The notes below the pieces were generated by a model. The model worked only from the letters and a program-made list of their open reading frames with translations. It made no database searches and was not told the DNA's origin. A stretch of 64,000 nt of DNA, taken from assembly GCA_051117475.1 (NCBI GenBank), contig JBNPEE010000032.1, positions 5,947 through 69,946 of the forward strand, written 5' to 3'. The DNA comes from Anaerolineae bacterium (GTDB lineage: Bacteria; Chloroflexota; Anaerolineae; Aggregatilineales; Phototrophicaceae). How positions within the stretch are numbered: the first letter of the stretch is position 1; each line of letters opens with the position of its first letter. This document shows positions 1-64,000 of the stretch, piece after piece. The position numbers and the translations under genes are program-made.

Positions 1-11
1 TGTCACAGATC

Positions 12-449
12 ATGACGCGCACCACGAAAAAACAGAGCTTGCGCGATACAGTCGCCACCTTTGCACCGGCCTTTGTCCCGCTTGGCTTCGGTATCTGGAT
101 CGCCCATTATGCTTTTCACTTCTTGATTGCTCCGTTCTCGATCATTCCGATCTTGCAAGAGTTCTTCGGCGCATCTCAGGGCGATTGGGCGACATTCGGC
201 TTCCAGATTGATCTGGGTGTGATCGGCTTCTTGCAGGTGGTGGTCTTGCTCGGTGGCTTTTTGTGGAGCATGATGATCGCCTCGCGGGCATCGACGCGCC
301 TTTATGGCAAACGCCTGAGCTTCGGCGGGTTGATACCGTGGGCATTCATGTTACTGGTGTTGATGGTCGCCGCGTTTCAGGTGTTCACCTTACCGATGGA
401 AATGCGCGGCACAGAAGATATTTTCGCAATGTTGTCCACAGTCTGGTAA
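12..449 (+). CDS. small polytopic membrane protein of unknown function (possibly 5'-truncated by the window edge)
   Basis: The frame has no stop between the window edge and the ATG at 12. A K/R-rich N-terminus (MTRTTKKQSLR) is followed by 3-4 hydrophobic helices (FGIWIAHYAFHFLIAPF, GVIGFLQVVVLLGGFLWSMMI, LIPWAFMLLVLMVAAFQVF). No family recognised. Confidence 0.5.
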   Translation: MTRTTKKQSLRDTVATFAPAFVPLGFGIWIAHYAFHFLIAPFSIIPILQEFFGASQGDWATFGFQIDLGVIGFLQVVVLLGGFLWSMMIASRASTRLYGKRLSFGGLIPWAFMLLVLMVAAFQVFTLPMEMRGTEDIFAMLSTVW

Positions 450-458
450 GGATGAGTG

Positions 459-1271
459 ATGATCTACTTTGTGCATATCCCAAAAACAGCAGGTACTACC
501 ATTAGGGAGATTTTGCGCGGTATCTATGGTGATCGTTTTGCAAATGACACGCTAGAGACGGCGGATGATCGGATGCCGAGTGATGCGATCCTCAACGATT
601 TAGAAACACATTTAGCCGACATTGATGTCTACACGGCTCACATGCCGTTTGGCTTGCATGAGTACCTCGCACGTCCCTATCTTTATATGACCTTCGTACG
701 TGAGCCAGTTTCCCAGAATGTCTCACATTACAATTTTTTGTTGCGTGCAGGCGGTGATTTTGCGGCATACTTCACTGAACATGGTTTTGATGGCTATTTT
801 AGTGTGAATGGGGTAGCCTGGAACAACATGCAAACCCGCTTTTTAGCGGGACGCGATGCACTTTTCAAACCTGAATTAGACGATCATGATCTGCAACAGG
901 CACAACATAATCTGGAAACAGAGGTTGATCTGTTGGGTTTGGTGGAAGCCTTCGATGAATCGATTGTCTACTTTCAGCACGTGTTGAACTGGCCTGCGCC
1001 TTTCTATTTGCGCGTTAACCAATCATCTCGTTACAATCACCCAAAACTCATCACGAAATCTCAACTCACGCCCGCACAACGCGCACTGGTTCAAGCACGT
1101 AATCAGTATGATCTCGCGCTATATGAATTCGCACGGTCACTCTTTCAAGCGCGGATTGCGCAATTAGGTGATAATTTTCAGCGTGATGTACAGCGCTTCA
1201 AATGGCAGAATCGTTTGTACTATCTATGGCGAGTGAGTCGGAATAAGATACGAGGCATTCTCGAACACTAA
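459..1271 (+). CDS. sulfotransferase family protein
   Basis: The N-terminal motif VHIPKTAGTTIREIL resembles the PAPS 5'-phosphosulfate-binding loop of bacterial or carbohydrate sulfotransferase families. The ATG at 459 follows an in-frame GTG at 456 and has AGGA 6 nt upstream. Length is about 270 aa. Confidence 0.75.
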   Translation: MIYFVHIPKTAGTTIREILRGIYGDRFANDTLETADDRMPSDAILNDLETHLADIDVYTAHMPFGLHEYLARPYLYMTFVREPVSQNVSHYNFLLRAGGDFAAYFTEHGFDGYFSVNGVAWNNMQTRFLAGRDALFKPELDDHDLQQAQHNLETEVDLLGLVEAFDESIVYFQHVLNWPAPFYLRVNQSSRYNHPKLITKSQLTPAQRALVQARNQYDLALYEFARSLFQARIAQLGDNFQRDVQRFKWQNRLYYLWRVSRNKIRGILEH

Positions 1272-3328
1272 TTCGTGCTATCAAGTGTGCCGATGACAAT
1301 CGCTCCTGCGCCGTCAACGGTGGTGTAATTGGTCAGCGTCGTGAAATCATACCAACCGATGCGGATGGTGTAAGAGCCGTTTGTCAGCGCTTGGGCGTTG
1401 AAGCGGATGAGTTCGGTGCGCACATCGCCTTCAAAGAGGTTGGCGGGCGCGGTGTCATCCTGTGCCACAATCTCGCCCGTTTCATCGACCAGATGCACGA
1501 AGCGCACGTCGGTATCAGGGCGGGTGCTGTCGAATTGCCACTGTAACCACACGTAGATGCGCTCATCCCACTGATACACTCCCTGACCAATCAGCGTCAT
1601 ATCGCCGGAGAGCGTGATGAGGGGGCGGTTATATGCATAGCTCAGCGTGGAACTTGGTGCGCTCGTCGGCGGGGTGACACGATAGATCGCAATCCGTTCA
1701 TCCTGATAGAGCGGCGCACCAAATTGTGCTTCGGCGCGTTGGCTCAGCGTCGCTAATTCGCCGATTTCATCAGCGCGTTGGCGATGCAAGATCACCACAT
1801 CGGCACCGGCTTGTGTCAGCAAATGCGGATCAAGTGTGCCCTGTAGCATCGCCAGCATCGCTGGATTGACCGGTGTAGTGCGCGTCAGTTGTCCGGCAAT
1901 CAAGGGTTGCTGATGCCCCGTCTGTAAAAATAGCGCATCCTTTGCACCCAGCGCGTGCTGATAGGGGATATTGAACACCGCTCGCACGCTCGTATCGGCT
2001 TGTAAATCGTGTACAGCATCGGGGATGTATGCCGTGCGTAAGGGTTGCCCATCAAATGATTGATATTCCCACACAATACCCACTATCAGCAACCCTATCA
2101 CCCCATAACGCCAGCTGCCTGAACGCCTCTGCCATAGCCACGTTACACCATAGCCGACCAGTACCGCCAGCGCAATCGCCAGCGCAAAGTTGAAGCGTGC
2201 CGGCGTGCGAGCCAGACTGAATCCTGGCAAGCCTTGTAAGAGCGTAAACGGTAGCGGGATCGTCGCGCCGTTGATCGTCAACGGTTGATCGAACACTTTT
2301 AGCACCGGCCCCAGCGAGAGTATCCACGCGATCCCCGCCAGCACCGCCCACCACCGCGCCCGTCTCTGTGTACCGAGCGCAATCAGGGCAAGTGCGGTGC
2401 TGATGATGCCCAGATACGCTAAGCCTTCACCGAGATTGGTGCCGAGCACAGCGCGCGGATAAGCCAATAAATCGCCCAGCACCGGATGCAAGAACGACGG
2501 TGAGACCACCGCGAGCGAGTCAGCGCTATAACGCACAAAGCCGCCAGTGCTGGTATAACTGGCTTCACCGGTGGCTTCGAGGATAGCAGGCAAGAGCGCC
2601 ACCCCCAGCACCCCTGCCGACAGCATGCCCATACCCAGCACGCGGCGCACGCTTCGCCAATCTCTCTGCCACAGCTTACCCAGCAGAAACGCGCCTGTGA
2701 TCGGCATCAGCACGTAAATCGCCTGTAGAATATGACCGGTAGTGCTGATGTAGAAGAACAACACACACGCTAGCAACCAGCGCCACACCTGATCTTGTGC
2801 GTCGGTATAACGGAATAGTGCCCATAGGTATAACGGTGCACCCCACGCTACCATCAAGCCCCCGTGACCTTCCGCCAGATGCCCCTGAAACAGCGGAAAC
2901 GCCATGTAGACCATGCCGGCGACGATGCCCGCCACCGTCGCACCGTCATCAGTGGGGGCTAATAGTGACCGCACCAGAAAATACATTGACCACCCATTGA
3001 GTGCCATCCACACCAGCACGGTCAGGTTATATGCGATATGCAAGGGCAGGATGAACGCCAGCGCCCACATCGGGAAATATTGTAAGGGCACACTGAGGAA
3101 GATCAGCCCGTTGATACCGTCCGGATAACCCAACCACGTCTGATAAAAGAGCGGTTCGCCATTCTGGATGGCATACGCGAACCACCACACATGACGCGCC
3201 ATCTCGTAGGTATCGCCGGTATCACTGCCGATGAACTGCGTCATCAGCGCCTCTGGCATACGCCCGACGACAATCAGTGCAAGGCAAAAGTAAAAGAGGA
3301 TGACGAATAATGACCGGTATCGCGACAT
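1268..3328 (-). CDS. large polytopic membrane protein, GT-C-type glycosyltransferase-like (function unverified)
   Basis: 686-aa ORF. The first ~420 aa contain many hydrophobic helices. An early loop (GSDTGDTYEMARHVWWF) resembles the acidic first loop of GT-C or YfhO-like enzymes. The C-terminal ~250 aa look soluble. It converges on the sulfotransferase gene with a 4-nt overlap. Confidence 0.55.
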   Translation of the reverse strand: MSRYRSLFVILFYFCLALIVVGRMPEALMTQFIGSDTGDTYEMARHVWWFAYAIQNGEPLFYQTWLGYPDGINGLIFLSVPLQYFPMWALAFILPLHIAYNLTVLVWMALNGWSMYFLVRSLLAPTDDGATVAGIVAGMVYMAFPLFQGHLAEGHGGLMVAWGAPLYLWALFRYTDAQDQVWRWLLACVLFFYISTTGHILQAIYVLMPITGAFLLGKLWQRDWRSVRRVLGMGMLSAGVLGVALLPAILEATGEASYTSTGGFVRYSADSLAVVSPSFLHPVLGDLLAYPRAVLGTNLGEGLAYLGIISTALALIALGTQRRARWWAVLAGIAWILSLGPVLKVFDQPLTINGATIPLPFTLLQGLPGFSLARTPARFNFALAIALAVLVGYGVTWLWQRRSGSWRYGVIGLLIVGIVWEYQSFDGQPLRTAYIPDAVHDLQADTSVRAVFNIPYQHALGAKDALFLQTGHQQPLIAGQLTRTTPVNPAMLAMLQGTLDPHLLTQAGADVVILHRQRADEIGELATLSQRAEAQFGAPLYQDERIAIYRVTPPTSAPSSTLSYAYNRPLITLSGDMTLIGQGVYQWDERIYVWLQWQFDSTRPDTDVRFVHLVDETGEIVAQDDTAPANLFEGDVRTELIRFNAQALTNGSYTIRIGWYDFTTLTNYTTVDGAGAIVIGTLDSTN

Positions 3329-3439
3329 AGCACGCTCTAGCTTATCGGGTAGTGAACAAAGGTCTTTGATTGTAGCGGATTGCCCCTGTTATCTGTCAAG
3401 CGTACAATAGGCGCGTAGGTCACTATATGAGGATATACC

Positions 3440-3937
3440 ATGACACCTCCGATTAAAATTTACCGTCAGCATCGGCGCACCATGATGATGCGCCCCATGC
3501 CCGGTATGCTGGAAGTCTACATCCCGCACCAACTGCATGAAGATGATCCTCGCGTGCAAGATTTCATCGCGCAAGGCTTGAAAGAATTGCGCGACGAAGT
3601 CCCCGATGTGCCACCGACATTGACCCCGCGCTCACAGATTGAAGCGATGGTGCAGGATTATGCCACGCGCCTGAACGTGACCGCTAACCGCGTGCAATTC
3701 CGGCAGATGCGCCATAAATGGGGCAGTTGTAGCAATCGGGGCACGGTAACGCTCAACACGCGCCTGTCATGGCTCTCGCCTGATCTGGTGGCATACATCG
3801 TCTGTCATGAATTGGCGCACCTGATCGAATTCAATCACAGTGAAGCATTCTGGGCGCTCATGGCGCACCACATGCCCGATTATCAGGCACGCCTGCAAGA
3901 ACTGCGTCGCGTTGAGCGCAATATGGTGGCGTGGTGA
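3440..3937 (+). CDS. YgjP-like (DUF45/SprT-like) zinc metallopeptidase family protein
   Basis: HELAHLIEFNHSEAFWALM contains the HExxH...H zinc motif. The preceding KWGSCSNRGTVTLNTRL segment is typical of the DUF45/YgjP family. Confidence 0.8.
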   Translation: MTPPIKIYRQHRRTMMMRPMPGMLEVYIPHQLHEDDPRVQDFIAQGLKELRDEVPDVPPTLTPRSQIEAMVQDYATRLNVTANRVQFRQMRHKWGSCSNRGTVTLNTRLSWLSPDLVAYIVCHELAHLIEFNHSEAFWALMAHHMPDYQARLQELRRVERNMVAW

Positions 3938-3940
3938 TGA

Positions 3941-5029
3941 CTAAATCTGCTTGAGACCATTGCCTGTCAGGCAACAGACCACCCGCGCATCAGTGCCCAG
4001 ATGGGTCATGATCTGAGGCAAGCCCGCCACCGTTACCGCGCTGGTATGCTCAACAATCAGACCGCGTTTTGCGAGTGCTTGCCGTGCCTGTAGAATCGCA
4101 TCTTCGGTGACACGCACCGCACCCCCACCTGTCTCACGGATTGTTGTCAGCACTTCTTGCCCGCGCACCGGTTGATTGACCATGATGCCATCGGCGACGG
4201 TGCGCCCACGTTCATCGACGCGGGGCGGGGTGTCTGCATCTTGTTCATAGCCCTGCACCACCGGATCTATCATCTCGGATTGTACGGCAAACATCTTCGG
4301 CATCTGATGGATCAATCCAGCTTCTCTCAACAGGCGGAACCCGCGTGCAATCCCCAGAAACAGCGCCCCATGCCCGACAGGGGTCACGATCGCATCGGGG
4401 AAGTGAGGCAGGGTTTGCTCCCAGATTTCAAAACCGGCGGTGATCTGCCCCAGCAAGAAGAACGGGCTCCAGGCATGGCTGGCATAGGTGGTGCTTTGTG
4501 CGGCTTCGTGACAGGCATCAGTTTTGGCATGTTGAGCGCCCGCGACTTCTTCCAGCGTACCGCCAAACGCTTGAATCAGCGCCTTCTTGGACTCAGCCCC
4601 GTTAGCTGGCACAAAAATGCGCGATTGTATGCCCAGCGCACTGGCATAAGCCGCCACCGATGCGCCCGCATTGCCGGATGAATCGTCGATCACTTCCGGC
4701 ACATCATAGGACGCGATATGGTTCATGATCGTGGTTGTGCCCCGATCTTTATAAGAACCTGTCGGGTTCAAGTATTCCAGTTTGGCAAGCATGTCATAGC
4801 CGTTGACCTGAGTGCTGACCAGCGGTGTCATGCCTTCGCCTAGCGTGACGTGACGCTCCAAGCCTAACCATGCCCGATAGCGCCACAGCGTTGTATCTCC
4901 CATGTCGATCATCTCGCTGGAGAAGGCAGGCAATTCGGCAAAATCGAGTATGCCGCCGCACCGCTGACAACGCCAGTCGAGCGGTTCGGCAATCTCACCA
5001 CATGCGCTACACACAATTGTATGGCTCAC
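3941..5029 (-). CDS. thrC: threonine synthase-like PLP-dependent enzyme (short form with N-terminal Cys4 zinc ribbon)
   Basis: It carries the PLP-lysine motif NPTGSYKDRGTT, the LWRY..LGEGMTPL segment and a DDSSGNAGASVAAYA glycine-rich loop. The N-terminus has CSAC...CQRC. Length is 362 aa. Confidence 0.8.
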   Translation of the reverse strand: MSHTIVCSACGEIAEPLDWRCQRCGGILDFAELPAFSSEMIDMGDTTLWRYRAWLGLERHVTLGEGMTPLVSTQVNGYDMLAKLEYLNPTGSYKDRGTTTIMNHIASYDVPEVIDDSSGNAGASVAAYASALGIQSRIFVPANGAESKKALIQAFGGTLEEVAGAQHAKTDACHEAAQSTTYASHAWSPFFLLGQITAGFEIWEQTLPHFPDAIVTPVGHGALFLGIARGFRLLREAGLIHQMPKMFAVQSEMIDPVVQGYEQDADTPPRVDERGRTVADGIMVNQPVRGQEVLTTIRETGGGAVRVTEDAILQARQALAKRGLIVEHTSAVTVAGLPQIMTHLGTDARVVCCLTGNGLKQI

Positions 5030-5177
5030 AATCTCTCATCCTCTGTCTGTGGTTAATTGTCGTTCAATCATACCGAATCCTGCCACATTTGAACAAAAAC
5101 TGTGCTTGTCGGAGAGGATCTCCATCGGTATCATGAGAGGACTCATTCGTCATCACTGATAAGGACTGAACAACTCT

Positions 5178-5945
5178 ATGAACTTATACTCGTGGAATGT
5201 AAACGGGGTTCGTGCTATTGAGAAAAAAGGCTTTCTCGATTGGCTTCAGAACACCCAACCCGATATTTTAGGCGTGCAAGAGACCAAAGCCCATCCCGAT
5301 CAACTGAGCGATGCTCTGCTCAAGCCGGAAGGTTACTATACGTATTGGGCAGCTGCCGAGAAGAAGGGCTATAGCGGTGTGGCGCTCTACACGCGCACCG
5401 AACCCCGCGATGTGCAGATAGGGCTGGGCATTGAGGAGTTCGACGCAGAAGGGCGCACCATCATCGCTGAATACGATGATTTTATGTACGTGACAACTTA
5501 CGTGCCCAGCGCCAGCAAAGGCGTGGATTTTGTGCCGTATAAGCTCAATTACTTTCAGGCATTATTGGATCGTTGTAATGGCTGGCGTGCTGAGGGGAAA
5601 TCGGTGATTGTGTGTGGCGACATCAATATCTCACACAAAGAAATAGATCTCGCCCGTCCGGATAGCAACCATAAAACAACGGGTTTCCTGCTGGAAGAAC
5701 GCGCGTTTCTCGATAAAGTGTTCAATGAAGAAGGTTATGTTGATAGTTACCGCCATTTCTACCCCGATCAAACCGATGCTTATAGCTGGTGGTCGTATCG
5801 TGGGGGCGCACGCTCGCGCAATGTGGGGTGGCGTTTGGATTATTTCATCGTGTCGCCCGATGTCACAGAGCGCATGAGCGCCGCGACAATTCATACCGAT
5901 ATCATGGGTAGCGATCACTGTCCGGTGAGCATCACATTGAGCTGA
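5178..5945 (+). CDS. xth: exodeoxyribonuclease III (AP endonuclease)
   Basis: MNLYSWNVNGVRA...DILGVQETK, the C-terminal GSDHCPV motif and the 255-aa length are all canonical for ExoIII/Xth. Confidence 0.92.
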   Translation: MNLYSWNVNGVRAIEKKGFLDWLQNTQPDILGVQETKAHPDQLSDALLKPEGYYTYWAAAEKKGYSGVALYTRTEPRDVQIGLGIEEFDAEGRTIIAEYDDFMYVTTYVPSASKGVDFVPYKLNYFQALLDRCNGWRAEGKSVIVCGDINISHKEIDLARPDSNHKTTGFLLEERAFLDKVFNEEGYVDSYRHFYPDQTDAYSWWSYRGGARSRNVGWRLDYFIVSPDVTERMSAATIHTDIMGSDHCPVSITLS

Positions 5946-5951
5946 GGGGTA

Positions 5952-7169
5952 TCACTCATCCTTGTCGTGCAATTCCGGCGGGATGGTGATCTCTTGCTGA
6001 TTGTTCGCGGGGCGCGTTTCGGCGGTAGGATCAATGATCTCAAGATTATCCAGCACCTGCTGTGATTTGCTGATTGGAAATGGATCTAAACCGCCGATTT
6101 GTGCGCCCATCATCTTCTGGATGGCCAGCAGTTCTTGTGTGGTGATCGAACCCATCGTGTTTTCGAGGTTGTCGGTTTCTTGCGTGCCGAAAGCGCGATG
6201 AAAGGCAATGCGCTGAAACTGCACGCTAGACATATTCGCCACAATCAGCGCGTTGGGGTTGAAGCCATGAGGTAAGAAATCTCTCTGACGAATCAGCAAA
6301 ATGCTCAACAATAAAAGTGCCACCCCTGCCCATTGACCCAGCGTGAGTGAATCCCCAAGGAAGATGAATGCCAGCACGAGCGCTACACCAATTTCTGCCG
6401 CCGCCATAATTGCAGTCTGCATCCCACCTAAGATTTTGACGCTGGCGAACATCGCCAGGCGTGAGAGTGCTGTCGTCACCCCCAATACTACAATGGCAAT
6501 CCCCGCTTGTTGAAATTCGATCTGGCTCATATCAGGCGCAACCGCCAACCAGACCATCGTCACGACCACGCCCATTGTGCTTAGGATATAAAGCGCGGCA
6601 GTCGGGGCAGGCATCTCAAATAACACATATTGACTGAGGATCACCGTCCCTGCGAACATCAGCGCATTCGCTAGCATAAAGCCCACGCCCACCCAATTGA
6701 TGCCGGACGCACTCAAACCGGTGATCATCACCAGTGCGGTGAGCGCCATCATCACGCGCACGGTGGTGCGGATGTCGGTCTTTTGTCCGCCAATCCGTGA
6801 GAGCAAGACCGCGAATGCCAGATACACCCCGTTGATGAGCTGTACCAGCGAGGCATCCAGTTGTTGCAAGCCACCATAATAAAATAATGAGCCGATGCCG
6901 TTGATCGTGCCAATGACCACACAGCCCATCAAACCTGCCGGATAGATGAAAATATATTTGCGGAAGAACAGCGCATAACCGATCCACAACAGCACTACCG
7001 CAACCATCGTGCGCAAGGCGGCTACGGTGAAAGGGTCTGCTTGTGCATCGATTGCGAATTTGCCGAGTACCGGAGCCATCCCCAGAAAGATTGGCGTAGC
7101 AAAAGCGGCAATCACGCCACTCGTGCTAACTGTTGATTTGCTGTGTGCCATCGGTGCGGATTGTCTCAT
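5952..7169 (-). CDS. EamA/DMT-family transporter with ~100-aa hydrophilic C-terminal extension
   Basis: About ten hydrophobic helices are arranged as two EamA-like halves over roughly the first 300 aa. A polar tail follows (QRDFLPHGFNPN...ITIPPELHDKDE). It lies 64 nt downstream of the ThrC-REC gene on the same strand. Confidence 0.75.
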   Translation of the reverse strand: MRQSAPMAHSKSTVSTSGVIAAFATPIFLGMAPVLGKFAIDAQADPFTVAALRTMVAVVLLWIGYALFFRKYIFIYPAGLMGCVVIGTINGIGSLFYYGGLQQLDASLVQLINGVYLAFAVLLSRIGGQKTDIRTTVRVMMALTALVMITGLSASGINWVGVGFMLANALMFAGTVILSQYVLFEMPAPTAALYILSTMGVVVTMVWLAVAPDMSQIEFQQAGIAIVVLGVTTALSRLAMFASVKILGGMQTAIMAAAEIGVALVLAFIFLGDSLTLGQWAGVALLLLSILLIRQRDFLPHGFNPNALIVANMSSVQFQRIAFHRAFGTQETDNLENTMGSITTQELLAIQKMMGAQIGGLDPFPISKSQQVLDNLEIIDPTAETRPANNQQEITIPPELHDKDE

Positions 7170-7233
7170 CGGTCTTGTTGTTCGTTTATACTTGCGTCAA
7201 TATACCCTCTATCATAATGTATCATGATTGATC

Positions 7234-8901
7234 TCACTTCATCTTGTGGATCAGCGTATCGACGAACGCATCATCGACGAATGACCCTTTCTGTAACATC
7301 AGGTCTGTATGCGTCTCTAAGAAATCTTTCTCACGAGCGGTCAAATCTTTGGCAGAGACAACCACAATCGGGATCGCACGTAAGCGTTCGTCGGTGCGCA
7401 TGGTCTCAATCACCGTGAAACCGTCCACATCGGGCATCATCAAATCGGTGATCACCAGATCGGGTGTGATTTCGCGGATAATTTCCAAACCTGCCGCGCC
7501 ATTGTGTGCCAGATAAACTTCGCTATTTTTGCGTGATTCGAGAATACGGCTCATCAAGCGGGCGGCGTTCTCGTTATCTTCGATGACCACCACGCGCCGC
7601 AACGGCCCCTCAATCGAGCCGACGGCATCGTGCAATGCGGCTTCCGGCACAGGAGCAGCCGTTGCAGCAGCGGATAAATCAACGGTGCGTTGCCACTTCT
7701 CACCGAGAATTTGCTTCTCAACAGGTAATGTGTGCCCTGAGCAATTGACCACCACAACATCATTCGGCTTAATGAGGCCCTTGCGCACCATGCGGATTAG
7801 TCCCGCGAAGGTCACGCCGGTTGCTGGCTCAACTGAGATGCCATCCAACCGCGCCAACAGGCGAATGGCGTTGAAGGCTTCTTCATCGCTTGCGGCTTCA
7901 AAGTGCCCGCCGTTCTCCTGGACGTAATCATACAGGATTTCATAGGCGCGTCCGGGATTGCCGGTTGCCAGCGTGACGATCACTGAATCCGAATTTTCGA
8001 GCGGGGTGGCAACCCGTTGGCCGCGTGCATAGGCTTCGACCATCGGCGCACAGCCTGCTGATTGGATCATACCGTATGCTGGCTTTGTGTCGATCAAGCC
8101 GAATTCGTGCATCTCACGGAAACCTTTCGCCAGCCCAATTGGCCCCAGACCGCCCGAAACACCCTGCAAGAACCAATCCGGTGCACGCCAGCGTTCGCCA
8201 TTCTCCAGCTCTGCACCCAATTGCTCGGCGATCTCATACGCCATGGTCTTCATCGCTTCAGTGGCGGCGATGCTTTTGATGCCCTTATCGAGGAACAATC
8301 CCTTGTTGCGGGCGAAGTTCGCCGCCAGCTCTTTGGTCTGGTCATAGGTGCCAGTGGTCTTGATGATCTCCGCGCCGTAAATCGCTGCCTCACGCATCTT
8401 ATCGTTAGGGGTGAGTGCCGGGAAAAATGCCCACAGATGCATCCCTGCCCGCGCTCCATATGCCGCGTAGGCAATAGCCACGTTGCCCGTACTAGCCACG
8501 ACCACCTCATCAATGCCCATCTCTTTCAGTGCAGTGATGGCTACTGTTGCCTGCCGATCTTTGAAGCTACCTGTTGGCCCCTGACGTTCGTCTTTGATAT
8601 ACAGGTTGTTCAAGCCAAGGCTTGCCGCTAGATGCTCGCTCTTGATGAGTGGCGTACCGCCTTCGCCCATCGAGACCACGTTGCTCATATCGTAAATTGG
8701 TAACACTTCGTGATAACGCCACAGCGTATCCGGGCGGTTTTTGAGATCAATCAACCATTGCTGAACGTCGATTTGATCGAGGTTATACCGCGCCTCCATG
8801 ATGGTGTCGCCACACGCCGGACAAGCCCCCGTGAAGCCCTTAAAATCAGTGATGGTATGGCAGTTGGTGCATTCCAACAGAATTTGTTGCTTTTGCGTCA
8901 T
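7234..8901 (-). CDS. threonine synthase-like PLP enzyme fused to a C-terminal response-regulator receiver domain
   Basis: The N-terminus has a Cys4 ribbon (CTNC...CPAC), followed by LWRYHEVLP, GEGGTPL, the PLP-lysine motif GPTGSFKDRQATV and ASTGNVAIAYAAY. The last ~121 aa (nt ~7237-7599) form a CheY-like receiver: VVVIEDNE, DLVITDLMMPDVDG, IVVVSAKD, LQKG. The start is 8 nt after the stop of the giant kinase. Confidence 0.88.
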   Translation of the reverse strand: MTQKQQILLECTNCHTITDFKGFTGACPACGDTIMEARYNLDQIDVQQWLIDLKNRPDTLWRYHEVLPIYDMSNVVSMGEGGTPLIKSEHLAASLGLNNLYIKDERQGPTGSFKDRQATVAITALKEMGIDEVVVASTGNVAIAYAAYGARAGMHLWAFFPALTPNDKMREAAIYGAEIIKTTGTYDQTKELAANFARNKGLFLDKGIKSIAATEAMKTMAYEIAEQLGAELENGERWRAPDWFLQGVSGGLGPIGLAKGFREMHEFGLIDTKPAYGMIQSAGCAPMVEAYARGQRVATPLENSDSVIVTLATGNPGRAYEILYDYVQENGGHFEAASDEEAFNAIRLLARLDGISVEPATGVTFAGLIRMVRKGLIKPNDVVVVNCSGHTLPVEKQILGEKWQRTVDLSAAATAAPVPEAALHDAVGSIEGPLRRVVVIEDNENAARLMSRILESRKNSEVYLAHNGAAGLEIIREITPDLVITDLMMPDVDGFTVIETMRTDERLRAIPIVVVSAKDLTAREKDFLETHTDLMLQKGSFVDDAFVDTLIHKMK

Positions 8902-8909
8902 GTTGTGTC

Positions 8910-11900
8910 CTATTTTTTCTTGCCGTTTATGTTCAGGTACGCCCGCACATTATCGAGGAAAATATCATACTCCTCCTGACTAATATCGGTTTTGTGTAGC
9001 ACATGAATATCAATCAGTTGTTCTTGTTCAGCATTGCTCAGATCCATCTCGCCCGTGACGACCAGTACAGGGATCTTCGCTGTTTCAGGATTATCGCGCA
9101 GTTCATCCAGCACTGCAAAACCATCTTTGCCCGGCATCCGTAAGTCGAGGATGATCAGATCAGGGCGACGGCGAGCCACCAGTGAAATGCCTTCATCGCC
9201 ACTGTTGGCGCTATAAATCTTGAAGTCGCTGTTTTCTTCTAACAGTTGCGTCAACAGGCGGATGGTCTCCGGTTGATCGTCGATGATCAAGATGCGTTCG
9301 CGCTGGCTCTCTTTCTCGGCTTCTAGTACAGCTTCCAGCACATCATCGGGTAGGAACGGACGTTGGATGAAGGTGTGCGCCCCCAGACGATAGGCGCGTT
9401 CGCTGTCCTCATCAAGTGTGGTCACGACCACTGGAATATCGAAGGTATCATCGCGCTCTTTCAGGTTCTTGAGCAGGTTCCACCCCGCACCATTGGCGAA
9501 GTTCACATCGAGGATCACCACACTCGGGCGCAATTGCCCGATCATCGCTTCGGCAAATGCAGGGAAATCTGCTGTGGTGACTTCAAAGCCTTCGCGTTGT
9601 AGGATGCGCCGGAACTGATCGACCATTTTCTTATCATCTTCGACCAAAATCACATCGCGCTTTTGAGTGACCATCGGGATGTTCTGCGTGATATTGGTAT
9701 CAATCCGCCGGCTTTGCGCCCTCTGCACTTCTTGCGTTTCAGTGGCTTCGGGTTGGTGTTGTTTATGACGCGCATTGTTTGCCATCTGCTTGGCTTTTTC
9801 GACATCACTACGGCTAATCAAACCGCTGGCAGTGTCATTAGTGCCGTTGGGTTGGCTATTCTGTGCGATCGGTTTTTGCTTCTGGCGTTTTTCCTGTTGC
9901 AGACGTTCCAGTGTCGTGTCTGCGCCTTCGTAGGTCGGGATCGTCACGCTGAAGGTCGAGCCGACGTTGACTTCTGATACCACAGTCAGTTCTCCGCCTT
10001 GCATCTCAGCCAGCGATTTTGAGATCGGCAAGCCTAAACCCGTTCCACCGACAGTGCGCGTCAATGAGTTATCAACCTGCCGGAATTGCTCGAAGACCGT
10101 TGGCAGGTCTTTCTCGGCAATCCCCATGCCTGTGTCGATCACATCAACACGGATCATCGGCCCTTCCTGCCCTTCAACTGCGTACACATCAATCGTGACT
10201 GTGCCTTCCTGCGTAAACTTGATGGCATTTGTCACCAAGTTCAGCAGAACCTGCCGACTACGCATCTCATCGCCGTAGACCTTCGGCAGACCTTCGGCAA
10301 CTTCTACTAACATTCTCAGCTCTGGTTTCTCTTTCAACAAACCAATCGCAATTGATTTCACACTCTCTACCAGTGGTTTCATATCAAAGTAACCGAACTT
10401 GAGGTTGAGTTCGTTGGCTTCGATCTTCGCCTGATCGAGAATGTCATTAATCAAGCGTAGTAGATGGTTACCGCTATTGTAAATAGTGGTCAAATCTTGT
10501 TCTTGCATCTCGGTTAGAGGCCCGTCGATGCCTTTGAGCATCACGCGGCTAAAGCCGATGATCGAGTTGAGCGGTGTCCGCAACTCGTGCGACATACTCG
10601 CGAGGAATTGGCTCTTGAGACGATCCACCTCGCGCAATTGCTCTACCGATTCCTGCAATTGCTCAACCAACAAGGTATTCTGGATGATCGCGCCAATTGA
10701 CCCTGCCAGCGCCTGCAACAGCGTCAGTTCGTCGCCACTGTAGGCATTCAAGCGGTGGCTTTCTAGTACGATGATGCCCACCATCTTCACACCGGAGGTG
10801 ACCGGCACTACCACCGCTGATTGCGCTTGCGTGCTGATCGGCATGTAGCGGATTTCTTTTTCTACGTTGGGAATGATCTGCGGACGCAAGGCAACTGCCA
10901 CGATACCGAGCATATTCTCAGCATCGTTTAGTTCTATGCTAGGGATGCTGTTGATTGTGATGTCACTCTGGCTATCGATAGCCGCCACCTCGATCAATTG
11001 CTTGCGATTGCCATAGTAATCTTCGTAATCCTGTGGCAGATACATCGCGACGACGTCGGCGCGACTATTCTCGCGGACGCGGTTGGCGACGTAAGCCAGC
11101 GCTTCATCGAGTGTATCCGCCGACGCGGCTTCTGAGGTGGTATCGAACAAGAAGCGCATGTTCTCGGCGCTAGCTTGTGTACTCTCGTACAGACGCGCAT
11201 TGTCAATCGCGACTGCGATTTGTGATGCGAGCGTGGTCAACACCTGCACATCTTCATCAGTGAAGGCGTTCGCTTTGTTGGATTGTACATCCAGCGCACC
11301 CACGATCTCACCTTTGACTACCATCGGCAACGCCATCTCAGAGCGCGTCATCGGCAGGTAGGGGTTGGGGCGATGCACTACTTTGGCGTCAGCGGTATCC
11401 AGCGCGATGGTTGGCTCGCCCAGTTCAGTCACGCGCCCGATCACCGATGATGATCCACGTTCAAGACGGTGAGCAATTTCCAGCAATTTCTGACCGGCTT
11501 CGCCTGTGCTGGCGCGTAACACCGCCCAGCGATTGTCGCTATCCATCAAGAAGATCTGAACATGATCGTACTTGAACTGTTGCTTGATAAGATCCACCAC
11601 CTGTGGCAACAGCACATCGAGATCGAGAATTTGTCCGACGCTCTGGCTGATGACCGCTGAGGTCTGGAGCTGGGTGGCACGTTGTTGCGTCTGTTCAAGC
11701 AAGCGTTTGGCTTCGAGCGAGAGTGAAGTCTGCTCGGCGAACGCCTGGAAAATACGCTCATCACGTTCATCATAGCTATATGGTTGATTTGAACCGAGCC
11801 AGATCACACCAATTGCGCGGTTGGTCACGCGCAGGGGCATGATGACCACCGAGCGCGTGTCGAGGCTTTCAAAGCTGGTTTGCTCCATCGGATTAAGACC

Positions 11901-14900
11901 GTATTGTTCATCATAGATATCATTGATCATTAGCACATGCGGGGTAGCGAGTTGCGCCCATGCCGGGAATTGTTCATAGTTGAATGATACGCCCAACAGA
12001 TCAAGGTCTATGTCAGATTGCCATGTGGCGACCACCTCAACCGTCGCAGCAGCTTGATCCCAGCTCGGACGATCCAACATCGCAATGAAGACCTGATTGA
12101 TATGTCCTTCGATCAGGTGTGTAGTGATTACGTCGATGATCTCTTCCGGTTCTGAGGTGTCGATCAACGCCTTGGATGCCTGATACAGCACGCTCGTCTC
12201 TTGCAGAGTACTCTGAACCTGACTGAGCAAGGACTGGTTATCCAGTACCACACTGGCGCTATCTGCGATGGTACTCAGATAGCGTTCTTCGCGGGTTGCG
12301 AATGTGCGGGGTTGCGTGTAGCCAATCAACAAACGCCCGCCTAACTCGCCCTGAATGCGTAGATTGATCGCCGCAAATGATAGGATATTCCCTGCCTGTG
12401 CAATTTCAACCTCAAATGGGCGGAGTGTACTGCGCGTGATATCTGCAACGAACAGACCGTCGCTACGCGGGAGGGGCAGTTGCATCAGCGCGTCGAGGTC
12501 TAAGCCGTTGGCTTCGCTCTCCTCAAAGCCAGATTTGAACATCACAGTCGGGTTGCCATCGCGAGCTAGCACGTAACCGGCACGCATATCCGGATTGAGT
12601 CCTTCTAACAGCGTGTCAATCGCTTGATACAGTTCTTCTGGATCACGGGCGCGACTGATCGAGGTGTTGGCATTATAGAGTGATTCCGTCTCTTCGAGTG
12701 CTAAGCGCGTGCTCTCAACTAGATAGAGGTTATCAATCGTTTGACTGGTCATATCCGCGATACTGTTGAGCGTGCGCTCTTGATCGAAGCCAAATGCTCC
12801 CACGCGCTCATCAATCAGCATCAACCATCCCAAGGGTTGCTGACGGCTACGCACTGTCAGAGGCATCACCAGCACCGAATGTGCGCCTGCTTCCGTGAGT
12901 ATGTGCCGCGCATCCTCGTCGAGCGTCTTATCTCGCGTAACATCTTCGATGTTGATCTCGTTGTTGTTCAAAATCGTGCCTAATGCGTCGATGTGGGGTA
13001 GGGGTTGTACCAGACTGCGTGCTAATTCGATTCCGTCATCATGATTGAGGAACAGGTGAATATCTGTCGTTTCTTGCATCGCTAACTGAGCGATTAATTC
13101 ATCGAGCAGATTGTCCAGCGTGTCAGCTTCGGTCAAGCCCTGTTGTGTCTCGTAAAGCATCACGGTCTCGCGCAGGTTCTCTTGCATGGTGTATTCCATA
13201 CTACGCAGGGTGCTGATATCCTGAAATGCCGCCACAATTGCGCGTAAGTTCTGGTTGCTGTCGAAGATCGGTGCCGCGCTGATGAACAGATCAACCTGAT
13301 GATCGTCGGATTGGATCACGATGTCATCTGCCGGCGCAACCTGTACACCTGTGTCGCGCACGATATACATCGGCAGTTCATCATCAGGATAGCCCCGGCT
13401 TGTGCCCGTGCGGTACATGCGATAATCACTCGCTGAGAAGGGCTTATCGAACAGAACCTCTTGCCCCAGTAATTGCGAGGCAATCGCATTGGTTGAAACA
13501 GGCTCTAGCGTGACAGGATCGAGCACCATCACACCCACCGGCAAGGTTGCCAGAATTTCATCGAGGCGTTGGCGTTCGTATTGTGTCTCGCGCAGGAGCA
13601 GCTGGTTCTCGATAGCAATCGTCACCTGATCGGCAATAGATTGCATGAAGCGCGTGTAATCTTCGGTGAGCAATCGCGGTTGATCGGTGCGGATAATCAG
13701 CACACCAAACCAACGCGAACGTGACCACAACGGCGCAATGACTGCGCTGCTAGCCTGATCGGCACTCAGAATCTCGCGCACCATTGGGAAGTCATCCGGC
13801 ACAGTATTCAGATCACGATAGACCAATAGACCGTCGTCGTTATTGGCGATCATCATGCCGAACGGCGCATCTTCTTGCGAGATGATCGTGCCTGTTTCAA
13901 TCTGTGGGGGTTGAGTGGGATCACTGTGCCACGTATATTCATAGCGCAATTGAGGCGCATGTAAACTTGGCTCCGGTTGTGCGAGCAGAAGCGTCAGCGA
14001 GATGTTCAAATCCTCATCACTGCGAGCACTCTGTTGGATGAAGGGTAATGCGAGATGACCGGCAACCGCGTCGTAGATGCCCTGTGTATCCTGCGCACTA
14101 GAGATGGCACGGGTGGCGATATAGAGACGGCGTACTTCGCTCAATGCCTGTTCGGTCTGTGTCAACAAGCTACGGTTCTGAATTTGTGTGCTCATCTGAC
14201 CGGTCAGCGCACGGTAGACTTCGTAATCATCCTGTGAAAGATCGTACAGATCGCGATTGACGATATAGAATATCGCAATGGGTGTATTATCGCTGAATAG
14301 CGGGAAAATCGCCATGAATTTGTAATTGAGATCGCGCATCCACTTGACCGCGGGCGGCACATCTTGAATATCTTCGCCAGGATCGACCAGGATTTCCGGC
14401 TCGCGCTGGCGCATCGGTGAATGTTCTGGCACGAAGAGCGGGTGTATTTCGTTGGCTTCTTGCACGTCACCCTGTGCCGATTTGGCAATGATGCGCGTCT
14501 GGTCTGTCCAATCGTCATGGACGGTCTCACCATCGAGCAACGCCAACCAGAAATCGAGATTCGGCTCGCTGGCGGTAGCCACCGCCGCAAACACTAGATC
14601 CAATAGGCTCTGCGAGGTGTTGATGATACGGCTGGCGGCGTAGAGTTTCTCCTGCCGCGTGAGTGCATCTTCGGTCTGTTGGAGTAGCAAGCGGTTATCA
14701 ATTGCCACACCCGCCTGTGCGATAAGGGCGTTGTAAATGCGCATCTCACGCTGGCTGAACAAGCGCCGTTCTGCGAAGGAGATCGTCATGAAGCCCTTCC
14801 ACGATCCGCGCATGTTCAATGGGATAACAATCAGTGAAGCGGCGTTGACGCTCTCGAAAAGCTGGCGCAAATCATCGCGCATCAAGCCTTGCTTCTGAAC

Positions 14901-17279
14901 ATCGCTGACTGCGACGACTGTCTCACCTGATAAATCTTTCATGAACGGGTAATGTGAGCGTTGCAAACGTCGCCCTAATAGCGAACTCTCTGCCTGTCTT
15001 TGAATCGCTAGATCAACCGTGATGTACAACCAGTCTGGCGTTTCACCCGGCAGAATATCATCGAATAACCACACCTGACCGCCGGAGGCATCGTTAGCAA
15101 CAGTGACAATCACCGCCTGTAGCACGTCTTCGAGATCGTTGGCTTCGTTCAATTGTCGGCTCAATTCATACAGTACCGATGTCTCGGCTAACGAGGTCTG
15201 CGTTTCCTGGAACAGACGCGCATTCTCAATCGCAAGCGAGACACGGTCTGCCACCGATTGCAAAATTTGCTGATCAGCATCGCTGAAGGCTTGTCCCTCC
15301 GGCAGATCTGCTTGCAAACTACCGACAATTTGACCGCGAATGCTAATATCTGCTTGGATCTTGGGCTGTTCAAGGGGTGCGCCATAAGACTGCTTGAGGT
15401 CTAAGCGCGATTCAAGCTCTTGCCATGCGTCCCGCGTTAGTTGGCGATTGAGCTTATCAATCTGCGCGATACGACGGTTACTCTGTTCGCGCAATTGGGC
15501 ATTATAGATCGCCACTGCTAACTGATCCGCGAGGAGCTGATACGTCGGGATATCTTGTGTGAGGAAAACCTGCGGAAGACGGCTCTGAATATCAAGCACG
15601 CCCAACAGCGCATCGCCAATCAGCAAGGGTAAGCCCATTTCAGCACGGGTTTCACCGAGCAAGGGATTAAAGCTGTGCGGGTCTTCTTTGCCTTCTAAGG
15701 TATCGTTGACAATCACTGCCCGTCGTTCAGCAGAGGCTGTACCGATCACCGTCTCTGAGCCAATTGCCAATTGATGTCCCTGTTCGATCAGGGCTTGTCC
15801 CGCTTCACCACGGCTATAGCGCAAGACTGCATAAGTCTGTGATTCGTCCAACAAGAAAATCTGGGCATGATAGAAACCCAGTTCGTTACAGATTAAGTTG
15901 ATGGCACGGTTGGCAAGTGTGTCGAGATCAATCAGTGTTGCAGTCTCGCGCCCGATGCGCCCTGCAACCTGCATATCACGGTTACGGCGCTCAGTCGCTT
16001 CATCAAGTTCTTCACTGAGGCGGTTGAGGCGCGTGCGGATGCGCCGTACAGCTCTCACGAATTCAACCTGATCACCGGTGGATTGCACGGTAATCGCACT
16101 ATCACGCATGGTAGTTTGCATCAGCGTATCGGCTTCATAGAGTGTATCGAGGCGCGGTTTGATGACGCGTTTGATACCCGTCACTAACAGAATAGGCAGA
16201 ATCATGCCGAACAGCGCAATCCCAAAAATCTGATACAAGGTCGGTGTATAATAGCTGATCGCATTATCGCTCAATATGAACGCCCAATTGAGCGGAACCA
16301 CGTTCTCGTAATTGCTCACAATGCTAGAGTAGAGCAGATTATTGTTCAAACGTTCCGCAATTTCTGTTGTGCCCGTCAGCGTATCGTCGAAGCTCAATAA
16401 TGTTTGATAATGAGCATCTGTTTCGATATTACCTCCCAACGCCGATAGATTGCGCAGGTAGGTAACACCTAATGCACCACTATCGGCGATGACACGGTCA
16501 TCATCCACCATCCAAATCACGCGCCGCGAATCACTGCCACTCGTTTCATCAACCAGATCGCCCACAGCCAGATTAACGATATTGCGTAACTGCGCTGTGT
16601 TGATTTGCAATTTGATGACCATCGCCGGCGTGGTATTATTGGTATAAATCGGCAAGAAAGCATCGACTAACACCACCGGCGTTTCAGCGTCAAGGTCTTG
16701 CAGGTAAAAATCACCCAGCGCGATCTCGCGAGTTGCGCCTGTTACAGCTAGATTGAACACCTCGGCTGATTCGGGCGGCGCGGTGTACGATGTGTCCACC
16801 GGATACACGAAAACGGATGAGGATGTGTTGTTGAGTACGCCGCGTTCGAAGGCGAGGAAGGGCTCACCATCCCTGATTTCGATGAATTGTACGGCTTGAT
16901 AAACGCCCGGATTTAACCGAATAATCTCCCCCGCACGCAAGGATGCCGCTGCGACGTTGGGCGTGATCAGGTGTTCACGCAAGCCTCGATCATTGCCCAA
17001 GCCGGTTAAATCCGAATAATAGCGATCAAGTTCGGTCTGCACAGCGCGCTCTACGCGATTAAGCCCACCCTCATGTTGCAAGGTGAGTTCTTCATAGGCC
17101 GTTGCCATAGTTGTTGAGATGCTGAGCGTGGTGAAGATGATCGCCGCAAGGCTAACCCCAATCCCGATCAAGCGCATGACCTGTTCAAGATAAGGGTTGT
17201 TGTCGGTACGATATGTCAGCGTTGGTTGGTCAGTTTGTTGTGTTCTCTGGTTCATAGTTGCTCCAACATCATAGCTCAC
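8910..17279 (-). CDS. giant hybrid sensor histidine kinase (TM - extracytoplasmic domain - TM - ~10 GAF-like modules + PAS - HisKA - HATPase - 2 receivers)
   Basis: 2789-aa ORF. TM helices at LIGIGVSLAAIIFTTLSI and IFGIALFGMILPILLVTGI flank ~290 aa. Repeated GAF-like modules each end in an [EDQ]N-x-x-L helix. A PAS-like segment reads LPVGVMVLDPVTLEPVSTN. The H-box is SMSHELRTPLNSIIGF, with the His codon at 10587-10589. N/G boxes are NLVTNAIKFT, DTGMGI and GGTGLGLPISK. Receivers lie at ~9297-9659 and ~8913-9296. The start is ambiguous: GTG 17279 overlaps the upstream stop as GTGA, while ATG 17255 has GGAG 5 nt upstream. Confidence 0.92.
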   Translation of the reverse strand: MSYDVGATMNQRTQQTDQPTLTYRTDNNPYLEQVMRLIGIGVSLAAIIFTTLSISTTMATAYEELTLQHEGGLNRVERAVQTELDRYYSDLTGLGNDRGLREHLITPNVAAASLRAGEIIRLNPGVYQAVQFIEIRDGEPFLAFERGVLNNTSSSVFVYPVDTSYTAPPESAEVFNLAVTGATREIALGDFYLQDLDAETPVVLVDAFLPIYTNNTTPAMVIKLQINTAQLRNIVNLAVGDLVDETSGSDSRRVIWMVDDDRVIADSGALGVTYLRNLSALGGNIETDAHYQTLLSFDDTLTGTTEIAERLNNNLLYSSIVSNYENVVPLNWAFILSDNAISYYTPTLYQIFGIALFGMILPILLVTGIKRVIKPRLDTLYEADTLMQTTMRDSAITVQSTGDQVEFVRAVRRIRTRLNRLSEELDEATERRNRDMQVAGRIGRETATLIDLDTLANRAINLICNELGFYHAQIFLLDESQTYAVLRYSRGEAGQALIEQGHQLAIGSETVIGTASAERRAVIVNDTLEGKEDPHSFNPLLGETRAEMGLPLLIGDALLGVLDIQSRLPQVFLTQDIPTYQLLADQLAVAIYNAQLREQSNRRIAQIDKLNRQLTRDAWQELESRLDLKQSYGAPLEQPKIQADISIRGQIVGSLQADLPEGQAFSDADQQILQSVADRVSLAIENARLFQETQTSLAETSVLYELSRQLNEANDLEDVLQAVIVTVANDASGGQVWLFDDILPGETPDWLYITVDLAIQRQAESSLLGRRLQRSHYPFMKDLSGETVVAVSDVQKQGLMRDDLRQLFESVNAASLIVIPLNMRGSWKGFMTISFAERRLFSQREMRIYNALIAQAGVAIDNRLLLQQTEDALTRQEKLYAASRIINTSQSLLDLVFAAVATASEPNLDFWLALLDGETVHDDWTDQTRIIAKSAQGDVQEANEIHPLFVPEHSPMRQREPEILVDPGEDIQDVPPAVKWMRDLNYKFMAIFPLFSDNTPIAIFYIVNRDLYDLSQDDYEVYRALTGQMSTQIQNRSLLTQTEQALSEVRRLYIATRAISSAQDTQGIYDAVAGHLALPFIQQSARSDEDLNISLTLLLAQPEPSLHAPQLRYEYTWHSDPTQPPQIETGTIISQEDAPFGMMIANNDDGLLVYRDLNTVPDDFPMVREILSADQASSAVIAPLWSRSRWFGVLIIRTDQPRLLTEDYTRFMQSIADQVTIAIENQLLLRETQYERQRLDEILATLPVGVMVLDPVTLEPVSTNAIASQLLGQEVLFDKPFSASDYRMYRTGTSRGYPDDELPMYIVRDTGVQVAPADDIVIQSDDHQVDLFISAAPIFDSNQNLRAIVAAFQDISTLRSMEYTMQENLRETVMLYETQQGLTEADTLDNLLDELIAQLAMQETTDIHLFLNHDDGIELARSLVQPLPHIDALGTILNNNEINIEDVTRDKTLDEDARHILTEAGAHSVLVMPLTVRSRQQPLGWLMLIDERVGAFGFDQERTLNSIADMTSQTIDNLYLVESTRLALEETESLYNANTSISRARDPEELYQAIDTLLEGLNPDMRAGYVLARDGNPTVMFKSGFEESEANGLDLDALMQLPLPRSDGLFVADITRSTLRPFEVEIAQAGNILSFAAINLRIQGELGGRLLIGYTQPRTFATREERYLSTIADSASVVLDNQSLLSQVQSTLQETSVLYQASKALIDTSEPEEIIDVITTHLIEGHINQVFIAMLDRPSWDQAAATVEVVATWQSDIDLDLLGVSFNYEQFPAWAQLATPHVLMINDIYDEQYGLNPMEQTSFESLDTRSVVIMPLRVTNRAIGVIWLGSNQPYSYDERDERIFQAFAEQTSLSLEAKRLLEQTQQRATQLQTSAVISQSVGQILDLDVLLPQVVDLIKQQFKYDHVQIFLMDSDNRWAVLRASTGEAGQKLLEIAHRLERGSSSVIGRVTELGEPTIALDTADAKVVHRPNPYLPMTRSEMALPMVVKGEIVGALDVQSNKANAFTDEDVQVLTTLASQIAVAIDNARLYESTQASAENMRFLFDTTSEAASADTLDEALAYVANRVRENSRADVVAMYLPQDYEDYYGNRKQLIEVAAIDSQSDITINSIPSIELNDAENMLGIVAVALRPQIIPNVEKEIRYMPISTQAQSAVVVPVTSGVKMVGIIVLESHRLNAYSGDELTLLQALAGSIGAIIQNTLLVEQLQESVEQLREVDRLKSQFLASMSHELRTPLNSIIGFSRVMLKGIDGPLTEMQEQDLTTIYNSGNHLLRLINDILDQAKIEANELNLKFGYFDMKPLVESVKSIAIGLLKEKPELRMLVEVAEGLPKVYGDEMRSRQVLLNLVTNAIKFTQEGTVTIDVYAVEGQEGPMIRVDVIDTGMGIAEKDLPTVFEQFRQVDNSLTRTVGGTGLGLPISKSLAEMQGGELTVVSEVNVGSTFSVTIPTYEGADTTLERLQQEKRQKQKPIAQNSQPNGTNDTASGLISRSDVEKAKQMANNARHKQHQPEATETQEVQRAQSRRIDTNITQNIPMVTQKRDVILVEDDKKMVDQFRRILQREGFEVTTADFPAFAEAMIGQLRPSVVILDVNFANGAGWNLLKNLKERDDTFDIPVVVTTLDEDSERAYRLGAHTFIQRPFLPDDVLEAVLEAEKESQRERILIIDDQPETIRLLTQLLEENSDFKIYSANSGDEGISLVARRRPDLIILDLRMPGKDGFAVLDELRDNPETAKIPVLVVTGEMDLSNAEQEQLIDIHVLHKTDISQEEYDIFLDNVRAYLNINGKKK

Positions 17280-19570
17280 TGCGCTGTGTCGTCAGGATGG
17301 TTGCCGTTCGGATAAGCATTATAGCCGTTGCCGTTACTGCTGTATCCGTCACTGGTAATCGCATCACCCAGGCGGATCGCTACCTGTGGTGTGCGTAAGG
17401 CTTGCTCGATCTCACGGATGGCGGTCTCCAAGATGGACTCGATGTCCGTCTGACTGGTGAGCTTCGTCGAAATATCGTTTACCATTCGCTCCCGCTCAGT
17501 TGCTTGCTGGCTGGCTTGGAACAAGCGTGCGTTCTCAAGGCTGATGCCTAACCGCGCCACCAGCTCTTGTGCTAGCAAGACCTTGTTATATTCAAATTCG
17601 CCTTCCGGCACTTCGTATTCAATCACACCCAGCACTTGATCACGCAATTTGACCGGCACAACGAAGGGGATTGTGTTACGGTCAGTTGCTTTGCCGACAA
17701 CCGCTTCGCCCGTTGTCAACACCTGTTCACGTAGCAGGTCGAAGTCATAACCCGTGTGCACACCGGAGGTCACCAGCAGGTCAGATTGCCGTTGTTGATA
17801 GAGATATTGTTGCCATGCACGGCGCGTCTCGCGAGCGCGTTCAGCTTGTACGGTCGTTAGCAGGCGTTCGGATTCCGTGTAGAGACGTGCGTTCTCAATC
17901 GCAATTGTGATCTGATCAGCGAGTGTCTCTAGCGTCGCAATTTCATCTGCATCAAAGCTGTTGCTCTGCTTACTTTGCACGTCTAACGCCCCGATGATTT
18001 TATCGCCTAAACGCAGAGGAATCGCGAGTTCTGCACGGGTTTCGCTCAAGAACTCGTTCTGACGATGCACGTTACTCTCGGCTGTATCACGCGCCACGAT
18101 CACCTGACCTTGCTCGGTCACCTGACCAATCACACTCACGCTACCCACACCAAGTTTGTGCCCGCGTGCCAGCAATTCCTTCCCTGCTGAGCCGGTACTC
18201 GCGCGTAACACAGCATATTTGCTTTCTCCATCCACCATGAATATTTGTGCGTGGTAAATGTTCGAGAAGTTATCGGTGATGAGCGTGACAACTTGCGTCA
18301 TCAGCTTGTTGAGATCGCGCTCACTGGTCACTGTTTTGGCAATATTCTGCGTGATTTGTACGTCACGAGTACGGTCTTGCAAACGACGCTCCATGTCGGT
18401 GATCAAATCGCGGGTGTATTCTCGCAGGTCAACAAAACTAGTCGCAAGATCACCTAGCTCATCCCCGCGTGTGACCGCGTTTACAGGGGTGTCGAAATCG
18501 CCACGGATCACTGCGAGGATGGCATCGCGCAGATTGCGGATTGGTGGGATGACTAGTTGGTTGGCAACCAACAAACCAATCAATACGACGAATATCGTGA
18601 ACGCCAGCCCGAACACAAATGCCTGCCCGATGAATTGCTGGCGTACCACGTTGAATGCCGTACTGGTGTTGGCTTCAGTCACCAGCGCGAATTGTTGATT
18701 GTCAATGGTGATCGTTGACGTATAGCCTGCGACCTGCCGGCGGGTCGTCTCATCATCGCCCACATCATAGATGCTCACACTGCTGGCACGGTTGCTGAGT
18801 GCGCGCTGTGCGCCTACCGAGTTCACATCGAACAAGGCATCATCGATCACATTTGAGGGGGCGATGATAACATTCTCAGCGCCAGTTGGCACAATCAAAT
18901 AAGCGTACAAATCCAATTCATTTTCGTTGGCATCGGGCACTAAACTATCGATGAACACGGTCTCGATGTCCAGCGTAACCAGCAAATAACCGCGTAACTC
19001 AGATGTACCATCTGCACTTACAGCGCGCACTGCGGTGAGAATTGACCAGCTGGGTACATTACCGTCATTGTTGACGATGAAAACTTGTGTGTCAGTTGTT
19101 CCGCTCAATCGGTCTGCATACTGGCTGATGAGGGCACGCTGATCTTGAATGTCTGCTTGTTGGAGTGGGGCATCGCCTGCAATCACGCTCTGACGATATT
19201 GTAGATCAAGCAATTGTGCGCTTTCGAAGAAGGGTTGCTCGATCAACTGTGTGTTGAGTGCCTGTTCAAGATTACCCGCTACATCAGCGAAGGCTAGCTC
19301 CGGATTGTCACTCTCGACCTCTAATTGTAAGTTCATCAGCGTGCCGTTGACCGCGATAAACTCACTGATGTTACTCAGCGTTGTTTGAATGTTGCGCTGG
19401 ATGGCGCTCTCACGGCGCGTCCCGTTCTCGGTGACGGAGCGCTCTAAGTTGGTAATTGTGATACCACTGACCGTCTGGAACATCAACACGCCCAGCAGAA
19501 TTAACGGCAGAGTAACCGCTACAACGATGATTGCGTTGATCTTTGTCGATAAACCGAAATTGAACGTCAT
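17276..19570 (-). CDS. membrane sensor protein: TM - extracytoplasmic (Cache-like?) domain - TM - HAMP - GAF - accessory module - C-terminal stub; no output domain
   Basis: TM1 is IIVVAVTLPLILLGVLMF, followed by ~270 extracytoplasmic aa and TM2 (FVFGLAFTIFVVLIGLLVANQL). A HAMP-like segment reads PPIRNLRDAILAVIRGDF...GDELGDLATSFVDL. The GAF signature is IYHAQIFMVDGESKYAVLRASTGSAGKELLARGHKLGVGSVSVIG. The ATG overlaps the upstream stop (ATGA). Confidence 0.88.
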   Translation of the reverse strand: MTFNFGLSTKINAIIVVAVTLPLILLGVLMFQTVSGITITNLERSVTENGTRRESAIQRNIQTTLSNISEFIAVNGTLMNLQLEVESDNPELAFADVAGNLEQALNTQLIEQPFFESAQLLDLQYRQSVIAGDAPLQQADIQDQRALISQYADRLSGTTDTQVFIVNNDGNVPSWSILTAVRAVSADGTSELRGYLLVTLDIETVFIDSLVPDANENELDLYAYLIVPTGAENVIIAPSNVIDDALFDVNSVGAQRALSNRASSVSIYDVGDDETTRRQVAGYTSTITIDNQQFALVTEANTSTAFNVVRQQFIGQAFVFGLAFTIFVVLIGLLVANQLVIPPIRNLRDAILAVIRGDFDTPVNAVTRGDELGDLATSFVDLREYTRDLITDMERRLQDRTRDVQITQNIAKTVTSERDLNKLMTQVVTLITDNFSNIYHAQIFMVDGESKYAVLRASTGSAGKELLARGHKLGVGSVSVIGQVTEQGQVIVARDTAESNVHRQNEFLSETRAELAIPLRLGDKIIGALDVQSKQSNSFDADEIATLETLADQITIAIENARLYTESERLLTTVQAERARETRRAWQQYLYQQRQSDLLVTSGVHTGYDFDLLREQVLTTGEAVVGKATDRNTIPFVVPVKLRDQVLGVIEYEVPEGEFEYNKVLLAQELVARLGISLENARLFQASQQATERERMVNDISTKLTSQTDIESILETAIREIEQALRTPQVAIRLGDAITSDGYSSNGNGYNAYPNGNHPDDTAQ

Positions 19571-21219
19571 GACGTGACCTCACCCTCACCAATGACCTGT
19601 ACGTCGGGTTTGAGGCGGATCTGTGTTTGTACTGCGCCCAATGCCTCATTGAAGTTTTGCGCGGCTAATTCTAGTACGGTGTTAATATCTGTCGATGTTA
19701 GGAGCAAATTGCCGATCTGATTGGCTTTGCTCTCGCGTTGTGCCTGTGCTTGGTTTTGCTCAAATAGGCGCTTGTTTTCCAGCGCGAGCGAGAGCCGTTG
19801 TACCACGTTCTGGATGAGATCATGCTCGCGGGCGTTCAAGCTGTCATTGCCTGCCGGCAAACGGAAAGACATCGCGCCGATGGTCTGCTGGCGTAACTGG
19901 ATGGGCACACGTACCACTTGCTGATCGCCATCCTGCTCAACTGTGATGTCGCCGGTAGCGAGTGCGCTTTGAAGATCATTACCCATGCTGGTGGATTCGA
20001 CAGGCTCAGCAGTCAAAGAGGGCAGATCATAACCCAGATGTGATACGCCCAACTCTTTGAGATAGGTTGTCCAGCTCTCAGTTGTGGTCTGGCGCTCAGC
20101 ATCTTCATATTGGCGGATGCGTTGACGCTGGCGCTCAATTACAGCGTCTTGTTCTTGAATGTTCTGGCGCAAGTTGGTGATCAAGCGCGATTGTGCGAGT
20201 GATTGCCCCAGTTGTAACGCGACCATTTGCAGTGTTTGCAATTCTGTGGTCGCAAAGCTGTTTTGATCTTCACTCTGCACGTCAATGATGGCGATGACTT
20301 GCCCCTGTTGATCGGTGACAGGAATTGCCAGTGCGCCCCGCGTGCCGGTCAGCAGGTGCTGGCGCAGTAAGATGTCGTCACTCTCCTCAATTATCAGCGT
20401 TTCGCCACGGCGCATCGCTTCATGTAGACCACTACGTGTATCTAAAGTCAGTTTACTCTCGATGTTGATCTGTTGTAAGTTCAAGCCACTCTGGACACGT
20501 TGTACAATCTCCCCATTATCAACCATATAGACGCGGGCGAACGTGTAGCGCAATTGGTCGCGAATGATCGAGATGGTGGTGAAGATCGCACGGCGTTCAT
20601 CGCTCTCCTGACGTGTCGAGAGCGTGCCTTCGATGATTTGCTGTAGGCGGTTGCGCTCAGTGATGAACTGTGCCGCCGCCTGCTGAATCGTCGTGCCAAA
20701 CATGAATACCAGTACATTGAGGGTGAATAGCAAAATAGTTGCCGTGAAGAACTGCTCCGGTAGGTTGTTGTTGACCAGTGTTGGCCCTGTTAGCAAACCG
20801 ATGACTACCAGGAAGATCAGCACTGTAGAACGCCGTCCCAGCAACAGACCTGCGGTCACGATGGGCACGACGTAAGTCAATACCAGCACATCTGCAATCG
20901 TCTCTGCACTCCACAAGCCTAACGGTGAGATCAAACTCATGCCAAGGATGCCGAATGCCCCGATCCGGTAAAAGCCCTGACGCACCATCCCGAATAATAT
21001 CAATACCAGAAACGGGCTGAGTATGCCGAAAACGCTTGCAGTGTTCAGGTCAATTTCTGGCAGGGTATTGATGAACTGTGCCGTCAGAAAGACGGATGCA
21101 ATCACCGCAATGACAAAACCTGCCATCAAATATAGCAATAAGCTCCGCACCTGTTGCCATCTGATCGGGTCATCGTATGTCCCACGGGGTTGAGTGAGAG
21201 CGTATAATCTATTGAACAT
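19567..21219 (-). CDS. polytopic membrane GAF protein (paralog D), no output domain
   Basis: The preferred start is ATG 21219 (MFNRLYALTQ), with GGAGG 8 nt upstream. The longer ORF to 21393 would overlap the preceding gene by 185 nt. The protein has about 6 TM helices with a VRQGF motif, then a GAF-like domain, a coiled coil, the accessory module and the conserved C-terminal tail. Confidence 0.85.
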   Translation of the reverse strand: MFNRLYALTQPRGTYDDPIRWQQVRSLLLYLMAGFVIAVIASVFLTAQFINTLPEIDLNTASVFGILSPFLVLILFGMVRQGFYRIGAFGILGMSLISPLGLWSAETIADVLVLTYVVPIVTAGLLLGRRSTVLIFLVVIGLLTGPTLVNNNLPEQFFTATILLFTLNVLVFMFGTTIQQAAAQFITERNRLQQIIEGTLSTRQESDERRAIFTTISIIRDQLRYTFARVYMVDNGEIVQRVQSGLNLQQINIESKLTLDTRSGLHEAMRRGETLIIEESDDILLRQHLLTGTRGALAIPVTDQQGQVIAIIDVQSEDQNSFATTELQTLQMVALQLGQSLAQSRLITNLRQNIQEQDAVIERQRQRIRQYEDAERQTTTESWTTYLKELGVSHLGYDLPSLTAEPVESTSMGNDLQSALATGDITVEQDGDQQVVRVPIQLRQQTIGAMSFRLPAGNDSLNAREHDLIQNVVQRLSLALENKRLFEQNQAQAQRESKANQIGNLLLTSTDINTVLELAAQNFNEALGAVQTQIRLKPDVQVIGEGEVTS

Positions 21220-22903
21220 CCGCTTGACCTCCATTAGCATCTGCTGTGGACATTTGCTCTGTGTCGGGGGTGTCGTCCTGTATCGCCCCCAGGCGTATCG
21301 AAGCCTGTGATGCACCGAGCGTTTCGGCCAGCCCCTGTAAAGTGACACGCAACATCTCATCCACTGAATCCACTGCTTGATATTGCGATACAATCTCGTT
21401 CACGCGTTGTTCTTGCGCGGTGGCTTCGTTCGACTCTTCAAACAAACGAGCATTGTCGAGGCTGACCGCTAACCGTTGCGAGACGTTGCGTACCATGTCG
21501 GCCATATCATCTTGCTGTTGGTTGGAGCTCGTTTCGATCTCAATTGCGCCGATCACCTCACCGCGTAATTCAATCGGTACGGCTACTTTCCGTTTGTCCG
21601 CTTGCGTATCAATGATGGCGCGTCGGCGTTGGCTGGCGCTGACCATCTCCTCTGACCAATCCGCTGAGTTCGAGAATGTGTTGCCGGCTAAGGTCACGCC
21701 GTCAATGCGTCGATTGGAGCTTAAATACTCATCCCAGGCTTGTTTGGTCAACTGTCGATTGAGCCGCTGAATCTCGCGCAAGTTCATCTCTGAGTCGAGG
21801 AATAAGCGCTTGTTCTCTTCGATATTGCGCTCTTTATCTTCGAATAAACGTGCGTTGCGGATAGCAGTCGCAAGCTGGTTGGCAATCACTTTGAGCGCTT
21901 CGATCTCATTTTTGCTGAAGGCATCTGCCAGACGGCTCTGAATATCCACCACACCGATGATGCCGTTGTTATCGAGGATTGGAACAGCAAGCTCTGATCG
22001 GGTATACGGCAACAACTCGTTGAAGGCGCGTCCTTCACTGTCGCTGTCACGGGCGATGATGACCTCCTGCGATTGTGCGGAACGCCCTACCACGCTCTCA
22101 GGGTTGATTGCTAGCTGATGTTCACGGGCTAACATGCGCTCGCCGACTTCGCCTGTGCTGGCGTGTAAACGGGCATAGGTCAATTCAGGGTCAACCAGAA
22201 ATACGGACACATGATAGAATGCAAAGCGATCACGGATGATATCCACCACGCGCTCCAGCAAGGTGTCGAGATCGAGCATTTCCGAGACGGTGCGCCCAAT
22301 ATCGGCACTTGCCGCTAGCAAACGCGCTGAGCGCTGGGCTTCTAGCGTTGTTTCTTCCATCGTATTGATGACATAGCGTGCCATCAGGCTGATGACAATC
22401 GGCGCGAAGCCTAGCAACAGCGCCTGTGATGGATAGGCGTTCAACACGGCATTTTCACTTGTTGCGTTGATCGCAGTCACGCTGAACACGATTAATAAAT
22501 AGGCACTATTGAACACCCAGAACGCCAACGGACGCGATAAGAACGCGATCAACAGTGCGACCACACTCAACAAGAGATAAAGTGTGATGATCTCTTGAGT
22601 GGTGCTGTAGATTATGACAACGATTACCAGCGCAAAGCCACTGACGATTGTGCTCACTAGCTCGACCAGATAGCCCTGTCGGACTAAGATCAGCAAGCCC
22701 ACTGATAACACACTCGCGACCAGTGTGACAGATACCAGCTGATTGTTAGAGGAGGGTAGCGCGTTCGCTAATCCAGTAAGAAATAGGGCAGTACTCGCGA
22801 GCATCAGCACGCCTAATGCTGCTTGCAATAATCGTGCGCGAAGTCTCGAGATAATAGTCTCCGCGTCACGTTGATTGAGCGTTGAAGTCTTTTGGATTTG
22901 CAT
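21209..22903 (-). CDS. polytopic membrane GAF protein (paralog C), no output domain
   Basis: About 6 TM helices carry LILVRQGYLVE. The GAF signature is FYHVSVFLVDPELTYARLHASTGEVGERMLAREHQLAINPESVVG. The accessory module reads QAWDEYL...VAVPIELRGEVIGAIEIE...DNARLFEES, and the C-terminal tail ends in SIRLG. Confidence 0.88.
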   Translation of the reverse strand: MQIQKTSTLNQRDAETIISRLRARLLQAALGVLMLASTALFLTGLANALPSSNNQLVSVTLVASVLSVGLLILVRQGYLVELVSTIVSGFALVIVVIIYSTTQEIITLYLLLSVVALLIAFLSRPLAFWVFNSAYLLIVFSVTAINATSENAVLNAYPSQALLLGFAPIVISLMARYVINTMEETTLEAQRSARLLAASADIGRTVSEMLDLDTLLERVVDIIRDRFAFYHVSVFLVDPELTYARLHASTGEVGERMLAREHQLAINPESVVGRSAQSQEVIIARDSDSEGRAFNELLPYTRSELAVPILDNNGIIGVVDIQSRLADAFSKNEIEALKVIANQLATAIRNARLFEDKERNIEENKRLFLDSEMNLREIQRLNRQLTKQAWDEYLSSNRRIDGVTLAGNTFSNSADWSEEMVSASQRRRAIIDTQADKRKVAVPIELRGEVIGAIEIETSSNQQQDDMADMVRNVSQRLAVSLDNARLFEESNEATAQEQRVNEIVSQYQAVDSVDEMLRVTLQGLAETLGASQASIRLGAIQDDTPDTEQMSTADANGGQADVQ

Positions 22904-22908
22904 GTGGG

Positions 22909-24567
22909 TTAGCTATCCTTCCCATTGCTCTTGCTCGGGCGATCTGGTGCACCGAGGCGGATCATCACTTTTTCCGCACTGAGGGTATCGCCAATACTGC
23001 GGGCGGCTTCTGCCAATGTCGCTTCGACATTCTGCGCTGACTGGAAGCGACTGGTGATCTGGTTGATGAGCGTCTCGCGCTGTGCCGTGCGACGGCTTTC
23101 CTCGACCAGGCGCGTGTTCTCTGCTGCTAGCCCGAACCGTTCACTCACTTCAAGGAGCAGTTCCAAATCTTCCTGTGTAATGTGTTGCGCCTCGTCTAAC
23201 TCAAACTCCATCGCACCGACAACCTGCCCACGCACGCGCAATGGCACAGCGATCACATTATCCATCTGCACAATTTGATTCTGCTCGGTGGCATTTAGCA
23301 AGCCCTCTGTCCATGCGTGATAAGCCTCACTTTGGTTGGTGCTGAAATCAATGGCGATGCCTGGTTCTTCACCCATATGTTGAATATGCTCTGACCACGC
23401 TCGCCCGATCAAACGCTGGTTCAGGCGTTCTACTTCGCGCAATGCTGAACGAGTCTGTTCTGCTAAACGCTGATTTTCTTCAACCTGTGCTTGTGCCTGT
23501 TCAAATTGTTGAATGCTGTCAATCGCCAACGATAGACTGTTCGCTAATGATTGAAAGGTCAAGCGGTCATCTCTGTTGAGTTCGGTTAGCGTCTTACTCT
23601 GCAAATCGAGCGCACCGATGATGCGCGTGCCAACCCGCAAAGGGAAAGCGGCTTCTAATGTGGTATCAGGTAATAACTCATTGGTACGATGAACGCCGTC
23701 TTTTTCGCTACTGAGGGCGATGACCGGTTCACCGGTCAGCGTTGTTTGCCCGATCACGCTCAAACTGCCGACTGCTAGACTGTGTGACCGTTCGATCAGC
23801 TTCTGACCCGCCTCGCCCGTGCTGGCGCTCAAACGCGCTTGAATGCCGTCATTATCGAGCAAGAAGATCTGTGCATGATACATCTGCGGGTAGTTCTGGA
23901 GGATCAGTTGCAAGGTGGTGTTGAGCGCACTATCCAGAGATTGGCGCGTGGAAGCCTGTTGGGTGATGTACATGTTTACTTCTGCCAGTTTGATACGTTC
24001 CTGACTCTCTAGTGTTTGCCCTTTAATCTGGCTAGCCGCAACAAATTGATTATAGGCATAGACCATCAACCCGATCACCACATAAATTGTTGATAGGGTC
24101 AGGCGCACCGGCCATTCATAATTGCCTGTATCTAGGTAGCCGTTGATGGCGGGGAAGAGCAGTGTTTGCCCGATGGCAACAGCCCCGAATAGCACGATGC
24201 CAGGTGTCTCCAGCAAAAAACCACCCATGAGGATTAATAGCGCGACGTTCAGGATCTGGCGGGGCATCAGGATGCCGTCCGGTAAGTTAGCCGACACGCT
24301 GATGCTCGCCATGCCGATCAACAAAATCCAACTGCCCAGTTTAAAATAACCCTGTCGCACGAGGACATACACGCCCAGCGTGATCGCAATGCCGATGAAA
24401 GGCGCGATAGACGCAAGTGCAATCCCGGCAATGTTGCCGATGACAGATAGGATGAGCAACATAATAGTAACCATGAACAGCAAGCCGTAGACAATCGTCA
24501 CCCGTAAACGGTCACTGCGGTTACTGTAGGCGCTGGTGTTCAGGTAGAGATTGAGAAGCTGTTCCAT
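22909..24567 (-). CDS. polytopic membrane GAF protein (paralog B), no output domain
   Basis: About 6 TM helices carry YVLVRQGYFKL. The GAF signature is MYHAQIFLLDNDGIQARLSASTGEAGQKLIERSHSLAVGSLSVIG. The accessory module reads RAWSEHI...IAVPLRVRGQVVGAMEFE...ENTRLVEES, and the tail ends in MIRLG. The start is 2 nt after the upstream stop. Confidence 0.88.
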   Translation of the reverse strand: MEQLLNLYLNTSAYSNRSDRLRVTIVYGLLFMVTIMLLILSVIGNIAGIALASIAPFIGIAITLGVYVLVRQGYFKLGSWILLIGMASISVSANLPDGILMPRQILNVALLILMGGFLLETPGIVLFGAVAIGQTLLFPAINGYLDTGNYEWPVRLTLSTIYVVIGLMVYAYNQFVAASQIKGQTLESQERIKLAEVNMYITQQASTRQSLDSALNTTLQLILQNYPQMYHAQIFLLDNDGIQARLSASTGEAGQKLIERSHSLAVGSLSVIGQTTLTGEPVIALSSEKDGVHRTNELLPDTTLEAAFPLRVGTRIIGALDLQSKTLTELNRDDRLTFQSLANSLSLAIDSIQQFEQAQAQVEENQRLAEQTRSALREVERLNQRLIGRAWSEHIQHMGEEPGIAIDFSTNQSEAYHAWTEGLLNATEQNQIVQMDNVIAVPLRVRGQVVGAMEFELDEAQHITQEDLELLLEVSERFGLAAENTRLVEESRRTAQRETLINQITSRFQSAQNVEATLAEAARSIGDTLSAEKVMIRLGAPDRPSKSNGKDS

Positions 24568-24569
24568 AA

Positions 24570-26687
24570 TTATTGGTCTCCAACCGTTGGTGATGGTCTG
24601 ATGCCCAGACGAATCCGTGCTTTCTTGGCGCCGATAGCTTTGCCTAGCTCGTGCGCGGTGACGTTCAAGATATCATGGACGTCAATTTGCTCCTGTAGCT
24701 TGCCGATGATCTCGTTAGCCTGAGTTTTGTTGTGTGCCAGTCGTAAGCTCTGTGAGTAAGCATTCGCATTCGAGAGCGCAATCGCCAGCTGGTTTCCGAT
24801 CTGGCGTAAGGTGTTGGCATCAGTGGCATTGTAGTGATGCGCTTCTGCACTGCCAATTTCTAATATACCCAGCATCCCGTCTGCCAGCGAGAGCGGCATC
24901 ACCATCAGCGATTGTATGGCGCGTTGTTGTGGGTGTTTCCAGCTCCAATCTGTGTTCAGATCCGCAATGTGCACCAATTGTTTGTCGTTGAGCACTTGTT
25001 CGGCAATGGTGTTCTCACTCTGATCCATACGTTGCGCGGGTTGGATGATTTCACGCTCACCCTGTAAATATTGTGCGTGTTTGAACAAACTGGCGCTGTT
25101 TGGCTCGTATAACAAAACACCGAGGTAATCCACACTCAGCACATCTGGCGCGTAAGTCAGTGTGGTGCGTAAAATGTCCTCTTGCGAGAGATGTGCACGC
25201 AAGGCTTGCCCAAAATTAGTCAGGCGTTCGAGTTGTTGTGCTTTTTGCTGAGATTCGGATAACAACCGAACATTCTGTAAACTGAGCGCAATTTGCCCGA
25301 CGATGGTTTCGGCAGTGTCGATCACCCGTTGCTCAATCTGGGCTTGTTGGGTGTAATAATCCAGCCCGACACTGCCGATGAGCGCGTTGTTCTCATCAAA
25401 CATCGGGATCACAATCAAGGACTTAATGCCGACAGAGAGCAAATAATCCCGCGTGTTTTGTTCGAGTGCATCATAATTGGCAAGGTCTGTGATGATAAGT
25501 GCCTTACCGCTTTCCTCAATTATGCGGTCAATGGCGCTACCCGGTTCGATCTCATCACCAACGAGGTCTTGCGCAGGGGCTTCGCCGACGACGACGTTGC
25601 TATTGCCAGAGCGAATGATAATGCCGACATGATCAACACCTGTGATCTCATACAGCACATCAGCCGTCTGTTGTAAGATCGGCTGATCGATTTTGTGGCG
25701 GTTGGCTTGTGCGATGAGTTGGTTGAGCAAGCTCAGCACGCGCACCTGCTCATCGGAGCGTGACGCGCTCTGTTGTGTGCGTTCGAGCAGGCGTTGTCGC
25801 TCTACCACAATCGTGGCTTGATGCGCGATATTCTGATATAGCTCTTTCTCCAACGTCGTCGGCGCGAGTGACCGTGTGGTGTCACATAGGCAGATAAACG
25901 CTGTTAATCGCTGATCCAGCCACATCGGCATCACATACATGGATCGGATCTGTTGCGATTGCAACCAGACTTTCGCGTCATCGGTGAAGCGCGCTTCCTG
26001 TTGCACGTCGGTGAGCAACACTTCGCCGACTTCCAACAACAGCGTGTGCAATTCCCGCACCGCCGAGAGGTTGATATTCATCTTCAAATCGGTCTGATAG
26101 GCATTATGGCGGTTTGCTGTGCCGATCACACGCCCCCCCACAACCTGATCATCGTAGTCGTATTCAAATAAGTTCATGCTGACGAATTGTTGTTTCTGCA
26201 CGATATTCTCAGCGATTACCTGCGCCACATCACTCAAAGATGCGACCATGCTCAGTTTGCCCGTTGTCGCAATCTGTTTGTGCAATAGGTCTTGTACTTG
26301 TTGGGTATAAACCAGCAAGCTGAGATCCAGCGCGAGATCGGCTAAGGTATCTTGCTCAATTGTGCCGGTGATGACTAATAACGCAAATGGTGCTTGCTGA
26401 TAAATCAGCGGAGCGATCCATTGCTGAACGGCGTGGTCTTCGATAATCATCTGCTCATCGAGTGCCTGTTGCCAGAGTGCATCGGGCTCAAGGGAAATGA
26501 ACACGCCATCACGGTGTGTACTCTGTTCGCCGTGCCACAGCATCACCCCACCCGGTGCAATGCGGAATACTTCCGCCCCGCGCACCATCTCCAATTCACC
26601 GACAATCTGTGCCAGCGCTCGATCCAATAATTGTTCAGGCGTATGGATGTCCGCTTGGGTTTGCAAACCACGCAATGTCAAAGTCAT
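24570..26687 (-). CDS. soluble multi-GAF protein (about four GAF-like modules), no TM and no output domain
   Basis: 705-aa ORF with no obvious hydrophobic helices. Repeated GAF-like terminal helices are present (IVVERQRLLERTQ, ALSLQNVRLLSESQ, AIALSNANAYSQS). It has the same 51-residue C-terminal tail, ending in RIRLG. Confidence 0.82.
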   Translation of the reverse strand: MTLTLRGLQTQADIHTPEQLLDRALAQIVGELEMVRGAEVFRIAPGGVMLWHGEQSTHRDGVFISLEPDALWQQALDEQMIIEDHAVQQWIAPLIYQQAPFALLVITGTIEQDTLADLALDLSLLVYTQQVQDLLHKQIATTGKLSMVASLSDVAQVIAENIVQKQQFVSMNLFEYDYDDQVVGGRVIGTANRHNAYQTDLKMNINLSAVRELHTLLLEVGEVLLTDVQQEARFTDDAKVWLQSQQIRSMYVMPMWLDQRLTAFICLCDTTRSLAPTTLEKELYQNIAHQATIVVERQRLLERTQQSASRSDEQVRVLSLLNQLIAQANRHKIDQPILQQTADVLYEITGVDHVGIIIRSGNSNVVVGEAPAQDLVGDEIEPGSAIDRIIEESGKALIITDLANYDALEQNTRDYLLSVGIKSLIVIPMFDENNALIGSVGLDYYTQQAQIEQRVIDTAETIVGQIALSLQNVRLLSESQQKAQQLERLTNFGQALRAHLSQEDILRTTLTYAPDVLSVDYLGVLLYEPNSASLFKHAQYLQGEREIIQPAQRMDQSENTIAEQVLNDKQLVHIADLNTDWSWKHPQQRAIQSLMVMPLSLADGMLGILEIGSAEAHHYNATDANTLRQIGNQLAIALSNANAYSQSLRLAHNKTQANEIIGKLQEQIDVHDILNVTAHELGKAIGAKKARIRLGIRPSPTVGDQ

Positions 26688-26719
26688 ATGAGTATTTGCT
26701 CCTGCTTAAAAGGCTGAAT

Positions 26720-27142
26720 TCACTGCCATTCCCACACTTGTTCACCAGCGAGCAAGCGTTTGATTTGATCGGGGAAACGGTCAGGATCGAGTGGCTTACC
26801 CAGAAAACCATCAAAACCGCTCTTCTGAGCGCGACGCATCTGATCTTCGCTCGCTTCGGCGGTCACAGCACACACGATGGTATCTTGCAACTTCGGGTTC
26901 GAGCGTACTTTTTGTAATGCCTGATAGCCATCTTCGTAGGGCAAGCGAATATCCATCAAGATCAAATCGATGCGTGGCAAGGTCTCGGCAAATTGTACCA
27001 CCTGCCAACCGGACGTCTTCCATTCACAGCGTTGCACACCCATGAATGCTAACATCCGTGCAATCAGAACAAAATTCGGGACATTATCCTCAACAACTAG
27101 CACATGTGCTTCGTTCGGTTCAATAGCGTTTAATTTTGACAT
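26720..27142 (-). CDS. single-domain response regulator (receiver only)
   Basis: Receiver motifs HVLVVEDN, DLILMDIRLPYEDG, VCAVTAEA and LGKP are present. Length is 140 aa with no output domain. AGGAAG precedes the ATG. Confidence 0.9.
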   Translation of the reverse strand: MSKLNAIEPNEAHVLVVEDNVPNFVLIARMLAFMGVQRCEWKTSGWQVVQFAETLPRIDLILMDIRLPYEDGYQALQKVRSNPKLQDTIVCAVTAEASEDQMRRAQKSGFDGFLGKPLDPDRFPDQIKRLLAGEQVWEWQ

Positions 27143-27154
27143 GACTTCCTTTAC

Positions 27155-27514
27155 CTAGAGATACTGTGATAATTCCTCAACAAAAGTATCAACTTCTATC
27201 GGTTTGCTGATATACCCGTCACAACCCGCTTCGAGGATCATCTCACGATCTCCATGCATAGCATTGGCGGTGAGGGCGATAATGGTCAGATTAGCAATGC
27301 CTGGAATGGCACGAATGCGATTCGTTGCTTCCAACCCATTCATATCCGGCATCGCAATATCCATCAAGATTAAATCCGGCGGGTTGCTCTCAGCCATGTT
27401 AATACCATCCTGAGCATTGTCAGCTTCTTCCATCTCAAAGCCTTCCGCTGCCAGAATTCGTTTAACCAACAAACGGTTGGCAAAATCGTCATCAATATAC
27501 AGAATACGTGGCAT
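27155..27514 (-). CDS. single-domain response regulator (CheY-like receiver only)
   Basis: The preferred start is ATG 27514 (MPRILYIDDD), with GGAGG 6 nt upstream. Receiver motifs are DLILMDIAMPDMNG, IIALTANA and ISKP. The 21-codon upstream extension in the ORF track lacks support. Confidence 0.9.
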   Translation of the reverse strand: MPRILYIDDDFANRLLVKRILAAEGFEMEEADNAQDGINMAESNPPDLILMDIAMPDMNGLEATNRIRAIPGIANLTIIALTANAMHGDREMILEAGCDGYISKPIEVDTFVEELSQYL

Positions 27515-27949
27515 GATAATCCTCCTACTGTTACTGATGGGACAGGTGATCATACACGTCCAGCAACAGTCGCCCATTCGTGGACTGTTTACTCACTCCA
27601 TTATAGTATAGTCGTCGAATACGGTTCTCAGCATAAACGTTTTGTCAATCTCTCAATTATAGGGGGCTTAAAAAGTTCCTTGCCACCTTCTGCTGGCAAT
27701 TTCTAACCTAAAATAACCTCTATACTGACCATTTTCCTGTGTGGCGGGTACGATAGCACCATACAGAAACCTCTATTCTATTGTAAGCAGATTTTCTAAT
27801 GGTGCTCAAGCATGTGTGTGGTTGGTTGAGGATTTATGTTAGTTTTTGATGATGATCGGCTAACCCTCCGTAGCACACCGCAACAGTCAGTGCTAAGATG
27901 AAGCTGTGAGTTATATACAATTAATTTGATAACCCTAGGGAGTTTTCTG

Positions 27950-28435
27950 ATGGCAAAATATGATAAATACCCCGATATGGTGATCGATCCTGCCAAGAAT
28001 TATGTGGCGCATATTGATACCACTAAAGGCGTGATTAAGGTGCAATTGTTCGCTGACCGCGCCCCGAAAACGGTCAACAACTTCGTGTTTCTCGCCCGCG
28101 AAAAGTTCTACGATGGCGTGATCTTCCATCGTGTGATTAACAACTTCATGATTCAGGGAGGTGACCCAACCGGCACAGGGCGCGGTGGCCCCGGCTACCA
28201 ATGGGAAGATGAAAAATCCGCATTAGCAATCTCCCATGAAACCGGTAGCCTTAGCATGGCGAATGCCGGCCCCAATACCAACGGGAGCCAGTTTTTCATC
28301 ACGCACGCACCCCAACCGCACCTCAACGGCAAACATGCGGTCTTCGGTAAAGTAGTCAGCAGTGAGGATCAAGCCGTAGTGGATAGCATTGAGCAGATGG
28401 ACGTGATTAACACCATCACCATCGCCGAGAGCTAA
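27950..28435 (+). CDS. cyclophilin-type peptidyl-prolyl cis-trans isomerase
   Basis: [25 protein letters not shown] and [17 protein letters not shown] are canonical cyclophilin motifs. The start is set at ATG 27950 (MAKYDKY), preceded by GGGAG. Confidence 0.92.
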
Positions 28436-28443
28436 AACCCCCA

Positions 28444-28473
28444 GGCGGGGCGCTCACTTCGTAGCGCTTCGCC
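28444..28473. terminator. possible bidirectional hairpin between convergent cyclophilin and kinase genes
   Basis: GGCGGGGCGCT...AGCGCTTCGCC can form an ~11-bp stem, including two G-U pairs, around an 8-nt loop. There is no clear U-tract on either strand. Confidence 0.35.
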
Positions 28474-28486
28474 CGTCACTCACTCA

Positions 28487-31400
28487 TCAGGGTGCAACAG
28501 CATCATCCTCGGTGATGTGCGCGATAGGTAACGTCGCTTTGAACACACTGCCATGATCACTGTTGCTATCTGCCACCCAAATATCGCCCCCATGCGCTTC
28601 TGTCACCAGCTTGCAGAAGGTCAATCCTAAGCCGACACCACGCCGTACTGTCTTGCGCCCTTCAATTTGCACATAGCGATCAAACAGGCGTTGTTTGTAA
28701 TCATCAGGGATGCCTGGCCCATTATCGACGACTTCCACCCGCACAAAATCAGGATCACTGACCAGCGCTCGCACGATGATGGTGCTCGATGCTGGACTAT
28801 ACTTGATAGCATTATCCACCAGATTGAGTATCATGCGTTCAACCTTGTCGGCGTCAATATTCAGCAACGGTAGATCGTCGCTGTATTCTGCGCTGATTGT
28901 CACATCGTGTTCTTCCGCGAGTGGGTCTAACTCACTTTTGACATTCTGTATCACTTGCTGAATCGGGCTTGGCGCACGTTCGAGTTTGATCTCGCCACTC
29001 TCCATCTTGGAAATATCCAGCAGAGAATCCACACGGCTTAACACCTTGCGAATAGCGCGACGGCTCATCGTCGTCGTTTGTTCGACAATCGGCGCAAATT
29101 CGGTATCTTTGGGCACGAGCTTTTGTAATAAGCCGAGGCTCGTCGTGACTGAGGTCAACGGACTGCGTAAATCATGCACGATCATCTGTGAGAGCGATTC
29201 GCGAGCAGCCGCGAGTTCATGTTCTTCTGATTTGTTGTAGAAGACCAGCATCACCCCGCTGACATGCCTATCTGTATCGCGCACCGCGATGATCTGTCGT
29301 TGAATATACCGTACCCCGAAGGACTCATCGTGGATTTCGTACTCATGGGGAGGGTAATTTTTCCACTCTTTGCCACGGTTATTGATGATGTTCAGCAAGG
29401 CTTGCGGGGTGCTGAACCCCAGACGGTGACCGAGCTTAAACTGCTCATCAGCTAGCAGGTGTTCCAGAGATTGCCCGATCAGGTCTTCGGGTTGTAATTC
29501 GATGATGCTGATATGCGGGTTGGTCTGAACAATTACGCCGTGTTCATCAATTAAGATGATGCCCTCTTGCATCGCATCGAGGATCACTTCCATGTTGTCA
29601 TGCGCTTCGCGGATGCGCTGGAACAGTTGAGTGTTATCGGCGGCGATCACAGTCTGGTTGGCGATCTGCGCCACGAAATGTCCATCGCCTTCACTATATA
29701 CGCCCGGCAGTTCACTCTCCAGCATGATGATGCCCAGCACATCCTTACCCTTCATGATCGGGGTAATGAGCATCGAGCGCGTCTGTGGGATCAAGGGTAA
29801 ATAGCCTGTCTCGCGGCGCGTGTCGCTGATACGCATCGCCTGCCCATTGCTCAGCACCCGTCCGGTTAAGCCCTGTTGCAAGAAATCTGCATCGGCGAAC
29901 ATATCCGCTGGATATCCCTGCTGGGCGGGCACATATAAATTGTCAAATTGACGATAGATTGCGATGAACCCCCGTGGCGAGCGCGTCGCTTCGAGGGCAT
30001 AGGTTAGCACGACATCATAAATTTTGTTGGTTTCCATCGCCGCGTTCAGCACGCGCCCCATCGCCGCTAGCACATACAATTGCTCAACGCGCTGTTCCAA
30101 CGCCTTATCTGCGGATTCGAAGCGCTGTGCGTTGTGAATCGCCTGTGCCGCTTGTGTCGCGAAGGCTTGTATCATGTCGATCTGTTCAGGATGATAACTC
30201 TGTGGTTTGTTGTAATACAGCACCAGCACACCGAGATTTTGTCCGCCAAAGCTCAACGGATGTTCGATGAAAGCGCGTTTGTGATTCTCACTCATCACCT
30301 GTCGTAGCGGTTGCGCCATCGGTTCATCGAGGTTACGGATTAATAATGATTGTGGTTGGATATACTCGTCCATGTTGGGCTTAATCATCTTCGTTGCCAA
30401 CAGGGGTGGTGGTGGCTTGAGATCGAATGTGTCGCTTAAGCCTGCACTACGCGCCAGGCTCAGCTGGTTATTGTTCGATTCATCAAAGAGGTACACGGAG
30501 ACCGCATCGGATTCTGCAATAGTCGATGCTGACGAGACCACCATATCAAGCACTTCTTTCGGTGCGAGCGTGCCGGTCAACAATGCCGTAACCTGATTCA
30601 ACGTTGCCAACTGTTCGGCGCGGATGCTTTTCTGCGAGTATAAGCGGGCATTTTCGATGGCGATACTCGTGCTGGCGACGATGATATTCAGGATGCGTAG
30701 GTCATCATTATCGAAGCGCCGTTGGTCGAAAGATTGCACCACAAACGCACCAATCGCATGGTTACCCGTCACTAGTGGCACGCCTAACCACGATTGGAAC
30801 GGTTTTCTCAAAGGATCCAAACCCATCGCCAACGCCCGCTGATTCACATCGGATTCGATCACCAACCCGATGTGCGTCTCCATAATATGTTCGATCAGCG
30901 GATAATCCGCAGGCAAGCTGTGTGCCTCGCGAATGTTGACTTCTTCACCGTTGCGGATCACAAACGGAAAGCCCATACGCATCTCAATTTCGTTGTACAG
31001 CACTACCGTAAAATTCTTCGTGTCTAATAATTGGCTGACCTGTACGTAGGTTGTGCGTAGCAAGCTATCGAGGTTGAGATTACCGCGCATCGCCTGTGTT
31101 GCTACGGATAGCGAACGCATCTCATCCAACTGGCGCAACAGGCGTTGTTGAGCTTGATAGAGGGCGAATAAGCCGAAGATTGTCAGCACCGCACCCAGCA
31201 TTGTGATACCGAAGAAAATAGCCGAGATGTCAATCTGTGCGACACTCGCCCCCAATACCGCAAAGGGTAAAGGTAGGATGAGGATGATCACCAATGATGA
31301 TGCATTCTCGCGCAATACGTGTCGCGCCGAGGTGTAAGCATGTAATTGCAAGATGAAGCTGAGGAAATAGAGCACAAAATAAACCCCGACACTCGCCAGT

Positions 31401-31879
31401 ATCGGGGCAGTTTGGCTGCTGAGATCAGTGCTATCGGTGATTGGTAAGGAAGCGTTGAACAGGCGAATGTAAACCAGACTTGCGGCGAAGTGCGCTAGCG
31501 TGACCCGCGAGGTAGCGTGGATCACAGTCACATACCAGGGCGGTTTTTCGTAACGACGGCTCTGTTGTTCGATCTGTGAGCGCAAGAGGCTACCCACTAA
31601 ACCGCCGATGAAAATCGCGAAGGTCATCATCGGCGCAATATCAGCCGGTAAAGAGAAGATCGCCAATAAACCGATGGCATGGGCAATGCTGATTTCACTG
31701 CGGAATAGCGGCACACTCAGCATGAGCGCGAAAGCGGTCAGCAGGGCATACGCCAATAATTCAACAATGCGAGCCGCGATTAATCCTCCATCGAAGGCTT
31801 GTGCGCTGATGACAAGGCTCGCTAAAGTGAGTATTGCGATGGTAACTAGGCTGATCTGATTGCTTAGCTTGCGTGACAT
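28487..31879 (-). CDS. polytopic membrane sensor histidine kinase (multi-TM - ~3 GAF - PAS - HisKA - HATPase)
   Basis: The N-terminal ~250 aa contain about 7-8 hydrophobic helices. GAF-like terminal helices are present (SIAIENARLYSQKS, AQAIHNAQRFESAD, VIAADNTQLFQRIRE). The PAS-like segment is MEVILDAMQEGIILIDEHGVIVQTN. The H-box is VHDLRSPLT, with LVDNAIKYS, DNGPGIP and GVGLGLTFCK. Confidence 0.9.
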   Translation of the reverse strand: MSRKLSNQISLVTIAILTLASLVISAQAFDGGLIAARIVELLAYALLTAFALMLSVPLFRSEISIAHAIGLLAIFSLPADIAPMMTFAIFIGGLVGSLLRSQIEQQSRRYEKPPWYVTVIHATSRVTLAHFAASLVYIRLFNASLPITDSTDLSSQTAPILASVGVYFVLYFLSFILQLHAYTSARHVLRENASSLVIILILPLPFAVLGASVAQIDISAIFFGITMLGAVLTIFGLFALYQAQQRLLRQLDEMRSLSVATQAMRGNLNLDSLLRTTYVQVSQLLDTKNFTVVLYNEIEMRMGFPFVIRNGEEVNIREAHSLPADYPLIEHIMETHIGLVIESDVNQRALAMGLDPLRKPFQSWLGVPLVTGNHAIGAFVVQSFDQRRFDNDDLRILNIIVASTSIAIENARLYSQKSIRAEQLATLNQVTALLTGTLAPKEVLDMVVSSASTIAESDAVSVYLFDESNNNQLSLARSAGLSDTFDLKPPPPLLATKMIKPNMDEYIQPQSLLIRNLDEPMAQPLRQVMSENHKRAFIEHPLSFGGQNLGVLVLYYNKPQSYHPEQIDMIQAFATQAAQAIHNAQRFESADKALEQRVEQLYVLAAMGRVLNAAMETNKIYDVVLTYALEATRSPRGFIAIYRQFDNLYVPAQQGYPADMFADADFLQQGLTGRVLSNGQAMRISDTRRETGYLPLIPQTRSMLITPIMKGKDVLGIIMLESELPGVYSEGDGHFVAQIANQTVIAADNTQLFQRIREAHDNMEVILDAMQEGIILIDEHGVIVQTNPHISIIELQPEDLIGQSLEHLLADEQFKLGHRLGFSTPQALLNIINNRGKEWKNYPPHEYEIHDESFGVRYIQRQIIAVRDTDRHVSGVMLVFYNKSEEHELAAARESLSQMIVHDLRSPLTSVTTSLGLLQKLVPKDTEFAPIVEQTTTMSRRAIRKVLSRVDSLLDISKMESGEIKLERAPSPIQQVIQNVKSELDPLAEEHDVTISAEYSDDLPLLNIDADKVERMILNLVDNAIKYSPASSTIIVRALVSDPDFVRVEVVDNGPGIPDDYKQRLFDRYVQIEGRKTVRRGVGLGLTFCKLVTEAHGGDIWVADSNSDHGSVFKATLPIAHITEDDAVAP

Positions 31880-31991
31880 AATTTACCTGATGCTCTGTTT
31901 ACATACAGTGTGGTATCGGGATTGATACGCTACTTCTTGTGGGGCGTTTCCATCCCTCACGCGGGGCGCTGATGTGAGTATGAGCAATCAC

Positions 31992-34900
31992 TCACGATAC
32001 AATCTCTTGTTCGATCTGTCGCCAATCAATCACCGGTACAGTGAATGTGAAGGATGCGCCGTCTAATGGACTGCTTTTATCAACCCAGATGCTCCCGCCA
32101 TGCGCTTCAATGGCGAGTTTGCAGAAGTTCAACCCTAGACCAGTTCCTTTACCGCCAGCACGCGGTTTCTGCCCGTCGATCTGGACAAATTGCCCGAAGA
32201 TCCGTTCGCGCTGTTCCGGTGGAATGCCCGGCCCATTATCGGCAACCTGTACTTGAATATACCCCTCATCGTTGACTTCTGACAACATTTGAACCAGAAC
32301 TTTACCGCCAACCGGTGTGAATTTGAAGGCATTATGCATGAGATTGACCAGCACACGCTGAATCAGACTCTCATCCACAAAGACCAGCTGATCGTCATGT
32401 ACGTCGATTTTAACGGTAATATTGGCATCGATGAAGTTCGCCGATAGCATCGTATAAGCTGTTTCGGCAATCTCACGTATTAGGATCGATTGCGGTTGAA
32501 CAGCCATCTGATTGATCATCGGCAGATCACGCAGGGTATCAATCTGGCGCAGGAGATCTTCAGCACTGTTGAGCGATGCGGCGAACGTTTCGTCCAATGA
32601 GGCTTTCAATTCCTCAAAATCGCCATCATAAAACGTCAGTATGTTCTCTGCGATGTACATACTGGTGACGATAGCAGTCAGCGGACTGCGCAGATCATGT
32701 AAGACCATACTCTGCATGGTCTCGCGGAAGTTCTGCAATTCTTTTTCTTCGGTGATGTCACGCAATACCAGCAAATATCCCCGAATGATCCCGCCATCAT
32801 CGCGTACTTGTGTCACTAGCAATTTAACATGTACCGTCTCATGCTCATGCTGAAAGCTCACGATGCGGTTGTCGATATTTTCCGGCGTTTCTTCATAACT
32901 GGTGATGATCTCTTGCCAGGTATGCAGTGTCGCTTGCTGATGTGTGGGTAAAGTTAGCATTGCCGTTAAAGGTTGTAGCAAATAGGCTTGCAGGTCAATT
33001 CCTGTCAGTAAGGTTGCGGCGCTGTTTACATCCTGGATACGTCCACCGGTATCGAGCAAGATAATCCCATCACGGGTTGAATCTAATATCGCCCGCATAC
33101 GGTCATTGCTGGTGGTGATTGCGCTGTTCAACATCACGTTCTCCAGATGACCGGCAATTTGTACCATCAGCAGGTCAATCGAATGATGATCGTTGACTGT
33201 GAACTGTTGTGCCTCATGGTAAGCAATCACCACAACCTCACACACCTGTTGCCGCCGCGTGATCGGCATCACAATTAAGCCCTGATAGGGCACGGCTTGC
33301 CCATCAGCGTGAAGGTGCCGGGTATCTCTGATAAACTGCACACGTTCTTGAGCGTAGCTTTGCGTGAGCAATTGTATCGGTAATGTGTCTTGTGATGCGG
33401 TGGGTTGTCCCAGATGCGCATCCCAACGGCGTATTAAGTGAGCGTCCGTCTGGCTCTCATCATAACGATAAAGCAGGGTGATATCCGCCTGTAACATGGC
33501 GCTGGTAGCGCGTAAGATCGCATCATAGACGGTTTCAGAGTGCATAACATTCAGCGCATCCAGCGATAAGGTGCGTAATTCGTTCAGAGTGATGATTTGT
33601 TGTTCACGTTCGCTGAGCAGGTTGGTGTTATCAATGCTGATTGCTGTGTGTCCCGCTAGGCTCTGGATGAAACTCGCTTGCTCTCTGGTGAAGAAGTTGT
33701 ACGCGGCACTCTCGATAGTAATGACCCCGATCACTTTATTGCGCGCGATCATCGGCACGTACAACGAACTGCGAAAGGTCTTTGCGGACGCAATTGGGTG
33801 AAAATACGCCGGAAAATCATCGTGATTGGGTATGATCAGCACTTCACCTGTCTGCGCGACATGATTAACAGCACTATCCATCAGGCTGATCGTGGTTTGA
33901 TGGGGCATAAGCTGATCCCCAACAAGTTCTCGCCAGACAATTTCAAAAGTTGCCAGTTTTTCATTGACCAACAGCGCGATTGAAGCAAAATCGGATTGTG
34001 TCGATTGGATACAGGCTTCTAATACTTTCTCGATGATCTGGTCAAATTCGAGTGATTCGGAAATCTGTTGGGTGATCTCCTCAATCACCGTTAATTGTTG
34101 CAGGCGGTTCGCTAGCTGTGCCTGCGTCTTAGCATGAACGCGGGCATTATGAATCTGCACGGCGATTTGATGGTTTGCCATCTCCAGCAAGCGGAAATCA
34201 TTCTCATGATACTCACGTGGCCGGGAATTGCCTAGCAAGATTACACCGACTTGACTCTCTTTGAGGTGCATCGGTGATACGATCAAAGCCTGATCACTGT
34301 ATGCCGACATATATGCTTGTAAGCCGGCTGAACGTGTGGTGTCAACCTGTCGATAGATTTGCGCGTTGGTCGCACGTTCTTCTCGCATTGCCGCCAATTC
34401 TGGAATCGTCATCACGTCGATCAGATGAGTGTGTAATTGATTCGGTGCTTGTTCATCAGGCATTTTGATCTCTAACAACGCTAGATCCGCTGACCAGATA
34501 CCAATCGCTACCCGTGAAACGTGAATCATCTGCGTCAGAATATCGCATACGTCATGGATGATGCGATCCAAATCGAGCGTACTGCCTGCAATACGCGATA
34601 ATTGCACCAGTTGCGCTTGCTCCGACGCGTATAACTCCAATGCCTGTAATAGTTCTGCGTTATCCAGCGCCGCCATGATCTGACTGGTCAGCATCTCCAA
34701 CATATGCACTTCGGGCGGTTCATAGAAGTAAGGCGCATCATGATAAACGTTCAAACTGCCGACTACCAACGCACCATTGCGTAGTGGAACCTGTAAACAT
34801 GCTTGAAATTGTGCCGTTTCCGCCTGTTGAATCAGGAATGAATCGTCGCTCTCTGTGACATCGTTGATGATGCGTGTGGCGTAGTCGAAGCGCATGGGGT

Positions 34901-36335
34901 GTTGTATGTGCGGCAAGTGTCCTGCTTCAAAACCAACAGATTCAGCGAGCGTCATTTGCCCCGTTTCCGTATCGATCAAGAATAACGCGGCTTTATCGGT
35001 GTGGGTGATCTCGCTGGCAATCTGGCAGACTGATTTGAACGCACTGCGCCGATCTAAGTTAAACATGACCCCCTGTAAAGATTGGTTGATGATCGACAAA
35101 TTATCAGCGAGCCGCACACTACGATCGTAGAGCATCGCGTTACGAATGGCGAGGCTTGCCTGCCGGCTAATCGTCTGAAATAGGGTGAAATCATGTTCAG
35201 AGAAGGCATCGGTGCGTGTGGCATGTGTGACACCCAGCAAGCCAATGACCTTCACGCTGACCATCAACGGCGCAATCATATATTGTGCCTCTTGTAACGC
35301 GCTTGAATCGCTCATATTGCGCAGACGACGTTGTGCTTCGTCCTGTGTGTAGCGGATTGCCTGTTTTTCCTGTATCACGTATTGCTCTAAGCTCGGTGAT
35401 AACTCATGCTTATCCCACTGCACCGCTTGACCATCTACCATCACCAGCGAATACTCCAACGTGTTTTGATCGTCGTTGTAGATGGCAATGTAGATGGTGC
35501 TAGCATTGAGCAGTTGATTTAACTCTTGATAGACTGCTTCAATCGCCCCGTGCATCGATAAATAAGTCGACATCTCACCACCGAGATGATTCAGTGAGCG
35601 AATTTCCTGCAAATTCTGTTGAAGTTGCGTCTCTTTTTGTTTGACCTGTGCCTGTCGATAAATTTGCGTGGCGATCAGCATCAAAATCACCAGGAAGGCT
35701 AAGATATTTGCCTGTACATAAATCACTGGCAGAACCACACTTGTTAGCAAAACTGAGCCTTCAGAGAGAAGGAAGGCTAGTGGTCTGGTGAAGATCTGGC
35801 GTGGTGAAACATGATAGACCATCAAGCTGAGCAAAATCGTACTCAGCGCTGTGCTGGTTAGCAATGCCAGCCACAATGGGATCACACTCTGATACCTGCC
35901 AGCATCGTCTAGCACTGGCACAGCACCGCCACTCATGTTGTACACGAGATAGAAGGCGATGAGGCTCAGGGTGCTATTGATGAACCCATTGTGCCACGCA
36001 CGCCATGATACCGGTGTTTGCCAGCGACCATAAATGCCGGCGATCCCCATGCCAATCACTGCCACCCATAGCGAGGCACCCCAACCAATCAGCACCCACA
36101 CCACAACCATCGGCAAGCGTATCAAGCCTGTCCACACCAGATCACGATGGCGCATGTTGACACCTAATGCCATACCATAAATGATCGCCAGACAAGCCAT
36201 ACTCAACAGATGGTTCGTTGTCCAATCTGTTTGCAAGAGTGCTGGCAAAGCAAAAAGCGCCACGACAAGCAAACTAGTCGTCAGGATGTAGTGAAAATGA
36301 GTTCGGATGTGGTTCAAATCAGATATATATCGCAC
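31992..36335 (-). CDS. polytopic membrane sensor histidine kinase (multi-TM - ~5 GAF - PAS - HisKA - HATPase), paralog of 28487-31879
   Basis: The N-terminal ~230 aa are polytopic. Several GAF-like modules are present (SLAIRNAMLYDRS, MAALDNAELLQAL, AVQIHNARVHAKT, AISIDNTNLLSERE). The PAS-like segment is MRAILDSTRDGIILLDTGGRIQDVN. The H-box is LHDLRSPLT, with LMHNAFKFT, DNGPGIP and GTGLGLNFCK. Confidence 0.9.
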   Translation of the reverse strand: MRYISDLNHIRTHFHYILTTSLLVVALFALPALLQTDWTTNHLLSMACLAIIYGMALGVNMRHRDLVWTGLIRLPMVVVWVLIGWGASLWVAVIGMGIAGIYGRWQTPVSWRAWHNGFINSTLSLIAFYLVYNMSGGAVPVLDDAGRYQSVIPLWLALLTSTALSTILLSLMVYHVSPRQIFTRPLAFLLSEGSVLLTSVVLPVIYVQANILAFLVILMLIATQIYRQAQVKQKETQLQQNLQEIRSLNHLGGEMSTYLSMHGAIEAVYQELNQLLNASTIYIAIYNDDQNTLEYSLVMVDGQAVQWDKHELSPSLEQYVIQEKQAIRYTQDEAQRRLRNMSDSSALQEAQYMIAPLMVSVKVIGLLGVTHATRTDAFSEHDFTLFQTISRQASLAIRNAMLYDRSVRLADNLSIINQSLQGVMFNLDRRSAFKSVCQIASEITHTDKAALFLIDTETGQMTLAESVGFEAGHLPHIQHPMRFDYATRIINDVTESDDSFLIQQAETAQFQACLQVPLRNGALVVGSLNVYHDAPYFYEPPEVHMLEMLTSQIMAALDNAELLQALELYASEQAQLVQLSRIAGSTLDLDRIIHDVCDILTQMIHVSRVAIGIWSADLALLEIKMPDEQAPNQLHTHLIDVMTIPELAAMREERATNAQIYRQVDTTRSAGLQAYMSAYSDQALIVSPMHLKESQVGVILLGNSRPREYHENDFRLLEMANHQIAVQIHNARVHAKTQAQLANRLQQLTVIEEITQQISESLEFDQIIEKVLEACIQSTQSDFASIALLVNEKLATFEIVWRELVGDQLMPHQTTISLMDSAVNHVAQTGEVLIIPNHDDFPAYFHPIASAKTFRSSLYVPMIARNKVIGVITIESAAYNFFTREQASFIQSLAGHTAISIDNTNLLSEREQQIITLNELRTLSLDALNVMHSETVYDAILRATSAMLQADITLLYRYDESQTDAHLIRRWDAHLGQPTASQDTLPIQLLTQSYAQERVQFIRDTRHLHADGQAVPYQGLIVMPITRRQQVCEVVVIAYHEAQQFTVNDHHSIDLLMVQIAGHLENVMLNSAITTSNDRMRAILDSTRDGIILLDTGGRIQDVNSAATLLTGIDLQAYLLQPLTAMLTLPTHQQATLHTWQEIITSYEETPENIDNRIVSFQHEHETVHVKLLVTQVRDDGGIIRGYLLVLRDITEEKELQNFRETMQSMVLHDLRSPLTAIVTSMYIAENILTFYDGDFEELKASLDETFAASLNSAEDLLRQIDTLRDLPMINQMAVQPQSILIREIAETAYTMLSANFIDANITVKIDVHDDQLVFVDESLIQRVLVNLMHNAFKFTPVGGKVLVQMLSEVNDEGYIQVQVADNGPGIPPEQRERIFGQFVQIDGQKPRAGGKGTGLGLNFCKLAIEAHGGSIWVDKSSPLDGASFTFTVPVIDWRQIEQEIVS

Positions 36336-36478
36336 AGATATTGTTGTTGTGTTTTACACACAACCCATAATTTTAGCGTAGCGGTCACCATAACCAATAC
36401 TTTGATTATAAGAGTAGTCAACGTCCTTGAACCATAAGAAATGTTTATCGCGGGCACCTGATGATTATCCCTGTTCGT

Positions 36479-37951
36479 TCAAGAGTCTGTGATAGACGGC
36501 GTTAGGTCACGTTCTGATGCCGTTCGATGGTAACGTGCGAGTGTGTATTGTGCCCCGATTAGTCCGATCAACCACCACAAAACGAACTGCAAGCGATCCC
36601 AAAGCGCGATGGTATCCCCTACACCATAGACCGCGTGTGCCAGTAAACCCGCGCCCATGGCTAGCGCCACCGTTCGGCTGAGTTGATCACCATAATGCCA
36701 GCCCTGCCAGATCATCCAGGCAGTTGTGACCTGCATACCAATGAAGAGCAATAGACCGATCACGCCCATCTCAGCGCCGATGTGCAACCATTCGTTATGC
36801 GCGTGTGGGGGCATTGGTAGGTCATTTTCTACATAGTAGGGGATCAAATAAGCCTCCTGTTGAATGGCAGTGCGATACATGTACATCCCTACGCCTGCCA
36901 GAGGGTAATCGCGCATCATCTCGGCACTGCGTTGCCAGATTGCTTGACGTGTGATGACTGATTCTGCATCACGGTCGGATAAACCGGCGCTTTGTGGTTG
37001 TGCCAATCCGAACATCACGCTGATTTGTACCAGCAATAACAGGGCTAGACCACCGAATGCCACGCCACGCCAGCGCCAACTTCTTAAGCTGAACCAACTA
37101 ATGAGCGCCAGAGATAGCATCACACCCGCAATTGCGAACCGACTCTGCCCGAAGATCAAAGCCAGCAAACCAATTGTACCCGCCACGCCAGATACCCCGC
37201 GCAAGATCTGCCAGCCCATGCCTTGATTGGGTTCATCTGTGCGTGAGGGTGCGCCCATCGCCAGCCCGATCATCGCCGGAACTATCCATGCCAGCGCCCC
37301 ACCTATCTCGTTGACATTGAATGACAAGAATGACCACTGCATTAAATCTGACGGATTGAAGCAGGCTTCACGATGTACCAGATCAACCCATGCCCCACAG
37401 ACCTGCCCATCAAGCGAGTTGGCAAAGGTGCGATAATCAAAGCGGGGTAAACGGCTAATGATGCCCCACAAGAGACGGCTTTTTTCCTCTAACCATTGCG
37501 AGCTAACTAATGCGATTACACTTAGGCTAGTACCCATGCCAACAAAGAGCATCAACGCCGGCATCAAGTGCCGTGTGGCGCGTGTGAGTTCAACAAAGTA
37601 AATATACGTCCAGATACCCAACAACGGGCGACCCATCGGAGCAAGCAAACTCTCGCGTTGGAGCCATGCCTGACTATAACTGAACACCCCCCACAGCACG
37701 AAGGCAATCAACCAATCATGTAATGGGGTGCGCGTCCAGATACGCCCGGTTAAGCGCAGGCGTAGCGCAAAGATAGGTACAGCTAACCACAATAACCAGA
37801 ACCATGCATCGCGTAAGCCTAGTGATGGATCAATCGGATACCAGAATGCGACTGTGATGCCCCCTAAGATCAAGCCCTCAGCGATAAGAACGATCTTATA
37901 TATCAGCTTAATATCTTGTAGCATATTTATTAATGATTTATCTGTGCTCAA
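36479..37951 (-). CDS. O-antigen ligase (Wzy_C)-like polytopic membrane protein
   Basis: The protein has about 10-12 hydrophobic helices. The motif PHAHNEWLHIGAEMGVIGLLLF matches the H-x-H-N-x-[YW]-L...E-x-G loop typical of O-antigen ligase or polymerase family proteins. Confidence 0.65.
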   Translation of the reverse strand: MSTDKSLINMLQDIKLIYKIVLIAEGLILGGITVAFWYPIDPSLGLRDAWFWLLWLAVPIFALRLRLTGRIWTRTPLHDWLIAFVLWGVFSYSQAWLQRESLLAPMGRPLLGIWTYIYFVELTRATRHLMPALMLFVGMGTSLSVIALVSSQWLEEKSRLLWGIISRLPRFDYRTFANSLDGQVCGAWVDLVHREACFNPSDLMQWSFLSFNVNEIGGALAWIVPAMIGLAMGAPSRTDEPNQGMGWQILRGVSGVAGTIGLLALIFGQSRFAIAGVMLSLALISWFSLRSWRWRGVAFGGLALLLLVQISVMFGLAQPQSAGLSDRDAESVITRQAIWQRSAEMMRDYPLAGVGMYMYRTAIQQEAYLIPYYVENDLPMPPHAHNEWLHIGAEMGVIGLLLFIGMQVTTAWMIWQGWHYGDQLSRTVALAMGAGLLAHAVYGVGDTIALWDRLQFVLWWLIGLIGAQYTLARYHRTASERDLTPSITDS

Positions 37952-38082
37952 TCGAATTCCTTACATACAAGATTGTAATGGATTGTTATTATTAATCACT
38001 TATGTTAATATAACAGCATATAAATAGCGTTGTAAAAAGGTATCGTGCATCATCTTAAAAAACAGGATCTGAAGAGGCTTAC

Positions 38083-39366
38083 ATGTGGCGCGACTCACTC
38101 ACTTCTATCACGATAGAAGATTTCAAATCAGCAATTGATGGTAAGAAAGTCGTTATCTTCTACCCTCAAATTTCATACCGGAATTTATTCCTAGCGTATT
38201 TACTAGAATGTGTCGATCAACCGATTCTATATTACTGTGTTAAATCGCACGAGACCCACATTATCCCGTTATTGAATGGCTTATTGTCCGAGCTTGCGCT
38301 TGATTTTCCACAGACAACCGATGCCATCGCCAGCGAGCAAGACACTGCGACGATTGCGACAGCCTTCTCTGCCGAGCTTGCCACTTATGATACCCATGCC
38401 GTTCTCTATCTGGATGAACTTGATCGTATCGCAGTGGACGATGAGGTATATCGCTTCTTTCTGACGTTGATTGACAACTTATCAGGGCAAAATAAACTGG
38501 TTATCAACGCGCGTCAGTTGACGCTTGATCCGTGGCAGAAAGCTGTTTTAGAGGGTGATGCGGTTGTGATTGGTACAGAAAAGCGCCGATCACAGTTGAT
38601 GTTCAACCTTGATGAATCCGATAAGCCTCAGCTTGAGATTTACGCTTTTGGTAGTGGTCAGGTCATCATGAATGGTCTGGCAGTTGATAGTTGGGACGGC
38701 ATTTTGCCACGCAATTTGTTTTTCTTCTTCATAGATCGCGATGCCGTCACGCGCAACGAAATCTTTGAAAATTTCTGGCCAACGCTCAACATGCGCGAAG
38801 CCACCAATGTCTTTCATGTGACCAAGCGCAAAATCTCCGAGCGTTTGAGCGAACATGTTATGGATCGTTACTCTTACGATTTGACGACCTACGCCAACGG
38901 TTTCTATCACCCGTCGGATGCGATCACTCGCCATTATGATGTTGCTGAGTTCGAAGAGATGATTGAACGCGCCTCCATGACATTTAAGGATGATGCACGG
39001 GCGGAACTCTATCGACGGGCGATCAGCCTCTATCAGGCACCTTTCTTGCTCAGCATCGATATGCCGTGGGTGGTTGAACGCCGTGATAAGCTCCAGCGCC
39101 TGTTACTAGAGGCGCTGGTTGGGCTTGCCCGCATTTACAAAGATCAGGAGCGTTATGAAGAATCGCTCGGCTATTTTATGCGTGCTATTCATGAACTGCC
39201 GATGCGAGAAGATATACACCGCGAGGTGATGGTGCTCTACCAGTTGTTAGGGCATCCCCAAGAAGCCATTCGTCAATATAACTTGCTGGAGACCCTCCTG
39301 CACGACATGCTTGGCGTTGCCCCTGCGCAGGAGACCAAGCAATTGCTCCAGACCATTAATGCATAA
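38083..39366 (+). CDS. SARP/BTAD-family transcriptional regulator with N-terminal domain of unknown function
   Basis: The central part looks like a winged-helix DNA-binding region (LEIYAFGSGQVIMNGLAV...LFFFFIDRDAVTRNEIFENFWP...NVFHVTKRKISERL). The C-terminus is BTAD/TPR-like (AELYRRAISLYQAPFL...EALVGLARIYKDQERYEESLGYFMRAIHELPMREDIHREVMVLYQLLGHPQEAIRQYNLLETLL). No Walker A motif is seen in the N-terminal ~170 aa. Confidence 0.75.
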   Translation: MWRDSLTSITIEDFKSAIDGKKVVIFYPQISYRNLFLAYLLECVDQPILYYCVKSHETHIIPLLNGLLSELALDFPQTTDAIASEQDTATIATAFSAELATYDTHAVLYLDELDRIAVDDEVYRFFLTLIDNLSGQNKLVINARQLTLDPWQKAVLEGDAVVIGTEKRRSQLMFNLDESDKPQLEIYAFGSGQVIMNGLAVDSWDGILPRNLFFFFIDRDAVTRNEIFENFWPTLNMREATNVFHVTKRKISERLSEHVMDRYSYDLTTYANGFYHPSDAITRHYDVAEFEEMIERASMTFKDDARAELYRRAISLYQAPFLLSIDMPWVVERRDKLQRLLLEALVGLARIYKDQERYEESLGYFMRAIHELPMREDIHREVMVLYQLLGHPQEAIRQYNLLETLLHDMLGVAPAQETKQLLQTINA

Positions 39367-39505
39367 ATCGGCACTTTGTCCGGCGCATCGACTGTATATC
39401 GGTGCGCCTTCCTCGATCTAACCCCTTGCTAAACACGGGCAGAAATAGCATTTCGCTGTATACTCATAACCGTTGAGAACAGGCACGACGTGAAAGAGGG
39501 GAATC

Positions 39506-41401
39506 ATGATACGCCGTTTAAGTGGGATCATTCTACTGAGCACTATTCTGTGGCTATTGCCAGCACAGGCACAAGACGCACTCAATCTGCCAAGCGAATT
39601 GTACGTGTTGTCGAGTGAAGGCACAGTACAACGCTTCGGTTTAGGCAGTGAGGGCTTATCAACGGTCACGCCAGAAGGCGAATTTGTACTCGATTTCCGC
39701 GTTGCGCCGGATGCTAACTGGCTGGCTTATCGCACTTTAGAGGGTGTGTTTTTGCGCCACATCTTCGACGAAGCGCGTGAGGTGCGCCAGATCGAAGATG
39801 ATCGCGCCAGCGTGCCTATTCAGCGCGGACAGGGTGAAACGATGGCGTGGTCACCGGATAGCAGTGCATTAGCCTATACCACCGAATACGGTGGACGGGT
39901 GCATTTCTTCGCTGATGGGCGTTTTGTCGATGTCACGACACCGGACTTGATTCATCTGAGTTGGTCACCGGACGGGCGCTTTCTGGCAGGGGAAGCATCC
40001 GGCGATGTGTGGTGGATATTCCAGCGCAACGGTTCCACCATCGAATTACGGGCGGCGATCCCTGGCGCGAGTGGGGCGGATTGGTTAAGCCCGACCCAAC
40101 TGCTCCACGCACCCTTAGAGGGTGGTTTGACAGTGCTTGATCTTAGTCAGGGGAATCAGCAAGTTGAAATCTTGAGCGCCACCGAAGGCTATCACCTACC
40201 GGGTGTGAGCCGTGATGGGCAAATTGTCGCCTTCGCAGGTGAGCGCGATAATGCCACCCTGACACAGATTGAACTGGATGATAATCTGGTGGGCACTGCC
40301 ACGCCGATAGGATCGGATGCGCTGGATTTGGGTGGGGCGCGTTGGGCGCCTGGGGGCTTTTTGCTCACTGCCTTTGAGGCGGGTGTGATTGCGCTGATTA
40401 ATCCAATCACCGCGAACGGCTTCACGTTACCGGTCACCGGCGCATCAACCTATAGTTGGGGTCCTGCCTATCCGCCTCTGACCATCAATCAGACTTTGCC
40501 AGAAAGCGCCTATTTCATCGCCAATGACGAGAACGGGGTGCGTCAGGTTTGGGAATTGCCAGCAGATGGCACGCGGGCAGGGGCGATAACACCGGCACCC
40601 TTGAATGTCACCGAGTACGCGATCTCACCCAACCGTCAGCGCATCGCGTATGTCAGCAATAGTGTGTTGTGGTTGTACAGCATCGGCAGTGAGGATGTCC
40701 CACAAGAGTGGGTGATGCTCGGTATCAATGAACAAATTGCGCCGGCTTGGGGGGCAGATAATCAGATGTTGTATTACCGCGATGATCAGAGCGGTGAAGC
40801 GGGCATCTGGCGTGTGAGTACCGAGGATAGCGAGCCGGTACTATTCCTCAGCGATGATGAAAATGGCATATACACGCAACCACAACCTGCGTTAGGTGCA
40901 GGAGCAATGCTCGTGCATTACGGAGATGCCTTACAGATTGCTGATACCGGCTCCGGCGAAGTGACCGCCATTGGTTTGAACGGAACAGGGCGCTGGTTGG
41001 ATGGCACACAATTTATGGTGGTGGGGGATGCCCCTGGCCGTGATAACGGCATCTATCAGGGGGATGCCAACGCGATTGAAGCGGGTGTATCGCTGGTGTT
41101 GCCGCTGCTCGGTTCATTTGAATTGTTCGATTACCGCGTTTTAAACGGCGAGAACTTGCGTCTGTTGGTGAAGAATCAGGTGCCAGGTGATGTGCGTATC
41201 CTGGACATTCCGGTGAACGGTGGTCAGGCACAGTTGATCGGCAGTGCAGGCAACATGGTCAACCCGCGTCTATCCGCAGATGGGGCGCTGGTCATCGGGC
41301 AACGCTCCAGCGAAGGCGTGTTGTTGCTGTATGATCTCGCCAATGACAGCACACGCCAGATTGACATCGCGCCCCCGATCACGCATTTTAGATGGCGCTA
41401 A
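39506..41401 (+). CDS. secreted TolB-like (PD40/WD40-like) beta-propeller repeat protein
   Basis: The signal peptide is MIRRLSGIILLSTILWLLPAQAQD. PD40-like repeats recur (WSPDSSALAYTTEYGG, WSPDGRFLAGEASGD, VSRDGQIVAFAGERD, ISPNRQRIAYVSNS). Confidence 0.75.
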   Translation: MIRRLSGIILLSTILWLLPAQAQDALNLPSELYVLSSEGTVQRFGLGSEGLSTVTPEGEFVLDFRVAPDANWLAYRTLEGVFLRHIFDEAREVRQIEDDRASVPIQRGQGETMAWSPDSSALAYTTEYGGRVHFFADGRFVDVTTPDLIHLSWSPDGRFLAGEASGDVWWIFQRNGSTIELRAAIPGASGADWLSPTQLLHAPLEGGLTVLDLSQGNQQVEILSATEGYHLPGVSRDGQIVAFAGERDNATLTQIELDDNLVGTATPIGSDALDLGGARWAPGGFLLTAFEAGVIALINPITANGFTLPVTGASTYSWGPAYPPLTINQTLPESAYFIANDENGVRQVWELPADGTRAGAITPAPLNVTEYAISPNRQRIAYVSNSVLWLYSIGSEDVPQEWVMLGINEQIAPAWGADNQMLYYRDDQSGEAGIWRVSTEDSEPVLFLSDDENGIYTQPQPALGAGAMLVHYGDALQIADTGSGEVTAIGLNGTGRWLDGTQFMVVGDAPGRDNGIYQGDANAIEAGVSLVLPLLGSFELFDYRVLNGENLRLLVKNQVPGDVRILDIPVNGGQAQLIGSAGNMVNPRLSADGALVIGQRSSEGVLLLYDLANDSTRQIDIAPPITHFRWR

Positions 41402-42318
41402 CCAGCGGGCGTTTCTCCAGCAGGTACACCATCCGGTAAGGTGTCATCTGGCGTAACAGTGATAGCCGGTGTAGGCGTGGTGATCTGTGCCGGTTCTGTA
41501 TTTGCCGTCAAGAAGGGGCCTAACACTGTCCCATCGATGATGAGCGCATAAACCTGTTCGGCGGTGCTATCCAGCAAAAACGTGCCATTTTCAAAGCGCT
41601 GTAAACCGAGCGGGACTTCCTGCGCTTCGGTACGGGCGAAACCCATCTCATCGCGTAAACCGTCGACACTGAGCCACATATCCCCGAAAATATCGCCAGG
41701 GACGATCAATCCCTGTGGCGCTTGTATGCCAATTGTTGAAATATCAGTTGGGACTTCTAGATAATCATAGTTGCCACTGATGCCGGCTTGTTGGGCACGG
41801 ATCGCCCACACTGCCGAAATATCGGGATAGTGATACATCACGCCCGTTTCAAACACTTGTACCTCACCGAAGAAGCCGAACCCGCCTTGAATCGGGCAAC
41901 CCATACGCTGACTGACGCTCGGATTAGTGCGCCATGCAGTGAGATACGGTGCGTCAATCGGCACACCCAAACAACGATTGGCATTGGCAGTGGGTTGACT
42001 TTGATCCACAGACGCGCCAAAAATAGGTTCGCTGAAGGGCACATAGGCTTCTTGTTGTGGGGCTTCACCGATGAAGATACCGATATACTGCGTTGCCGTT
42101 GGTATGACAGTCTCTGTTGGTGGGATGGGTGTGGTGGTGATGGCGGCGCGGGTCGCGGCAACTTGTTCTGGATTGGGTGTGGGGGATAGCGCCACCGTGA
42201 CCAACGCCCGTGCAATCGGGACGGGTGTGGGTGTGCTAGTCGCTGAAGTACTACAAGCAGTGAGCATCAAGGCAAGGACGATTGTCATCAAGTGTCGGAG
42301 CATAGGGATCATCTTCAT
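41398..42318 (-). CDS. lipoprotein of unknown function
   Basis: A signal peptide with lipobox LMLTAC is followed by a Thr/Pro-rich linker (STSATSTPTPVP...). The ~200-aa C-terminal domain has no recognised motif. The gene overlaps the convergent propeller gene by 4 nt. Confidence 0.65.
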   Translation of the reverse strand: MKMIPMLRHLMTIVLALMLTACSTSATSTPTPVPIARALVTVALSPTPNPEQVAATRAAITTTPIPPTETVIPTATQYIGIFIGEAPQQEAYVPFSEPIFGASVDQSQPTANANRCLGVPIDAPYLTAWRTNPSVSQRMGCPIQGGFGFFGEVQVFETGVMYHYPDISAVWAIRAQQAGISGNYDYLEVPTDISTIGIQAPQGLIVPGDIFGDMWLSVDGLRDEMGFARTEAQEVPLGLQRFENGTFLLDSTAEQVYALIIDGTVLGPFLTANTEPAQITTPTPAITVTPDDTLPDGVPAGETPAG

Positions 42319-42404
42319 TTTTGGGCATCAATAATTCAAGGGCGATCAGTTGACCACCCTTGAATTATACACCAATCAATCAGGGTAAAAACGGCGACAT
42401 CGTT

Positions 42405-43220
42405 TCAAGATGCCGGTTCATCGGGGCGCAGGTGCATGTTGAGGAAAGCCAGCAGTTCTTCCCATGCTTCTTGTGGTGCGCCACCCTCGGTCAGTACATC
42501 CGGTTGAACGAAAGCATGTCCCACGCCCTGATAGATGCTCACCGTGTGTGTAATACCTGCCGAAGCGAGCGCGTCCTGATGGGCGTTGACATCATCGAGG
42601 GGAATGCCTTGATCGTCCGCACCGAAAATCCCCAGCACCGGCGGTGCGGAATCATTCAGCAACGCGCCGAATGCATCGCTATCGGCTAATGTTGAGCCGT
42701 AGAGGTTGACCACTGCGTCAATTTCAGGGTTAGCGATGCCATGATTGAACGCGACATCCCCGCCATAACAGAAGCCCACCACACCGATTGCGCCGGTTGT
42801 CGGTGTCTCGTTCAACAGGTAGGTATAAGCGCTGAGCATGTCGGCATCAACCTGTTGCATATCGACAGTCAAGCGCAGATATAACGCACCGGGGATTGTG
42901 ACCGCTACCGGCCCACGGTAAGTATCCGGCGCAAACACGATGAAACCCTCACGCGCCATCTCATCGGCTAATTCGACGATTTCGGTGTTCAAGCCCCACC
43001 ACTCATGCACCATCAGCACTGCCGGGAATGACCCCTCACCTTCGGGTTGTGCTAGATAGCCGTTTAAAGTTGTGCCATCGTCGGTGGTGTAAGTGGTATT
43101 GGTGAAATCTGAGCCACTCACGCCGAAGTTAACGTCCCAGACGATCACCGCCACGATGACCAGCACCATGACGGCAACCGCACTCAGCAAACCGATGATA
43201 ATGCGTTTGAGCCACTGCAT
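42405..43220 (-). CDS. dienelactone hydrolase family protein with N-terminal membrane anchor
   Basis: The N-terminal TM helix is IIIGLLSAVAVMVLVIVAVIVW. DLH-like segments are PAVLMVHEWWGLN, FAPDTYRG, the nucleophile elbow GVVGFCYGGDVAF and a C-terminal GVGHAF. Confidence 0.8.
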   Translation of the reverse strand: MQWLKRIIIGLLSAVAVMVLVIVAVIVWDVNFGVSGSDFTNTTYTTDDGTTLNGYLAQPEGEGSFPAVLMVHEWWGLNTEIVELADEMAREGFIVFAPDTYRGPVAVTIPGALYLRLTVDMQQVDADMLSAYTYLLNETPTTGAIGVVGFCYGGDVAFNHGIANPEIDAVVNLYGSTLADSDAFGALLNDSAPPVLGIFGADDQGIPLDDVNAHQDALASAGITHTVSIYQGVGHAFVQPDVLTEGGAPQEAWEELLAFLNMHLRPDEPAS

Positions 43221-43308
43221 AACTGATACCTTTTTGATGTGTGTTTGCGTCTATTAAGCACTACTATGACACATCTGCTTGAGTATCAGATGAGTGTACG
43301 AGCGACGC

Positions 43309-44994
43309 TCATTGGTCAAGTAAGAGGTTGACCTCATCCACGATCAAGCGTAAGACCAGCTCATCCAATTGTGACACGCTGTAATCGCCGATACCCTGCT
43401 CATCTTCTGGTGTGCCGACTTCTAAATCAGGGCGCTCATCGCCCGGCGTACCCGCAACCCCTTCATCATAAGTCAAGAACAAGAAGCGCCCCATGGTGAA
43501 CTGGGCAATCTGGCGCATGACGAACTCGCCTTCCGGTTGTAAGCCACTGCTCGCTAGTTGGTGAATTTTGATCCCGCGTGCCAGTGCATCTTGCATCAGC
43601 AAACTGTAATCGGCATCATCAGCATAATCGACATGTGGCGGGGCATCAGCAACGAGGAATGTCAGGCGAATGGTATCATCAGCACGCCATTGCACCGCGT
43701 TGAGCGCCATGTCCAAGCCTTGATTCATCGATTCCGGATAGTCACCGCCACCGCTCGCCCGCACCGCCATCAGATCTGCCTGAAAAACGTTGATATCATC
43801 GGTAAAATCATGCACGCGGGTGACATACTGGTCGGTGCGGTCACGATAACTGACCAAGCCATAACGCACGTCTACTGTGTCGGAGAGCGCGTTGATCTCA
43901 TCCGAGATATTCAGGATATTCTCCTGTAACTGTGCGATCTCATCGCCCATACTCCCCGTGGCATCAAGTAAGAACATAATATCAAGTTGCACGCGGTCTA
44001 TCTGCTGGTTAATCGGTAGCGTGAGCGTGGTCACTCCGCCGACTACCTCACGGTTCAGTTCGCTTTCGATACGCTCATCAGCTTTACTGACTACTACGCG
44101 GAAGTTATCGACATAGCGCGTGTTGTCGTTCAGATTAGGGAAGAACATCGTCATGCCGGTGGCATAGGTCAACGCCGAGGTAATGTGTGTGTCACCATGG
44201 TAAATTTCGACACAGGCATTTGCAATCGGTTGTCCGTCAGCATCCACCACGCGGATCACCTGACGGTCGGTGGTATCGACATCACGTACAGCCGCTGTGC
44301 CGTAATCGTTCAAGAATCGGTTGCGATACGCTTGATATTCATCCCATTCGGCATTGTCGTCAATCTCACCGGCGCGTAGGGGATCAGTCTGCGGGCTGGC
44401 GCTGTTAAGCGTGGGTTGTGCTGTGGACATTACCATCATCGAGGAGTCCTCCATATCCATGCCATCGGCAGACGGCTCGCCCATTGCGGGTGGCATCTCT
44501 GCTGATATATCATCGTCGGCCATATCGACGGATTCAAGCACTTCCATCTCAGGCGCAGACAAACTCCGACTACTGCTTGATGTGATGCTCGAACGCCCGC
44601 TACCATCATCGTTGCGCATAGTATTCTGATTTTGTTGGGCATACGCTGATGTGATCTGTGCGGCAGGGATACCTATACAACTGCTTACGGTGAGTGGATT
44701 CGCAATCACTACTCCATCATCGGAGACGATATTGAAACTAAGAAAGCCCAATACACCAAAGATAACTAGTAGCACCACACCGCCGAGCGCGATGATCGGC
44801 ACAGTACTGACGCTTGTTTGGCGCTTAACTTTGGCTTTCGAAGATGCTGTCACCCCGCGTCCGCCGGATGCCCGTTCTAAGATAGGGTGCAGTTCGTCCT
44901 CAAAATCAGCGTAATCTTGTAGGATGATGTGTGCTGGTTCGCCTGCCTCTAAACGGGCGAGCGCCGCTTTACGAATTTTCTCAAAAGTAGTCAT
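43309..44994 (-). CDS. membrane-anchored von Willebrand factor A (VWA) domain protein
   Basis: A MIDAS-type motif (DIMFLLDATGSMGDEI) begins a ~200-aa VWA-like domain. A single TM helix (VPIIALGGVVLLVIFGVLGFLSF) follows a ~70-aa cytoplasmic N-terminus, with a Ser/Asp/Met-rich linker. The start is ambiguous: ATG 44994 has GGAG 9 nt upstream, while the ORF track extends to GTG 45021 and ATG 45015. Confidence 0.78.
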   Translation of the reverse strand: MTTFEKIRKAALARLEAGEPAHIILQDYADFEDELHPILERASGGRGVTASSKAKVKRQTSVSTVPIIALGGVVLLVIFGVLGFLSFNIVSDDGVVIANPLTVSSCIGIPAAQITSAYAQQNQNTMRNDDGSGRSSITSSSSRSLSAPEMEVLESVDMADDDISAEMPPAMGEPSADGMDMEDSSMMVMSTAQPTLNSASPQTDPLRAGEIDDNAEWDEYQAYRNRFLNDYGTAAVRDVDTTDRQVIRVVDADGQPIANACVEIYHGDTHITSALTYATGMTMFFPNLNDNTRYVDNFRVVVSKADERIESELNREVVGGVTTLTLPINQQIDRVQLDIMFLLDATGSMGDEIAQLQENILNISDEINALSDTVDVRYGLVSYRDRTDQYVTRVHDFTDDINVFQADLMAVRASGGGDYPESMNQGLDMALNAVQWRADDTIRLTFLVADAPPHVDYADDADYSLLMQDALARGIKIHQLASSGLQPEGEFVMRQIAQFTMGRFLFLTYDEGVAGTPGDERPDLEVGTPEDEQGIGDYSVSQLDELVLRLIVDEVNLLLDQ

Positions 44995-45110
44995 AATCAT
45001 TTGCTCCGAACTCATCAACACGAACAGAAATTTTTAGATGTCTTGTGGTGTTAATGCGTTTGGATGGGGAATGGTTCCAAATTGTTCAAGATGGAAGCAA
45101 GATAGGAGGT

Positions 45111-45143
45111 ACATTAAAAGCGAAACGCCCCGTTTAAGGGGCG
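45111..45143 (-). terminator. intrinsic terminator-like hairpin in the leader upstream of the VWA gene
   Basis: The minus strand reads CGCCCC-TTAAAC-GGGGCG, an all-GC 6-bp stem, followed by TTTCGCTTTTAATG. It lies between predicted minus-strand promoters (45184-45303) and the VWA gene start (~44994). Confidence 0.5.
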
Positions 45144-45183
45144 CTCAGTCAAAAATGTTTATGGAATAAATTTATTTAATTCA

Positions 45184-45212
45184 ATATTAACATTCTCTAA
45201 GAATGTTGTCAA
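45184..45212 (-). promoter_or_regulatory. sigma70-like promoter (TTGACA-N17-TAATAT) with a perfect palindromic operator candidate filling the spacer
   Basis: On the minus strand, TTGACA lies at 45207-45212 and TAATAT at 45184-45189. The 19-nt palindrome AACATTCT-CTA-AGAATGTT (45189-45207) occupies the spacer. Further AACAT/ATGTT half-sites occur nearby (around 45153, 45228 and 45243). Confidence 0.5.
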
Positions 45213-45275
45213 GGATTTGGGCATTTTTAACATTTAGATTTCAATGTTTCTTAACAGCATGATTCATTTGTCACA

Positions 45276-45303
45276 ATTATAGGACAATGGCATAGCGTGT
45301 CAC
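45276..45303 (-). promoter_or_regulatory. second sigma70-like promoter (GTGACA-N16-TATAAT)
   Basis: On the minus strand, GTGACA lies at 45298-45303 and a perfect TATAAT at 45276-45281, separated by a 16-nt spacer. Confidence 0.45.
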
Positions 45304-45401
45304 ACCGCATAGCATAGAGTTTGATTAGGGTTGCTGGACAGTGACGATCATCTGTATGACAATGATAATGATCGACCGTTTGTTGGAAGCAGCTTATTGG
45401 A

Positions 45402-46718
45402 ATGAACAGAGATTATGATGTAATTATTGTTGGTGGACGTGCGGCGGGTACTCACATGGCAGCGCGGCTCGGCAAGTATGGCTTTCGTGTGTTAATGCTC
45501 GAACGCAATACACACCCTTCCTTGCCGGCAGTCTCGTCACCGATCATTTTTAGCGCGACGATGCGCCTGCTTGATGAGATCGGCGCGGATGAGCAAGCCT
45601 ACGCTCACAACACGCCCAAACTCACCCATGCCAGCACATTGGCGAACGGATTAGAGGTCAGCTTACGCATCCCCGATTACAAAGGACGTGATTATGCCTA
45701 TGCTATTGACCGCGCTCGCTTCGATGCGTCGCTGTGGCAAACCGCACTAACGTATGACAATGTGCAAGGTCGTCAGAATTTTAGCGTGACAGATTTGCTG
45801 TGGGATGGCGATACAGTGATGGGTGTGGTGGGCAAAGAGCACGGCGGCACAGAAGAACGCATCACCGCCAATGTAGTGATTGGCGCGGATGGGCGCTTCG
45901 GCATTGTCAGCCGAAAAGTACACGCACAAGAGACGGATGTCTTCGAGACACATCCGACTTCGATTTACTATGCTTACTGGCGCGATGTGGCACAGGTCAA
46001 CGATCAGCCGAGTATGACCACCTATGTCAACGACAATAACACCGAGTACGGCTATCTGACGATGGATAGCGCCGATGGTCAAACGGCGATTGGTATCGAA
46101 GGGCGTGCGGATGTTGTCGAACCGGATGCTGGTGATGCACAGGGCTTCTATCTGCGCACCCTGGCACAGTGCGAACCCTTACAGGCACGTTTAGCCAATG
46201 CTGAGATGGTGACCACGGTGCGTGGTATGCGCCATATTGGCAACAGTTACCGCCAGGCAGGTGGTCAGGGCTGGGCGCTGATTGGTGATGCCTATCATCA
46301 GAAAGACCCACTCGATGGTCAGGGGATCTATAATGCGGTGATCACGGGTAAGGCGCTGGCGCGTCAGATGCTAAAATGGAAGCGCGGTGAGATCAACTGG
46401 GAAACGGCCATTTCAGAATATGATGACATCGCCCGCGTCAAAACTTATCCGATGTATAAATCGCTCCAGAATCGCATTCAGACCAGTTTCTACAGCGATC
46501 AAGGCGCAACCATCCCCACGTGGTTACAGGATAGTCTGGCGCGTTGGGTGCTGGATGATGCCGAATTTCAGGAATTAGTCGGCAAGTTATTCACGCGGGA
46601 AGTACCACCGGACTACATCACACTGATGACCCCGCCAACACTGGTAGGCGCAGTAGCACGCGGTATCCGCAAAGATATTGAACAGCGCGTCAAAGCACGG
46701 ATACCCTTCTTGAATTAG
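45402..46718 (+). CDS. FAD-dependent oxidoreductase (geranylgeranyl reductase / flavin monooxygenase-halogenase-like)
   Basis: The N-terminal dinucleotide-binding motif is YDVIIVGGRAAGTHMA. VIGADGRFGIVSRK and GDAYHQKDPLDGQGI match the conserved motifs of this flavoprotein superfamily. Confidence 0.8.
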   Translation: MNRDYDVIIVGGRAAGTHMAARLGKYGFRVLMLERNTHPSLPAVSSPIIFSATMRLLDEIGADEQAYAHNTPKLTHASTLANGLEVSLRIPDYKGRDYAYAIDRARFDASLWQTALTYDNVQGRQNFSVTDLLWDGDTVMGVVGKEHGGTEERITANVVIGADGRFGIVSRKVHAQETDVFETHPTSIYYAYWRDVAQVNDQPSMTTYVNDNNTEYGYLTMDSADGQTAIGIEGRADVVEPDAGDAQGFYLRTLAQCEPLQARLANAEMVTTVRGMRHIGNSYRQAGGQGWALIGDAYHQKDPLDGQGIYNAVITGKALARQMLKWKRGEINWETAISEYDDIARVKTYPMYKSLQNRIQTSFYSDQGATIPTWLQDSLARWVLDDAEFQELVGKLFTREVPPDYITLMTPPTLVGAVARGIRKDIEQRVKARIPFLN

Positions 46719-46824
46719 GTGACATTCGGCACTTTAACCCCGCACCGACCCTTGAGATATACTGAGCATACAGCGATCTGTCTTATTTGCAGGTCGCTCA
46801 TGCCAGATCATCATGAGGTGCATC

Positions 46825-47478
46825 ATGAAAAAGCAAAACATACCTCAACATATCTTAGAACGCATCGAGTCCGAATTGATCGAACAAGAAGACTTGCTGT
46901 GGGCTGGTCAACCGAACCCGATGCGCTTCCTCACCAAACGCCCTGACCGCACGCACCCGATTCTGAGCGTGTTGATTGGTTTAGAGCTGGTCTTGTTAGC
47001 GGGGGTTGCTCTCGTGGGCAATACACCTCTGCTGATAGGTGTATTGATTGGGCTGGTGCTGACAGCTGTGCTGGGCGGGTTATGGCAACAATTCGACAAT
47101 GCCGACAACACCTTCTATGCCATCACCAATAAGCGGGCACTGGTGATTGAAGGCCAACGTGTTGTCAGTTTTGGTCATGAGGATTTGCAATCTATCGAGC
47201 GCCGAATGCATGGTAACGCACGTGGGGATATTATCTTCCGCGAGACTGTTGTGACGGATCGTGTCCCCTTTGCTTACGGCTTGTTACCTCGCCGTACCAC
47301 TGAGGAACATGGTTTTTTCGGCGTTGAACACCCCGAACAGGTTGAACTGTTGTTGTTGCGTACCTTTCACCATCCGGCACCGATTGATACACAACGCTTG
47401 CAAGATCACAGTGACGAACGAGATACGCCATATGATGACACGCTACATGACACACAAAGGGGCTATCAACGGTCATAG
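46825..47478 (+). CDS. membrane protein with bacterial PH-like (DUF304-like) domain, function unknown
   Basis: The start is set at ATG 46825 (MKKQNIP), with GAGG 6 nt upstream. Two TM helices (ILSVLIGLELVLLAGVALV, LLIGVLIGLVLTAVLGGLW) are followed by FYAITNKRALVIEGQRVVSF, which resembles a bPH fold. Confidence 0.5.
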   Translation: MKKQNIPQHILERIESELIEQEDLLWAGQPNPMRFLTKRPDRTHPILSVLIGLELVLLAGVALVGNTPLLIGVLIGLVLTAVLGGLWQQFDNADNTFYAITNKRALVIEGQRVVSFGHEDLQSIERRMHGNARGDIIFRETVVTDRVPFAYGLLPRRTTEEHGFFGVEHPEQVELLLLRTFHHPAPIDTQRLQDHSDERDTPYDDTLHDTQRGYQRS

Positions 47479-47482
47479 TATG

Positions 47483-47514
47483 TCAGGGTGAGCAGGGGTG
47501 CATACCCACCCTGA
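47483..47514. terminator. possible bidirectional hairpin between convergent genes
   Basis: TCAGGGTG / CACCCTGA form perfect 8-bp arms around a 16-nt loop, located between the stops at 47478 (+) and 47532 (-). There is no strong U-tract. Confidence 0.35.
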
Positions 47515-47531
47515 TAAACAGCTTGCATTCA

Positions 47532-48959
47532 TTAATCGCTAGTGGCGCGGATGCTCTTCTCTTCAGCGAGTGCTTCTAGCATGGCGGTCACTTCTGTGAA
47601 TTTTACACGCGGGCGGTTTTGTTCTTCCCCACGCCGGCGCTCAATCTCGTCGATGATTTGCCAATCGGCATAGGTGATGTAATCGGGCTTAGCATCTGCG
47701 AGGAAGCTGATAAAATCAGTCCGATTAGGTTTGCCGGGATTCCAGAGCTTACCGGCTTGCGCGTCTTCTAATAATTTGTTGACAGTTTCGACAGAATCCG
47801 GCTTATTGGTGCCGATGATGCCTGATGGGCCACGCTTTATCCAGCCCACGACATAATCACCGATGACCTGTTCATCACTGCCAAAGTCTTTGACCACGCG
47901 CCCTTCATCGTTGGGGATGATGCCCCATTTATCGTAGAACGGCACATCAGGTAACGCCACGCCCTTATACCCCACAGAACGAAACACCAGATCAACTGGA
48001 ATCACGTCGGTTTCATCGGTGGCACGCGGACGCACATTGCCCCGCTCATCGGTATAGAGTTCATTGCGCACAACTTTGATCGCTTCGACACGCTCACCCC
48101 CGATGATCTCAACCGGTGAGGTTAGGAAGTGCATGATAATTTGCTTGGGCTTGCCTTCAGGTTCACGATTGGCGAACTCGCGCAGGATTTCCACGTTACG
48201 CACATCTTTACGATCCACTTCTGTGGAAGTCAGATAGGCTTTGCTCGGCTCATCGAGCGCTACATCACGCTGAGAGACGATGATATCGGCCTCTTGCATC
48301 TCGCCCAATTCTTGAATTTCAGGATTGGTGAAAGCGGCTTGTGCTGGTCCGCGCCGTCCCAATACATAAATGCGTTTGATGTTGCTCTGCGCGAGGGCTT
48401 CCTGTGCGTAGCGGGCAATATCAGTCTGATCGAGTTCGTGCTGTGAGCGAGCGAGAATGCGCACGACATCCATTGCCACATTACCCACGCCAATCACAGC
48501 GGCGGCTTCGCCGGATAAGTCAAATTCCAGATCACGATAATCAGGGTGCGCATTATACCAGCCAACAAACTCGGTGGCAGGACTGCTACCGAGTAAGTCT
48601 TCGCCGGGGATGTTCAACTTCTTATCAGATGCGGAACCGACCGCGTAGATCACCGCATGATAATAGTGTTGTAGATCAACATGGCGAATATCCACGCCGA
48701 AGGTCACATTACCGAAGAAACGAAAACGTTCGTTCTTCGCAATGCGATCATATAACTTGGTGACGCTCTTGATCTTCTGATGATCCGGCGCAACGCCTCC
48801 TCGCACTAGCCCGAATGGTGTTGGCAGCCGCTCGAACATATCGACTTCAACGACAAGATCTTTTTGTTTTTGGAGATGATCAGCGGCATAAAATCCGGAG
48901 GGGCCTGAACCAATGATTGCAATGCGTAGCGGTGTGGCTTCTGTACCTAGTTGCGCCAT
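47532..48959 (-). CDS. FprA/adrenodoxin-reductase-type ferredoxin-NADP(+) reductase
   Basis: The FAD-binding motif is LRIAIIGSGPSGFYAA. GGVAPDHQKIK and the second Rossmann motif AAVIGVGNVAMDVVRIL are present. The C-terminal ADWQIIDEIERRRG segment is typical of FprA-like enzymes. The start is set at ATG 48959 (MAQLGTE); the ORF track extends 14 codons further. Confidence 0.82.
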   Translation of the reverse strand: MAQLGTEATPLRIAIIGSGPSGFYAADHLQKQKDLVVEVDMFERLPTPFGLVRGGVAPDHQKIKSVTKLYDRIAKNERFRFFGNVTFGVDIRHVDLQHYYHAVIYAVGSASDKKLNIPGEDLLGSSPATEFVGWYNAHPDYRDLEFDLSGEAAAVIGVGNVAMDVVRILARSQHELDQTDIARYAQEALAQSNIKRIYVLGRRGPAQAAFTNPEIQELGEMQEADIIVSQRDVALDEPSKAYLTSTEVDRKDVRNVEILREFANREPEGKPKQIIMHFLTSPVEIIGGERVEAIKVVRNELYTDERGNVRPRATDETDVIPVDLVFRSVGYKGVALPDVPFYDKWGIIPNDEGRVVKDFGSDEQVIGDYVVGWIKRGPSGIIGTNKPDSVETVNKLLEDAQAGKLWNPGKPNRTDFISFLADAKPDYITYADWQIIDEIERRRGEEQNRPRVKFTEVTAMLEALAEEKSIRATSD

Positions 48960-49139
48960 AATGTTATTTACCCTGTGCTTTTGTCCAATAATCGATAACA
49001 CAGTATAGCAAGAAATACTCGCAAGCTCGCGCTTTATAGCAAATAATTATGACAATATTCATCTTTGTGGGGAACGATGAGCCAGTTTAGCGATCACAGG
49101 CGGGCAGTCAAGACAAACCACCCGCCTGCTGAAGCCAAG

Positions 49140-50516
49140 TTACTCGCTTGCTTCCCAGATTACAAGATTATCATATTCGATTTCTACGCCATCATCATCG
49201 AAAGAGATAGCAGCAACCGCAGCATAGCCATTGCTGAAGGTATCATCATTCACCGAACCAATAAACTCACCATCTAAGTACAAGCCCAGATAATCACCGA
49301 CACAAGCAACGGTCAGCGTGTGTGTGCTGGAGCTATTGTAATCGTCGATTTCCATGAAAGATTCTTCAGTCAGCGAGGTGTAACTGCCATCTTCCCAGTA
49401 ACCAATTGCATAGTAGCCATCACCAGTGACCAGGAAGGCGTAGCCATCGCGCAGGTTATCGGTATCCAGACGGCACATCATGCCGAAGGCGCTCAGTTCA
49501 CCATCAGAGATGCGCTCTAGCTCGATATGCATCACTGAATCGTCATAATCCGTGTAGTTATTGCCCCATGCCAGCAAGCCATCAACTTCTGTGATGCGAT
49601 AGACCTCATCGACTTCTAACGTATAGCCATCACTCTCAGTCTCGAACCATTCGCCGACTTCATCCCATGTTTCCGTCAGCAAGACATCATTCAAGCGCAA
49701 CTTGGTATCCCCGTTGTTGAGCATCTGCACGATATCGGTTTGTAACTCATCGACATTGACGCTGGTATCATCAACCACATTCGGATTGCGAATGGTGGTG
49801 CTGGTGCGCCCACCGCGCTGACGGTTGGCTTCTACTTCCCACACTTGTAAGTTGTCGAAAGCCACTTCGACATCTTCATCTTCAACAAAGATAGAAGCGG
49901 CGAATGCCAGCACCCCTTCGGCGAAAGTATCATCTTCAACTTCTGCCACTAATTCGTCGTTGACATAGAGCGCGAGATAATTATCCACACATACCACAAC
50001 CAGTTCGTTATCATCACGTCCCTGATTGATAGCATCGGTTTGTTCCCACTGATAGATTGCTTCGATACCAGTATCTTCACTGTTGATGAAGATCGAGGCA
50101 TAGCCATCACCGCTAATCATGAACAGGTAGCCATCGCCACTATTCGCAGGGTCAGCGCGGCACATCACGCCGTAACCATTATCTTCTTCCCGTGAGAGCT
50201 GTTCAGTCTCAACGCGGATCACCACGTTGCCGAAGATACGATCATCCTGCCCCCAGAGGTAAGCGCGTTCTTCGTTGTATTCTTGCGCGATGAGGTAGAC
50301 TTCATCGTCTTCATCGACGCCCACCGAGCCCGTATCATCTTCGTAGAATTCCCAATCACCCTCATCATCAAATTCTATTTCAAGCAATAATTCTGGATCA
50401 ATGAGGCTGATTTCGCCGGTTTCTAATAAGTCTTCAGGGTAATCATCCTGTGCCGATACTGTCAGCGACAGCCCGCATATAATCAAGATCGTAAGCAATA
50501 ATCTACGCATCATCAA
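49140..50516 (-). CDS. secreted, highly acidic protein with two copies of a jelly-roll (LamG/DUF1080-like) domain
   Basis: The signal peptide is MMMRRLLLTILIICGLSLTVSAQD. Two ~190-aa internal repeats share NGYGVMCRAD / SAFGMMCRLD, DGYLFMISGDGY / DGYAFLVTGDGY, VVCVDNYLALYVNDELV / VACVGDYLGLYLDGEFI and terminal FDNLQVWE / YDNLVIWE. The sequence is very rich in D and E. Confidence 0.7.
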   Translation of the reverse strand: MMMRRLLLTILIICGLSLTVSAQDDYPEDLLETGEISLIDPELLLEIEFDDEGDWEFYEDDTGSVGVDEDDEVYLIAQEYNEERAYLWGQDDRIFGNVVIRVETEQLSREEDNGYGVMCRADPANSGDGYLFMISGDGYASIFINSEDTGIEAIYQWEQTDAINQGRDDNELVVVCVDNYLALYVNDELVAEVEDDTFAEGVLAFAASIFVEDEDVEVAFDNLQVWEVEANRQRGGRTSTTIRNPNVVDDTSVNVDELQTDIVQMLNNGDTKLRLNDVLLTETWDEVGEWFETESDGYTLEVDEVYRITEVDGLLAWGNNYTDYDDSVMHIELERISDGELSAFGMMCRLDTDNLRDGYAFLVTGDGYYAIGYWEDGSYTSLTEESFMEIDDYNSSSTHTLTVACVGDYLGLYLDGEFIGSVNDDTFSNGYAAVAAISFDDDGVEIEYDNLVIWEASE

Positions 50517-50666
50517 ACTATCCTCTGATAATAAATCAATATGGTGTATCTTTTGCGGGGCGCATGGACAGAGAGCTTGACCAGCATCATCCTACAGCGC
50601 AATTTGCAGAAAGATACGTTATGCTAATGGTAGCAGGTTTTGCAGTTCTTGTGTGTAGAAACTATT

Positions 50667-50709
50667 CAAAAAAGTATAAAAAACGGGATATGCTAGTCGA
50701 CATCCCGTT
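50667..50709 (-). terminator. rho-independent terminator after 50729-51469
   Basis: On the minus strand, a perfect 8-bp stem (AACGGGAT / ATCCCGTT, 50682-50709) with a 12-nt loop begins 20 nt after the stop codon. It is followed by TTTTTTATACTTTTTTG. Confidence 0.75.
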
Positions 50710-50728
50710 CATTCATGTCAGAGTGGGT

Positions 50729-51469
50729 TCAATCGTCTAATGTCCATACGTATAAATCATCGAACTCGGCGCGGGCATCTTCGCTGTTATCGAAGTTACG
50801 TAAGACCAAACCGGCCACGCCCGTTTCATAGGTCACATCGACAGTTTCGATGATGAACTGCCCGTTGACATAGAGCGCCAGATATTCATCGACACACACC
50901 GCCTGTAGGATGTTGGTTTCGCCGGGGATCACGGCGTCTGTCTCTACCCAGTCGACCAGATATTCATAGGTTTCTTCGGTGCGGTCATAGAGCAAAATCG
51001 CCACCTCACCCCGATCTGAAATCCAGAAGTGATAACCTTCCAGATTGTTCTCGACGTTGGCGCGACACATCACACCATAACCGTTATCCTCACTCTCGCC
51101 GACATGCGTCACCTGTACACCAATCAGTACATCATCCAGCACATCAGTATTTTGCCCCCAGATCACACTGTTGCCTTCCACTTCGGCGATATACATGCCA
51201 TCGTCCACCCTGACAGAGCGTGTGTCATCTTCGTAGAATTCCCAGTCGTCTTCATCGCTGAAATCCACATTCAGCAAGAGGAACTCGACATCCAGCGCGA
51301 GTGTTTCGCTCTGCGTCAGCATGTCCGCGATCACGTCCGGCTCACTGAGGCGGGCGGGGTCTGTGGGGTCCAGTTGACCCTCGCCCGGCAAGGTTTTATC
51401 GCCATCTTGGGCGTATATGGGAACAAGCATTAGTGTAATCAGGGCGCAGGTGAGCCAGTATCTGAGCAT
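50729..51469 (-). CDS. secreted acidic single-domain paralog of 49140-50516 (LamG/DUF1080-like)
   Basis: After a signal peptide (MLRYWLTCALITLMLVPIYAQD), the same motifs appear: DWEFYEDDT, NGYGVMCRAN, EGYHFWISDRGE, AVCVDEYLALYVNGQFI and FDDLYVWT. Confidence 0.7.
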   Translation of the reverse strand: MLRYWLTCALITLMLVPIYAQDGDKTLPGEGQLDPTDPARLSEPDVIADMLTQSETLALDVEFLLLNVDFSDEDDWEFYEDDTRSVRVDDGMYIAEVEGNSVIWGQNTDVLDDVLIGVQVTHVGESEDNGYGVMCRANVENNLEGYHFWISDRGEVAILLYDRTEETYEYLVDWVETDAVIPGETNILQAVCVDEYLALYVNGQFIIETVDVTYETGVAGLVLRNFDNSEDARAEFDDLYVWTLDD

Positions 51470-51544
51470 ATTGGGCTATCCTTCTGTAAAAGTAGTCATT
51501 CGCTTAGGCTGATTGTACATCGGAATGCTGTTGCGCGTGCGCGA

Positions 51545-52768
51545 TTAGGTGCCGTTCAAGGGCAAGACCAGATCTTTCTTGAAGGGTGTGAGCGAAAGCA
51601 ATTCGCCCTGATCGGTGATGATGAATAGGTCTTCGACGCGGATGCCAAATCCTCTATCGGGATAATATAACCCGGGTTCGATGGTCACCACGTTGCCAAC
51701 TTGCCAGACATCATCGCGTCGAATGTGGCTGATCGACGGGCGTTCGTGGATCATCAAGCCCACCCCATGGCCGAGGCTATGCACATAGCCTTCGTTGGCG
51801 GTGCTGTCACTGCGTCCGGTAGGGTGTCCCTTGCTCTCGAAGTAATCCAGCACCGCTTCTTGCATACTGTGTGTGGGCTTGCCGATGGCGAAATCTTCCA
51901 GCGACTTATCGAAGGCGGTCATCACATCGTCATAGGCGTCTTGAACATCCGACGGTGCATACCCGATGCACCATGTGCGCGTCATGTCGTGGTGATAGCC
52001 CCCGCCTAACTCACGCGGAAATAAGTCAAACACGATCGACTGCCCCAGACGCAACGCTTCATCATCCTCACCGCGACTGTGTGGGAAGCCTGCATCGCGC
52101 CCCTGTGCAAAGATCATGCCGGTATCTTCTAAGCCACGTTCCATCAATTGCACGCGGATAAAACGCTTGACTGTGCCGATGGTCAAGGGTTCGCCCTCGG
52201 CGTTGACGACAACTTCATCATCTACGCGATGTGAGGCGATGTAATCCCACGTGAGCGCGACGACCTCATTCGTGCGCTGTGCCACTGATTTGATGCGTTC
52301 GATCTCCTGCGTATCTTTGGTGAGGAACGCTTCGTCAAAGAGCGTGCGTCCGGTCTCGCCGACGAACTCGTAAGTGAGTTTGTCGTTGGCTAAGGCGAAC
52401 AGGTTCACATACGTGTTGATGTCACCGCGCCCGTATAAACCGACTTTACCACTCGTCACGCCCGCCGTTTCGAGGCAACGTCCCCAGAATAAGACGGTAG
52501 CGGTATCGGGATCATGCTCGCGCATCAGATCTGTTAAGCCCAGTTCATTCCATCCTTTGACCGTATAGCCACTTTTCTTGGCTTCTTCGGTCTCCATACC
52601 ACTGACGAACAGCATTGGCTCTTTGCCATAGGGCTTGATCACATAACCGCCGGTGATGTGTGCGCCGTTGGTCATATAATCACGGACTTCGCTGTAGCCT
52701 TCGCCACCGGCGATCAATAACGCATCCAGATCACGGGCATGCATCAAGGCATCAATATCAGATTTCAT
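51545..52768 (-). CDS. M24-family metallopeptidase (Xaa-Pro aminopeptidase/dipeptidase)
   Basis: Metal-ligand motifs are present: VFDLFPRELGGGYHHDMTRT, HSLGHGVGLMIHERP, TIEPGLY and IRVEDLFIIT. Confidence 0.88.
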   Translation of the reverse strand: MKSDIDALMHARDLDALLIAGGEGYSEVRDYMTNGAHITGGYVIKPYGKEPMLFVSGMETEEAKKSGYTVKGWNELGLTDLMREHDPDTATVLFWGRCLETAGVTSGKVGLYGRGDINTYVNLFALANDKLTYEFVGETGRTLFDEAFLTKDTQEIERIKSVAQRTNEVVALTWDYIASHRVDDEVVVNAEGEPLTIGTVKRFIRVQLMERGLEDTGMIFAQGRDAGFPHSRGEDDEALRLGQSIVFDLFPRELGGGYHHDMTRTWCIGYAPSDVQDAYDDVMTAFDKSLEDFAIGKPTHSMQEAVLDYFESKGHPTGRSDSTANEGYVHSLGHGVGLMIHERPSISHIRRDDVWQVGNVVTIEPGLYYPDRGFGIRVEDLFIITDQGELLSLTPFKKDLVLPLNGT

Positions 52769-52851
52769 CGGGTGTACTCCTCATCATCGGTTCTTGGTAT
52801 CGTTGCTTCGATTGTAACGGGGATAGCACGTGTCTCCTAGTGCCAGCGCCC

Positions 52852-54213
52852 TCACAGATGCGCTTTGAGTGCCTGCAAGAACAGGTCATCTTGTTGGGGT
52901 AATACGGTACGCGGATCGAATAACAGGCGATCATCATGGATGCGCGTGATGATCGGTTGATCGGCATAACGTAATCGGCTGGCACTGGCAGTCGCATCGG
53001 GCACAGACAGCGCCAGAACCACTGTCGGCAGGGTGGTGCCGGGCAGGCTTCCCCCGCCTACCGTCGATTGATCCGCCAGCAACTGCCCCTGACCCAGCGC
53101 ATCGCGCCACGCTTGCGCCCGCGTTTGTAGCGCATCGAGGGGGCTGCTGATCATCTGCCAGATCGGGATTTTCGTCAGGGCTTCCCCGCGTCGATAGTGA
53201 TCGAGCGTGGCACTCAATCCCGCATAGCACAGCTTATCAGCGCGTAAGGCGCGGGCAAGCGGATGACGCTTGAGTTCGGCGATCAGGTCAGCCCGCCCGA
53301 TCAGGATGCCGGATTGTGGACCTCCCAGTAATTTATCGCCACTGAACAGCACCAAGTCCGCGCCAGCCTGAACGCTCTCTTGCACGGTGGGTTCGTGCAA
53401 TAAGCCATAGAGTTCTGTATCGAAGAATGCGCCACTGCCCAGATCATCGACACAGCACACACCATGTTCATGGGCGAGACTTGCCATCTGCACGAGAGGC
53501 GTTTCTTCAACAAAGCCGACAATCCGAAAGTTCGATGAATGCACGCGCAAGAGCATCGCGGTCTGTTCGCTGAGTGCGCGTCGATAATCACTGAGGCGCG
53601 TACGATTAGTCGTGCCGACTTCGACCAGATGTGCGCCGGATTGCGCCATAATATCCGGGATGCGGAAACCCCCGCCAATCTCCACCAGTTGACTGCGCGA
53701 GATCACCACCTCTTGCCCCTGCGCCAGCGCAAATAGCATCAGCACCAGTGCCCCTGCATTGTTATTGACCACTAGTGCCCCTTCCGCGCCGGTGAGTTCG
53801 GTCAGTGCATCTTCGGCATGGGTGTAACGACTGCCTCGTTTGCCGGTCGTCAGGTTGAACTCTAAGTTGCTATAGCTGGCAGAGATTGCCTGCACCGCCT
53901 GTTGTGCCTGCTCAGAGAGCGGGGCACGCCCTAAATTAGTGTGGATGATGACACCCGTCGCGTTGATGACCGGGCACAAGGTCGGCATGAATGAGGCGAT
54001 CAGGTGATTTTGTACGCGCTCTAAGACGTGCTGAGGGGTGAGATCAGGCATGTCATCCGCACCGTTTAAGATGTGCTGACGCACGGCATCGAGTGTGGCG
54101 CGGATAGCCGTCAACACCGCCGAACGCCCATAATTCGCAATCAGTGCGTCGGCAAGCTCGGTTTGCAATAGCGCATCGACAGCGGGCAGTTGACGCAGTT
54201 TATCGCGTGTCAT
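52852..54213 (-). CDS. selA: L-seryl-tRNA(Sec) selenium transferase (selenocysteine synthase)
   Basis: The N-terminus reads LRQLPAVDALLQ. VNNNAGALVLML and the PLP-lysine motif FSGDKLLGGPQSGILIG are characteristic of SelA. The 453-aa length also fits. Confidence 0.9.
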   Translation of the reverse strand: MTRDKLRQLPAVDALLQTELADALIANYGRSAVLTAIRATLDAVRQHILNGADDMPDLTPQHVLERVQNHLIASFMPTLCPVINATGVIIHTNLGRAPLSEQAQQAVQAISASYSNLEFNLTTGKRGSRYTHAEDALTELTGAEGALVVNNNAGALVLMLFALAQGQEVVISRSQLVEIGGGFRIPDIMAQSGAHLVEVGTTNRTRLSDYRRALSEQTAMLLRVHSSNFRIVGFVEETPLVQMASLAHEHGVCCVDDLGSGAFFDTELYGLLHEPTVQESVQAGADLVLFSGDKLLGGPQSGILIGRADLIAELKRHPLARALRADKLCYAGLSATLDHYRRGEALTKIPIWQMISSPLDALQTRAQAWRDALGQGQLLADQSTVGGGSLPGTTLPTVVLALSVPDATASASRLRYADQPIITRIHDDRLLFDPRTVLPQQDDLFLQALKAHL

Positions 54214-54865
54214 CGTCGGTATCGGTCAAGCTATCGGGTGGGATAGTGATGGTAATGGGGGGCTCGTCCGCGTGCCTGTCGTCATCGGCATTGCGATCAC
54301 GCAGGCTATCTTCCGGCAGATAGAGAACAGGCGCGTCGTCTTCACGCGGGGTTTGCTGGCGCACTTGATCGGGATCAATCTGGAAATCGAACCCTCCCTG
54401 ACTGAAATCTTGCATACGAACGAAGAATTGATTGTTAGACCCCATCGCTTTCTCACGAACTGCACCCTGATAGAGATTGATCCCTTGCACGATGAGCGCG
54501 GTTAAGATCGCTATGGGCAAACTGTTGAACAAGGCATACACCAGCGCCCCGATGAGAAACGGGATGATGGTCATGACATACATCACCGGCATTAGAACTA
54601 AGCTGGCGAACAAGACAATAAACAAGCTCAATTGATTGAGACTGATCTGAGGCAAACGAAAGACACTCTCACCTTTGACCTGCTGATCCATCATGATCTT
54701 GAGGGGTAACCACGAGGCAATCACCAGCATCTCCAGCAAGTAAATATCGCGGGCAGTATCTGCGCCGCCGAAGATTAAGCCCAAGATGGCGAAGGGAATC
54801 GCACCGATCAAACCTAGCATCAGCGATGCCAGCGAAGCCAGGATTATATCTTTTATAGCGGGCAT
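54200..54865 (-). CDS. polytopic membrane protein with acidic C-terminal tail, function unknown
   Basis: About 5 hydrophobic helices are followed by a D/E/P-rich tail (PREDDAPVLYLPEDSLRDRNADDDRHADEPP...TDTDDDTR). The start is set at ATG 54865, with GGGAG 5 nt upstream; ATG 54877 is the alternative. The 3' end overlaps the selA start by 14 nt. Confidence 0.6.
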   Translation of the reverse strand: MPAIKDIILASLASLMLGLIGAIPFAILGLIFGGADTARDIYLLEMLVIASWLPLKIMMDQQVKGESVFRLPQISLNQLSLFIVLFASLVLMPVMYVMTIIPFLIGALVYALFNSLPIAILTALIVQGINLYQGAVREKAMGSNNQFFVRMQDFSQGGFDFQIDPDQVRQQTPREDDAPVLYLPEDSLRDRNADDDRHADEPPITITIPPDSLTDTDDDTR

Positions 54866-54867
54866 TA

Positions 54868-55299
54868 TCACTCCCATTCATTGGCTAGTTCACGGGTACG
54901 CAGGAAGAACTCAACAACGATGAACACCAGCGCCACGAAGATCATCAGGGGCCACGAGAGCGCCCGTGGAATCTGAAGCCAGACACAGATCACCGCGAAC
55001 AAGCCTACCCAGATACTCTGACGCACGATCACCCCGCCGGGCGGTACTTCTTGCATCAGCGAGGTGAAGCGCACGTTGAAAAAGCGCACGACGGGGATGG
55101 CTGTGCCGGTAACGGCAAGTTGCAATAAGCCGAAGAACAACCACAACTCACCACCAATGCGCGGTAAGGTCGTCATCATCAACTGAAATAAACCACCCCA
55201 CCCGATGACCATCATCAGCACTGAGGCAATCAATAAGCCGATATGATCGGGGGGCAGGCTACTCGACGGGCTTGAAGCGGGTTGTTTTTGAGAAGACAT
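54868..55299 (-). CDS. small polytopic membrane protein, function unknown
   Basis: The start is set at ATG 55299 (MSSQKQPASSPSSS). Four hydrophobic helices follow. The stop lies immediately upstream of the next gene's start (2 nt before ATG 54865; a 10-nt overlap if ATG 54877 is used). Confidence 0.55.
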   Translation of the reverse strand: MSSQKQPASSPSSSLPPDHIGLLIASVLMMVIGWGGLFQLMMTTLPRIGGELWLFFGLLQLAVTGTAIPVVRFFNVRFTSLMQEVPPGGVIVRQSIWVGLFAVICVWLQIPRALSWPLMIFVALVFIVVEFFLRTRELANEWE

Positions 55300-55472
55300 A
55301 GGCGCACGACATCCCGTTATAGTGCTATGCGTACAAATTAGACGATATGCATTCATTATAGGGAAAAGCCGGCACGCTGTCGATACAACGCATTTTTGCG
55401 TATGCGTACAGAAAACAGCGCGTATCTATTGTATAATGGGGATAAGTTGGATAGATGAGGAGAATCGTCTAT

Positions 55473-56219
55473 ATGTTGCCTATCACTACAACCCGCGATA
55501 TACGCTCCGACATTGCTCATGTAGGCTACAGTTGCGTCAGCGCTGATGACTTACCGCTCAACGGTGAGATGGCGCAAGCGTGGCAAGCTCTGCTGGAAGA
55601 TTATCAATCGTTACCGCCCGATGATTACTTGCCGAATAATGGCTTGTATCGCTATCGTCGCTATGACCGTTTCTACTTTTATCCGGCGACGGGTGAACTG
55701 GTCTTATTGCCCCACCGTGATTATTTTCAGAGTAAAGAGATCAATCAGGTGACGGGGGGCATCGTGCGTCAGTTCGCCCCATTGACGCGCACCACAGCCA
55801 ATAACCCATTCTTGCATGAGTTGATCCGCTTTGATTTTGCGAACTTTCCGCTTGCCAATCGTGAGATGCGCTATCATCCGTGGCAGGTTGACGTGCATCA
55901 AATTTATGTGACCGCAGAAGCTGGCTCAGAAGGGCATCCTACACCGGAAGGCGTACATCGCGATGGCGCGGAGTTCGTGACGGTTCATCTGGCAGTGCTG
56001 GATAATGCCGACGGGGGCGAGGTCTCGATCTATGACGATGACAAGCGCCACATCAAGAGCTTCAGGCTTCAGCAAGTGCTGGATAGTTACCTGTTCAACG
56101 ATGCTATTTTGTGGCACGGTGTCAAGCCGATTCGCTCGCAGGATGGCAAAAACCCCGCCCAACGCGGTATCCTGACCTTCGATTATCACTATCAACCCGA
56201 TCTCACCCGTGAAGGATGA
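55473..56219 (+). CDS. 2OG-Fe(II) dioxygenase family protein (2OG-Fe_Oxy_2 / isoleucine-dioxygenase-like)
   Basis: HPTPEGVHRDGAEFVTVHL supplies an H-x-D facial-triad motif, and a distal His lies in ILWHGVKPI. Overall length and layout resemble the PF10014-type family. The start is either ATG 55473 (GAGGAG 10 nt upstream) or ATG 55455. Confidence 0.6.
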   Translation: MLPITTTRDIRSDIAHVGYSCVSADDLPLNGEMAQAWQALLEDYQSLPPDDYLPNNGLYRYRRYDRFYFYPATGELVLLPHRDYFQSKEINQVTGGIVRQFAPLTRTTANNPFLHELIRFDFANFPLANREMRYHPWQVDVHQIYVTAEAGSEGHPTPEGVHRDGAEFVTVHLAVLDNADGGEVSIYDDDKRHIKSFRLQQVLDSYLFNDAILWHGVKPIRSQDGKNPAQRGILTFDYHYQPDLTREG

Positions 56220-56290
56220 ACGCCCGTGCAGAGGGCGTGTGATGCGCCCCATATGCTATAAATAAAGATTATCAAGGAATCCCTACCCTG

Positions 56291-57061
56291 ATGACATACC
56301 ACGAAAAATCACCCTCATCACGTTGGCAAGAAATACAAGAAATATGGAAAGATTACAAAAACTTCTATAAGCTATTGCGAGGATTTATCGTAGTGGCTCT
56401 ATTATTAGCTATGGGAGCTTACATTTTTGTTGAACAACTAACTGATTTTTCAATGAATGTGCTAACAGAGGCTATAGGCGTTCTTGGAACAGTTCTGATT
56501 GTAGATATTTTAGCAAGGTATAGAGCTGAAAATGAGCGCAAACAAGAACTTATATTTCAAATGGGAAGTGACAATAACCTTATTGCAAGAAGTGCTGTTA
56601 TGCTACTCAAACAAAGAGGATGGACTAAAAACGGTTCACTTAAAAATGCTCAATTAGGTAATACAAATCTGAGCGATGAAGATTTAGTCTATGCGAACTT
56701 AGAAAAAACATCTTTCGTATGGGCTACATGCGTTAAAACAAATTTTTCCTCTGCGAACTTGCGAGGTGCTGATTTCTACTCTGCAAACCTTGAAAAAGCT
56801 ATATTCTCAGGAGCAGATCTGGAAAATAGTAACTTTAGGGGTGCTAATTTAACGGGTGCAGTATTTTCTCACACGCGATTACAAAATGCCGATTTAAGAA
56901 GTGCGAATATGTCAGAAGCCTTCTTGATGAACGCAGATATTACTGGCGCAAATCTGGAAAAATCTACACTACCTGATGGCACTCGTTGGACATCAAATAC
57001 TGATATGCGCCGTTTTACTGACCCAACTCATTCTGATTTTTGGTATGTAGATCGTGACTGA
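56291..57061 (+). CDS. membrane-anchored pentapeptide-repeat protein
   Basis: Two N-terminal TM helices are followed by uninterrupted A(D/N)LxX pentapeptides (ANLEKTSFVWATCVKTNFSSANLRGADFYSANLEKAIFSGADLENSNFRGANLTGAVFSHTRLQNADLRSANMSEAFLMNADITGANLEKS). The gene is visibly AT-rich compared with its flanks. Confidence 0.88.
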   Translation: MTYHEKSPSSRWQEIQEIWKDYKNFYKLLRGFIVVALLLAMGAYIFVEQLTDFSMNVLTEAIGVLGTVLIVDILARYRAENERKQELIFQMGSDNNLIARSAVMLLKQRGWTKNGSLKNAQLGNTNLSDEDLVYANLEKTSFVWATCVKTNFSSANLRGADFYSANLEKAIFSGADLENSNFRGANLTGAVFSHTRLQNADLRSANMSEAFLMNADITGANLEKSTLPDGTRWTSNTDMRRFTDPTHSDFWYVDRD

Positions 57062-57203
57062 TACCTACGTTTAAGAAGTGCTACTATGCACTATTATTCT
57101 AAGGTAAGTCAGCAATCCTGAGCATATTCCTTAACCCTGCGATAAAATTCGTGCGGTATACTCTGCCGGATATAAATACGTTATATTGACGAGGGGTGAT
57201 AGG

Positions 57204-59264
57204 ATGGCATCGGTTGCATTGGAATCAGAGCATAAGCCCAAGCTGGATGAGCGCGAATATCGCAAGCGGATTCGAGCGTGGATTTTGTATGACTGGGCGA
57301 ACAGTGCCTTCGTCACCACCGTATTGGCGGCACTCTTGCCCCCGTACTTTAGCGCGGTTGCCGGAGCAACGTTACCTTCAGAAGCCACCGCCACCGCCTA
57401 TTGGGGCTTCACCCTCAGCATCTCAACCTTCATCATAGCCATTCTCTCGCCGATTTTAGGCACGATCTCGGACATCAAACGCGGTAAAAAAGTCTTTCTG
57501 GCGATCTTCATGGCGCTGGGCGTGATTGGCGCGGGCTTATTGGTATTTGTGGGCACGGGGGATTGGTTTATCGCGGCGTTGTGCGTGGTGCTGGGGCGCA
57601 TCGGCTTCACGGGTGCGAACGTGTTCTATGATTCGCTTCTGCCCCATATCGCCCGCGAAGAAGATCGTGATACGGTCTCAACACGCGGATTTGCGCTCGG
57701 ATACCTCGGCGGGGGCTTGTTGCTGGCGGTCAACGTGGCGATGTTTTTGCTAATCCCCGACACGCTGTTTGAGTTTGCTGGCATTCGCCTCTCGTTCTTG
57801 AGTGTGGCAATCTGGTGGTTGGTCTTCTCGATACCGATCTTACGCAACGTGCCCGAACCTCCGTCTGACACGGTTGAACTTGGTGAAGGCGAGACGCTAT
57901 TCAGCGCTACCGTACAACGCCTGCGCGAGACCTTTGGTGAGTTGCGCCAATACCGCGAGTTATTCAAATACTTGATTGCCTTCTTGATCTACAACGATCC
58001 GATCAACACGATCATCGGCTTGGCGGCAATTTACGGCGCGGAACTCGGTTTCGGCACTCTGGAGCTGGTGCTGGCGTTGCTGTTGGTGCAGTTTGTCGGC
58101 GTCCCTTTCACGTTGATCTTCGGCAAATTGCCCGCCCGCGACGATCAACGCCGCCATCAGTACCTCGCTTATATCTTATTCAATCTGGTGATGTTGCCGA
58201 TTGTGGCGACTATTGGCGCACGTGTGTTGCCCCTCGACATCACCGGCAACCAACCTACACCCTATGTCACCGAAGGCGAGTTCTACGGAGAAGGTGTGTA
58301 TGCTGTCGGTGAGCCCGCCTTGCAAGCTGACGCGGGCTGGTCAGAGCGCGTGGTATCGGGTGAAGAACTGGTGGGCGCGACCCTGCTGACCGCTTTCGTC
58401 GATGTGCCGGATGCTGTCACCTATGCGGAAACCACCATGCCAGAAGCCGAATACCGCTTCGGATTCAACGGTCAAAATTTGGCGCTGACCTATGCCGTGC
58501 GTCCCGATGGAGGCATCATTAACGTGCTGGTTGATGGTGAACCATTGATCGCGGGCGAGGGTGACGAGGCGCAACCGTTCACCATTGATACCTACAACGA
58601 CACGGTGCGCTATAATGACACAGTCACGATTGCCCTGCCTGAACCCGGGCAATATACGATCACCCTGCGCAACGATCCCGCACCGAATAGTGAAAGTGCC
58701 GGCACAGCGATCGCTATTGCTTCAATCGAAGTGTTGCCACCGGTGCGCGTCAACGATCTGGCGTTGATTATTGGGGTGTTGTTCGGCTTACAGGCGATTG
58801 GGGTGCTGTTCGCATGGTTGACCGGTAATCTGTTCCGTCCGCTTGCCGAAGCAATGGACACACGGCGCAGTATCCTACTTTCGATCATCATGTACGGCGT
58901 GATTGCCGTGTGGGGCTTCTTCCTCAATAGCACGATTGAGTTCTGGTTCCTCGCGTGGATGGTGGCGACGGTGCAGGGTGGCAGTCAGGCGCTCAGTCGC
59001 AGTTTGTATGCCAGCCTCAGCCCATCATCCAAGAGTGGCGAGTTCTTCGGTTTGTTCAGCATCTTATCGAAGGGCGCTTCGGTGATCGGAACGGGTATCT
59101 TCGCTGTTGCGGCGCTGACCTTCGGCAGTAGCCGTCCAGCGATCCTCAGCTTGGTGCTGTTGTTCATCATCGGTGGCTATTTGCTGATGCGTGTGGATAT
59201 CGAAGCCGGGCGCCGTGTTGCCCGCGAAGCCGATGCACAGGCTTATGGCAATAGCGCCACCTGA
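57204..59264 (+). CDS. MFS transporter, UMF1/Atg22-like family, with large inserted extracytoplasmic domain
   Basis: The N-terminal YDWANSAF motif is typical of the UMF1 family, and the protein has 12-14 hydrophobic helices. A ~175-aa hydrophilic beta-rich insertion lies at nt ~58230-58750. The start is set at ATG 57204, preceded by GAGGGG; the ORF track begins at TTG 57186. Confidence 0.75.
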   Translation: MASVALESEHKPKLDEREYRKRIRAWILYDWANSAFVTTVLAALLPPYFSAVAGATLPSEATATAYWGFTLSISTFIIAILSPILGTISDIKRGKKVFLAIFMALGVIGAGLLVFVGTGDWFIAALCVVLGRIGFTGANVFYDSLLPHIAREEDRDTVSTRGFALGYLGGGLLLAVNVAMFLLIPDTLFEFAGIRLSFLSVAIWWLVFSIPILRNVPEPPSDTVELGEGETLFSATVQRLRETFGELRQYRELFKYLIAFLIYNDPINTIIGLAAIYGAELGFGTLELVLALLLVQFVGVPFTLIFGKLPARDDQRRHQYLAYILFNLVMLPIVATIGARVLPLDITGNQPTPYVTEGEFYGEGVYAVGEPALQADAGWSERVVSGEELVGATLLTAFVDVPDAVTYAETTMPEAEYRFGFNGQNLALTYAVRPDGGIINVLVDGEPLIAGEGDEAQPFTIDTYNDTVRYNDTVTIALPEPGQYTITLRNDPAPNSESAGTAIAIASIEVLPPVRVNDLALIIGVLFGLQAIGVLFAWLTGNLFRPLAEAMDTRRSILLSIIMYGVIAVWGFFLNSTIEFWFLAWMVATVQGGSQALSRSLYASLSPSSKSGEFFGLFSILSKGASVIGTGIFAVAALTFGSSRPAILSLVLLFIIGGYLLMRVDIEAGRRVAREADAQAYGNSAT

Positions 59265-59298
59265 GCATCCCACCTATACACATAGTGATGGTATGATA

Positions 59299-59330
59299 AG
59301 AGGCGGTTACGCTAGTGAACCGTCTCTTTT
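59299..59330 (+). terminator. rho-independent terminator after the MFS gene
   Basis: A 10-bp stem, AGAGGCGGTT / AACCGTCTCT with one G-U pair, has a 9-nt loop and is followed by TTTT. It lies 35 nt after the stop at 59264. Confidence 0.6.
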
Positions 59331-59364
59331 GTAAACAAGCACAAGAAAACGAACGCAGATCATC

Positions 59365-60174
59365 ATGGCAGACTTACCCCAACTCAATCAAGGTGCAGAA
59401 CCTCGCTTTTACCGCGGGGGTGATGTGGGCTGTCTGGTGGTGCATGGTTTCATGGCATCGCCGGCGGAAGTCGCGTGGGCAGGAGATTATCTCGCTCAGC
59501 AGGGCTATACTGTCTACGTTCCACGCCTGACCGGACACGGCATTAATCCGCGCCATATGCGACGGATGCGCTGGCAAGACTGGTATGCACAAGTCCTCGA
59601 TAGCTATCATATCTTGCGCCAACAATGCCAGCGCGTGGTTGTGATCGGGCATAGTATGGGAGGCTTGCTGGCGCTCTTGCTGGCATCCGAGCATCCGCTC
59701 GATGCGCTGGTGGTCAGTGCCTCACCGTTCATGCTAGGGGCGCGGAATACGTCGGTGCGTTATGCGCGGTGGCTTGACTACCTGATGCCTTATACGATTC
59801 ACGAGAGCGAGCCAGAACTCAACGCGCAAATCGTCGCGGAACAGCGCCAACGGGGCGAGCCGATCACGAGCCGTGTGCATTATCGACGCTGGTCGTCACG
59901 GGCGGTGCATCAATTTTATCTGCTGGAGCAATCAGTACAGGCACACATCACCCGTGTCAGTGCGCCTCTCTTGTTGTTGTATGCTGAGCAGGATAGCACC
60001 GGCACACCAGAGGATGCGCAACAGATTGCCCGCGCGGTGCGTAGTACACATATCGAGACCTATCTGCTCGATGCAGGTGGTCATATCATTTTTCAGGATC
60101 GTGGGCGTGGTGAAGCCTTCGCCGCGCTGGTAGATTTCATCGCCCGTATATTAGCTATGGAGGAAGTATCCTAA
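59365..60174 (+). CDS. alpha/beta hydrolase (carboxylesterase / lysophospholipase-like)
   Basis: It has CLVVHGFMASP, the nucleophile elbow VIGHSMGG, and a late GGHIIF histidine region. Length is 269 aa. Confidence 0.82.
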   Translation: MADLPQLNQGAEPRFYRGGDVGCLVVHGFMASPAEVAWAGDYLAQQGYTVYVPRLTGHGINPRHMRRMRWQDWYAQVLDSYHILRQQCQRVVVIGHSMGGLLALLLASEHPLDALVVSASPFMLGARNTSVRYARWLDYLMPYTIHESEPELNAQIVAEQRQRGEPITSRVHYRRWSSRAVHQFYLLEQSVQAHITRVSAPLLLLYAEQDSTGTPEDAQQIARAVRSTHIETYLLDAGGHIIFQDRGRGEAFAALVDFIARILAMEEVS

Positions 60175-60464
60175 TGTTTGAGGATTTGATGGGCCGTTTA
60201 GGCGCGTTCTGGATCAGTCTCAAGCTGACGTACCGTCTGTTTTTGGATAGTCGTGTGCCCGTGTGGACGAAAGCAGTGCCCCTATTGACTGTACTGTATA
60301 TCGTCTCGCCAGTTGATATCATTCCTGATTTTTTGCTCGTGATCGGGCAATTGGATGATTTCATCCTGATGACACTGGGCTTTCAACTCTTTGAACGCCT
60401 CGCGCCGCCGGATGTGGTTGCTGAGCATCGTTATCAACTGGAGCAAGAACAAAAAACTTCGTAA
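60174..60464 (+). CDS. DUF1232 (YkvA-like) membrane protein, copy 1
   Basis: SPVDIIPDFLLVIGQLDDF matches the D-x-IPDF-x-P-x-G-x-DD signature of DUF1232. The ATG overlaps the hydrolase stop (TAATG). Confidence 0.72.
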   Translation: MFEDLMGRLGAFWISLKLTYRLFLDSRVPVWTKAVPLLTVLYIVSPVDIIPDFLLVIGQLDDFILMTLGFQLFERLAPPDVVAEHRYQLEQEQKTS

Positions 60465-60567
60465 TCTCCAACGCAAAAGGACGAGTTTGCACTCGCCTTG
60501 CTGGTTGTTTTCACTTAGAGAACGTTCAACAGATTGCCCGCGTATTAGCTATGGAGAGACTAACGTG

Positions 60568-60858
60568 ATGTCTGACGATATGATGAGCCGTTTTAGAGAA
60601 TTCAGGTTCAGTCTCAATTTGACCTATCGCCTATTTTTAGATCACCGTGTGCCATTGTGGACGAAAGCAGTGCCTGTGCTGATTGTGCTTTATATCTTCT
60701 TACCGTTTGACATCATCCCGGACTTTTTGATAGTCTTCGGTCAAATCGATGAGTTCATCGTGCTGACACTTGGCATTCAATTGTTCGAGCGTATCATACC
60801 GTCGGATGTTGTCGCTGAGCATCGCTATCGACTGAAGCAAGAGCAAAAAAGTTCGTGA
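60568..60858 (+). CDS. DUF1232 (YkvA-like) membrane protein, copy 2 (tandem duplicate)
   Basis: The start at ATG 60568 (MSDDMMSRF) aligns with the copy-1 start. The PFDIIPDFLIVFGQIDEF motif is present, and by eye about 70 percent of residues match copy 1. The 59-codon upstream extension in the ORF track runs through the duplicated intergenic DNA. Confidence 0.72.
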   Translation: MSDDMMSRFREFRFSLNLTYRLFLDHRVPLWTKAVPVLIVLYIFLPFDIIPDFLIVFGQIDEFIVLTLGIQLFERIIPSDVVAEHRYRLKQEQKSS

Positions 60859-60860
60859 CC

Positions 60861-60892
60861 TCCAACGCAAAAGGGCGAGTTTGTGCTCGCCC
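60861..60892 (-). terminator. terminator-like hairpin between convergent genes (DUF1232 copy 2 / coiled-coil gene)
   Basis: GGGCGAG-TTTGTG-CTCGCCC is a perfect 7-bp stem at 60873-60892. On the minus strand it is followed by TTTTGCGTT. It lies 29 nt downstream of the stop at 60921. An imperfect copy sits at 60479-60497 in the first duplication unit. Confidence 0.5.
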
Positions 60893-60920
60893 TGTGTGGT
60901 ATCTGAATATCCATTCGCCC

Positions 60921-61748
60921 TCATTGCAGGCGTAACATTTGCCCCTGAACTTCTTCCATCGCTTCGATGGTATCTTGCAAGCTCATGACCTCATCTTGAA
61001 TTTCGAGGCGCATCCGTTGTTGCTTGCTACCATCGACACTGCCCCGCGTACCGAGCAAAGACATCTGCGCGTAGACCGTTCCCAATGAGGAGAGCGTGGT
61101 CTCTAGCTGAATTTCCGCCCGTTTGATGCTGTTCTGTGTCTGTTCGAGATTGGCTTTTTGCTGTTCGAGCAGGCGCAACTGCCGTTCGAGGTCATCACGC
61201 ACGCGCTCATCATCTTCGCGTTCAATACGTACTTTGACTTTCTCGATCTGTTGGGGGACAGTGCGCATATCGCGCAATACCAGATCGTTGCCTTCAAAGC
61301 TATCAATATGTGAGGCGAGATCGTACATCGCCGCAATCCAATTGTTGACCTGATTGAGTGTGTCGTGTAATTCGACACGCATACCGCCCGTATGCCGTTT
61401 CATGAGTTTGAGCATATTACGCCGATATTCCATCGCAGTGCGTAGACGCTCGCGTGAGGTGCTGTTGCGGATCATCGAGAGATCATAACTGCTCTCAAAT
61501 TCGCGGGCAAGTGCTTCCTGTGCTTCTTCGGGATCGGTCAGCATGGACATAATCAGTGCGCCTTCTGCCGCGCCCCCTAAGATCAACCACACGAAAGCCG
61601 GCATGGTCAGCCCGAGTAGCTCAAAATTACCAACACCGATGAACAGGATCATCGTCAGCAATAAAGTGACAAAACTCTCCCACCGCATCACGGCGTTCAT
61701 TAACAGTGTGCCAAATACTTTGCGACGGGCATCGTTGCGCTCGGTCAT
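60921..61748 (-). CDS. membrane-anchored coiled-coil protein encoded downstream of pspA, function unknown
   Basis: Two N-terminal TM helices (FVTLLLTMILFIGVGNF, AFVWLILGGAAEGALIM) are followed by ~190 aa of heptad-like, charge-rich helices (ERVRDDLERQLRLLEQQKANLEQTQNSIKRAEIQLE). Confidence 0.6.
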   Translation of the reverse strand: MTERNDARRKVFGTLLMNAVMRWESFVTLLLTMILFIGVGNFELLGLTMPAFVWLILGGAAEGALIMSMLTDPEEAQEALAREFESSYDLSMIRNSTSRERLRTAMEYRRNMLKLMKRHTGGMRVELHDTLNQVNNWIAAMYDLASHIDSFEGNDLVLRDMRTVPQQIEKVKVRIEREDDERVRDDLERQLRLLEQQKANLEQTQNSIKRAEIQLETTLSSLGTVYAQMSLLGTRGSVDGSKQQRMRLEIQDEVMSLQDTIEAMEEVQGQMLRLQ

Positions 61749-61913
61749 TGCTTTTCCTCATATGGGCTAGCTTGAGTCATGATTACTTTGATGATAACAC
61801 CCGATAGAAACAGCGTCTATTGATGGTTGTACAGGGACGCTATTTCGTATCAGGTGCTGTGCTGCATGATTGCGTGCAGGGTGGGCTAACAATCAGTGCA
61901 GATCGTGGCCTAC

Positions 61914-62597
61914 TCACTCGCCACTGTTCAGTAAACGACGACGACGTTCTTCCAATTGCAGTTCAATTTCGTTAGTGCCAACTGTCTGATCAATCTCCTC
62001 AGCTAGACGCATGGAGGCGATTTCCTGACGGGCATCTTCGGTATCGATGCGCTGACGAATTTGCTCCGCAAGGCTGCTGATCTCGGCATCGTCCACTGTG
62101 GCGATCTTGTCGATCTTTTTGACCGTTTTGGTCATCTGTTTCTTGGATTCCATCAGTTCCAGCAAGGAGCGCAAGCGTTCGCGTTCTTGTTTGATGGTGG
62201 TCATACGGCTTTCGAGCTTAACGCGCATATCGAGCATTTGCTGATATTGCTTCTGTTGCGCTTGCCATTGCTCATAATAATCTTGTGCCAGCTCTTGCTT
62301 GGTATTGAGTTCAGCTTGTGCAGCAGCAGCTAGATCATCCTTACCCTTCATGATGAGGGTGTCGATATCACGGTCTAATTTCTCGGCCTGGTTGGCGAAT
62401 TCTTCATATTTACGCTTCAGTGTGCGTACCGTACCGCCAACTGTTGCCGCTGAATCTTCAAGGGCTTCAAGGTTGCGCTCAACATCACGGATGTACTGAT
62501 CCATCACCGTGAGCGAATTACCTTCCAACGCACGGTCTACAATGCCGTGCAGATTGGCGCTGACTAACGTGTTAATTTTTTGGAGTAATGAAGCCAT
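61914..62597 (-). CDS. pspA: PspA/IM30 (Vipp1) family protein
   Basis: The N-terminus MASLLQKINTLVSANLHGIVDRALEGNSLTVMDQYIRDVERNLE matches the PspA/IM30 amphipathic helix and helix-1 pattern. The rest is a long coiled coil, and the 227-aa length fits. Confidence 0.85.
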   Translation of the reverse strand: MASLLQKINTLVSANLHGIVDRALEGNSLTVMDQYIRDVERNLEALEDSAATVGGTVRTLKRKYEEFANQAEKLDRDIDTLIMKGKDDLAAAAQAELNTKQELAQDYYEQWQAQQKQYQQMLDMRVKLESRMTTIKQERERLRSLLELMESKKQMTKTVKKIDKIATVDDAEISSLAEQIRQRIDTEDARQEIASMRLAEEIDQTVGTNEIELQLEERRRRLLNSGE

Positions 62598-62666
62598 ATG
62601 GAGCGATCCCCTATCTGCTTTTTGAATGGGTTGATATTTATTTCAGTATACACGAACAGCGAAGGC

Positions 62667-62684
62667 TTGCAAGCATATTGCCCA
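62667..62684 (-). promoter_or_regulatory. sigma54-type -24/-12 promoter candidate upstream of pspA
   Basis: The minus strand reads TGGGCAATATGCTTGCAA. GGCA and TTGCA are spaced as in the consensus TGGCACG-N4-TTGCW, with 12 nt between the first G of GG and the G of GC. The -12 element is about 70 nt upstream of the pspA ATG at 62597. Confidence 0.4.
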
Positions 62685-62835
62685 TGCGCCGTGTTCGCGT
62701 GCTTATTGACATTATACGTGTTCACGATGAAAAGGTTGCGCCCTGAACCGAATAATTCATTGATTTCCAATGTAGGCTTCAGAGCAGTGATGCGAGAGGG
62801 TCACCTGATGAGCAAGTGCCCCTCTTGTTTGACGT

Positions 62836-63975
62836 TCAAGGCGTTTCCGGGGTAGGGACTTCGATCTTGATCGGTGTTTTGACGGTGAACGTACTGCCTT
62901 CACCCATCGTGCTGGTCACTGAGCAACTGCCGTTGTGATATTCGACAATCCCTTTGACAATTGCCAACCCACTGCCAGAGCCTTGGTCTTCGAATTGTTC
63001 CCGATTAATCTGGTAGAAGGGTTCCCAGATACTCTCCAACTCAGCTTCCGGTATGCCCCTGCCGTAATCCGTGACACGCACCACCAGCATATGATCTTCC
63101 ACACTCGCTCTCAGGGTGATGGTATCACCATCTGCCGAGAACTTGGCGGCATTATCCAGCAACTCGCGGAAAACCTGTGTCATGTATTGCACATCTAGTT
63201 CGACTGCTGGCATGTCGTCTTGAATTTCTATCACGAACTGGCGTGGTCGAAGCTCAGGATTATCTGCTTGCCGTACGGCTTCGTCTGTTAAGAAGCTGAG
63301 GTCTTGCACCGGACGCTTGCGCCAGGCAATTGTCTTTGCGGCTTCGCCACTGTCTAATTCAACGACGGTGATGAAGTTCTCAATCAAGCGCCGCAAGCGA
63401 TCCGCACCAGAATTCACACCATGTAAGAAGGTCATCACTTCTTCAGCGGAGGTTTGCGACGGGTCATACTCTTTGAGCATTTCAGCATACGCTACAACGA
63501 GCGTCAACGGCGTGCGAAATTCATGATTGAGAATAGTCAGGATTTTTTGCTTGTTGCCATAAATTTCATCTTCTGCCACGCGGGCAATGGCACGATGCCG
63601 TTTCAAGCTGGCGCTGACTGCCACGAGTAAATCTTCTGCGTCAAACGGTTTAGTCAGGTATTGATCGGCACCGAGCATTGAGCCTTTGTAACGATCAGTT
63701 TTCTCACCTTTTGCTGTCAAGAAGATGAACGGTACGTGTATCCACCGGTCTTCTTTACGCACTTCTTCTAAAAATTGGAAGCCATCCATATGAGGCATCA
63801 TCACATCGGAGACAATCACATCCGGTGGGTTAGCTGGATCAGATCGCAATACGGTAAGGCCATCACGCCCATTGGCAGCAGTCAATACGTTGTAGTTCTC
63901 TAATTCGAGAATATCCCGTATACCCGTTAACAGATGAGCATCATCTTCGACGATTAAAACACGAATAGCTTTCAT
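62836..63975 (-). CDS. receiver-histidine kinase hybrid (REC - HisKA - HATPase, no sensor domain)
   Basis: The receiver shows VLIVEDDAH, DVIVSDVMMPHMDGF, FIFLTAKG and TKPF. It is followed by the H-box LNHEFRTPLT and by LLDNAAKFS, DYGRGIP and GSGSGLAIVK. Confidence 0.9.
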   Translation of the reverse strand: MKAIRVLIVEDDAHLLTGIRDILELENYNVLTAANGRDGLTVLRSDPANPPDVIVSDVMMPHMDGFQFLEEVRKEDRWIHVPFIFLTAKGEKTDRYKGSMLGADQYLTKPFDAEDLLVAVSASLKRHRAIARVAEDEIYGNKQKILTILNHEFRTPLTLVVAYAEMLKEYDPSQTSAEEVMTFLHGVNSGADRLRRLIENFITVVELDSGEAAKTIAWRKRPVQDLSFLTDEAVRQADNPELRPRQFVIEIQDDMPAVELDVQYMTQVFRELLDNAAKFSADGDTITLRASVEDHMLVVRVTDYGRGIPEAELESIWEPFYQINREQFEDQGSGSGLAIVKGIVEYHNGSCSVTSTMGEGSTFTVKTPIKIEVPTPETP

Positions 63976-64000
63976 AGTTGATAATCCTTGATACCGACAC

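Follow-up and report, generated by a model that had tools for sequence, protein, structure and literature searches.

The 64,000-nt stretch of Anaerolineae DNA analyzed here (the window) carries, between positions 7234 and 27514, nine minus-strand genes (g1-g9) that could encode a branched two-component pathway lacking an HPt domain, in which paralogous GAF receptors would modulate one histidine kinase that signals to two single-domain regulators and a threonine-synthase-like enzyme. We give this pathway, taken as a whole, an even chance of being correct. The predicted link from kinase to enzyme is well supported by gene neighborhoods. We infer the convergence of a multi-sensor complex on one kinase from the paralogy of the kinase N-terminus with the receptors and from the likeness of the receptor module to a dimeric tandem-GAF segment. 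Such an arrangement may serve to pool many signals and to use them for switching a metabolic enzyme directly; if it exists, sensing would be coupled directly to amino-acid metabolism. The first-pass annotation of this DNA knew of no characterized system with this organization, and our search of the literature for an equivalent of the whole cluster found none.

Organization of the nine-gene array

The array and its flanks contain the following features.

27515..27925, no strand: AT-richer 411-nt region between g1 and a divergent cyclophilin gene
27155..27514, minus strand: g1, stand-alone receiver (REC), 119 aa, acceptor Asp52 (Pfam Response_reg, 96 bits)
26720..27142, minus strand: g2, stand-alone receiver (REC), 140 aa, acceptor Asp64 (Pfam Response_reg, 66 bits)
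24570..26687, minus strand: g3, soluble multi-GAF protein, 705 aa, no output domain; terminal stub at nt 24603-24800
22909..24567, minus strand: g4, polytopic-membrane GAF receptor, 552 aa, no output domain; stub at nt 22951-23148
21209..22903, minus strand: g5, membrane GAF receptor with six TM helices, 564 aa, no output domain; stub at nt 21287-21484
19567..21219, minus strand: g6, polytopic-membrane GAF receptor, 550 aa, no output domain; stub at nt 19609-19806
17276..19570, minus strand: g7, TM, dCache-like periplasmic domain, TM, HAMP, GAF, mini-domain and stub, 764 aa, no output domain; stub at nt 17366-17563
8910..17279, minus strand: g8, giant hybrid histidine kinase, 2789 aa from GTG 17279 (Pfam GAF, HisKA, HATPase_c and two REC)
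15030-17279, minus strand: receptor-like module of g8 (colinear alignment with g4-g7)
9933-10616, minus strand: kinase core of g8, His2231 (HisKA and HATPase_c)
8913-9653, minus strand: two RECs of g8, Asp2591 and Asp2712 (Pfam REC)
7234..8901, minus strand: g9, ThrC-family PLP enzyme with an N-terminal 4-Cys ribbon and a C-terminal REC (ThrC-REC), 555 aa (Pfam PALP, 234 bits; REC, 64 bits)
7738-8676, minus strand: PALP domain of g9, Lys114 (Pfam)
7237-7593, minus strand: REC of g9, Asp486 (Pfam)
5952..7169, minus strand: EamA-family (DMT) transporter, 405 aa (Pfam EamA), 64 nt downstream of g9

The nine same-strand open reading frames were re-checked, and every spacer and overlap matched those first reported. 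From g1 to g9 the junctions are spacers of 12, 32, 2 and 5 nt, an 11-nt overlap, an ATGA overlap, a GTGA overlap and an 8-nt spacer; the alternative to the GTGA overlap at the g7/g8 junction is ATG 17255, 24 nt downstream. Shine-Dalgarno-like sequences lie ahead of the starts at 27514, 27142, 26687, 24567, 22903, 21219, 19570 and 17255 and thereby favor ATG 17255 for g8, which would probably then encode 2781 aa, and 27514 for g1, where AGGAGG lies 7 nt ahead of the ATG. Ortholog lengths back the g1 start as well as the g6 start at 21219, which fits orthologs of 550-577 aa and has a GGAGG site. Open reading frames of 550-2789 aa carrying such domains are no chance events.

Terminator-like and promoter-like sites showed no enrichment over shuffles and none lies at any junction on the coding strand; the first reading had seen no terminator-like hairpins between the genes. 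The sole long non-coding gap flanking the array (27515..27925) is likely its promoter region; GC is 0.47 in 26001-28000, and a search of the region upstream of g1 found no convincing sigma-70 consensus. The proposal that the genes form one transcription unit is backed, as an operon-like organization, by the recurrence of short or overlapping junctions in orthologous clusters, especially at g3-g7, where an 8-nt overlap and a 6-nt spacer are the extremes in L003-L005. In the cultured Phototrophicus methaneseepsis (L001), gaps of 109 nt (g7-g8) and 215 nt (g8-g9) leave room enough for internal promoters and count against our proposal. The EamA-family transporter is a possible tenth member of the cluster: an EamA gene follows ThrC-REC, directly or past a REC-kinase gene, in L001, L003, L086, L087, L088 and the distant lineage L091, where the protein is 39% identical.

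Output-less GAF proteins and the kinase N-terminus

Pfam agreed with the domain content originally described. GAF is the only domain type in g3-g6, HAMP and GAF are found in g7, and the search, which might have reclassified these proteins, returned no known output domain in g3-g7. A custom iterated GAF profile located 21 modules (three in g3, as by Pfam, two in each of g4-g7 and ten in g8, where each Pfam GAF model matched 6-7 stretches), and a 22nd is probable at the g3 N-terminus; five of the modules counted are short 'half' domains. The count by this profile is 21-22 and not the ~25 first suggested.

The proteins g4-g7 have a conserved cytoplasmic module in common, in which a GAF is joined through a long signaling helix to a small beta-rich 'half-GAF', and another helix and a terminal stub follow; g3, in which a scan for TM or hydrophobic segments detected none, has the GAFs and the stub in common with them. 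The cytoplasmic modules of g4-g7 are 25-33% identical to one another, and their sensor parts showed no significant mutual similarity, the sole exception being a marginal match between g4 and g6 (E ~1e-4); the polytopic membrane domains of g4-g6 are fast-evolving. In L010, a distant array, genes for receptors and genes for periplasmic solute-binding proteins come in alternation. Orthologs of g3 vary from 553 to 1475 aa with 2 to 7 GAFs, and those of g4 are 38-58% identical. An AlphaFold model of g5 (pLDDT 85, pTM 0.62) begins with six TM helices, continues with a GAF, a 66-residue helix and a small beta-rich domain, and closes with one more helix and the stub helix; its top PDB match is the PDE2A GAF-A/GAF-B segment 1MC0, a tandem-GAF regulatory segment; tandem-GAF segments are dimeric in PDEs. 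The g7 model (pLDDT 86) matched MCP/dCache models and GAFs in Foldseek, and PF02743 (dCache_1) is found in some members of the g7 family.

Every output-less GAF protein of the array ends in a conserved stub of ~65 residues, in which the last GAF helix is followed by the opening of a further, never completed GAF, namely its first helix and its first strand. All 63 output-less GAF proteins compared, from 17 loci, end 2-51 residues past the same stub, and the linker and stub of the g5 family are nearly invariant, against a TM part that is barely conserved. The best 120 matches of the g5 family span 408-602 aa, and those of the g7 family 545-785 aa (full-length members about 734-785 aa); no output domain was detected in these about 240 proteins. 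As both families are uniform in length without an extra domain, the output-less state is, as judged from sequence, the conserved state and not a truncation. The first ~750 residues of g8 constitute a sixth receptor copy (TM, periplasmic domain, TM, HAMP, GAF and half-GAF), with which g4-g7 align colinearly over residues ~351-749 at 23-30% identity (E 3e-13 to 1e-47); here the stub is continued by eight further GAFs, after which come a PAS-like segment and then the kinase core.

This paralogy could reflect common origin and not interaction. In the chief alternative, which we regard as somewhat unlikely, the GAF proteins are tandem paralogs working independently, each with its own ligand and its own signal and without mixed complexes with g8, and would act for instance by sequestering g1 or g2 or via an unlinked partner; their adjacency to the kinase would stem from duplication out of the kinase and co-expression. 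Arrays with differing kinases in other Anaerolineae (514 aa in L018, 834 aa in L027 and about 1600 aa in L010) are consistent with independent action, as is the kinase and ThrC-REC pair that stands without any GAF-protein array in L089. The stub strand, moreover, is disordered and undocked in both monomer models (g5 and g7), which also counts against our own proposal. However, one-to-one orthology and overlapping stop/start codons retained at only 28-58% identity argue for selection on co-production, and each array found ends with a GAF kinase. The lack of output domains throughout the two families, and the conservation of the linker and stub but not of the ligand-facing part, likewise argue against proteins that signal on their own.

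In the pathway that we favor, the receptors would pair as dimers, or join the homologous part of g8 in mixed oligomers, via their helices and GAFs, and each would tune the g8 kinase in trans. The stand-alone GAF protein NreA is reported to tune the co-operonic kinase NreB. The role proposed for g3-g7 is the same as in NreA/NreB and CvnF8/CvnA8, namely that of a stand-alone GAF protein acting on a co-operonic kinase. CvnF8 was shown experimentally to bind and stimulate CvnA8, the kinase of its operon (PMC13343842).

Receivers, enzyme and predicted phosphotransfer

The HisKA/HATPase core of g8 is, as first claimed, the only one within the array, but two more multi-GAF/PAS kinases lie just upstream (28487-31879 and 31992-36335). 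Pfam also agreed on five receivers, two stand-alone, two in the kinase and one on the enzyme, and the phospho-acceptor Asp is kept in all of them. Orthologs of g1, which has the DD/D/T/K residues, are 119-125 aa long and 55-87% identical. The most conserved protein of the cluster is g2, with 87-93% identity in all orthologous clusters and 78% (L011) and 62% (L013) in looser arrays. Neither an Hpt nor a DNA-binding domain was found by Pfam in the nine proteins, as the first reading had it. The lack of an HPt domain, the two g8 receivers without an evident role and an Arg in the first of them where the conserved Lys is expected count against our proposal.

The nearest structures to g9 are the threonine synthases 2ZSJ, 2D1F and 1UIM; its PLP lysine and STGN motif are conserved, and it matches solved threonine synthases with 163 bits versus 116 bits for the second ThrC-like gene of the window. 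It scored just under both NCBIfam threonine-synthase cut-offs (PRK08197, 280.3 against 303; TIGR00260, 167.0 against 167.1), a further point against the proposal. The PALP-REC fusion is 70-88% identical across >100 clusters.

In four of the five ThrC-REC lineages sampled, namely the clade of the window, L089 (44% identity), L091 (49%) and L092 (44%), the gene directly upstream of ThrC-REC encodes a g8-like multi-GAF kinase, and because this adjacency recurs in separate lineages, g9 is likely a phospho-acceptor of g8. It would, however, be one of three candidates and not the terminal acceptor that was first envisaged. The kinases of L089 and L092 lack a REC; L089 has two RECs on the ThrC enzyme followed by a stand-alone REC, and in L092 the enzyme is followed by two stand-alone RECs. 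By this comparison, receiver domains evidently move between the kinase gene and the ThrC-REC gene.

According to our proposal, g8 would autophosphorylate at His2231 in its recognizable kinase core and pass the phosphoryl group directly to competing receivers, which are its own two, g1, g2 and the C-terminal REC of g9. Phosphorylation of Asp486 would alter the activity or assembly of the threonine-synthase-like PLP enzyme, and the downstream EamA-family transporter may belong to this branch; g1 and g2 may act on other partners or as phosphate sinks.

It is also conceivable, though we think it improbable, that g9 is an ordinary threonine synthase serving as input or sink, whose receiver drains phosphoryl groups by substrate occupancy and reports amino-acid status, and that the real outputs are g1 and g2. 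The enzyme part is highly conserved (71-88%), as for a housekeeping enzyme, no component is better conserved than g2, ThrC-REC stands beside OTCase and aminotransferase genes in L090 and L091, and competing receivers would be expected without an HPt. Enzyme-fused receivers such as those of CheB, PleD and RpfG, on the other hand, usually regulate the enzyme, and the number of receivers on ThrC in L089 is reciprocal to that of the kinase, as if it were the cognate acceptor. The present data fit either direction of control between kinase and enzyme.

Conservation of the array in related genomes

Gene order proved to be conserved in Anaerolineae (Chloroflexota): at least six related genomes (L003, L005, L006, L007, L008 and L009) contain the nine genes in the same order, and every paralog has its ortholog there, one to one. 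The visible part of the cluster in P. methaneseepsis comprises g7-g8-g9, and looser arrays of 4-8 GAF proteins and a kinase are found elsewhere in Anaerolineae. In L004, g1-g8 are kept and an adjacent ThrC-REC is absent; in L090, ThrC-REC has no neighboring kinase and lies amid genes of arginine and central metabolism. Both cases count against our proposal, as do other kinases on which these receivers could depend, namely the two that lie upstream in the window and the REC-kinase found downstream in relatives. A further such point is the high general synteny of this bacterial order, which makes within-clade gene order weak evidence on its own.

One could argue that kinase and enzyme are neighbors merely by inherited synteny, with too little time for rearrangement, and that another kinase serves ThrC-REC, for example the product of the REC-HisKA-HATPase gene that comes next in most relatives. 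Such a REC-kinase gene lies directly after ThrC-REC in L001, L086, L087 and L088, unrelated neighbors (a cyclophilin gene, an Exo_endo_phos-family gene, DoxX and a second PALP gene) are conserved nearby too, and L004 lacks the adjacency. Nevertheless, we consider this quite improbable, since the adjacency recurs at 44-49% identity in otherwise different neighborhoods (L089 has an IS1 transposase and DUF7282 upstream, L092 has CopCD and TPR genes). The REC-kinase gene is absent from the window and L003, yet ThrC-REC retains its receiver there, and g8 and g9 are joined by a stop/start overlap or a 4-10-nt gap in the window, L003, L006, L008, L086 and L089.

That g3-g7 are pseudogene pieces of a decayed giant multi-GAF gene, as the very short junctions and the resemblance of each protein's end to the start of another GAF might suggest, is scarcely credible and is contradicted by gene boundaries that are the same in at least seven genomes, by the TM segments with which g4-g7 each start, by a ribosome-binding site for each of g3-g7, and by uniform family lengths and nearly invariant stub residues.

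Layout and domain content of the array

Nine consecutive open reading frames lie on the minus strand between window positions 7234 and 27514. The contig comes from an Anaerolineae genome that was assembled from a metagenome and is related to Phototrophicaceae. In array order these are g1 and g2 (stand-alone receivers), g3 to g7 (GAF proteins without an output domain), g8 (a giant hybrid histidine kinase) and g9 (ThrC-REC, a threonine-synthase-like PLP enzyme joined to a receiver). The first-pass annotation had described their junctions as, in order, four spacers (12, 32, 2 and 5 nt), three overlaps (of 11 nt, at ATGA and at GTGA, with an alternative ATG 24 nt downstream of the last) and a final spacer of 8 nt, and this list proved exact. 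The chosen starts are preceded by Shine-Dalgarno-like sequences, ATG 27514 being favoured for g1 and ATG 17255 for g8, and the lengths of orthologs fit the start at 27514 for g1 and one at 21219 for g6. No terminator-like hairpins had been seen between the genes, and our scan placed neither a terminator-like nor a promoter-like motif at any junction; such motifs were no commoner than in shuffled sequence, and scans of this kind are uninformative.

Pfam searches bore out the domain content initially read from the sequence. They identified g1 and g2 as stand-alone receivers, GAF domains only in g3 to g6, HAMP and GAF in g7, many GAFs with HisKA, HATPase_c and two receivers in g8, and the PALP domain of fold-type II PLP enzymes followed by a receiver in g9. 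In NCBIfam, g1 and g2 are matched best by the receivers of BarA, HrmK, RcsC and TorS, and the acceptor aspartate is kept in five of the five receivers of the array. Also as first read, none of the nine proteins matched an HPt or DNA-binding domain, and the HPt profile (PF01627) had no match in 30 other window ORFs of at least 150 aa either. An iterated profile built from the window detected 21 GAF modules, with a probable 22nd at the N-terminus of g3, somewhat fewer than the earlier estimate of up to ~25; g3 has three, g4 to g7 have two each (one full and one half) and g8 has ten. All three marks by which g8 was tested as a HisKA-class hybrid kinase were found, namely HisKA with its H-box histidine, HATPase_c and a C-terminal receiver with its aspartate.

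Signalling domains at the C-terminal end of g8
Residues 2222-2288: HisKA (PF00512), 72 bits; H-box SHELRTP, His2231
Residues 2336-2449: HATPase_c (PF02518), 89 bits
C-terminus: two receivers (PF00072, two stretches), Asp2591 and Asp2712; the first has Arg at the conserved Lys position

The statement that g8 carries the only HisKA/HATPase core holds within the array but not for its neighbourhood, where two more GAF kinases lie upstream.

Genes upstream of the array
27926-28435, divergent from the array: cyclophilin; with a 411-nt gap it bounds the array upstream
28487-31879, minus: membrane-anchored multi-GAF/PAS histidine kinase, 1130 aa, no receivers
31992-36335, minus: membrane-anchored multi-GAF/PAS histidine kinase, 1447 aa, no receivers

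The stand-alone receivers of the array could be fed by these two kinases as well. In the related locus L003 an ortholog of the first likewise lies upstream, and in L006 a kinase-like ORF does.

Conservation of the array among relatives

A comparison of gene neighbourhoods, proposed in the first-pass annotation, showed that the order of GAF proteins, kinase and ThrC-REC is conserved in six related loci (L003 and L005 to L009). All nine genes are present there in the same order, with a separate best ortholog for each paralog. A seventh locus, L004, has g1 to g8 but no adjacent ThrC-REC, and the visible part of the locus in the cultured Phototrophicus methaneseepsis (L001; CP062983, around 5.18-5.21 Mb) includes at least g7-g8-ThrC-REC. 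In these relatives the g3 to g7 junctions range from an 8-nt overlap to a 6-nt spacer, whereas the g7-g8 and g8-g9 gaps are variable and reach about 215 nt, measuring 109 and 215 nt in P. methaneseepsis. Module counts are stereotyped: two GAF-like modules are scored in nearly all membrane receptors, eight to eleven GAFs with two receivers in the kinases, and a single receiver in ThrC.

Identity to the window across orthologous clusters
g2: 87-93%
ThrC part of g9: 71-88%
g1: 55-87%
g7: 38-56%
g6: 28-47%

The second receiver, g2 (26720-27142), thus stays 87-93% identical across clusters while the receptors beside it are only 28-58% identical. This unusually slow rate suggests many interaction partners.

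Gene order within the clade is by itself weak evidence, because general synteny in the order is high and several unrelated neighbours are conserved too. Looser arrays were found in other Anaerolineae (L010, L011, L013, L018 and L027), in which four to eight stub-terminated GAF proteins (see below) are followed by a GAF kinase of differing size; some of these arrays also contain g1- or g2-like receivers. In L010, genes for periplasmic solute-binding proteins (Bmp/PnrA-like and Peripla_BP_6; 1810-2826 and 5116-6309) are interleaved with the receptor genes, and in two of the distant arrays a ParA/MinD-like ATPase gene immediately precedes the kinase (L010 11471-12256 and L013 15109-15891). Our search, which included GAF arrays in Anaerolineae, found no literature on arrays of output-less GAF receptors, and the P. 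methaneseepsis paper likewise contained nothing relevant.

Divergent sensors and a common end in the GAF proteins

The sensor parts of the GAF proteins show no significant mutual similarity, save for a marginal match between g4 and g6 (E ~1e-4), and the cytoplasmic parts of g4 to g7 are 25-33% identical. No hydrophobic segment is present in g3. Three to five N-terminal TM helices were indicated for g4 to g6 by hydropathy scan, and the AlphaFold model of g5 has six, the last extending into the cytoplasm. These g4 to g6 membrane domains had no Pfam match and no significant similarity to the upstream kinases, and the Foldseek matches all fell on the GAF part. In g7 and g8, two TM helices flank a periplasmic domain of ~290 residues, which Pfam identifies as dCache_1 in orthologs and Foldseek matches to chemoreceptor ligand-binding domains. 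The R-x-W-Y motif, the amino-acid signature of dCache_1AA, was not seen by eye in these periplasmic domains, a weak observation.

The models of g7 (pLDDT 86) and g5 (pLDDT 85, pTM 0.62) have the same cytoplasmic module. A full GAF comes first and is followed by a helix, which spans about 50 residues in g7 and 66 in g5; next come a small beta-rich domain equivalent to the C-terminal half of a GAF, a further long helix and a short one, and finally a disordered end. When the g5 model was compared with the PDB, it matched best the regulatory tandem GAF-A/GAF-B segment of PDE2A (1MC0). All five proteins, g3 to g7, stop at the same point, with a stub of ~65 residues followed by a short variable tail. 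The stub is built from the last GAF helix (consensus ENARLFE) and from the opening helix and opening strand (IRLG) of a further GAF; g8 has this sequence as well, but there it continues into a complete GAF. A stub profile matched within 2-51 residues of the end of 63 GAF proteins without an output domain, which come from 17 loci, all in Chloroflexota, and in the g5 family the stub and linker are nearly invariant and the membrane part is barely conserved. The kinase itself starts with a sixth copy of the receptor, since g4 to g7 are colinear with g8 residues ~351-749 (E 3e-13 to 1e-47).

The designation of these proteins as output-less stood up: no known output domain was found in g3 to g7, nor in any of the 240 listed members of the g5 and g7 families. 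Full-length members are uniform in length, about 734-785 aa in the g7 family and 518-602 aa in the g5 family, where shorter matches are mostly partial and on short contigs. The uniform lengths, together with the lack of output domains among the listed members, mean that the output-less state is the conserved one. Three other readings of these proteins and their ends were considered. A permuted GAF, in which the stub would fold back on the half-GAF, is unsupported, given the disorder of the stub strand in both models, and the stub is undocked in these monomer models of g5 and g7. Split-GAF complementation, in which the stubs would supply the missing N-terminal half of 'partial' g8 GAFs, was rejected because each partial g8 match is preceded by ~100 residues of its own and the stub-like sequence of g8 runs into a full GAF. 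That g3 to g7 are pseudogene fragments was rejected on the basis of the conserved boundaries, TM starts and ribosome-binding sites. The stub-ended GAF receptors represent a nameless protein family with hundreds of members in Anaerolineae.

With regard to possible ligands, the NKFDE motif (regex NK..F...DE) had no match in any of the proteins, and a cysteine of the type that binds bilin chromophores has little room, as g4 to g7 contain no Cys and g8 contains one in 2789 residues. Overall, g3 to g8 have 3 Cys in 5924 residues compared with 0.49% in 30 other window ORFs, about a ten-fold depletion (binomial p about 1e-9), and the depletion of the GAF proteins and kinase is kept in orthologous and variant arrays (L003 to L009, L013, L018 and L089). 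The absence of the motif and the near absence of Cys make PDE-type cyclic-nucleotide, bilin, Fe-S and thiol sensing unlikely, and, judged from the predicted proteins, the depletion rules out Cys-linked cofactors for g3 to g8.

ThrC-REC and its pairing with a kinase

Among solved structures, g9 is closest to threonine synthases, with E 1e-46 to 2ZSJ from Aquifex. The PLP-binding SFKDR lysine (Lys114) and the STGN substrate loop are both present; they are invariant or nearly so in comparison with receiver-less homologs, and the 2ZSJ alignment points the same way. The subfamily to which g9 belongs is marked by a four-Cys ribbon at the N-terminus and a VSGGxGP loop, features common to receiver-less homologs of 375-435 aa. 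Its NCBIfam scores are marginally below the cut-offs (TIGR00260, 167.0 versus 167.1; PRK08197, 280.3 versus 303). A second ThrC-like PLP enzyme is encoded in the window (3941-5029, minus; 362 aa, with a four-Cys N-terminus); it falls below all NCBIfam threonine-synthase cut-offs and scores 116 bits against 2ZSJ compared with 163 for g9. A 362-aa PALP gene also lies close to the cluster in the related locus L087. The receiver of g9 (PF00072, 64 bits) has the ED pair, Asp486, Ser and Lys all in place. The ThrC-receiver fusion is present in all of the best 120 database matches (70-100% identity) and in six further 50%-identity clusters (41-49% identity), and no description of such a fusion was found in the literature.

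Distant lineages with the fusion differ in their surroundings. In L089 (44% identity) a 2753-aa multi-GAF/PAS kinase, which ends at the ATPase domain and has no receivers, overlaps the start of ThrC; the ThrC carries two receivers and is followed by a stand-alone receiver, and no GAF-protein array lies upstream. In L092 (44%) a receiver-less multi-GAF kinase of at least 1013 aa is upstream of ThrC-REC, and two stand-alone receivers follow, one of them 50% identical to g1. In L091 (49%) ThrC-REC is preceded by the C-terminal part of a g8-like hybrid kinase, whose core shows 54% identity, and followed by an EamA transporter with 39% identity to its counterpart in the window. The only sampled lineage without a kinase beside ThrC-REC is L090 (about 40%), where the neighbours are OTCase, aminotransferase and pyruvate kinase genes. 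The pair thus recurs in differing neighbourhoods and receivers shift between its two genes, which is the pattern of a cognate kinase-acceptor pair; at the level of gene context, we regard the distant fusions as decisive in tying g9 to the kinase.

Comparison with known systems

In the NreA-NreB system of Staphylococcus carnosus, a stand-alone GAF protein controls a co-operonic kinase. The stand-alone GAF protein CvnF8 of Streptomyces coelicolor binds the kinase CvnA8 and stimulates its autophosphorylation (PMC13343842). The array resembles both systems in having GAF proteins without catalytic or DNA-binding output beside a histidine kinase; g3 to g7 show the GAF-only, output-free, kinase-linked pattern of such accessory sensors, and g3 has a weak NCBIfam match to NreA (E 2.5e-4). 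Each of those kinases, however, has a single, small, soluble GAF protein, whereas the array has five paralogs, of which four are anchored in the membrane and have sensor domains of their own. The tandem GAF/half-GAF module, the conserved terminal stub and a kinase with ten GAF-like modules also set the array apart.

The design of chemoreceptor arrays (MCPs, CheW, CheA, CheY, CheB) is similar to the one proposed below in that paralogous receptors with divergent sensors (including dCache and HAMP) and a conserved cytoplasmic module serve one kinase, with branched transfer to single-domain receivers and an enzyme-fused receiver. Some chemotaxis clusters carry a ParA/MinD-like ATPase gene, as two of the distant arrays do. 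The resemblance is in design only, as Pfam detected no MCP signalling domain, CheW, CheA, CheR or CheB in the array or its flanks; the kinase here is of the HisKA type and the shared module is built of GAFs. That the GAF receptors form arrays as chemoreceptors do is pure conjecture.

Like the hybrid kinases of phosphorelays (ArcB, BarA, RcsC, TorS, LuxQ), g8 combines HisKA, HATPase_c and C-terminal receivers in one polypeptide, but it differs in the lack of an HPt domain in g8, the nine genes or the scanned window ORFs, in having two receivers, one without the conserved Lys, and in its extreme size and GAF count. As in the response regulators with enzymatic output (CheB, PleD/WspR, RpfG), a receiver with intact Asp, Ser/Thr and Lys is joined to an enzyme domain in g9; unlike in those proteins, the receiver stands at the C-terminus and its partner is an amino-acid biosynthetic PLP enzyme of fold-type II. 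In plant threonine synthase (PDB 1E5X, 2C2B), an extra N-terminal region mediates allosteric activation by S-adenosylmethionine. This sets a precedent for adding a regulatory element to ThrC, with which g9 shares the SFKDR lysine, the STGN loop and overall similarity, although regulation of this putative enzyme would be by phosphorylation. Compared with 2ZSJ, the closest solved threonine synthase, which has a GNxGN loop, g9 has VSGGxGP and belongs to the four-Cys-ribbon subfamily.

The g5 model recalls PDE2A in its predicted sequence of a GAF, a long connecting helix and a second GAF-like domain, but the second domain is a reduced half-GAF, the NKFDE cyclic-nucleotide motif is absent, the protein is membrane-anchored and no catalytic domain follows. 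The marks of a stressosome, STAS on sensor paralogs and an RsbT-type kinase, were not seen either, since Pfam found no STAS or HATPase_c_2 in the array. The initial impression that no characterised system has this organisation is therefore upheld: the array lacks what defines chemosensory arrays, stressosomes, HPt phosphorelays and cyclic-nucleotide or bilin GAF sensors, and no matching literature was found. The array is not a new kind of machinery, because its domain types are known and its pathway is that of a two-component system, but its arrangement is unlike that of any characterised system against which it was tested.

A proposed signalling route

The domain inventory, the gene order, the paralogy between the N-terminus of the kinase and the receptors, the stub, and the recurrent pairing of kinase and ThrC-REC form the observed basis of the following model. 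The receptors g3 to g7 would sense different ligands, as suggested by their divergent sensor domains and by the solute-binding protein genes in L010, and would act on the kinase in trans via the shared dimer-forming GAF/helix module. NreA is reported to act on its kinase in trans likewise. Our model for such an action is that of CvnF8 on CvnA8 (PMC13343842). Autophosphorylation of g8 at His2231 would be followed by transfer to competing receivers, directly so since the searches yielded no HPt domain. The ThrC-like enzyme would then be regulated through phosphorylation of Asp486, and g1 and g2 may be further outputs or sinks; a g2 with many partners would fit its extreme conservation. We consider it very probable that the nine genes form a co-functioning cluster, and phosphotransfer from g8 to g9 is rather likely; the chain as a whole has about an even chance of being correct, and a mixed receptor-kinase complex seems doubtful. 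For an activity of the enzyme that depends on phosphorylation of its receiver, the one line of support is the conserved pairing with the kinase.

One could envisage, though we think it unlikely in full, that g3 to g7 join with the receptor-like start of g8, through the GAF/helix/half-GAF/stub module, into a mixed membrane receptor complex. Signals would be pooled in one kinase that switches a threonine synthase, and with it amino-acid flux and growth, by direct phosphorylation with no transcription factor, while the ParA-like ATPase of the distant arrays possibly contributes positioning and g2 serves as a hub touching the stubs. Such a complex would be a GAF-based counterpart of chemoreceptor arrays. 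The signalling route proposed above, if correct, would itself represent a new way of building a system of many inputs and one kinase from output-less, stub-defined GAF receptors. The acceptor of its two-component system would be a core amino-acid biosynthetic enzyme, so that environmental sensing would act post-translationally on metabolism. Both ideas are directly testable because cultured P. methaneseepsis carries at least the g7-g8-ThrC-REC part. Even without the complex, the conserved kinase and ThrC-REC would provide a clean new cognate pair for receiver control of a PLP enzyme, and the array deserves note for its conservation, its cultured host and the clear predictions that it offers for testing.

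Neighbouring genes

An EamA-family gene lies 64 nt downstream of g9, and one follows ThrC-REC wherever the downstream region is visible (L001, L003, L086 to L088 and L091, the last only 49% identical). The EamA family includes RhtA of E. coli, a threonine/homoserine efflux protein, as well as EamA, and by analogy the arrangement hints at a synthase-exporter pair. In most relatives the ThrC-REC and EamA genes are separated by a REC-HisKA-HATPase gene (~430 aa); the window, with only the 64-nt gap at this place, and L003 cleanly lack it.

Genes downstream of ThrC-REC
Window 5952-7169, minus: EamA-family (DMT) transporter
L001 11902-13188: REC-HisKA-HATPase gene
L086 12123-13427: REC-HisKA-HATPase gene
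L087 11784-13073: REC-HisKA-HATPase gene
L088 11904-13208: REC-HisKA-HATPase gene

Farther from the array, the window carries selA (selenocysteine synthase; 52852-54213, minus; 450 bits); tRNA and Rfam scans of the 64 kb detected no tRNA, including tRNA-Sec, and no Rfam family. Just past the upstream kinases, a gene for a BTAD/TPR-type transcriptional activator-like protein (38083-39366, plus) adjoins an O-antigen-ligase-like gene (36479-37951).

Follow-up and report, generated by a model that had tools for sequence, protein, structure and literature searches.

The usual picture of two-component systems is one of control over transcription or over second messengers. Some response regulators, among them the CheB methylesterase, the PleD diguanylate cyclase, RpfG and RssB, combine a receiver carrying the full set of residues with an effector that does not bind DNA. 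The protein described here, ThrC-REC, resembles these regulators in both respects and is encoded beside a histidine kinase; it differs from them in that its output is a fold-type II PLP amino-acid enzyme of the threonine synthase (ThrC) family, and in that the receiver is located C-terminal to the enzyme. A literature search returned no description of a PLP-enzyme output on a response regulator or of a ThrC plus receiver architecture. Fold-type II enzymes with appended regulators are well known: plant ThrC possesses a SAM-binding N-terminal region, IlvA a C-terminal regulatory domain, and CBS a Bateman module. These regulators answer a bound metabolite, whereas that of ThrC-REC would be switched by a phosphoryl group covalently transferred from a sensor kinase. 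Foldseek also matches the fold of ThrC-REC to plant ThrC structures.

With respect to the catalytic part, class-I ThrCs (T. thermophilus 1UIM/1V7C, M. tuberculosis 2D1F, A. aeolicus 2ZSJ, B. subtilis 6CGQ) are closest both in sequence (E 1e-40 to 1e-46, about 30% identity) and in fold (TM to target 0.78-0.80). Shared elements are SFKDR, the S-T-G-N loop, E-x-x-K-T and a C-terminal S/T-G-H; unlike class-I ThrC, ThrC-REC has its own N-terminal zinc ribbon and the C-terminal receiver. The same layout of zinc ribbon and PALP domain is found in the archaeal and bacterial ThrC family NF006050/PRK08197 (P0148, P0200, Halorubrum ThrC), whose bona fide members, unlike the fusion family, retain NPxRxEG[QK]KT and GN[AG]GN. 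Cysteate synthase (TIGR03844; CapA2, PDB 9K3C) is derived from ThrC and has its overall fold in common with ThrC-REC (Foldseek E 3.8e-21). A further zinc-ribbon enzyme is the "unique lineage" ThrC of Microcystis aeruginosa (about 433 aa, with an extra N-terminal region T9-T57), which is reported to convert O-phosphohomoserine into threonine and to deaminate threonine at high concentration (PMC12172450). The Microcystis enzyme is without a receiver, and its resemblance to ThrC-REC is taken from its published description.

The locus was found on a contig of an Anaerolineae bacterium; the window, that is, the whole stretch of DNA that was analysed, comprises 64,000 nucleotides. The genes in question are as follows.

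3941..5029, (-) strand: second zinc-ribbon ThrC-like PLP protein, 362 aa (PALP E 9.7e-65), possibly associated
5952..7169, (-) strand: EamA-family (DMT) transporter, 405 aa (Pfam EamA, two matched stretches), starting 64 nt downstream of ThrC-REC
7234..8901, (-) strand: ThrC-REC, ThrC-like PLP enzyme fused to a receiver, 555 aa plus stop, ATG start (Pfam PALP and Response_reg)
8910..17279, (-) strand: giant hybrid histidine kinase, 2789 aa (Pfam: five GAF matches, HisKA, HATPase_c, two receivers)
17276..19570, (-) strand: HAMP-GAF protein, 764 aa (Pfam), overlapping the start of the giant kinase gene
19567..36335, (-) strand: further signalling genes, namely four GAF-only proteins, two single-domain receivers and two GAF-PAS-HisKA-HATPase kinases of 1130 and 1447 aa (Pfam)

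The kinase gene ends in TAG, followed by GACACAAC and then by the ATG of ThrC-REC; the junction sequence bears out the spacer of 8 nt given in the original prediction. The same prediction had placed ThrC-REC last in the operon, which is wrong, as the EamA gene follows on the same strand, and no terminator-like site was found on that strand in the spacer between the two. The EamA protein has no NCBIfam match and no solved relative. The second ThrC-like protein is 28% identical to the fusion protein and stays under all ThrC cut-offs. Between 5952 and 36335 this strand carries 12 genes, none with a Pfam match to a DNA-binding domain, and the enzyme of ThrC-REC is therefore the only evident output: the signalling pathway appears to end in an amino-acid-making enzyme rather than in a DNA-binding protein. 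From strand and spacing only, we infer that the genes at 19567..36335 belong to one functional unit with ThrC-REC. Within this sensor array of about 30 kb, the only non-signalling parts are a receiver-bearing, amino-acid-forming PLP enzyme and a small-molecule transporter.

In our reading, ThrC-REC is a response regulator that acts through a ThrC-family PLP enzyme, with phospho-gated synthesis coupled to EamA transport; we give this reading an even chance of being right. The parts of the protein on which it depends are the following.

8800..8880, (-) strand: N-terminal Cys4 zinc ribbon, residues 8-34 (C11, C14, C27, C30; weak DUF7129 match; position confirmed)
7738..8676, (-) strand: fold-type II PLP catalytic domain, residues 76-388 (PALP E 2.4e-69)
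8560..8562, (-) strand: codon of the PLP Schiff-base lysine K114 in the SFKDRQ motif, aligned to K61 of T. thermophilus ThrC (codon checked)
7609..7722, (-) strand: inter-domain linker, residues 394-431, predicted disordered (pLDDT <50)
7237..7599, (-) strand: receiver domain, residues 435-555 (Response_reg), a (beta-alpha)5 fold
7444..7446, (-) strand: codon of the predicted phospho-acceptor D486, aligned to D53 of RR468 (codon checked)

The open reading frame, its length and its start were present as predicted, and the translation contains all of the motifs quoted beforehand (Cys4, LWRYHEVLP, GEGGTPL, PTGSFKDRQ, ASTGNVAIAYAAY, IEDNE, VITDLMMPDVDG, VVSAKD and LQKG); the coordinates given for the receiver are likewise correct. 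The Pfam match to PALP spans the catalytic domain with 234 bits (cut-off 35), the match to Response_reg spans residues 437-539 with 64.4 bits (cut-off 30.2, E 1.3e-17) and covers positions 1-100 of the 111 profile positions. That the C-terminal domain is a receiver, as had been proposed, is confirmed by this HMM match, by the alignment to T. maritima RR468 and by the predicted fold. The alignment runs from end to end and places E441-D442, D486, S516 and K538 on D9-D10, D53, T83 and K105 of RR468, with the D486 context LIVLDIMMPVMDGF set against LVITDLMMPDVDGF. In the AF2 model the strands 435-440, 460-465, 482-486, 512-516 and 534-537 alternate with five helices (pLDDT about 70-88). The most similar receivers are the stand-alone domains RR468, CheY and DivK; those of PleD and RssB are also among the matches. 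An assembly or frameshift artefact is ruled out, as upwards of 240 independent sequences carry the fusion in unbroken form.

More than 240 full-length fused homologues were found, forming one orthologous family across Anaerolineae. A split of the fusions into two paralogous subfamilies, of 555 aa and 548 aa, was considered and rejected, since the more distant copies share the synteny of kinase, ThrC-REC and EamA. Conservation was scored in 240 fused homologues. On the receiver side, E/D441 is kept in 235 of them, D442 in 235, D486 in 239, S/T516 in 239 and K538 in 235 (98-100%), and the receiver thus looks complete and, judging from these residues, is predicted to be phosphorylatable. On the enzyme side, the PLP lysine motif, S137, G139 and N140 are invariant (240 of 240) and T138 is kept in 239; the S137-T138-G139-N140 carboxylate loop aligns with S84-N87 of T. 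thermophilus ThrC. Together with K114 and this loop, E215, K218-T219 and S388-G389-H390 are kept in 233-240 sequences, and the four zinc-ribbon cysteines in 235-240. The linker of about 40 residues has the lowest conservation of all parts except the zinc ribbon. The PLP domain has a mean identity of 74% to the window protein, and the receiver evolves faster.

These patterns bear on a reading in which the PLP domain serves the protein as input and not as output: it would bind an amino acid and thereby modulate gain or loss of phosphate at the receiver, the protein acting as a metabolite-sensing node or as a phosphate sink within a phosphorelay. A C-terminal receiver is the arrangement of hybrid kinases, the similarity to stand-alone receivers would fit, and the cluster is rich in receivers (two in the kinase and two single-domain proteins) and has no recognisable Hpt domain in the window. 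The invariance of the checked catalytic and PLP-binding residues argues for catalysis over mere binding, however, the conserved transporter neighbour suits a metabolic output, and the PLP domain is the slower-evolving part. We regard an input role as very improbable.

The best sequence matches in the PDB are the ThrCs 2ZSJ, 2D1F, 1UIM and 6CGQ (phmmer; 2ZSJ with E 1.2e-46), and the same entries lead a Foldseek search with the AF2 model (E about 1e-24). Among the best 22 Foldseek matches (E 1e-24 to 1e-19) all are ThrCs with the exception of a cysteate synthase at rank 18. The scores with curated families are close to the threshold: the window protein obtains 167.0 bits with TIGR00260 (cut-off 167.1) and 280.3 bits with NF006050 (cut-off 303), its best-scoring NCBIfam model, and is far below the cut-offs of the remaining ThrC models. 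Some orthologues clear TIGR00260 (P0410 with 170.0 and P0316 with 169.7), and P0284, the closest relative without a receiver, clears NF006050 (308.8). For the fusion family as a whole, scores are 145-174 with TIGR00260 and 215-309 with NF006050, compared to 280-337 for bona fide zinc-ribbon ThrCs and 305-362 for bona fide members, respectively. Other families are more distant: cysteate synthase TIGR03844 gives 115.2 bits (cut-off 324.9) and the best match to threonine/serine ammonia-lyases (IlvA, TdcB) 75.1 bits (cut-off 421, NF006390). The protein stays below both cut-offs and does not belong to cysteate synthase. The claim of a ThrC-family PLP enzyme joined to an intact receiver therefore stands by HMM match, RR468 alignment and predicted fold, while a secure identity as threonine synthase does not, the scores being below the cut-offs of TIGR00260 and NF006050. 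Many family members are labelled threonine synthase by PGAP and IMG; we flag that this annotation depends on borderline scores and on a changed substrate site.

The substrate site concerns T88, N154, S155, R160 and N188 of T. thermophilus ThrC, which we take from the 1V7C literature to be the residues that bind the phosphate of O-phosphohomoserine. In five aligned solved ThrCs these positions are invariant, except that A. thaliana has D where T. thermophilus has T88. The original prediction had called for a scoring of such residues; the outcome is that the canonical set is replaced throughout the family, by V141, K206 (K or R in relatives), G207, A213 and G250. A basic pair is nevertheless retained within the loop that corresponds to the phosphate-binding loop of ThrC, K/R being found at position 206 in 232 and at position 209 in 236 of the 240 sequences, which fits an anionic group on the substrate. 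In addition, the GNAGN loop of ThrC is replaced by SGG[LM]GP, a PLP-phosphate loop that is nearer to the dehydratase GGGGL than to GNAGN. Given the replaced positions and the scores just under the ThrC cut-offs, the enzyme may make threonine or an amino acid related to it.

The changed site is one argument for a new catalytic function, in which O-phosphohomoserine is no longer used and the enzyme performs, for example, a deamination or dehydration of threonine or serine, or a beta- or gamma-replacement with another nucleophile, yielding a dedicated metabolite, possibly a signal, that is exported by EamA. In line with such a change, all five positions are altered family-wide, the PLP-phosphate loop is more dehydratase-like, and the window protein remains under every curated ThrC cut-off. 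The linkage to EamA, the GNAT genes that neighbour loci of a ThrC-REC-REC variant, and the recurrence of a second ThrC-like paralogue nearby (five other loci have an orthologue of it 1.2-3.9 kb downstream of ThrC-REC) point in the same direction, as does the threonine deamination reported for the Microcystis zinc-ribbon ThrC (PMC12172450). Against it, models of dehydratase and cysteine synthase (at most 75 bits) and of cysteate synthase match far more weakly than those of ThrC, the near-invariant basic pair persists, and natural-product-type biosynthetic genes were not found alongside in the loci inspected. We consider a new function improbable.

At the other end lies a housekeeping ThrC, the only one of its lineage, which has gained a receiver such that a two-component signal tunes threonine flux; EamA would then be a bystander or an overflow valve, without a dedicated role in export or signalling. 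The best HMM matches are ThrC equivalogs near their cut-offs, which P0410, P0316 and the receiver-less P0284 pass, and threonine synthase is the name given to many members. The PLP domain is conserved at 66-84% identity across the class, in a single orthologous group throughout Anaerolineae. The clade of P0290 adjoins argF, argD and pyk. There are also ThrC-likes in which the canonical Arg motif is combined with a fused LeuA allosteric domain. Finally, O-phosphohomoserine has been reported as a substrate of a cyanobacterial zinc-ribbon ThrC (PMC12172450). What speaks against a housekeeping enzyme is the replacement of the canonical phosphate-site positions, the absence of hom and thrB from the eight loci with called genes (thrC itself is often unlinked), and the strong conserved linkage to a transporter and sensor kinases, which is unusual for a core biosynthetic gene. 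This explanation is possible, yet we rate it as rather unlikely.

Two relatives were followed further. P0284 is located on a cyanobacterial contig; an assignment to the Microcystis-lineage ThrC was rejected, as the best relatives of P0284 are Anaerolineae fusion proteins, and the Microcystis aeruginosa ThrC is absent among the 120 best. P0284 therefore looks, by its sequence relatives, like a transferred copy that has lost its receiver. A homologue search with P0148, the closest relative with the canonical motif, returned proteins from Acidobacteria, haloarchaea and mixed metagenomes, and no Anaerolineae partner that could be linked. A tblastn search with canonical ThrCs as queries against 90 loci returned the fusion gene only, and these 1.6 Mb contain no canonical ThrC.

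The linkage itself is found in most relatives. A homologue of the giant GAF hybrid kinase is located directly upstream of ThrC-REC in 62 of 77 loci, which upholds the link to the GAF kinase in the original prediction. An EamA homologue is located downstream in 52 of 75 loci, in 42 of these 52 with a REC-HK gene in between. The ThrC-REC-REC variants (44-46% identity) keep the coupling to kinase and EamA. In about 10 of 75 loci neither kinase nor EamA is found beside ThrC-REC, which we count against phospho-gating.

For the phospho-gated reading, we propose the following sequence of events, with phosphate donor, direction of the switch, substrate and direction of transport as we infer them. GAF-domain sensors would act on the adjacent giant hybrid kinase, joined in most relatives by the small REC-HisKA-HATPase kinase, and the phosphoryl group would end on D486 of the ThrC-REC receiver. 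The route from hybrid kinase to receiver is weakened by the lack of an Hpt domain in the window (Pfam). Phosphorylation would probably alter the packing of the receiver on the catalytic domain, or dimerisation, via the flexible tether, and turn the enzyme on or off. Other fold-type II enzymes are gated comparably by C-terminal regulatory modules, and zinc-ribbon ThrC-likes related to ThrC-REC bear LeuA_dimer or PadR domains in the C-terminal place taken here by the receiver. The AF2 model of ThrC-REC has no confident inter-domain contact (pTM 0.65), which counts against gating, as does the housekeeping-level conservation of the PLP domain, which would also suit a role in core metabolism. The enzyme would use PLP to catalyse a replacement reaction on an amino acid with an anionic group, most likely turning O-phosphohomoserine into threonine via a non-canonical basic pocket, D205-[K/R]206-G-I-K209-S210. 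The replaced phosphate-site positions, and TIGR00260 scores about half of those of bona fide ThrCs (145-170 against 280-337), argue against the O-phosphohomoserine part. The co-transcribed EamA protein would export the product or import a precursor. ThrC-REC is a real, conserved and uncharacterised variant of an enzymatic response regulator, probably for phospho-gated amino-acid synthesis coupled to export; its domain identity, the conserved catalytic and phospho-acceptor residues and the synteny are directly observed. Should the enzyme indeed be gated by phosphorylation, a sensor kinase would exert direct post-translational control over amino-acid synthesis and probably over secretion.

A more far-reaching version is a module that senses, synthesises and secretes: GAF sensors would phosphorylate a re-purposed ThrC-like enzyme, and a non-proteinogenic or modified amino acid would be exported by EamA, serving filamentous Anaerolineae for signalling between cells or as a public good, the autoinducer synthase being itself the response regulator. 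We regard this version as speculative and quite improbable. Filamentous members of Anaerolineae abound in activated sludge and sediments, and with Phototrophicus methaneseepsis there is one cultured species of the class in which phospho-gating is testable. The ThrC-REC gene goes unmentioned in the papers that describe P. methaneseepsis, supplements included. In the genome of this species, as well as in one JGI contig, a HAMP-GAF gene is also located upstream of the kinase.

The fusion gene and its domain matches in Pfam are as follows:

7234..8901, minus strand: open reading frame with ATG start, 555 aa
residues 76-388: PALP (E 2.4e-69, 234 bits against a cut-off of 35)
residues 437-539: Response_reg (E 1.3e-17, 64 bits against a cut-off of 30)
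residues 8-34: DUF7129, a zinc ribbon, weak match (E 0.0018, 18.5 bits against a cut-off of 30)

All motifs quoted in the original prediction are found in the translation, and the upstream giant kinase (8910..17279, 2789 aa) combines HisKA, HATPase_c and two receivers with five GAF matches. Between its TAG stop and the ATG of the fusion gene stands GACACAAC. The fusion gene was, however, also held to be the last of the operon, which has to be revised: 64 nt further on, the same strand carries the start of an EamA-family transporter gene (5952..7169), with no terminator-like site between the two on that strand. In the upstream direction the same-strand array reaches to 36335, with nine signalling genes beyond the giant kinase (17276-36335, minus strand):

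one HAMP-GAF protein
four GAF-only proteins (552-705 aa)
two single-domain receivers (140 aa each)
two GAF-PAS-HisKA-HATPase kinases (1130 and 1447 aa)

None of these nine genes has an Hpt match, and on this strand no gene between 5952 and 36335 has a DNA-binding match. Apart from the enzyme and the transporter, all products of this array are signalling proteins.

The C-terminal 123 residues alone align with Thermotoga maritima RR468 over the entire length (E 1.4e-15), which equates the acidic pair E441-D442 with D9-D10 of RR468, the predicted phospho-acceptor D486 with D53, the conserved Ser/Thr position S516 with T83, and the conserved lysine K538 with K105. An AlphaFold2 model based on an alignment of 38 family sequences (mean pLDDT 75, pTM 0.65) predicts a full (beta-alpha)5 receiver, joined by a linker with pLDDT below 50 (residues 394-431). 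Across 240 aligned full-length fusion homologues, D486 and S/T516 are each retained in 239 sequences, K538 and the acidic pair each in 235. The receiver is intact, as predicted, and judging from these counts it appears to be under selection to stay phosphorylatable. Only a small clade (proteins P0127 and P0290) departs from this: its receiver is degenerate, with H-S replacing the acidic pair and Ser the conserved Lys. At one locus of this clade (L006, 10001-11689) the neighbours are argF, argD and pyruvate kinase genes instead of a signalling kinase.

For the catalytic domain, the closest solved structures by sequence are threonine synthases (ThrC):

Aquifex aeolicus, PDB 2ZSJ, E 1.2e-46
M. 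tuberculosis, PDB 2D1F, E 3.7e-42
T. thermophilus, PDB 1UIM, E 9.6e-41
B. subtilis, PDB 6CGQ, E 6.9e-40

A Foldseek search with the model places the same entries on top (E about 1e-24, TM to target 0.78-0.80), with hits to plant ThrC and to the cysteate synthase CapA2 after them. In the T. thermophilus enzyme the counterpart of K114 is K61, and that of S137-T138-G139-N140 is S84-N87; these residues of the fusion protein, together with E215, K218-T219, E358-P359-A360 and S388-G389-H390, are kept across the 240 fused sequences, in 233-240 of them. By alignment to solved ThrCs, the PLP-binding and core catalytic residues are intact, in line with the original prediction.

The substrate site is a different matter. 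All five solved ThrC sequences aligned share N-S-x-N-x-x-R-x-E-G-Q-K-T and G-N-[AL]-G-N, and the four bacterial ones have ASTGNT where Arabidopsis has ASTGDT. Within these segments fall T88, N154, S155, R160 and N188 of T. thermophilus ThrC, which we take to bind the substrate phosphate (1V7C substrate-analogue complex). The aligned residues of the fusion protein are V141, K206, G207, A213 and G250, so that the canonical set, whose scoring the original prediction had suggested, is replaced throughout. Motifs shared by the whole family are S-F-K-D-R-Q, A-S-T-G-N-V, D-[KR]-G-I-K-S-[VI]-A-A-x-E-x-M-K-T and Q-x-V-S-G-G-[LM]-G-P. Another basic pair hardly varies, with K/R at position 206 in 232 and at position 209 in 236 of the 240 fused homologues, so an anion pocket may persist in altered form. 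In the P0290/P0127 clade both positions are Gln. The curated-model scores agree with a non-canonical substrate site:

Scores against curated ThrC models (bits)
Model: TIGR00260; NF006050
Cut-off: 167.1; 303
Fusion protein in the window: 167.0; 280.3
Six fusion-family members scanned: 144.4-173.9; 215-309
Zinc-ribbon ThrCs with canonical motifs (P0148, P0200): 279-337; 305-362

P0127 has no TIGR00260 match at E 1e-40. As a result of such borderline scores, orthologues carry either of two PGAP names, 'threonine synthase' or 'pyridoxal-phosphate dependent enzyme'. Models of cysteate synthase (115 bits against a cut-off of 325) and of dehydratases (at most 75 bits against cut-offs of at least 421) match the fusion protein much more weakly than the ThrC models. 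Given the altered motifs and these scores, the domain belongs to the ThrC lineage as a divergent member, whose threonine synthase activity is plausible, not secured.

The neighbours of the window were searched by tblastn against 85 loci. A giant-kinase homologue ends at most 1 kb upstream on the same strand in 62 of the 77 loci with enough sequence, and an EamA homologue starts at most 2.5 kb downstream on the same strand in 52 of 75. Between fusion gene and EamA, 42 of these 52 loci carry a REC-HisKA-HATPase gene of about 415-430 aa (for example L001, 11902-13188); in the other ten EamA follows directly, as in the window, whose lineage has lost or never had this kinase, as only the 64-nt spacer (7170-7233) separates the two genes. 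Gene calls on Phototrophicus methaneseepsis and other long contigs give the order HAMP-GAF, giant kinase, ThrC-receiver fusion, optional REC-HisKA-HATPase kinase, EamA; one further long contig has a single-domain receiver in place of the giant kinase. About ten loci lack both neighbours, and those examined show kinases or unrelated genes and no threonine-pathway genes. In the window, an Exo_endo_phos family gene (5178-5945, plus strand) is convergent with the EamA gene, and a 255-aa homologue lies less than 7 kb from the module in P. methaneseepsis.

In the simplest reading, the fusion protein would be a response regulator with enzymatic output gated through D486, and EamA would handle its product or substrate. 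The phosphoryl group would reach D486 by a route that we infer, no Hpt domain being seen, and would gate the enzyme by activation or inhibition; the sign of this control, the substrate and the direction of EamA transport are likewise conjectural. Three other readings stay in contention: a housekeeping ThrC to which a regulatory module was added, a re-purposed enzyme whose dedicated product is exported, and a metabolite-sensing node of the relay. Fold-type II enzymes under the control of appended domains include plant ThrC, IlvA and CBS, and C-terminal regulatory modules recur in the lineage of this enzyme (proteins P0163, P0176 and P0197, outside the window): some other zinc-ribbon ThrC-like proteins (about 611-622 aa, canonical Arg motif) carry a LeuA allosteric/dimerisation domain at the same position, another group (499 aa) a PadR DNA-binding domain. 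Full-text literature searches returned no description of a ThrC-like PLP enzyme with a receiver. For a divergent cyanobacterial ThrC that has an additional N-terminal region, synthesis of threonine from O-phosphohomoserine is reported, and so is deamination of threonine when its concentration is high (PMC12172450). Unnamed or auto-named database entries already show the receiver fusion, which is hence not a new kind of system; it represents an uncharacterised variant of enzymatic response regulator within a coherent, conserved module of kinase, enzyme and transporter.

Searching 5.8 billion proteins brought up clusters of 70-100% identity, more than 120 in number and each with PALP plus Response_reg, with Anaerolineae, Phototrophicales and Aggregatilineales MAGs and the cultured P. 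methaneseepsis as named sources. At 50% clustering the fusion occurs in only about seven representative clusters, two of which are variants of 708-715 aa with two receivers (L005, 10001-12148; L008, 10001-12127). Upstream of these variants (44-46% identity) lies a large GAF/PAS kinase (2753 and 1312 aa); downstream come single-domain receivers and a GNAT acetyltransferase instead of EamA. When one genome per GTDB species was scanned, 80 full-length loci (55-87% identity) were retained, nearly all labelled Anaerolineae, Aggregatilineales, Phototrophicaceae, Ca. Flexifilum or generic Chloroflexota, the exceptions being one Pleurocapsa MAG and one 'Bacteroidetes' MAG. The closest copy lacking a receiver (P0284, 54% identity; L007, 5239-6507) adjoins a phycobilisome-linker gene on a cyanobacterial contig; its best relatives are Anaerolineae fusion proteins (58-66% identity), and it appears to be a transferred copy whose receiver was lost. 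The Pleurocapsa locus (L069, 10001-11683) holds a full-length fusion with a REC-HisKA-HATPase neighbour. This suggests transfer from Anaerolineae to cyanobacteria or, for L069, mis-binning. The window also encodes a second zinc-ribbon ThrC-like PLP protein (3941-5029, minus strand; 362 aa, with 28% identity to the fusion protein), which is below all ThrC cut-offs (best NF005035, 236 against 301) and lacks the canonical R160 and GNAGN motifs. Its orthologues (49-76% identity) lie 1.2-3.9 kb downstream of the fusion gene at five loci (L036, L039, L050, L051 and L071).

Follow-up and report, generated by a model that had tools for sequence, protein, structure and literature searches.

A GAF-like head stub shared by the C-termini of five consecutive sensor proteins in an Anaerolineae operon

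Five consecutive genes on the minus strand of the window, by which we mean the whole stretch of 64,000 nucleotides analyzed here, encode sensor proteins without an enzymatic output domain: A (24570-26687), B (22909-24567), C (21209-22903), D (19567-21219) and E (17276-19570). The only catalytic output encoded after them is the giant hybrid kinase K (8910..17279, minus strand; 2789 amino acids) with at least five Pfam GAF domains, HisKA, HATPase_c and two receivers, while two stand-alone receiver genes (26720..27577, minus strand) form the head of the conserved operon. The order RR-RR-A-B-C-D-E-K is syntenic in six other Anaerolineae assemblies. All five sensors end in the same short sequence, and the question raised by this locus is what this shared end is and what it might do.

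The shared end is an ungapped 51-residue tail of the pattern N-x-I-x13-L-x17-IRL[G/K], which is found on the minus strand at 24603..24755 in protein A (residues 645-695, ending in ARIRLG), 22951..23103 in B (residues 489-539, VMIRLG), 21287..21439 in C (residues 489-539, ASIRLG), 19609..19761 in D (TQIRLK) and 17366..17518 in E (residues 685-735, VAIRLG). In a six-frame translation of the 64-kb window, the regular expression N.I.{13}L.{17}IRL has exactly five matches, all of them in A-E and none elsewhere, and the five tails together with the 12 residues before each give a gap-free MAFFT alignment. Invariant among the five are N14, I16, L30 and IRL48-50 of the tail as well as the N of the preceding EN-x-x-L helix. 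Regular expression, six-frame scan and alignment thus agree with the ungapped length and the invariant positions described in the initial annotation, and the short, variable and polar end that it noted past the IRLG comprises 10-29 residues before the stop codon. The terminal IRL[G/K] holds in A-E, but the strict IRLG is a local feature: in the orthologous operons we find IHIG, IHLG, IRLL, IVLQ, VRLQ, IKLA, VHLR, LRFH, IYVG, IELR, ISLT and ITLR. These varied ends imply that conservation lies in the hydrophobic alternation of the strand, in which a basic residue is frequently present. An HMM built from B orthologues only, and containing zero window sequences, recovered the tails of E (41 bits), A and D (24.7 bits) and C (23.5 bits) at their exact positions and matched none of about 20 other GAF N-termini in A-E and three window kinases. 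Because this window-free HMM recovers the other four tails, the likeness among A-E is not due to chance. Read-through or a frameshift into the next gene was considered and rejected, given that neighboring genes lie in different frames and the next protein begins with TM helices.

Compared with solved structures, a profile of 38 tails matched only the N-terminal helix-helix-strand of GAF domains, i.e. residues 126-180 of 6oap (E 1e-7), residues 13-53 of 2lb5 (E 4e-5), residues 3-41 of 6bhn (E 4e-5) and residues 13-53 and 191-251 of 8w26 (3e-10). A complete GAF domain consists of a head (a1-a2-b1), five further strands and a closing helix, a5. The tail is the head of a GAF domain of the phytochrome/cyanobacteriochrome class, in which the connector helix a1 is followed by helix a2 and strand b1. 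It is a GAF fragment and not a GAF domain: the homology is to the GAF N-terminal part, the complete fold (PF01590/PF13185/PF13492) is absent, and Pfam gives no GAF match over the A-E tails. The initial annotation had read the tail as a GAF domain truncated behind its first strand and had named resemblance to a GAF N-terminus as a check; this reading is supported by the matches to solved GAF chains, by the helix-helix-extended arrangement in AF2 and by the natural fusions described below. The heads of 2LB5, 6BHN, 6OAP, 8W26 and 3W2Z have the same helix-helix-strand secondary structure, and the tail pattern, '..aLiNeIs.rlq.s.dve.iL.eaa.eL.eaLgA.rV.Irl', matches the cyanobacteriochrome pattern 'LinrI..qIRqSLdLdqIL.ttV.EVR.fL..DRVkVYrF'. 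However, the solved cyanobacteriochrome and phytochrome GAF domains continue to b2-b6 and a bilin/ligand pocket, whereas the tails stop soon after b1. A photosensory GAF domain has in its body a bilin-binding pocket with a conserved Cys and DXCF/Asp motifs; past the stub, A-E have no body, Cys or pocket. A-E are therefore related to the phytochrome class by their head sequence alone and are not photoreceptors.

The tail profile did not match the other GAF heads of the window proteins, including those of K, so that we rejected a recent duplication of the third GAF head of K as the origin of the tails. The K segment after ENARLF (residues 691-741), which the initial annotation had equated with the tails, is equivalent in position only; it scores -0.8 bits with the tail profile. 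An hhalign comparison of the B-family tail with the head of B's own GAF1 was not significant, the alignment being shallow (Neff ~2.5) and GAF1 having a different class of head.

Within the protein B family, few regions are as conserved as the tail: the majority-residue frequency is 0.77 in the tail compared to 0.64 in GAF1, 0.59 in module 2 (the GAF-like region preceding the tail, see below), 0.33 in the TM region and 0.34 in the polar end. A lack of conservation in orthologues would have spoken against the initial annotation; instead, every A-E orthologue in the five of the six assemblies in which the genes were read has kept the terminal stub, and the tail signatures, which differ from one orthologue group to the next, are retained across six or more genomes. 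No stub was detected in ~1400 residues of each K orthologue from five assemblies. Among 1.8 billion representative proteins, the tail profile matched 11,894 at E<=1e-3, and the search for the tail at the C-termini of homologues that had been proposed earlier was positive: in 73 of the best 140 matches the protein ends in the stub. Terminal stubs score clearly higher than internal GAF-GAF linkers (median 59 bits vs 19 bits). We conclude that the stub is a genuine, strongly conserved element that occurs commonly in Chloroflexota. No family for it was found in Pfam or NCBIfam, and our literature search returned no description of the stub and nothing relevant on circularly permuted, partial, truncated or split GAF domains or on tandem-GAF sensors in Chloroflexi. 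Thousands of Chloroflexota sensors with TM, Cache, HAMP, PAS and GAF regions have no recognizable output domain and carry no annotation beyond "GAF domain-containing protein"; the single feature that they all have in common at the place where the output would sit is the stub, which is conserved above the sensor domains.

In the AF2 model of protein B (pLDDT 90), a5 of the preceding module and a1 of the tail form a single 46-residue helix (residues 465-510) followed by a second helix (residues 514-529) and an unpaired extended segment (residues 530-539) that includes the IRLG. This segment has a pLDDT of 72-75 compared to 40-54 for the polar end, and the disorder that would have argued against the initial annotation is not what is predicted. 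All models are of single chains, with tail contacts deduced from DSSP and pLDDT, and they suggest with moderate confidence a prolonged last helix, a back-folded helix and an unpaired strand-like end. The sequences are consistent with this picture in that a2 is amphipathic, the strand is alternating and the a5/a1 junction is ungapped in all paralogues. Moreover, hydrophobic residues at columns 4/5, 11/12, 18/19, 24/25 and 32 of the tail alignment recur every seven residues across this junction, giving the unbroken heptad pattern that characterizes a signaling helix or parallel coiled-coil spine at a domain junction. Similarly, in the GAF-GAF and GAF-PHY junctions of PDE2A (3IBJ), PDE5A (3LFV), PDE6 and SyB-Cph1 (8W26) a continuous a5-a1 helix is the spine of a parallel dimer. 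In these proteins, however, the junction helix always enters a second complete domain, whereas in A-E it enters just a2 and b1.

The tail also recalls the DHp (HisKA) hairpin found behind GAF/PAS domains of histidine kinases, which likewise lies directly after the last sensor helix with a similar helix-turn-helix shape; like it, the tail could form a four-helix bundle in a dimer. The hallmarks of a DHp domain are a first helix carrying the H-box (H-E-L-R-T-P-L) and a long helix after it. In the tail, the second helix spans only ~16 residues before the strand, and the sequence is homologous to GAF heads and not to DHp. A-E have no Pfam match to HisKA and no His at the corresponding place (NEISSRLQ), while K has its HisKA at residues 2222-2288, and we rejected the DHp-like reading.

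Given that the stub is real, conserved and common in Chloroflexota, it is probably a shared signaling or docking tip of A-E. Specifically, we suggest, with about even confidence, that the tail is a GAF-like head kept alone as a C-terminal end module, i.e. as an output or docking tip on a dimeric coiled-coil spine. In this model, (i) A-E would be parallel dimers as other tandem-GAF proteins, (ii) the last helix of the preceding module would run in heptad register into a1 and lengthen the coiled-coil signaling spine, (iii) a2 would fold back to give a small helical bundle, and (iv) the amphipathic strand V-x-I-x-L would be exposed on this bundle. Conformational signals from the TM/HAMP/GAF sensors could then reach the tip and be relayed by protein-protein contact, the likeliest partners being the giant kinase K or other paralogues. 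Once known, the partner of the stub would explain how large sensor arrays signal and, at this locus, how five sensors feed one giant kinase. Apart from the moderate AF2 confidence for the tail, arguments against this model are that a free amphipathic strand and retained residues that face the GAF core would be unusual in a module that never meets a GAF body, and that the domain inventory of the operon, discussed below, fits complementation at least as well.

Alternatively, the stub may merely stabilize the last helix or coiled coil where it ends, as a leftover of a truncated multi-GAF kinase, with no partner or signaling role of its own. With their order of sensor, GAF, coiled coil and module 2, B-E do resemble the front portion of a K-like kinase severed just past the next head, and in protein P0228 the C-terminal GLPSGEA is the sequence of its own internal linker as if arrays were simply cut there. 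Yet conservation is higher in the tail than in the ligand-binding GAF domain and much higher than in the polar end, terminal stubs form a distinct high-scoring class, the orthologue-specific signatures have been maintained, and the GAF heads of K itself are unmatched by the tail profile, so that the tail is not a recent truncation of K. We find a purely passive cap improbable.

What precedes the tail bears on two further alternatives. In protein A it is a complete GAF domain (Pfam GAF_2, residues 500-638). In B-E it is a second module, module 2, which is a GAF-like body without a head, located on the minus strand at 23104..23412 in B (residues 386-488), 21440..21751 in C, 19762..20085 in D and 17519..17827 in E. 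A coiled coil whose last residues are NQRLIGRAW leads into the B module, which continues with five strands and helix a5 (ENTRLV). K contains a short headless module 2 (15210..15440, minus strand; residues 614-690, from LTRDAWQEL to ENARLF) followed by an ordinary GAF domain and no tail-type stub. In profile comparisons the final ~50 residues of module 2 match the C-terminal thirds of GAF domains of the DosT/DevS type and the first half matches nothing; similarly, hhalign of B module 2 with GAF1 aligns only the final 48-57 residues.

Together, module 2 and the tail hold all elements of a GAF domain, and the supermodule of coiled coil, module 2 and stub is very common. It is therefore conceivable that the tail strand inserts in cis into module 2 of its own chain, or of the homodimer partner, as in a circularly permuted domain. 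When the tail was artificially moved in front of module 2, the resulting sequences of C (2e-5) and E (2e-3) covered Pfam GAF positions 1-133 end to end, a slight and weak gain over the native order, and the linkers past internal stubs resemble domain boundaries in being long, polar and variable. However, the long helix and unpaired IRLG in full-length B do not fit this arrangement, the unbroken heptad register places the strand ~40 Angstrom below the sheet, and the stub also comes after a complete GAF domain in protein A and in no fewer than eight large proteins inspected by eye. From the latter it follows that the stub does not exist to complete the preceding module. Repeat-protein caps and the 'velcro' closure of beta-propellers offer a precedent for a partial repeat at the end of an array, with the sequence repeat offset from the structural domain; here, by contrast, there is no sign of pairing with a first partial unit, and the first GAF domain of protein A has its own head. 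Finally, in P0196 the body is already satisfied by an upstream stub and a second, terminal stub is still kept. Completion of the preceding module in cis is thus disfavored, and insertion as a permuted strand seems to us highly unlikely.

When module 2 follows the stub the situation is different. In natural fusions, including P0196, P0187, P0228 and P0160, a high-scoring stub lies directly before module 2. In the AF2 model of P0196 residues 538-788, the internal RGWIRL is a strand (E68-73, pLDDT ~93) beside five further strands, while the terminal VVIRLG is coil; by Foldseek the best match of this fusion model is the GAF-PHY structure 8w26 (1.8e-11, 235 columns), and both it and the B model fall among tandem GAF and GAF-PHY proteins. 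In this context the stub is predicted to supply the first third of a GAF-like fold that is complete with six strands.

These fusions raise the possibility that the stub acts as a plug in trans and that a different protein with a headless module 2 receives a1-a2-b1 from it. The six proteins A-E and K could then be joined in one defined hetero-complex, in which the order might be A>B>C>D>E>K or A might plug onto K. In the operon, the five isolated heads at the ends of A-E are equaled in number by headless bodies, namely module 2 of B-E and of K, each entered from a coiled coil; the same five paralogues and K occur in the same order in six other assemblies, and the orthologue-specific tail signatures could encode specificity. 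On the other hand, B module 2 is confidently folded by AF2 as a five-stranded sheet without a head. The shared layout of B, C and D would place the sockets one layer nearer to the membrane than the plugs, and clamping of the sockets between two coiled coils would make insertion sterically awkward. Also, a full module 2 was not detected in the same chain in 48 of 83 stub-ending proteins by an HMM that undercounts, as inspection by eye of the L005 cluster shows, where all six stub-ending proteins have a module 2; this tally is therefore unreliable in both directions. We consider plug-and-socket assembly in trans tentative and rather unlikely, and view with the same reserve an assembly line in which A-E heads plug into the bodies of B-E and K at interfaces that are GAF-like domains rebuilt from two chains. 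Such an assembly line would wire one soluble and four membrane sensors in a set order onto a single kinase, with signals integrated via reconstituted domains and not by phosphotransfer; it would also mean that natural signaling proteins are assembled by domain complementation and provide a ready-made split-domain tool. K itself, on which these signals would converge, appears to control a ThrC-receiver enzyme.

A single long gene row on the minus strand (8910-27577) contains two stand-alone receivers (27155-27577 and 26720-27142), the five consecutive proteins A to E and the giant hybrid kinase K. A (24570-26687; 705 aa) has three GAF domains and is without a TM segment, B (22909-24567; 552 aa), C (21209-22903; 564 aa) and D (19567-21219; 550 aa) are polytopic membrane proteins with one GAF domain each, E (17276-19570; 764 aa) has TM, HAMP and GAF regions, and K (8910-17279; 2789 aa) has at least five GAF domains, HisKA, HATPase_c and two receivers. 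No recognisable output domain was found in A to E by Pfam/NCBIfam domain annotation. In the ORF list D runs up to a TTG at 21393; translation probably begins instead at the ATG at 21219 (MFNRLYAL...), which has GGAGG ahead of it and gives D an 11-nt overlap with the end of C. Together with the 4-nt overlaps E/D and K/E, this overlap suggests translational coupling along the row.

In a six-frame translation of the window, the pattern N-x-I-x13-L-x17-IRL matches five times, once each in A to E and always 10-29 residues ahead of the stop. The five tails, each with its 12 preceding residues, align gap-free, confirming the initial annotation's claim that five neighbouring proteins share the same ungapped 51-residue tail. 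An HMM made solely from B orthologues of other genomes detects the other four tails (E, A, D and C) with scores of 23-41 bits and gives no match to the other GAF N-termini of A to E, K and the two upstream kinases; therefore, the five tails are specifically related, beyond merely being GAF-like. Neither a Pfam or NCBIfam model over the tail nor, in a full-text literature search, a published description of it was found.

With B residues 360-552 as the query, 382 relatives were obtained. Of the 120 that were listed, almost every one closes with the tail followed by 6-39 polar residues, and 92 have an exact IRLG end. A orthologues (457-1072 aa) and one dCache-HAMP-GAF protein end in the same way, and the retention in orthologues that the initial annotation had proposed to check is thus observed in relatives of both A and B. 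In the B family the majority-residue frequency of the tail (0.77, with 45% of columns at 90% or more) exceeds that of GAF1 (0.64), the GAF-like module 2 (0.59), the TM region (0.33) and the polar end (0.34), and is exceeded only by that of a5, the 12-residue closing helix just before the tail (0.92). Among species-representative genomes all B orthologues are from Anaerolineae-class Chloroflexota MAGs, the nearest being from a Phototrophicaceae MAG (80% identity). In the sequences outside Chloroflexota that come closest to module 2 and tail combined, L038 (Pyrinomonadales) and L040/L041 (cyanobacteria), the strand (..SYIRLF.., ..GGLLCM..) runs on into a full GAF domain.

The row receiver, receiver, A, B, C, D, E, K recurs in six other Anaerolineae assemblies (L001, L003, L004, L043, L044, L045), and its genes were read in all of these except the fragmented L004. 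Every A to E orthologue in the five assemblies has a terminal stub and each orthologue group retains its own tail signature; in the N-terminal ~1400 residues of the K orthologues, no stub was found. The last four tail residues vary (IHIG, IVLQ, VRLQ, VHLR, IYVG, ISLT and others) and conservation thus concerns an amphipathic strand rather than the exact IRLG sequence. Across assemblies A spans 441-1225 aa and the sizes of B to E are constant. A cyclophilin gene lies just upstream on the opposite strand in L001, L003, L004 and L043. In L004 (JGI 3300076002, 8353-21598) the operon is split into many short ORFs (fragments of A, D, E and K), probably by assembly frameshift errors rather than as real pseudogenes.

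A profile of 38 tails run against all PDB sequences matches only the N-terminal helix-helix-strand of phytochrome/cyanobacteriochrome-class GAF domains: 8w26 (residues 13-53 and 191-251; E 3e-10), 6oap (126-180; E 1e-7), 2lb5 (13-53; E 4e-5) and 6bhn (3-41; E 4e-5), followed by 3oov, 6ozb, 6xhg, 5zoh, 3w2z and 7lsc. The earlier description of the tail as a GAF domain truncated after its first strand agrees with these matches. In an AF2 model of full-length B (69-sequence alignment, mean pLDDT 90) the tail is preceded by GAF1, a 66-residue helix and a five-stranded module 2. Residues 465-510 are modelled as one helix joining the ENTRLV helix to the first tail helix, residues 514-529 as the second tail helix and residues 530-539 as extended and unpaired (pLDDT 72-75); the polar end is of low confidence. 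In the tail alignment heptad spacing of hydrophobic positions runs through the a5/tail junction, the second helix has an amphipathic pattern and the last segment shows strand-like alternation.

Among 1.84 billion representative proteins, 11,894 are hit by the tail profile at E<=1e-3, and in 73 of the 140 best matches the stub is C-terminal. Among these stub-ending proteins are multi-GAF proteins as long as 2,697 residues, which have the stub in place of a kinase core at their end. The median score is 59 bits for terminal stubs versus 19 bits for ordinary internal GAF-GAF linkers. The few internal stubs that score at the terminal level (P0187, P0196, P0228, P0248, P0268, P0160, P0216 and P0266) are followed by module 2 and not by an ordinary GAF domain. 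In an AF2 model of one such fusion (P0196 residues 538-788, pLDDT 85) the internal RGWIRL forms a six-residue strand followed by five more strands and the closing helix, and the second, terminal stub is unpaired as in B. The top Foldseek match is the GAF-PHY pair of SyB-Cph1 (8w26; E 1.8e-11, 235 columns), and module 2 itself matches, over its final ~50 residues, the C-terminal third of GAF domains of known structure. The position of module 2 after the high-scoring internal stubs and the P0196 model indicate that the stub is the true head of a predicted GAF-like domain with module 2 as its body. In P0228 (366 aa) units of ~115 residues, nearly identical to one another, are repeated, each made up of a head, a 16-residue linker, a beta-hairpin and a helix. 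Its C-terminal end, GLPSGEA, is the sequence that also forms its internal linker; the protein looks like a recent tandem duplication and illustrates both the growth of such arrays and the point at which they are truncated.

That the tail completes the module preceding it in cis is very unlikely given that a5 and a1 form one unbroken helix in the model with the heptad register maintained, that the stub follows a complete GAF domain in A and in eight or more further proteins that were inspected, and that P0196, whose body already has a head, still carries a stub at its end. In B to E the head follows module 2, and module 2 of B to E and K is led in by a coiled coil (...NRQLT..AW..Y) with no head in front; the operon thus has five bodiless heads (A to E) and as many headless bodies (B to E, K). 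This 5:5 count, the rigidly conserved set of paralogues and the folding of stub and module 2 as one domain in the P0196 model would fit completion of headless bodies by heads in trans, a reading that we nevertheless consider rather improbable and that meets steric difficulties. With cis completion unlikely, our preferred interpretation is a free-standing end module: the tail would serve sensors without an enzyme domain as their output or docking tip, a proposal that we regard as having an even chance of being correct. Such a tail would extend the dimeric coiled-coil spine, one of its helices would fold back and the amphipathic strand would be presented, with K or other paralogues as the obvious candidate partners. 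New here are the natural stub-module 2 fusions with a model of one of them, the score contrast between terminal and internal stubs, and the balance of heads and headless bodies within a strictly conserved operon.

A different gene cluster from another organism, L005 (ENA ERZ28653468 scaffold_2909, 1-22866), encodes six consecutive proteins in which a coiled coil, a module 2 lacking its head and a stub form the C-terminal end each time; two of the six are dCache-HAMP-GAF proteins and another is a PAS/GAF protein of 2041 aa. This arrangement is neutral between a free-standing tip and completion in trans. A coiled-coil exit motif, L-N-[RQK]-[RQ]-L-[TI]-x-x-A-W-x-x-[YL], is conserved ahead of each headless module 2 (minus strand; B 23380-23412, C 21720-21751, K 15414-15440), in weaker form in E (...RRAWQQYL) and D (...ESWTTYL), and is also present in unrelated stub-ending proteins in variants like H-R-x-Y-L-R-x-x-W-Q-D-H-L.
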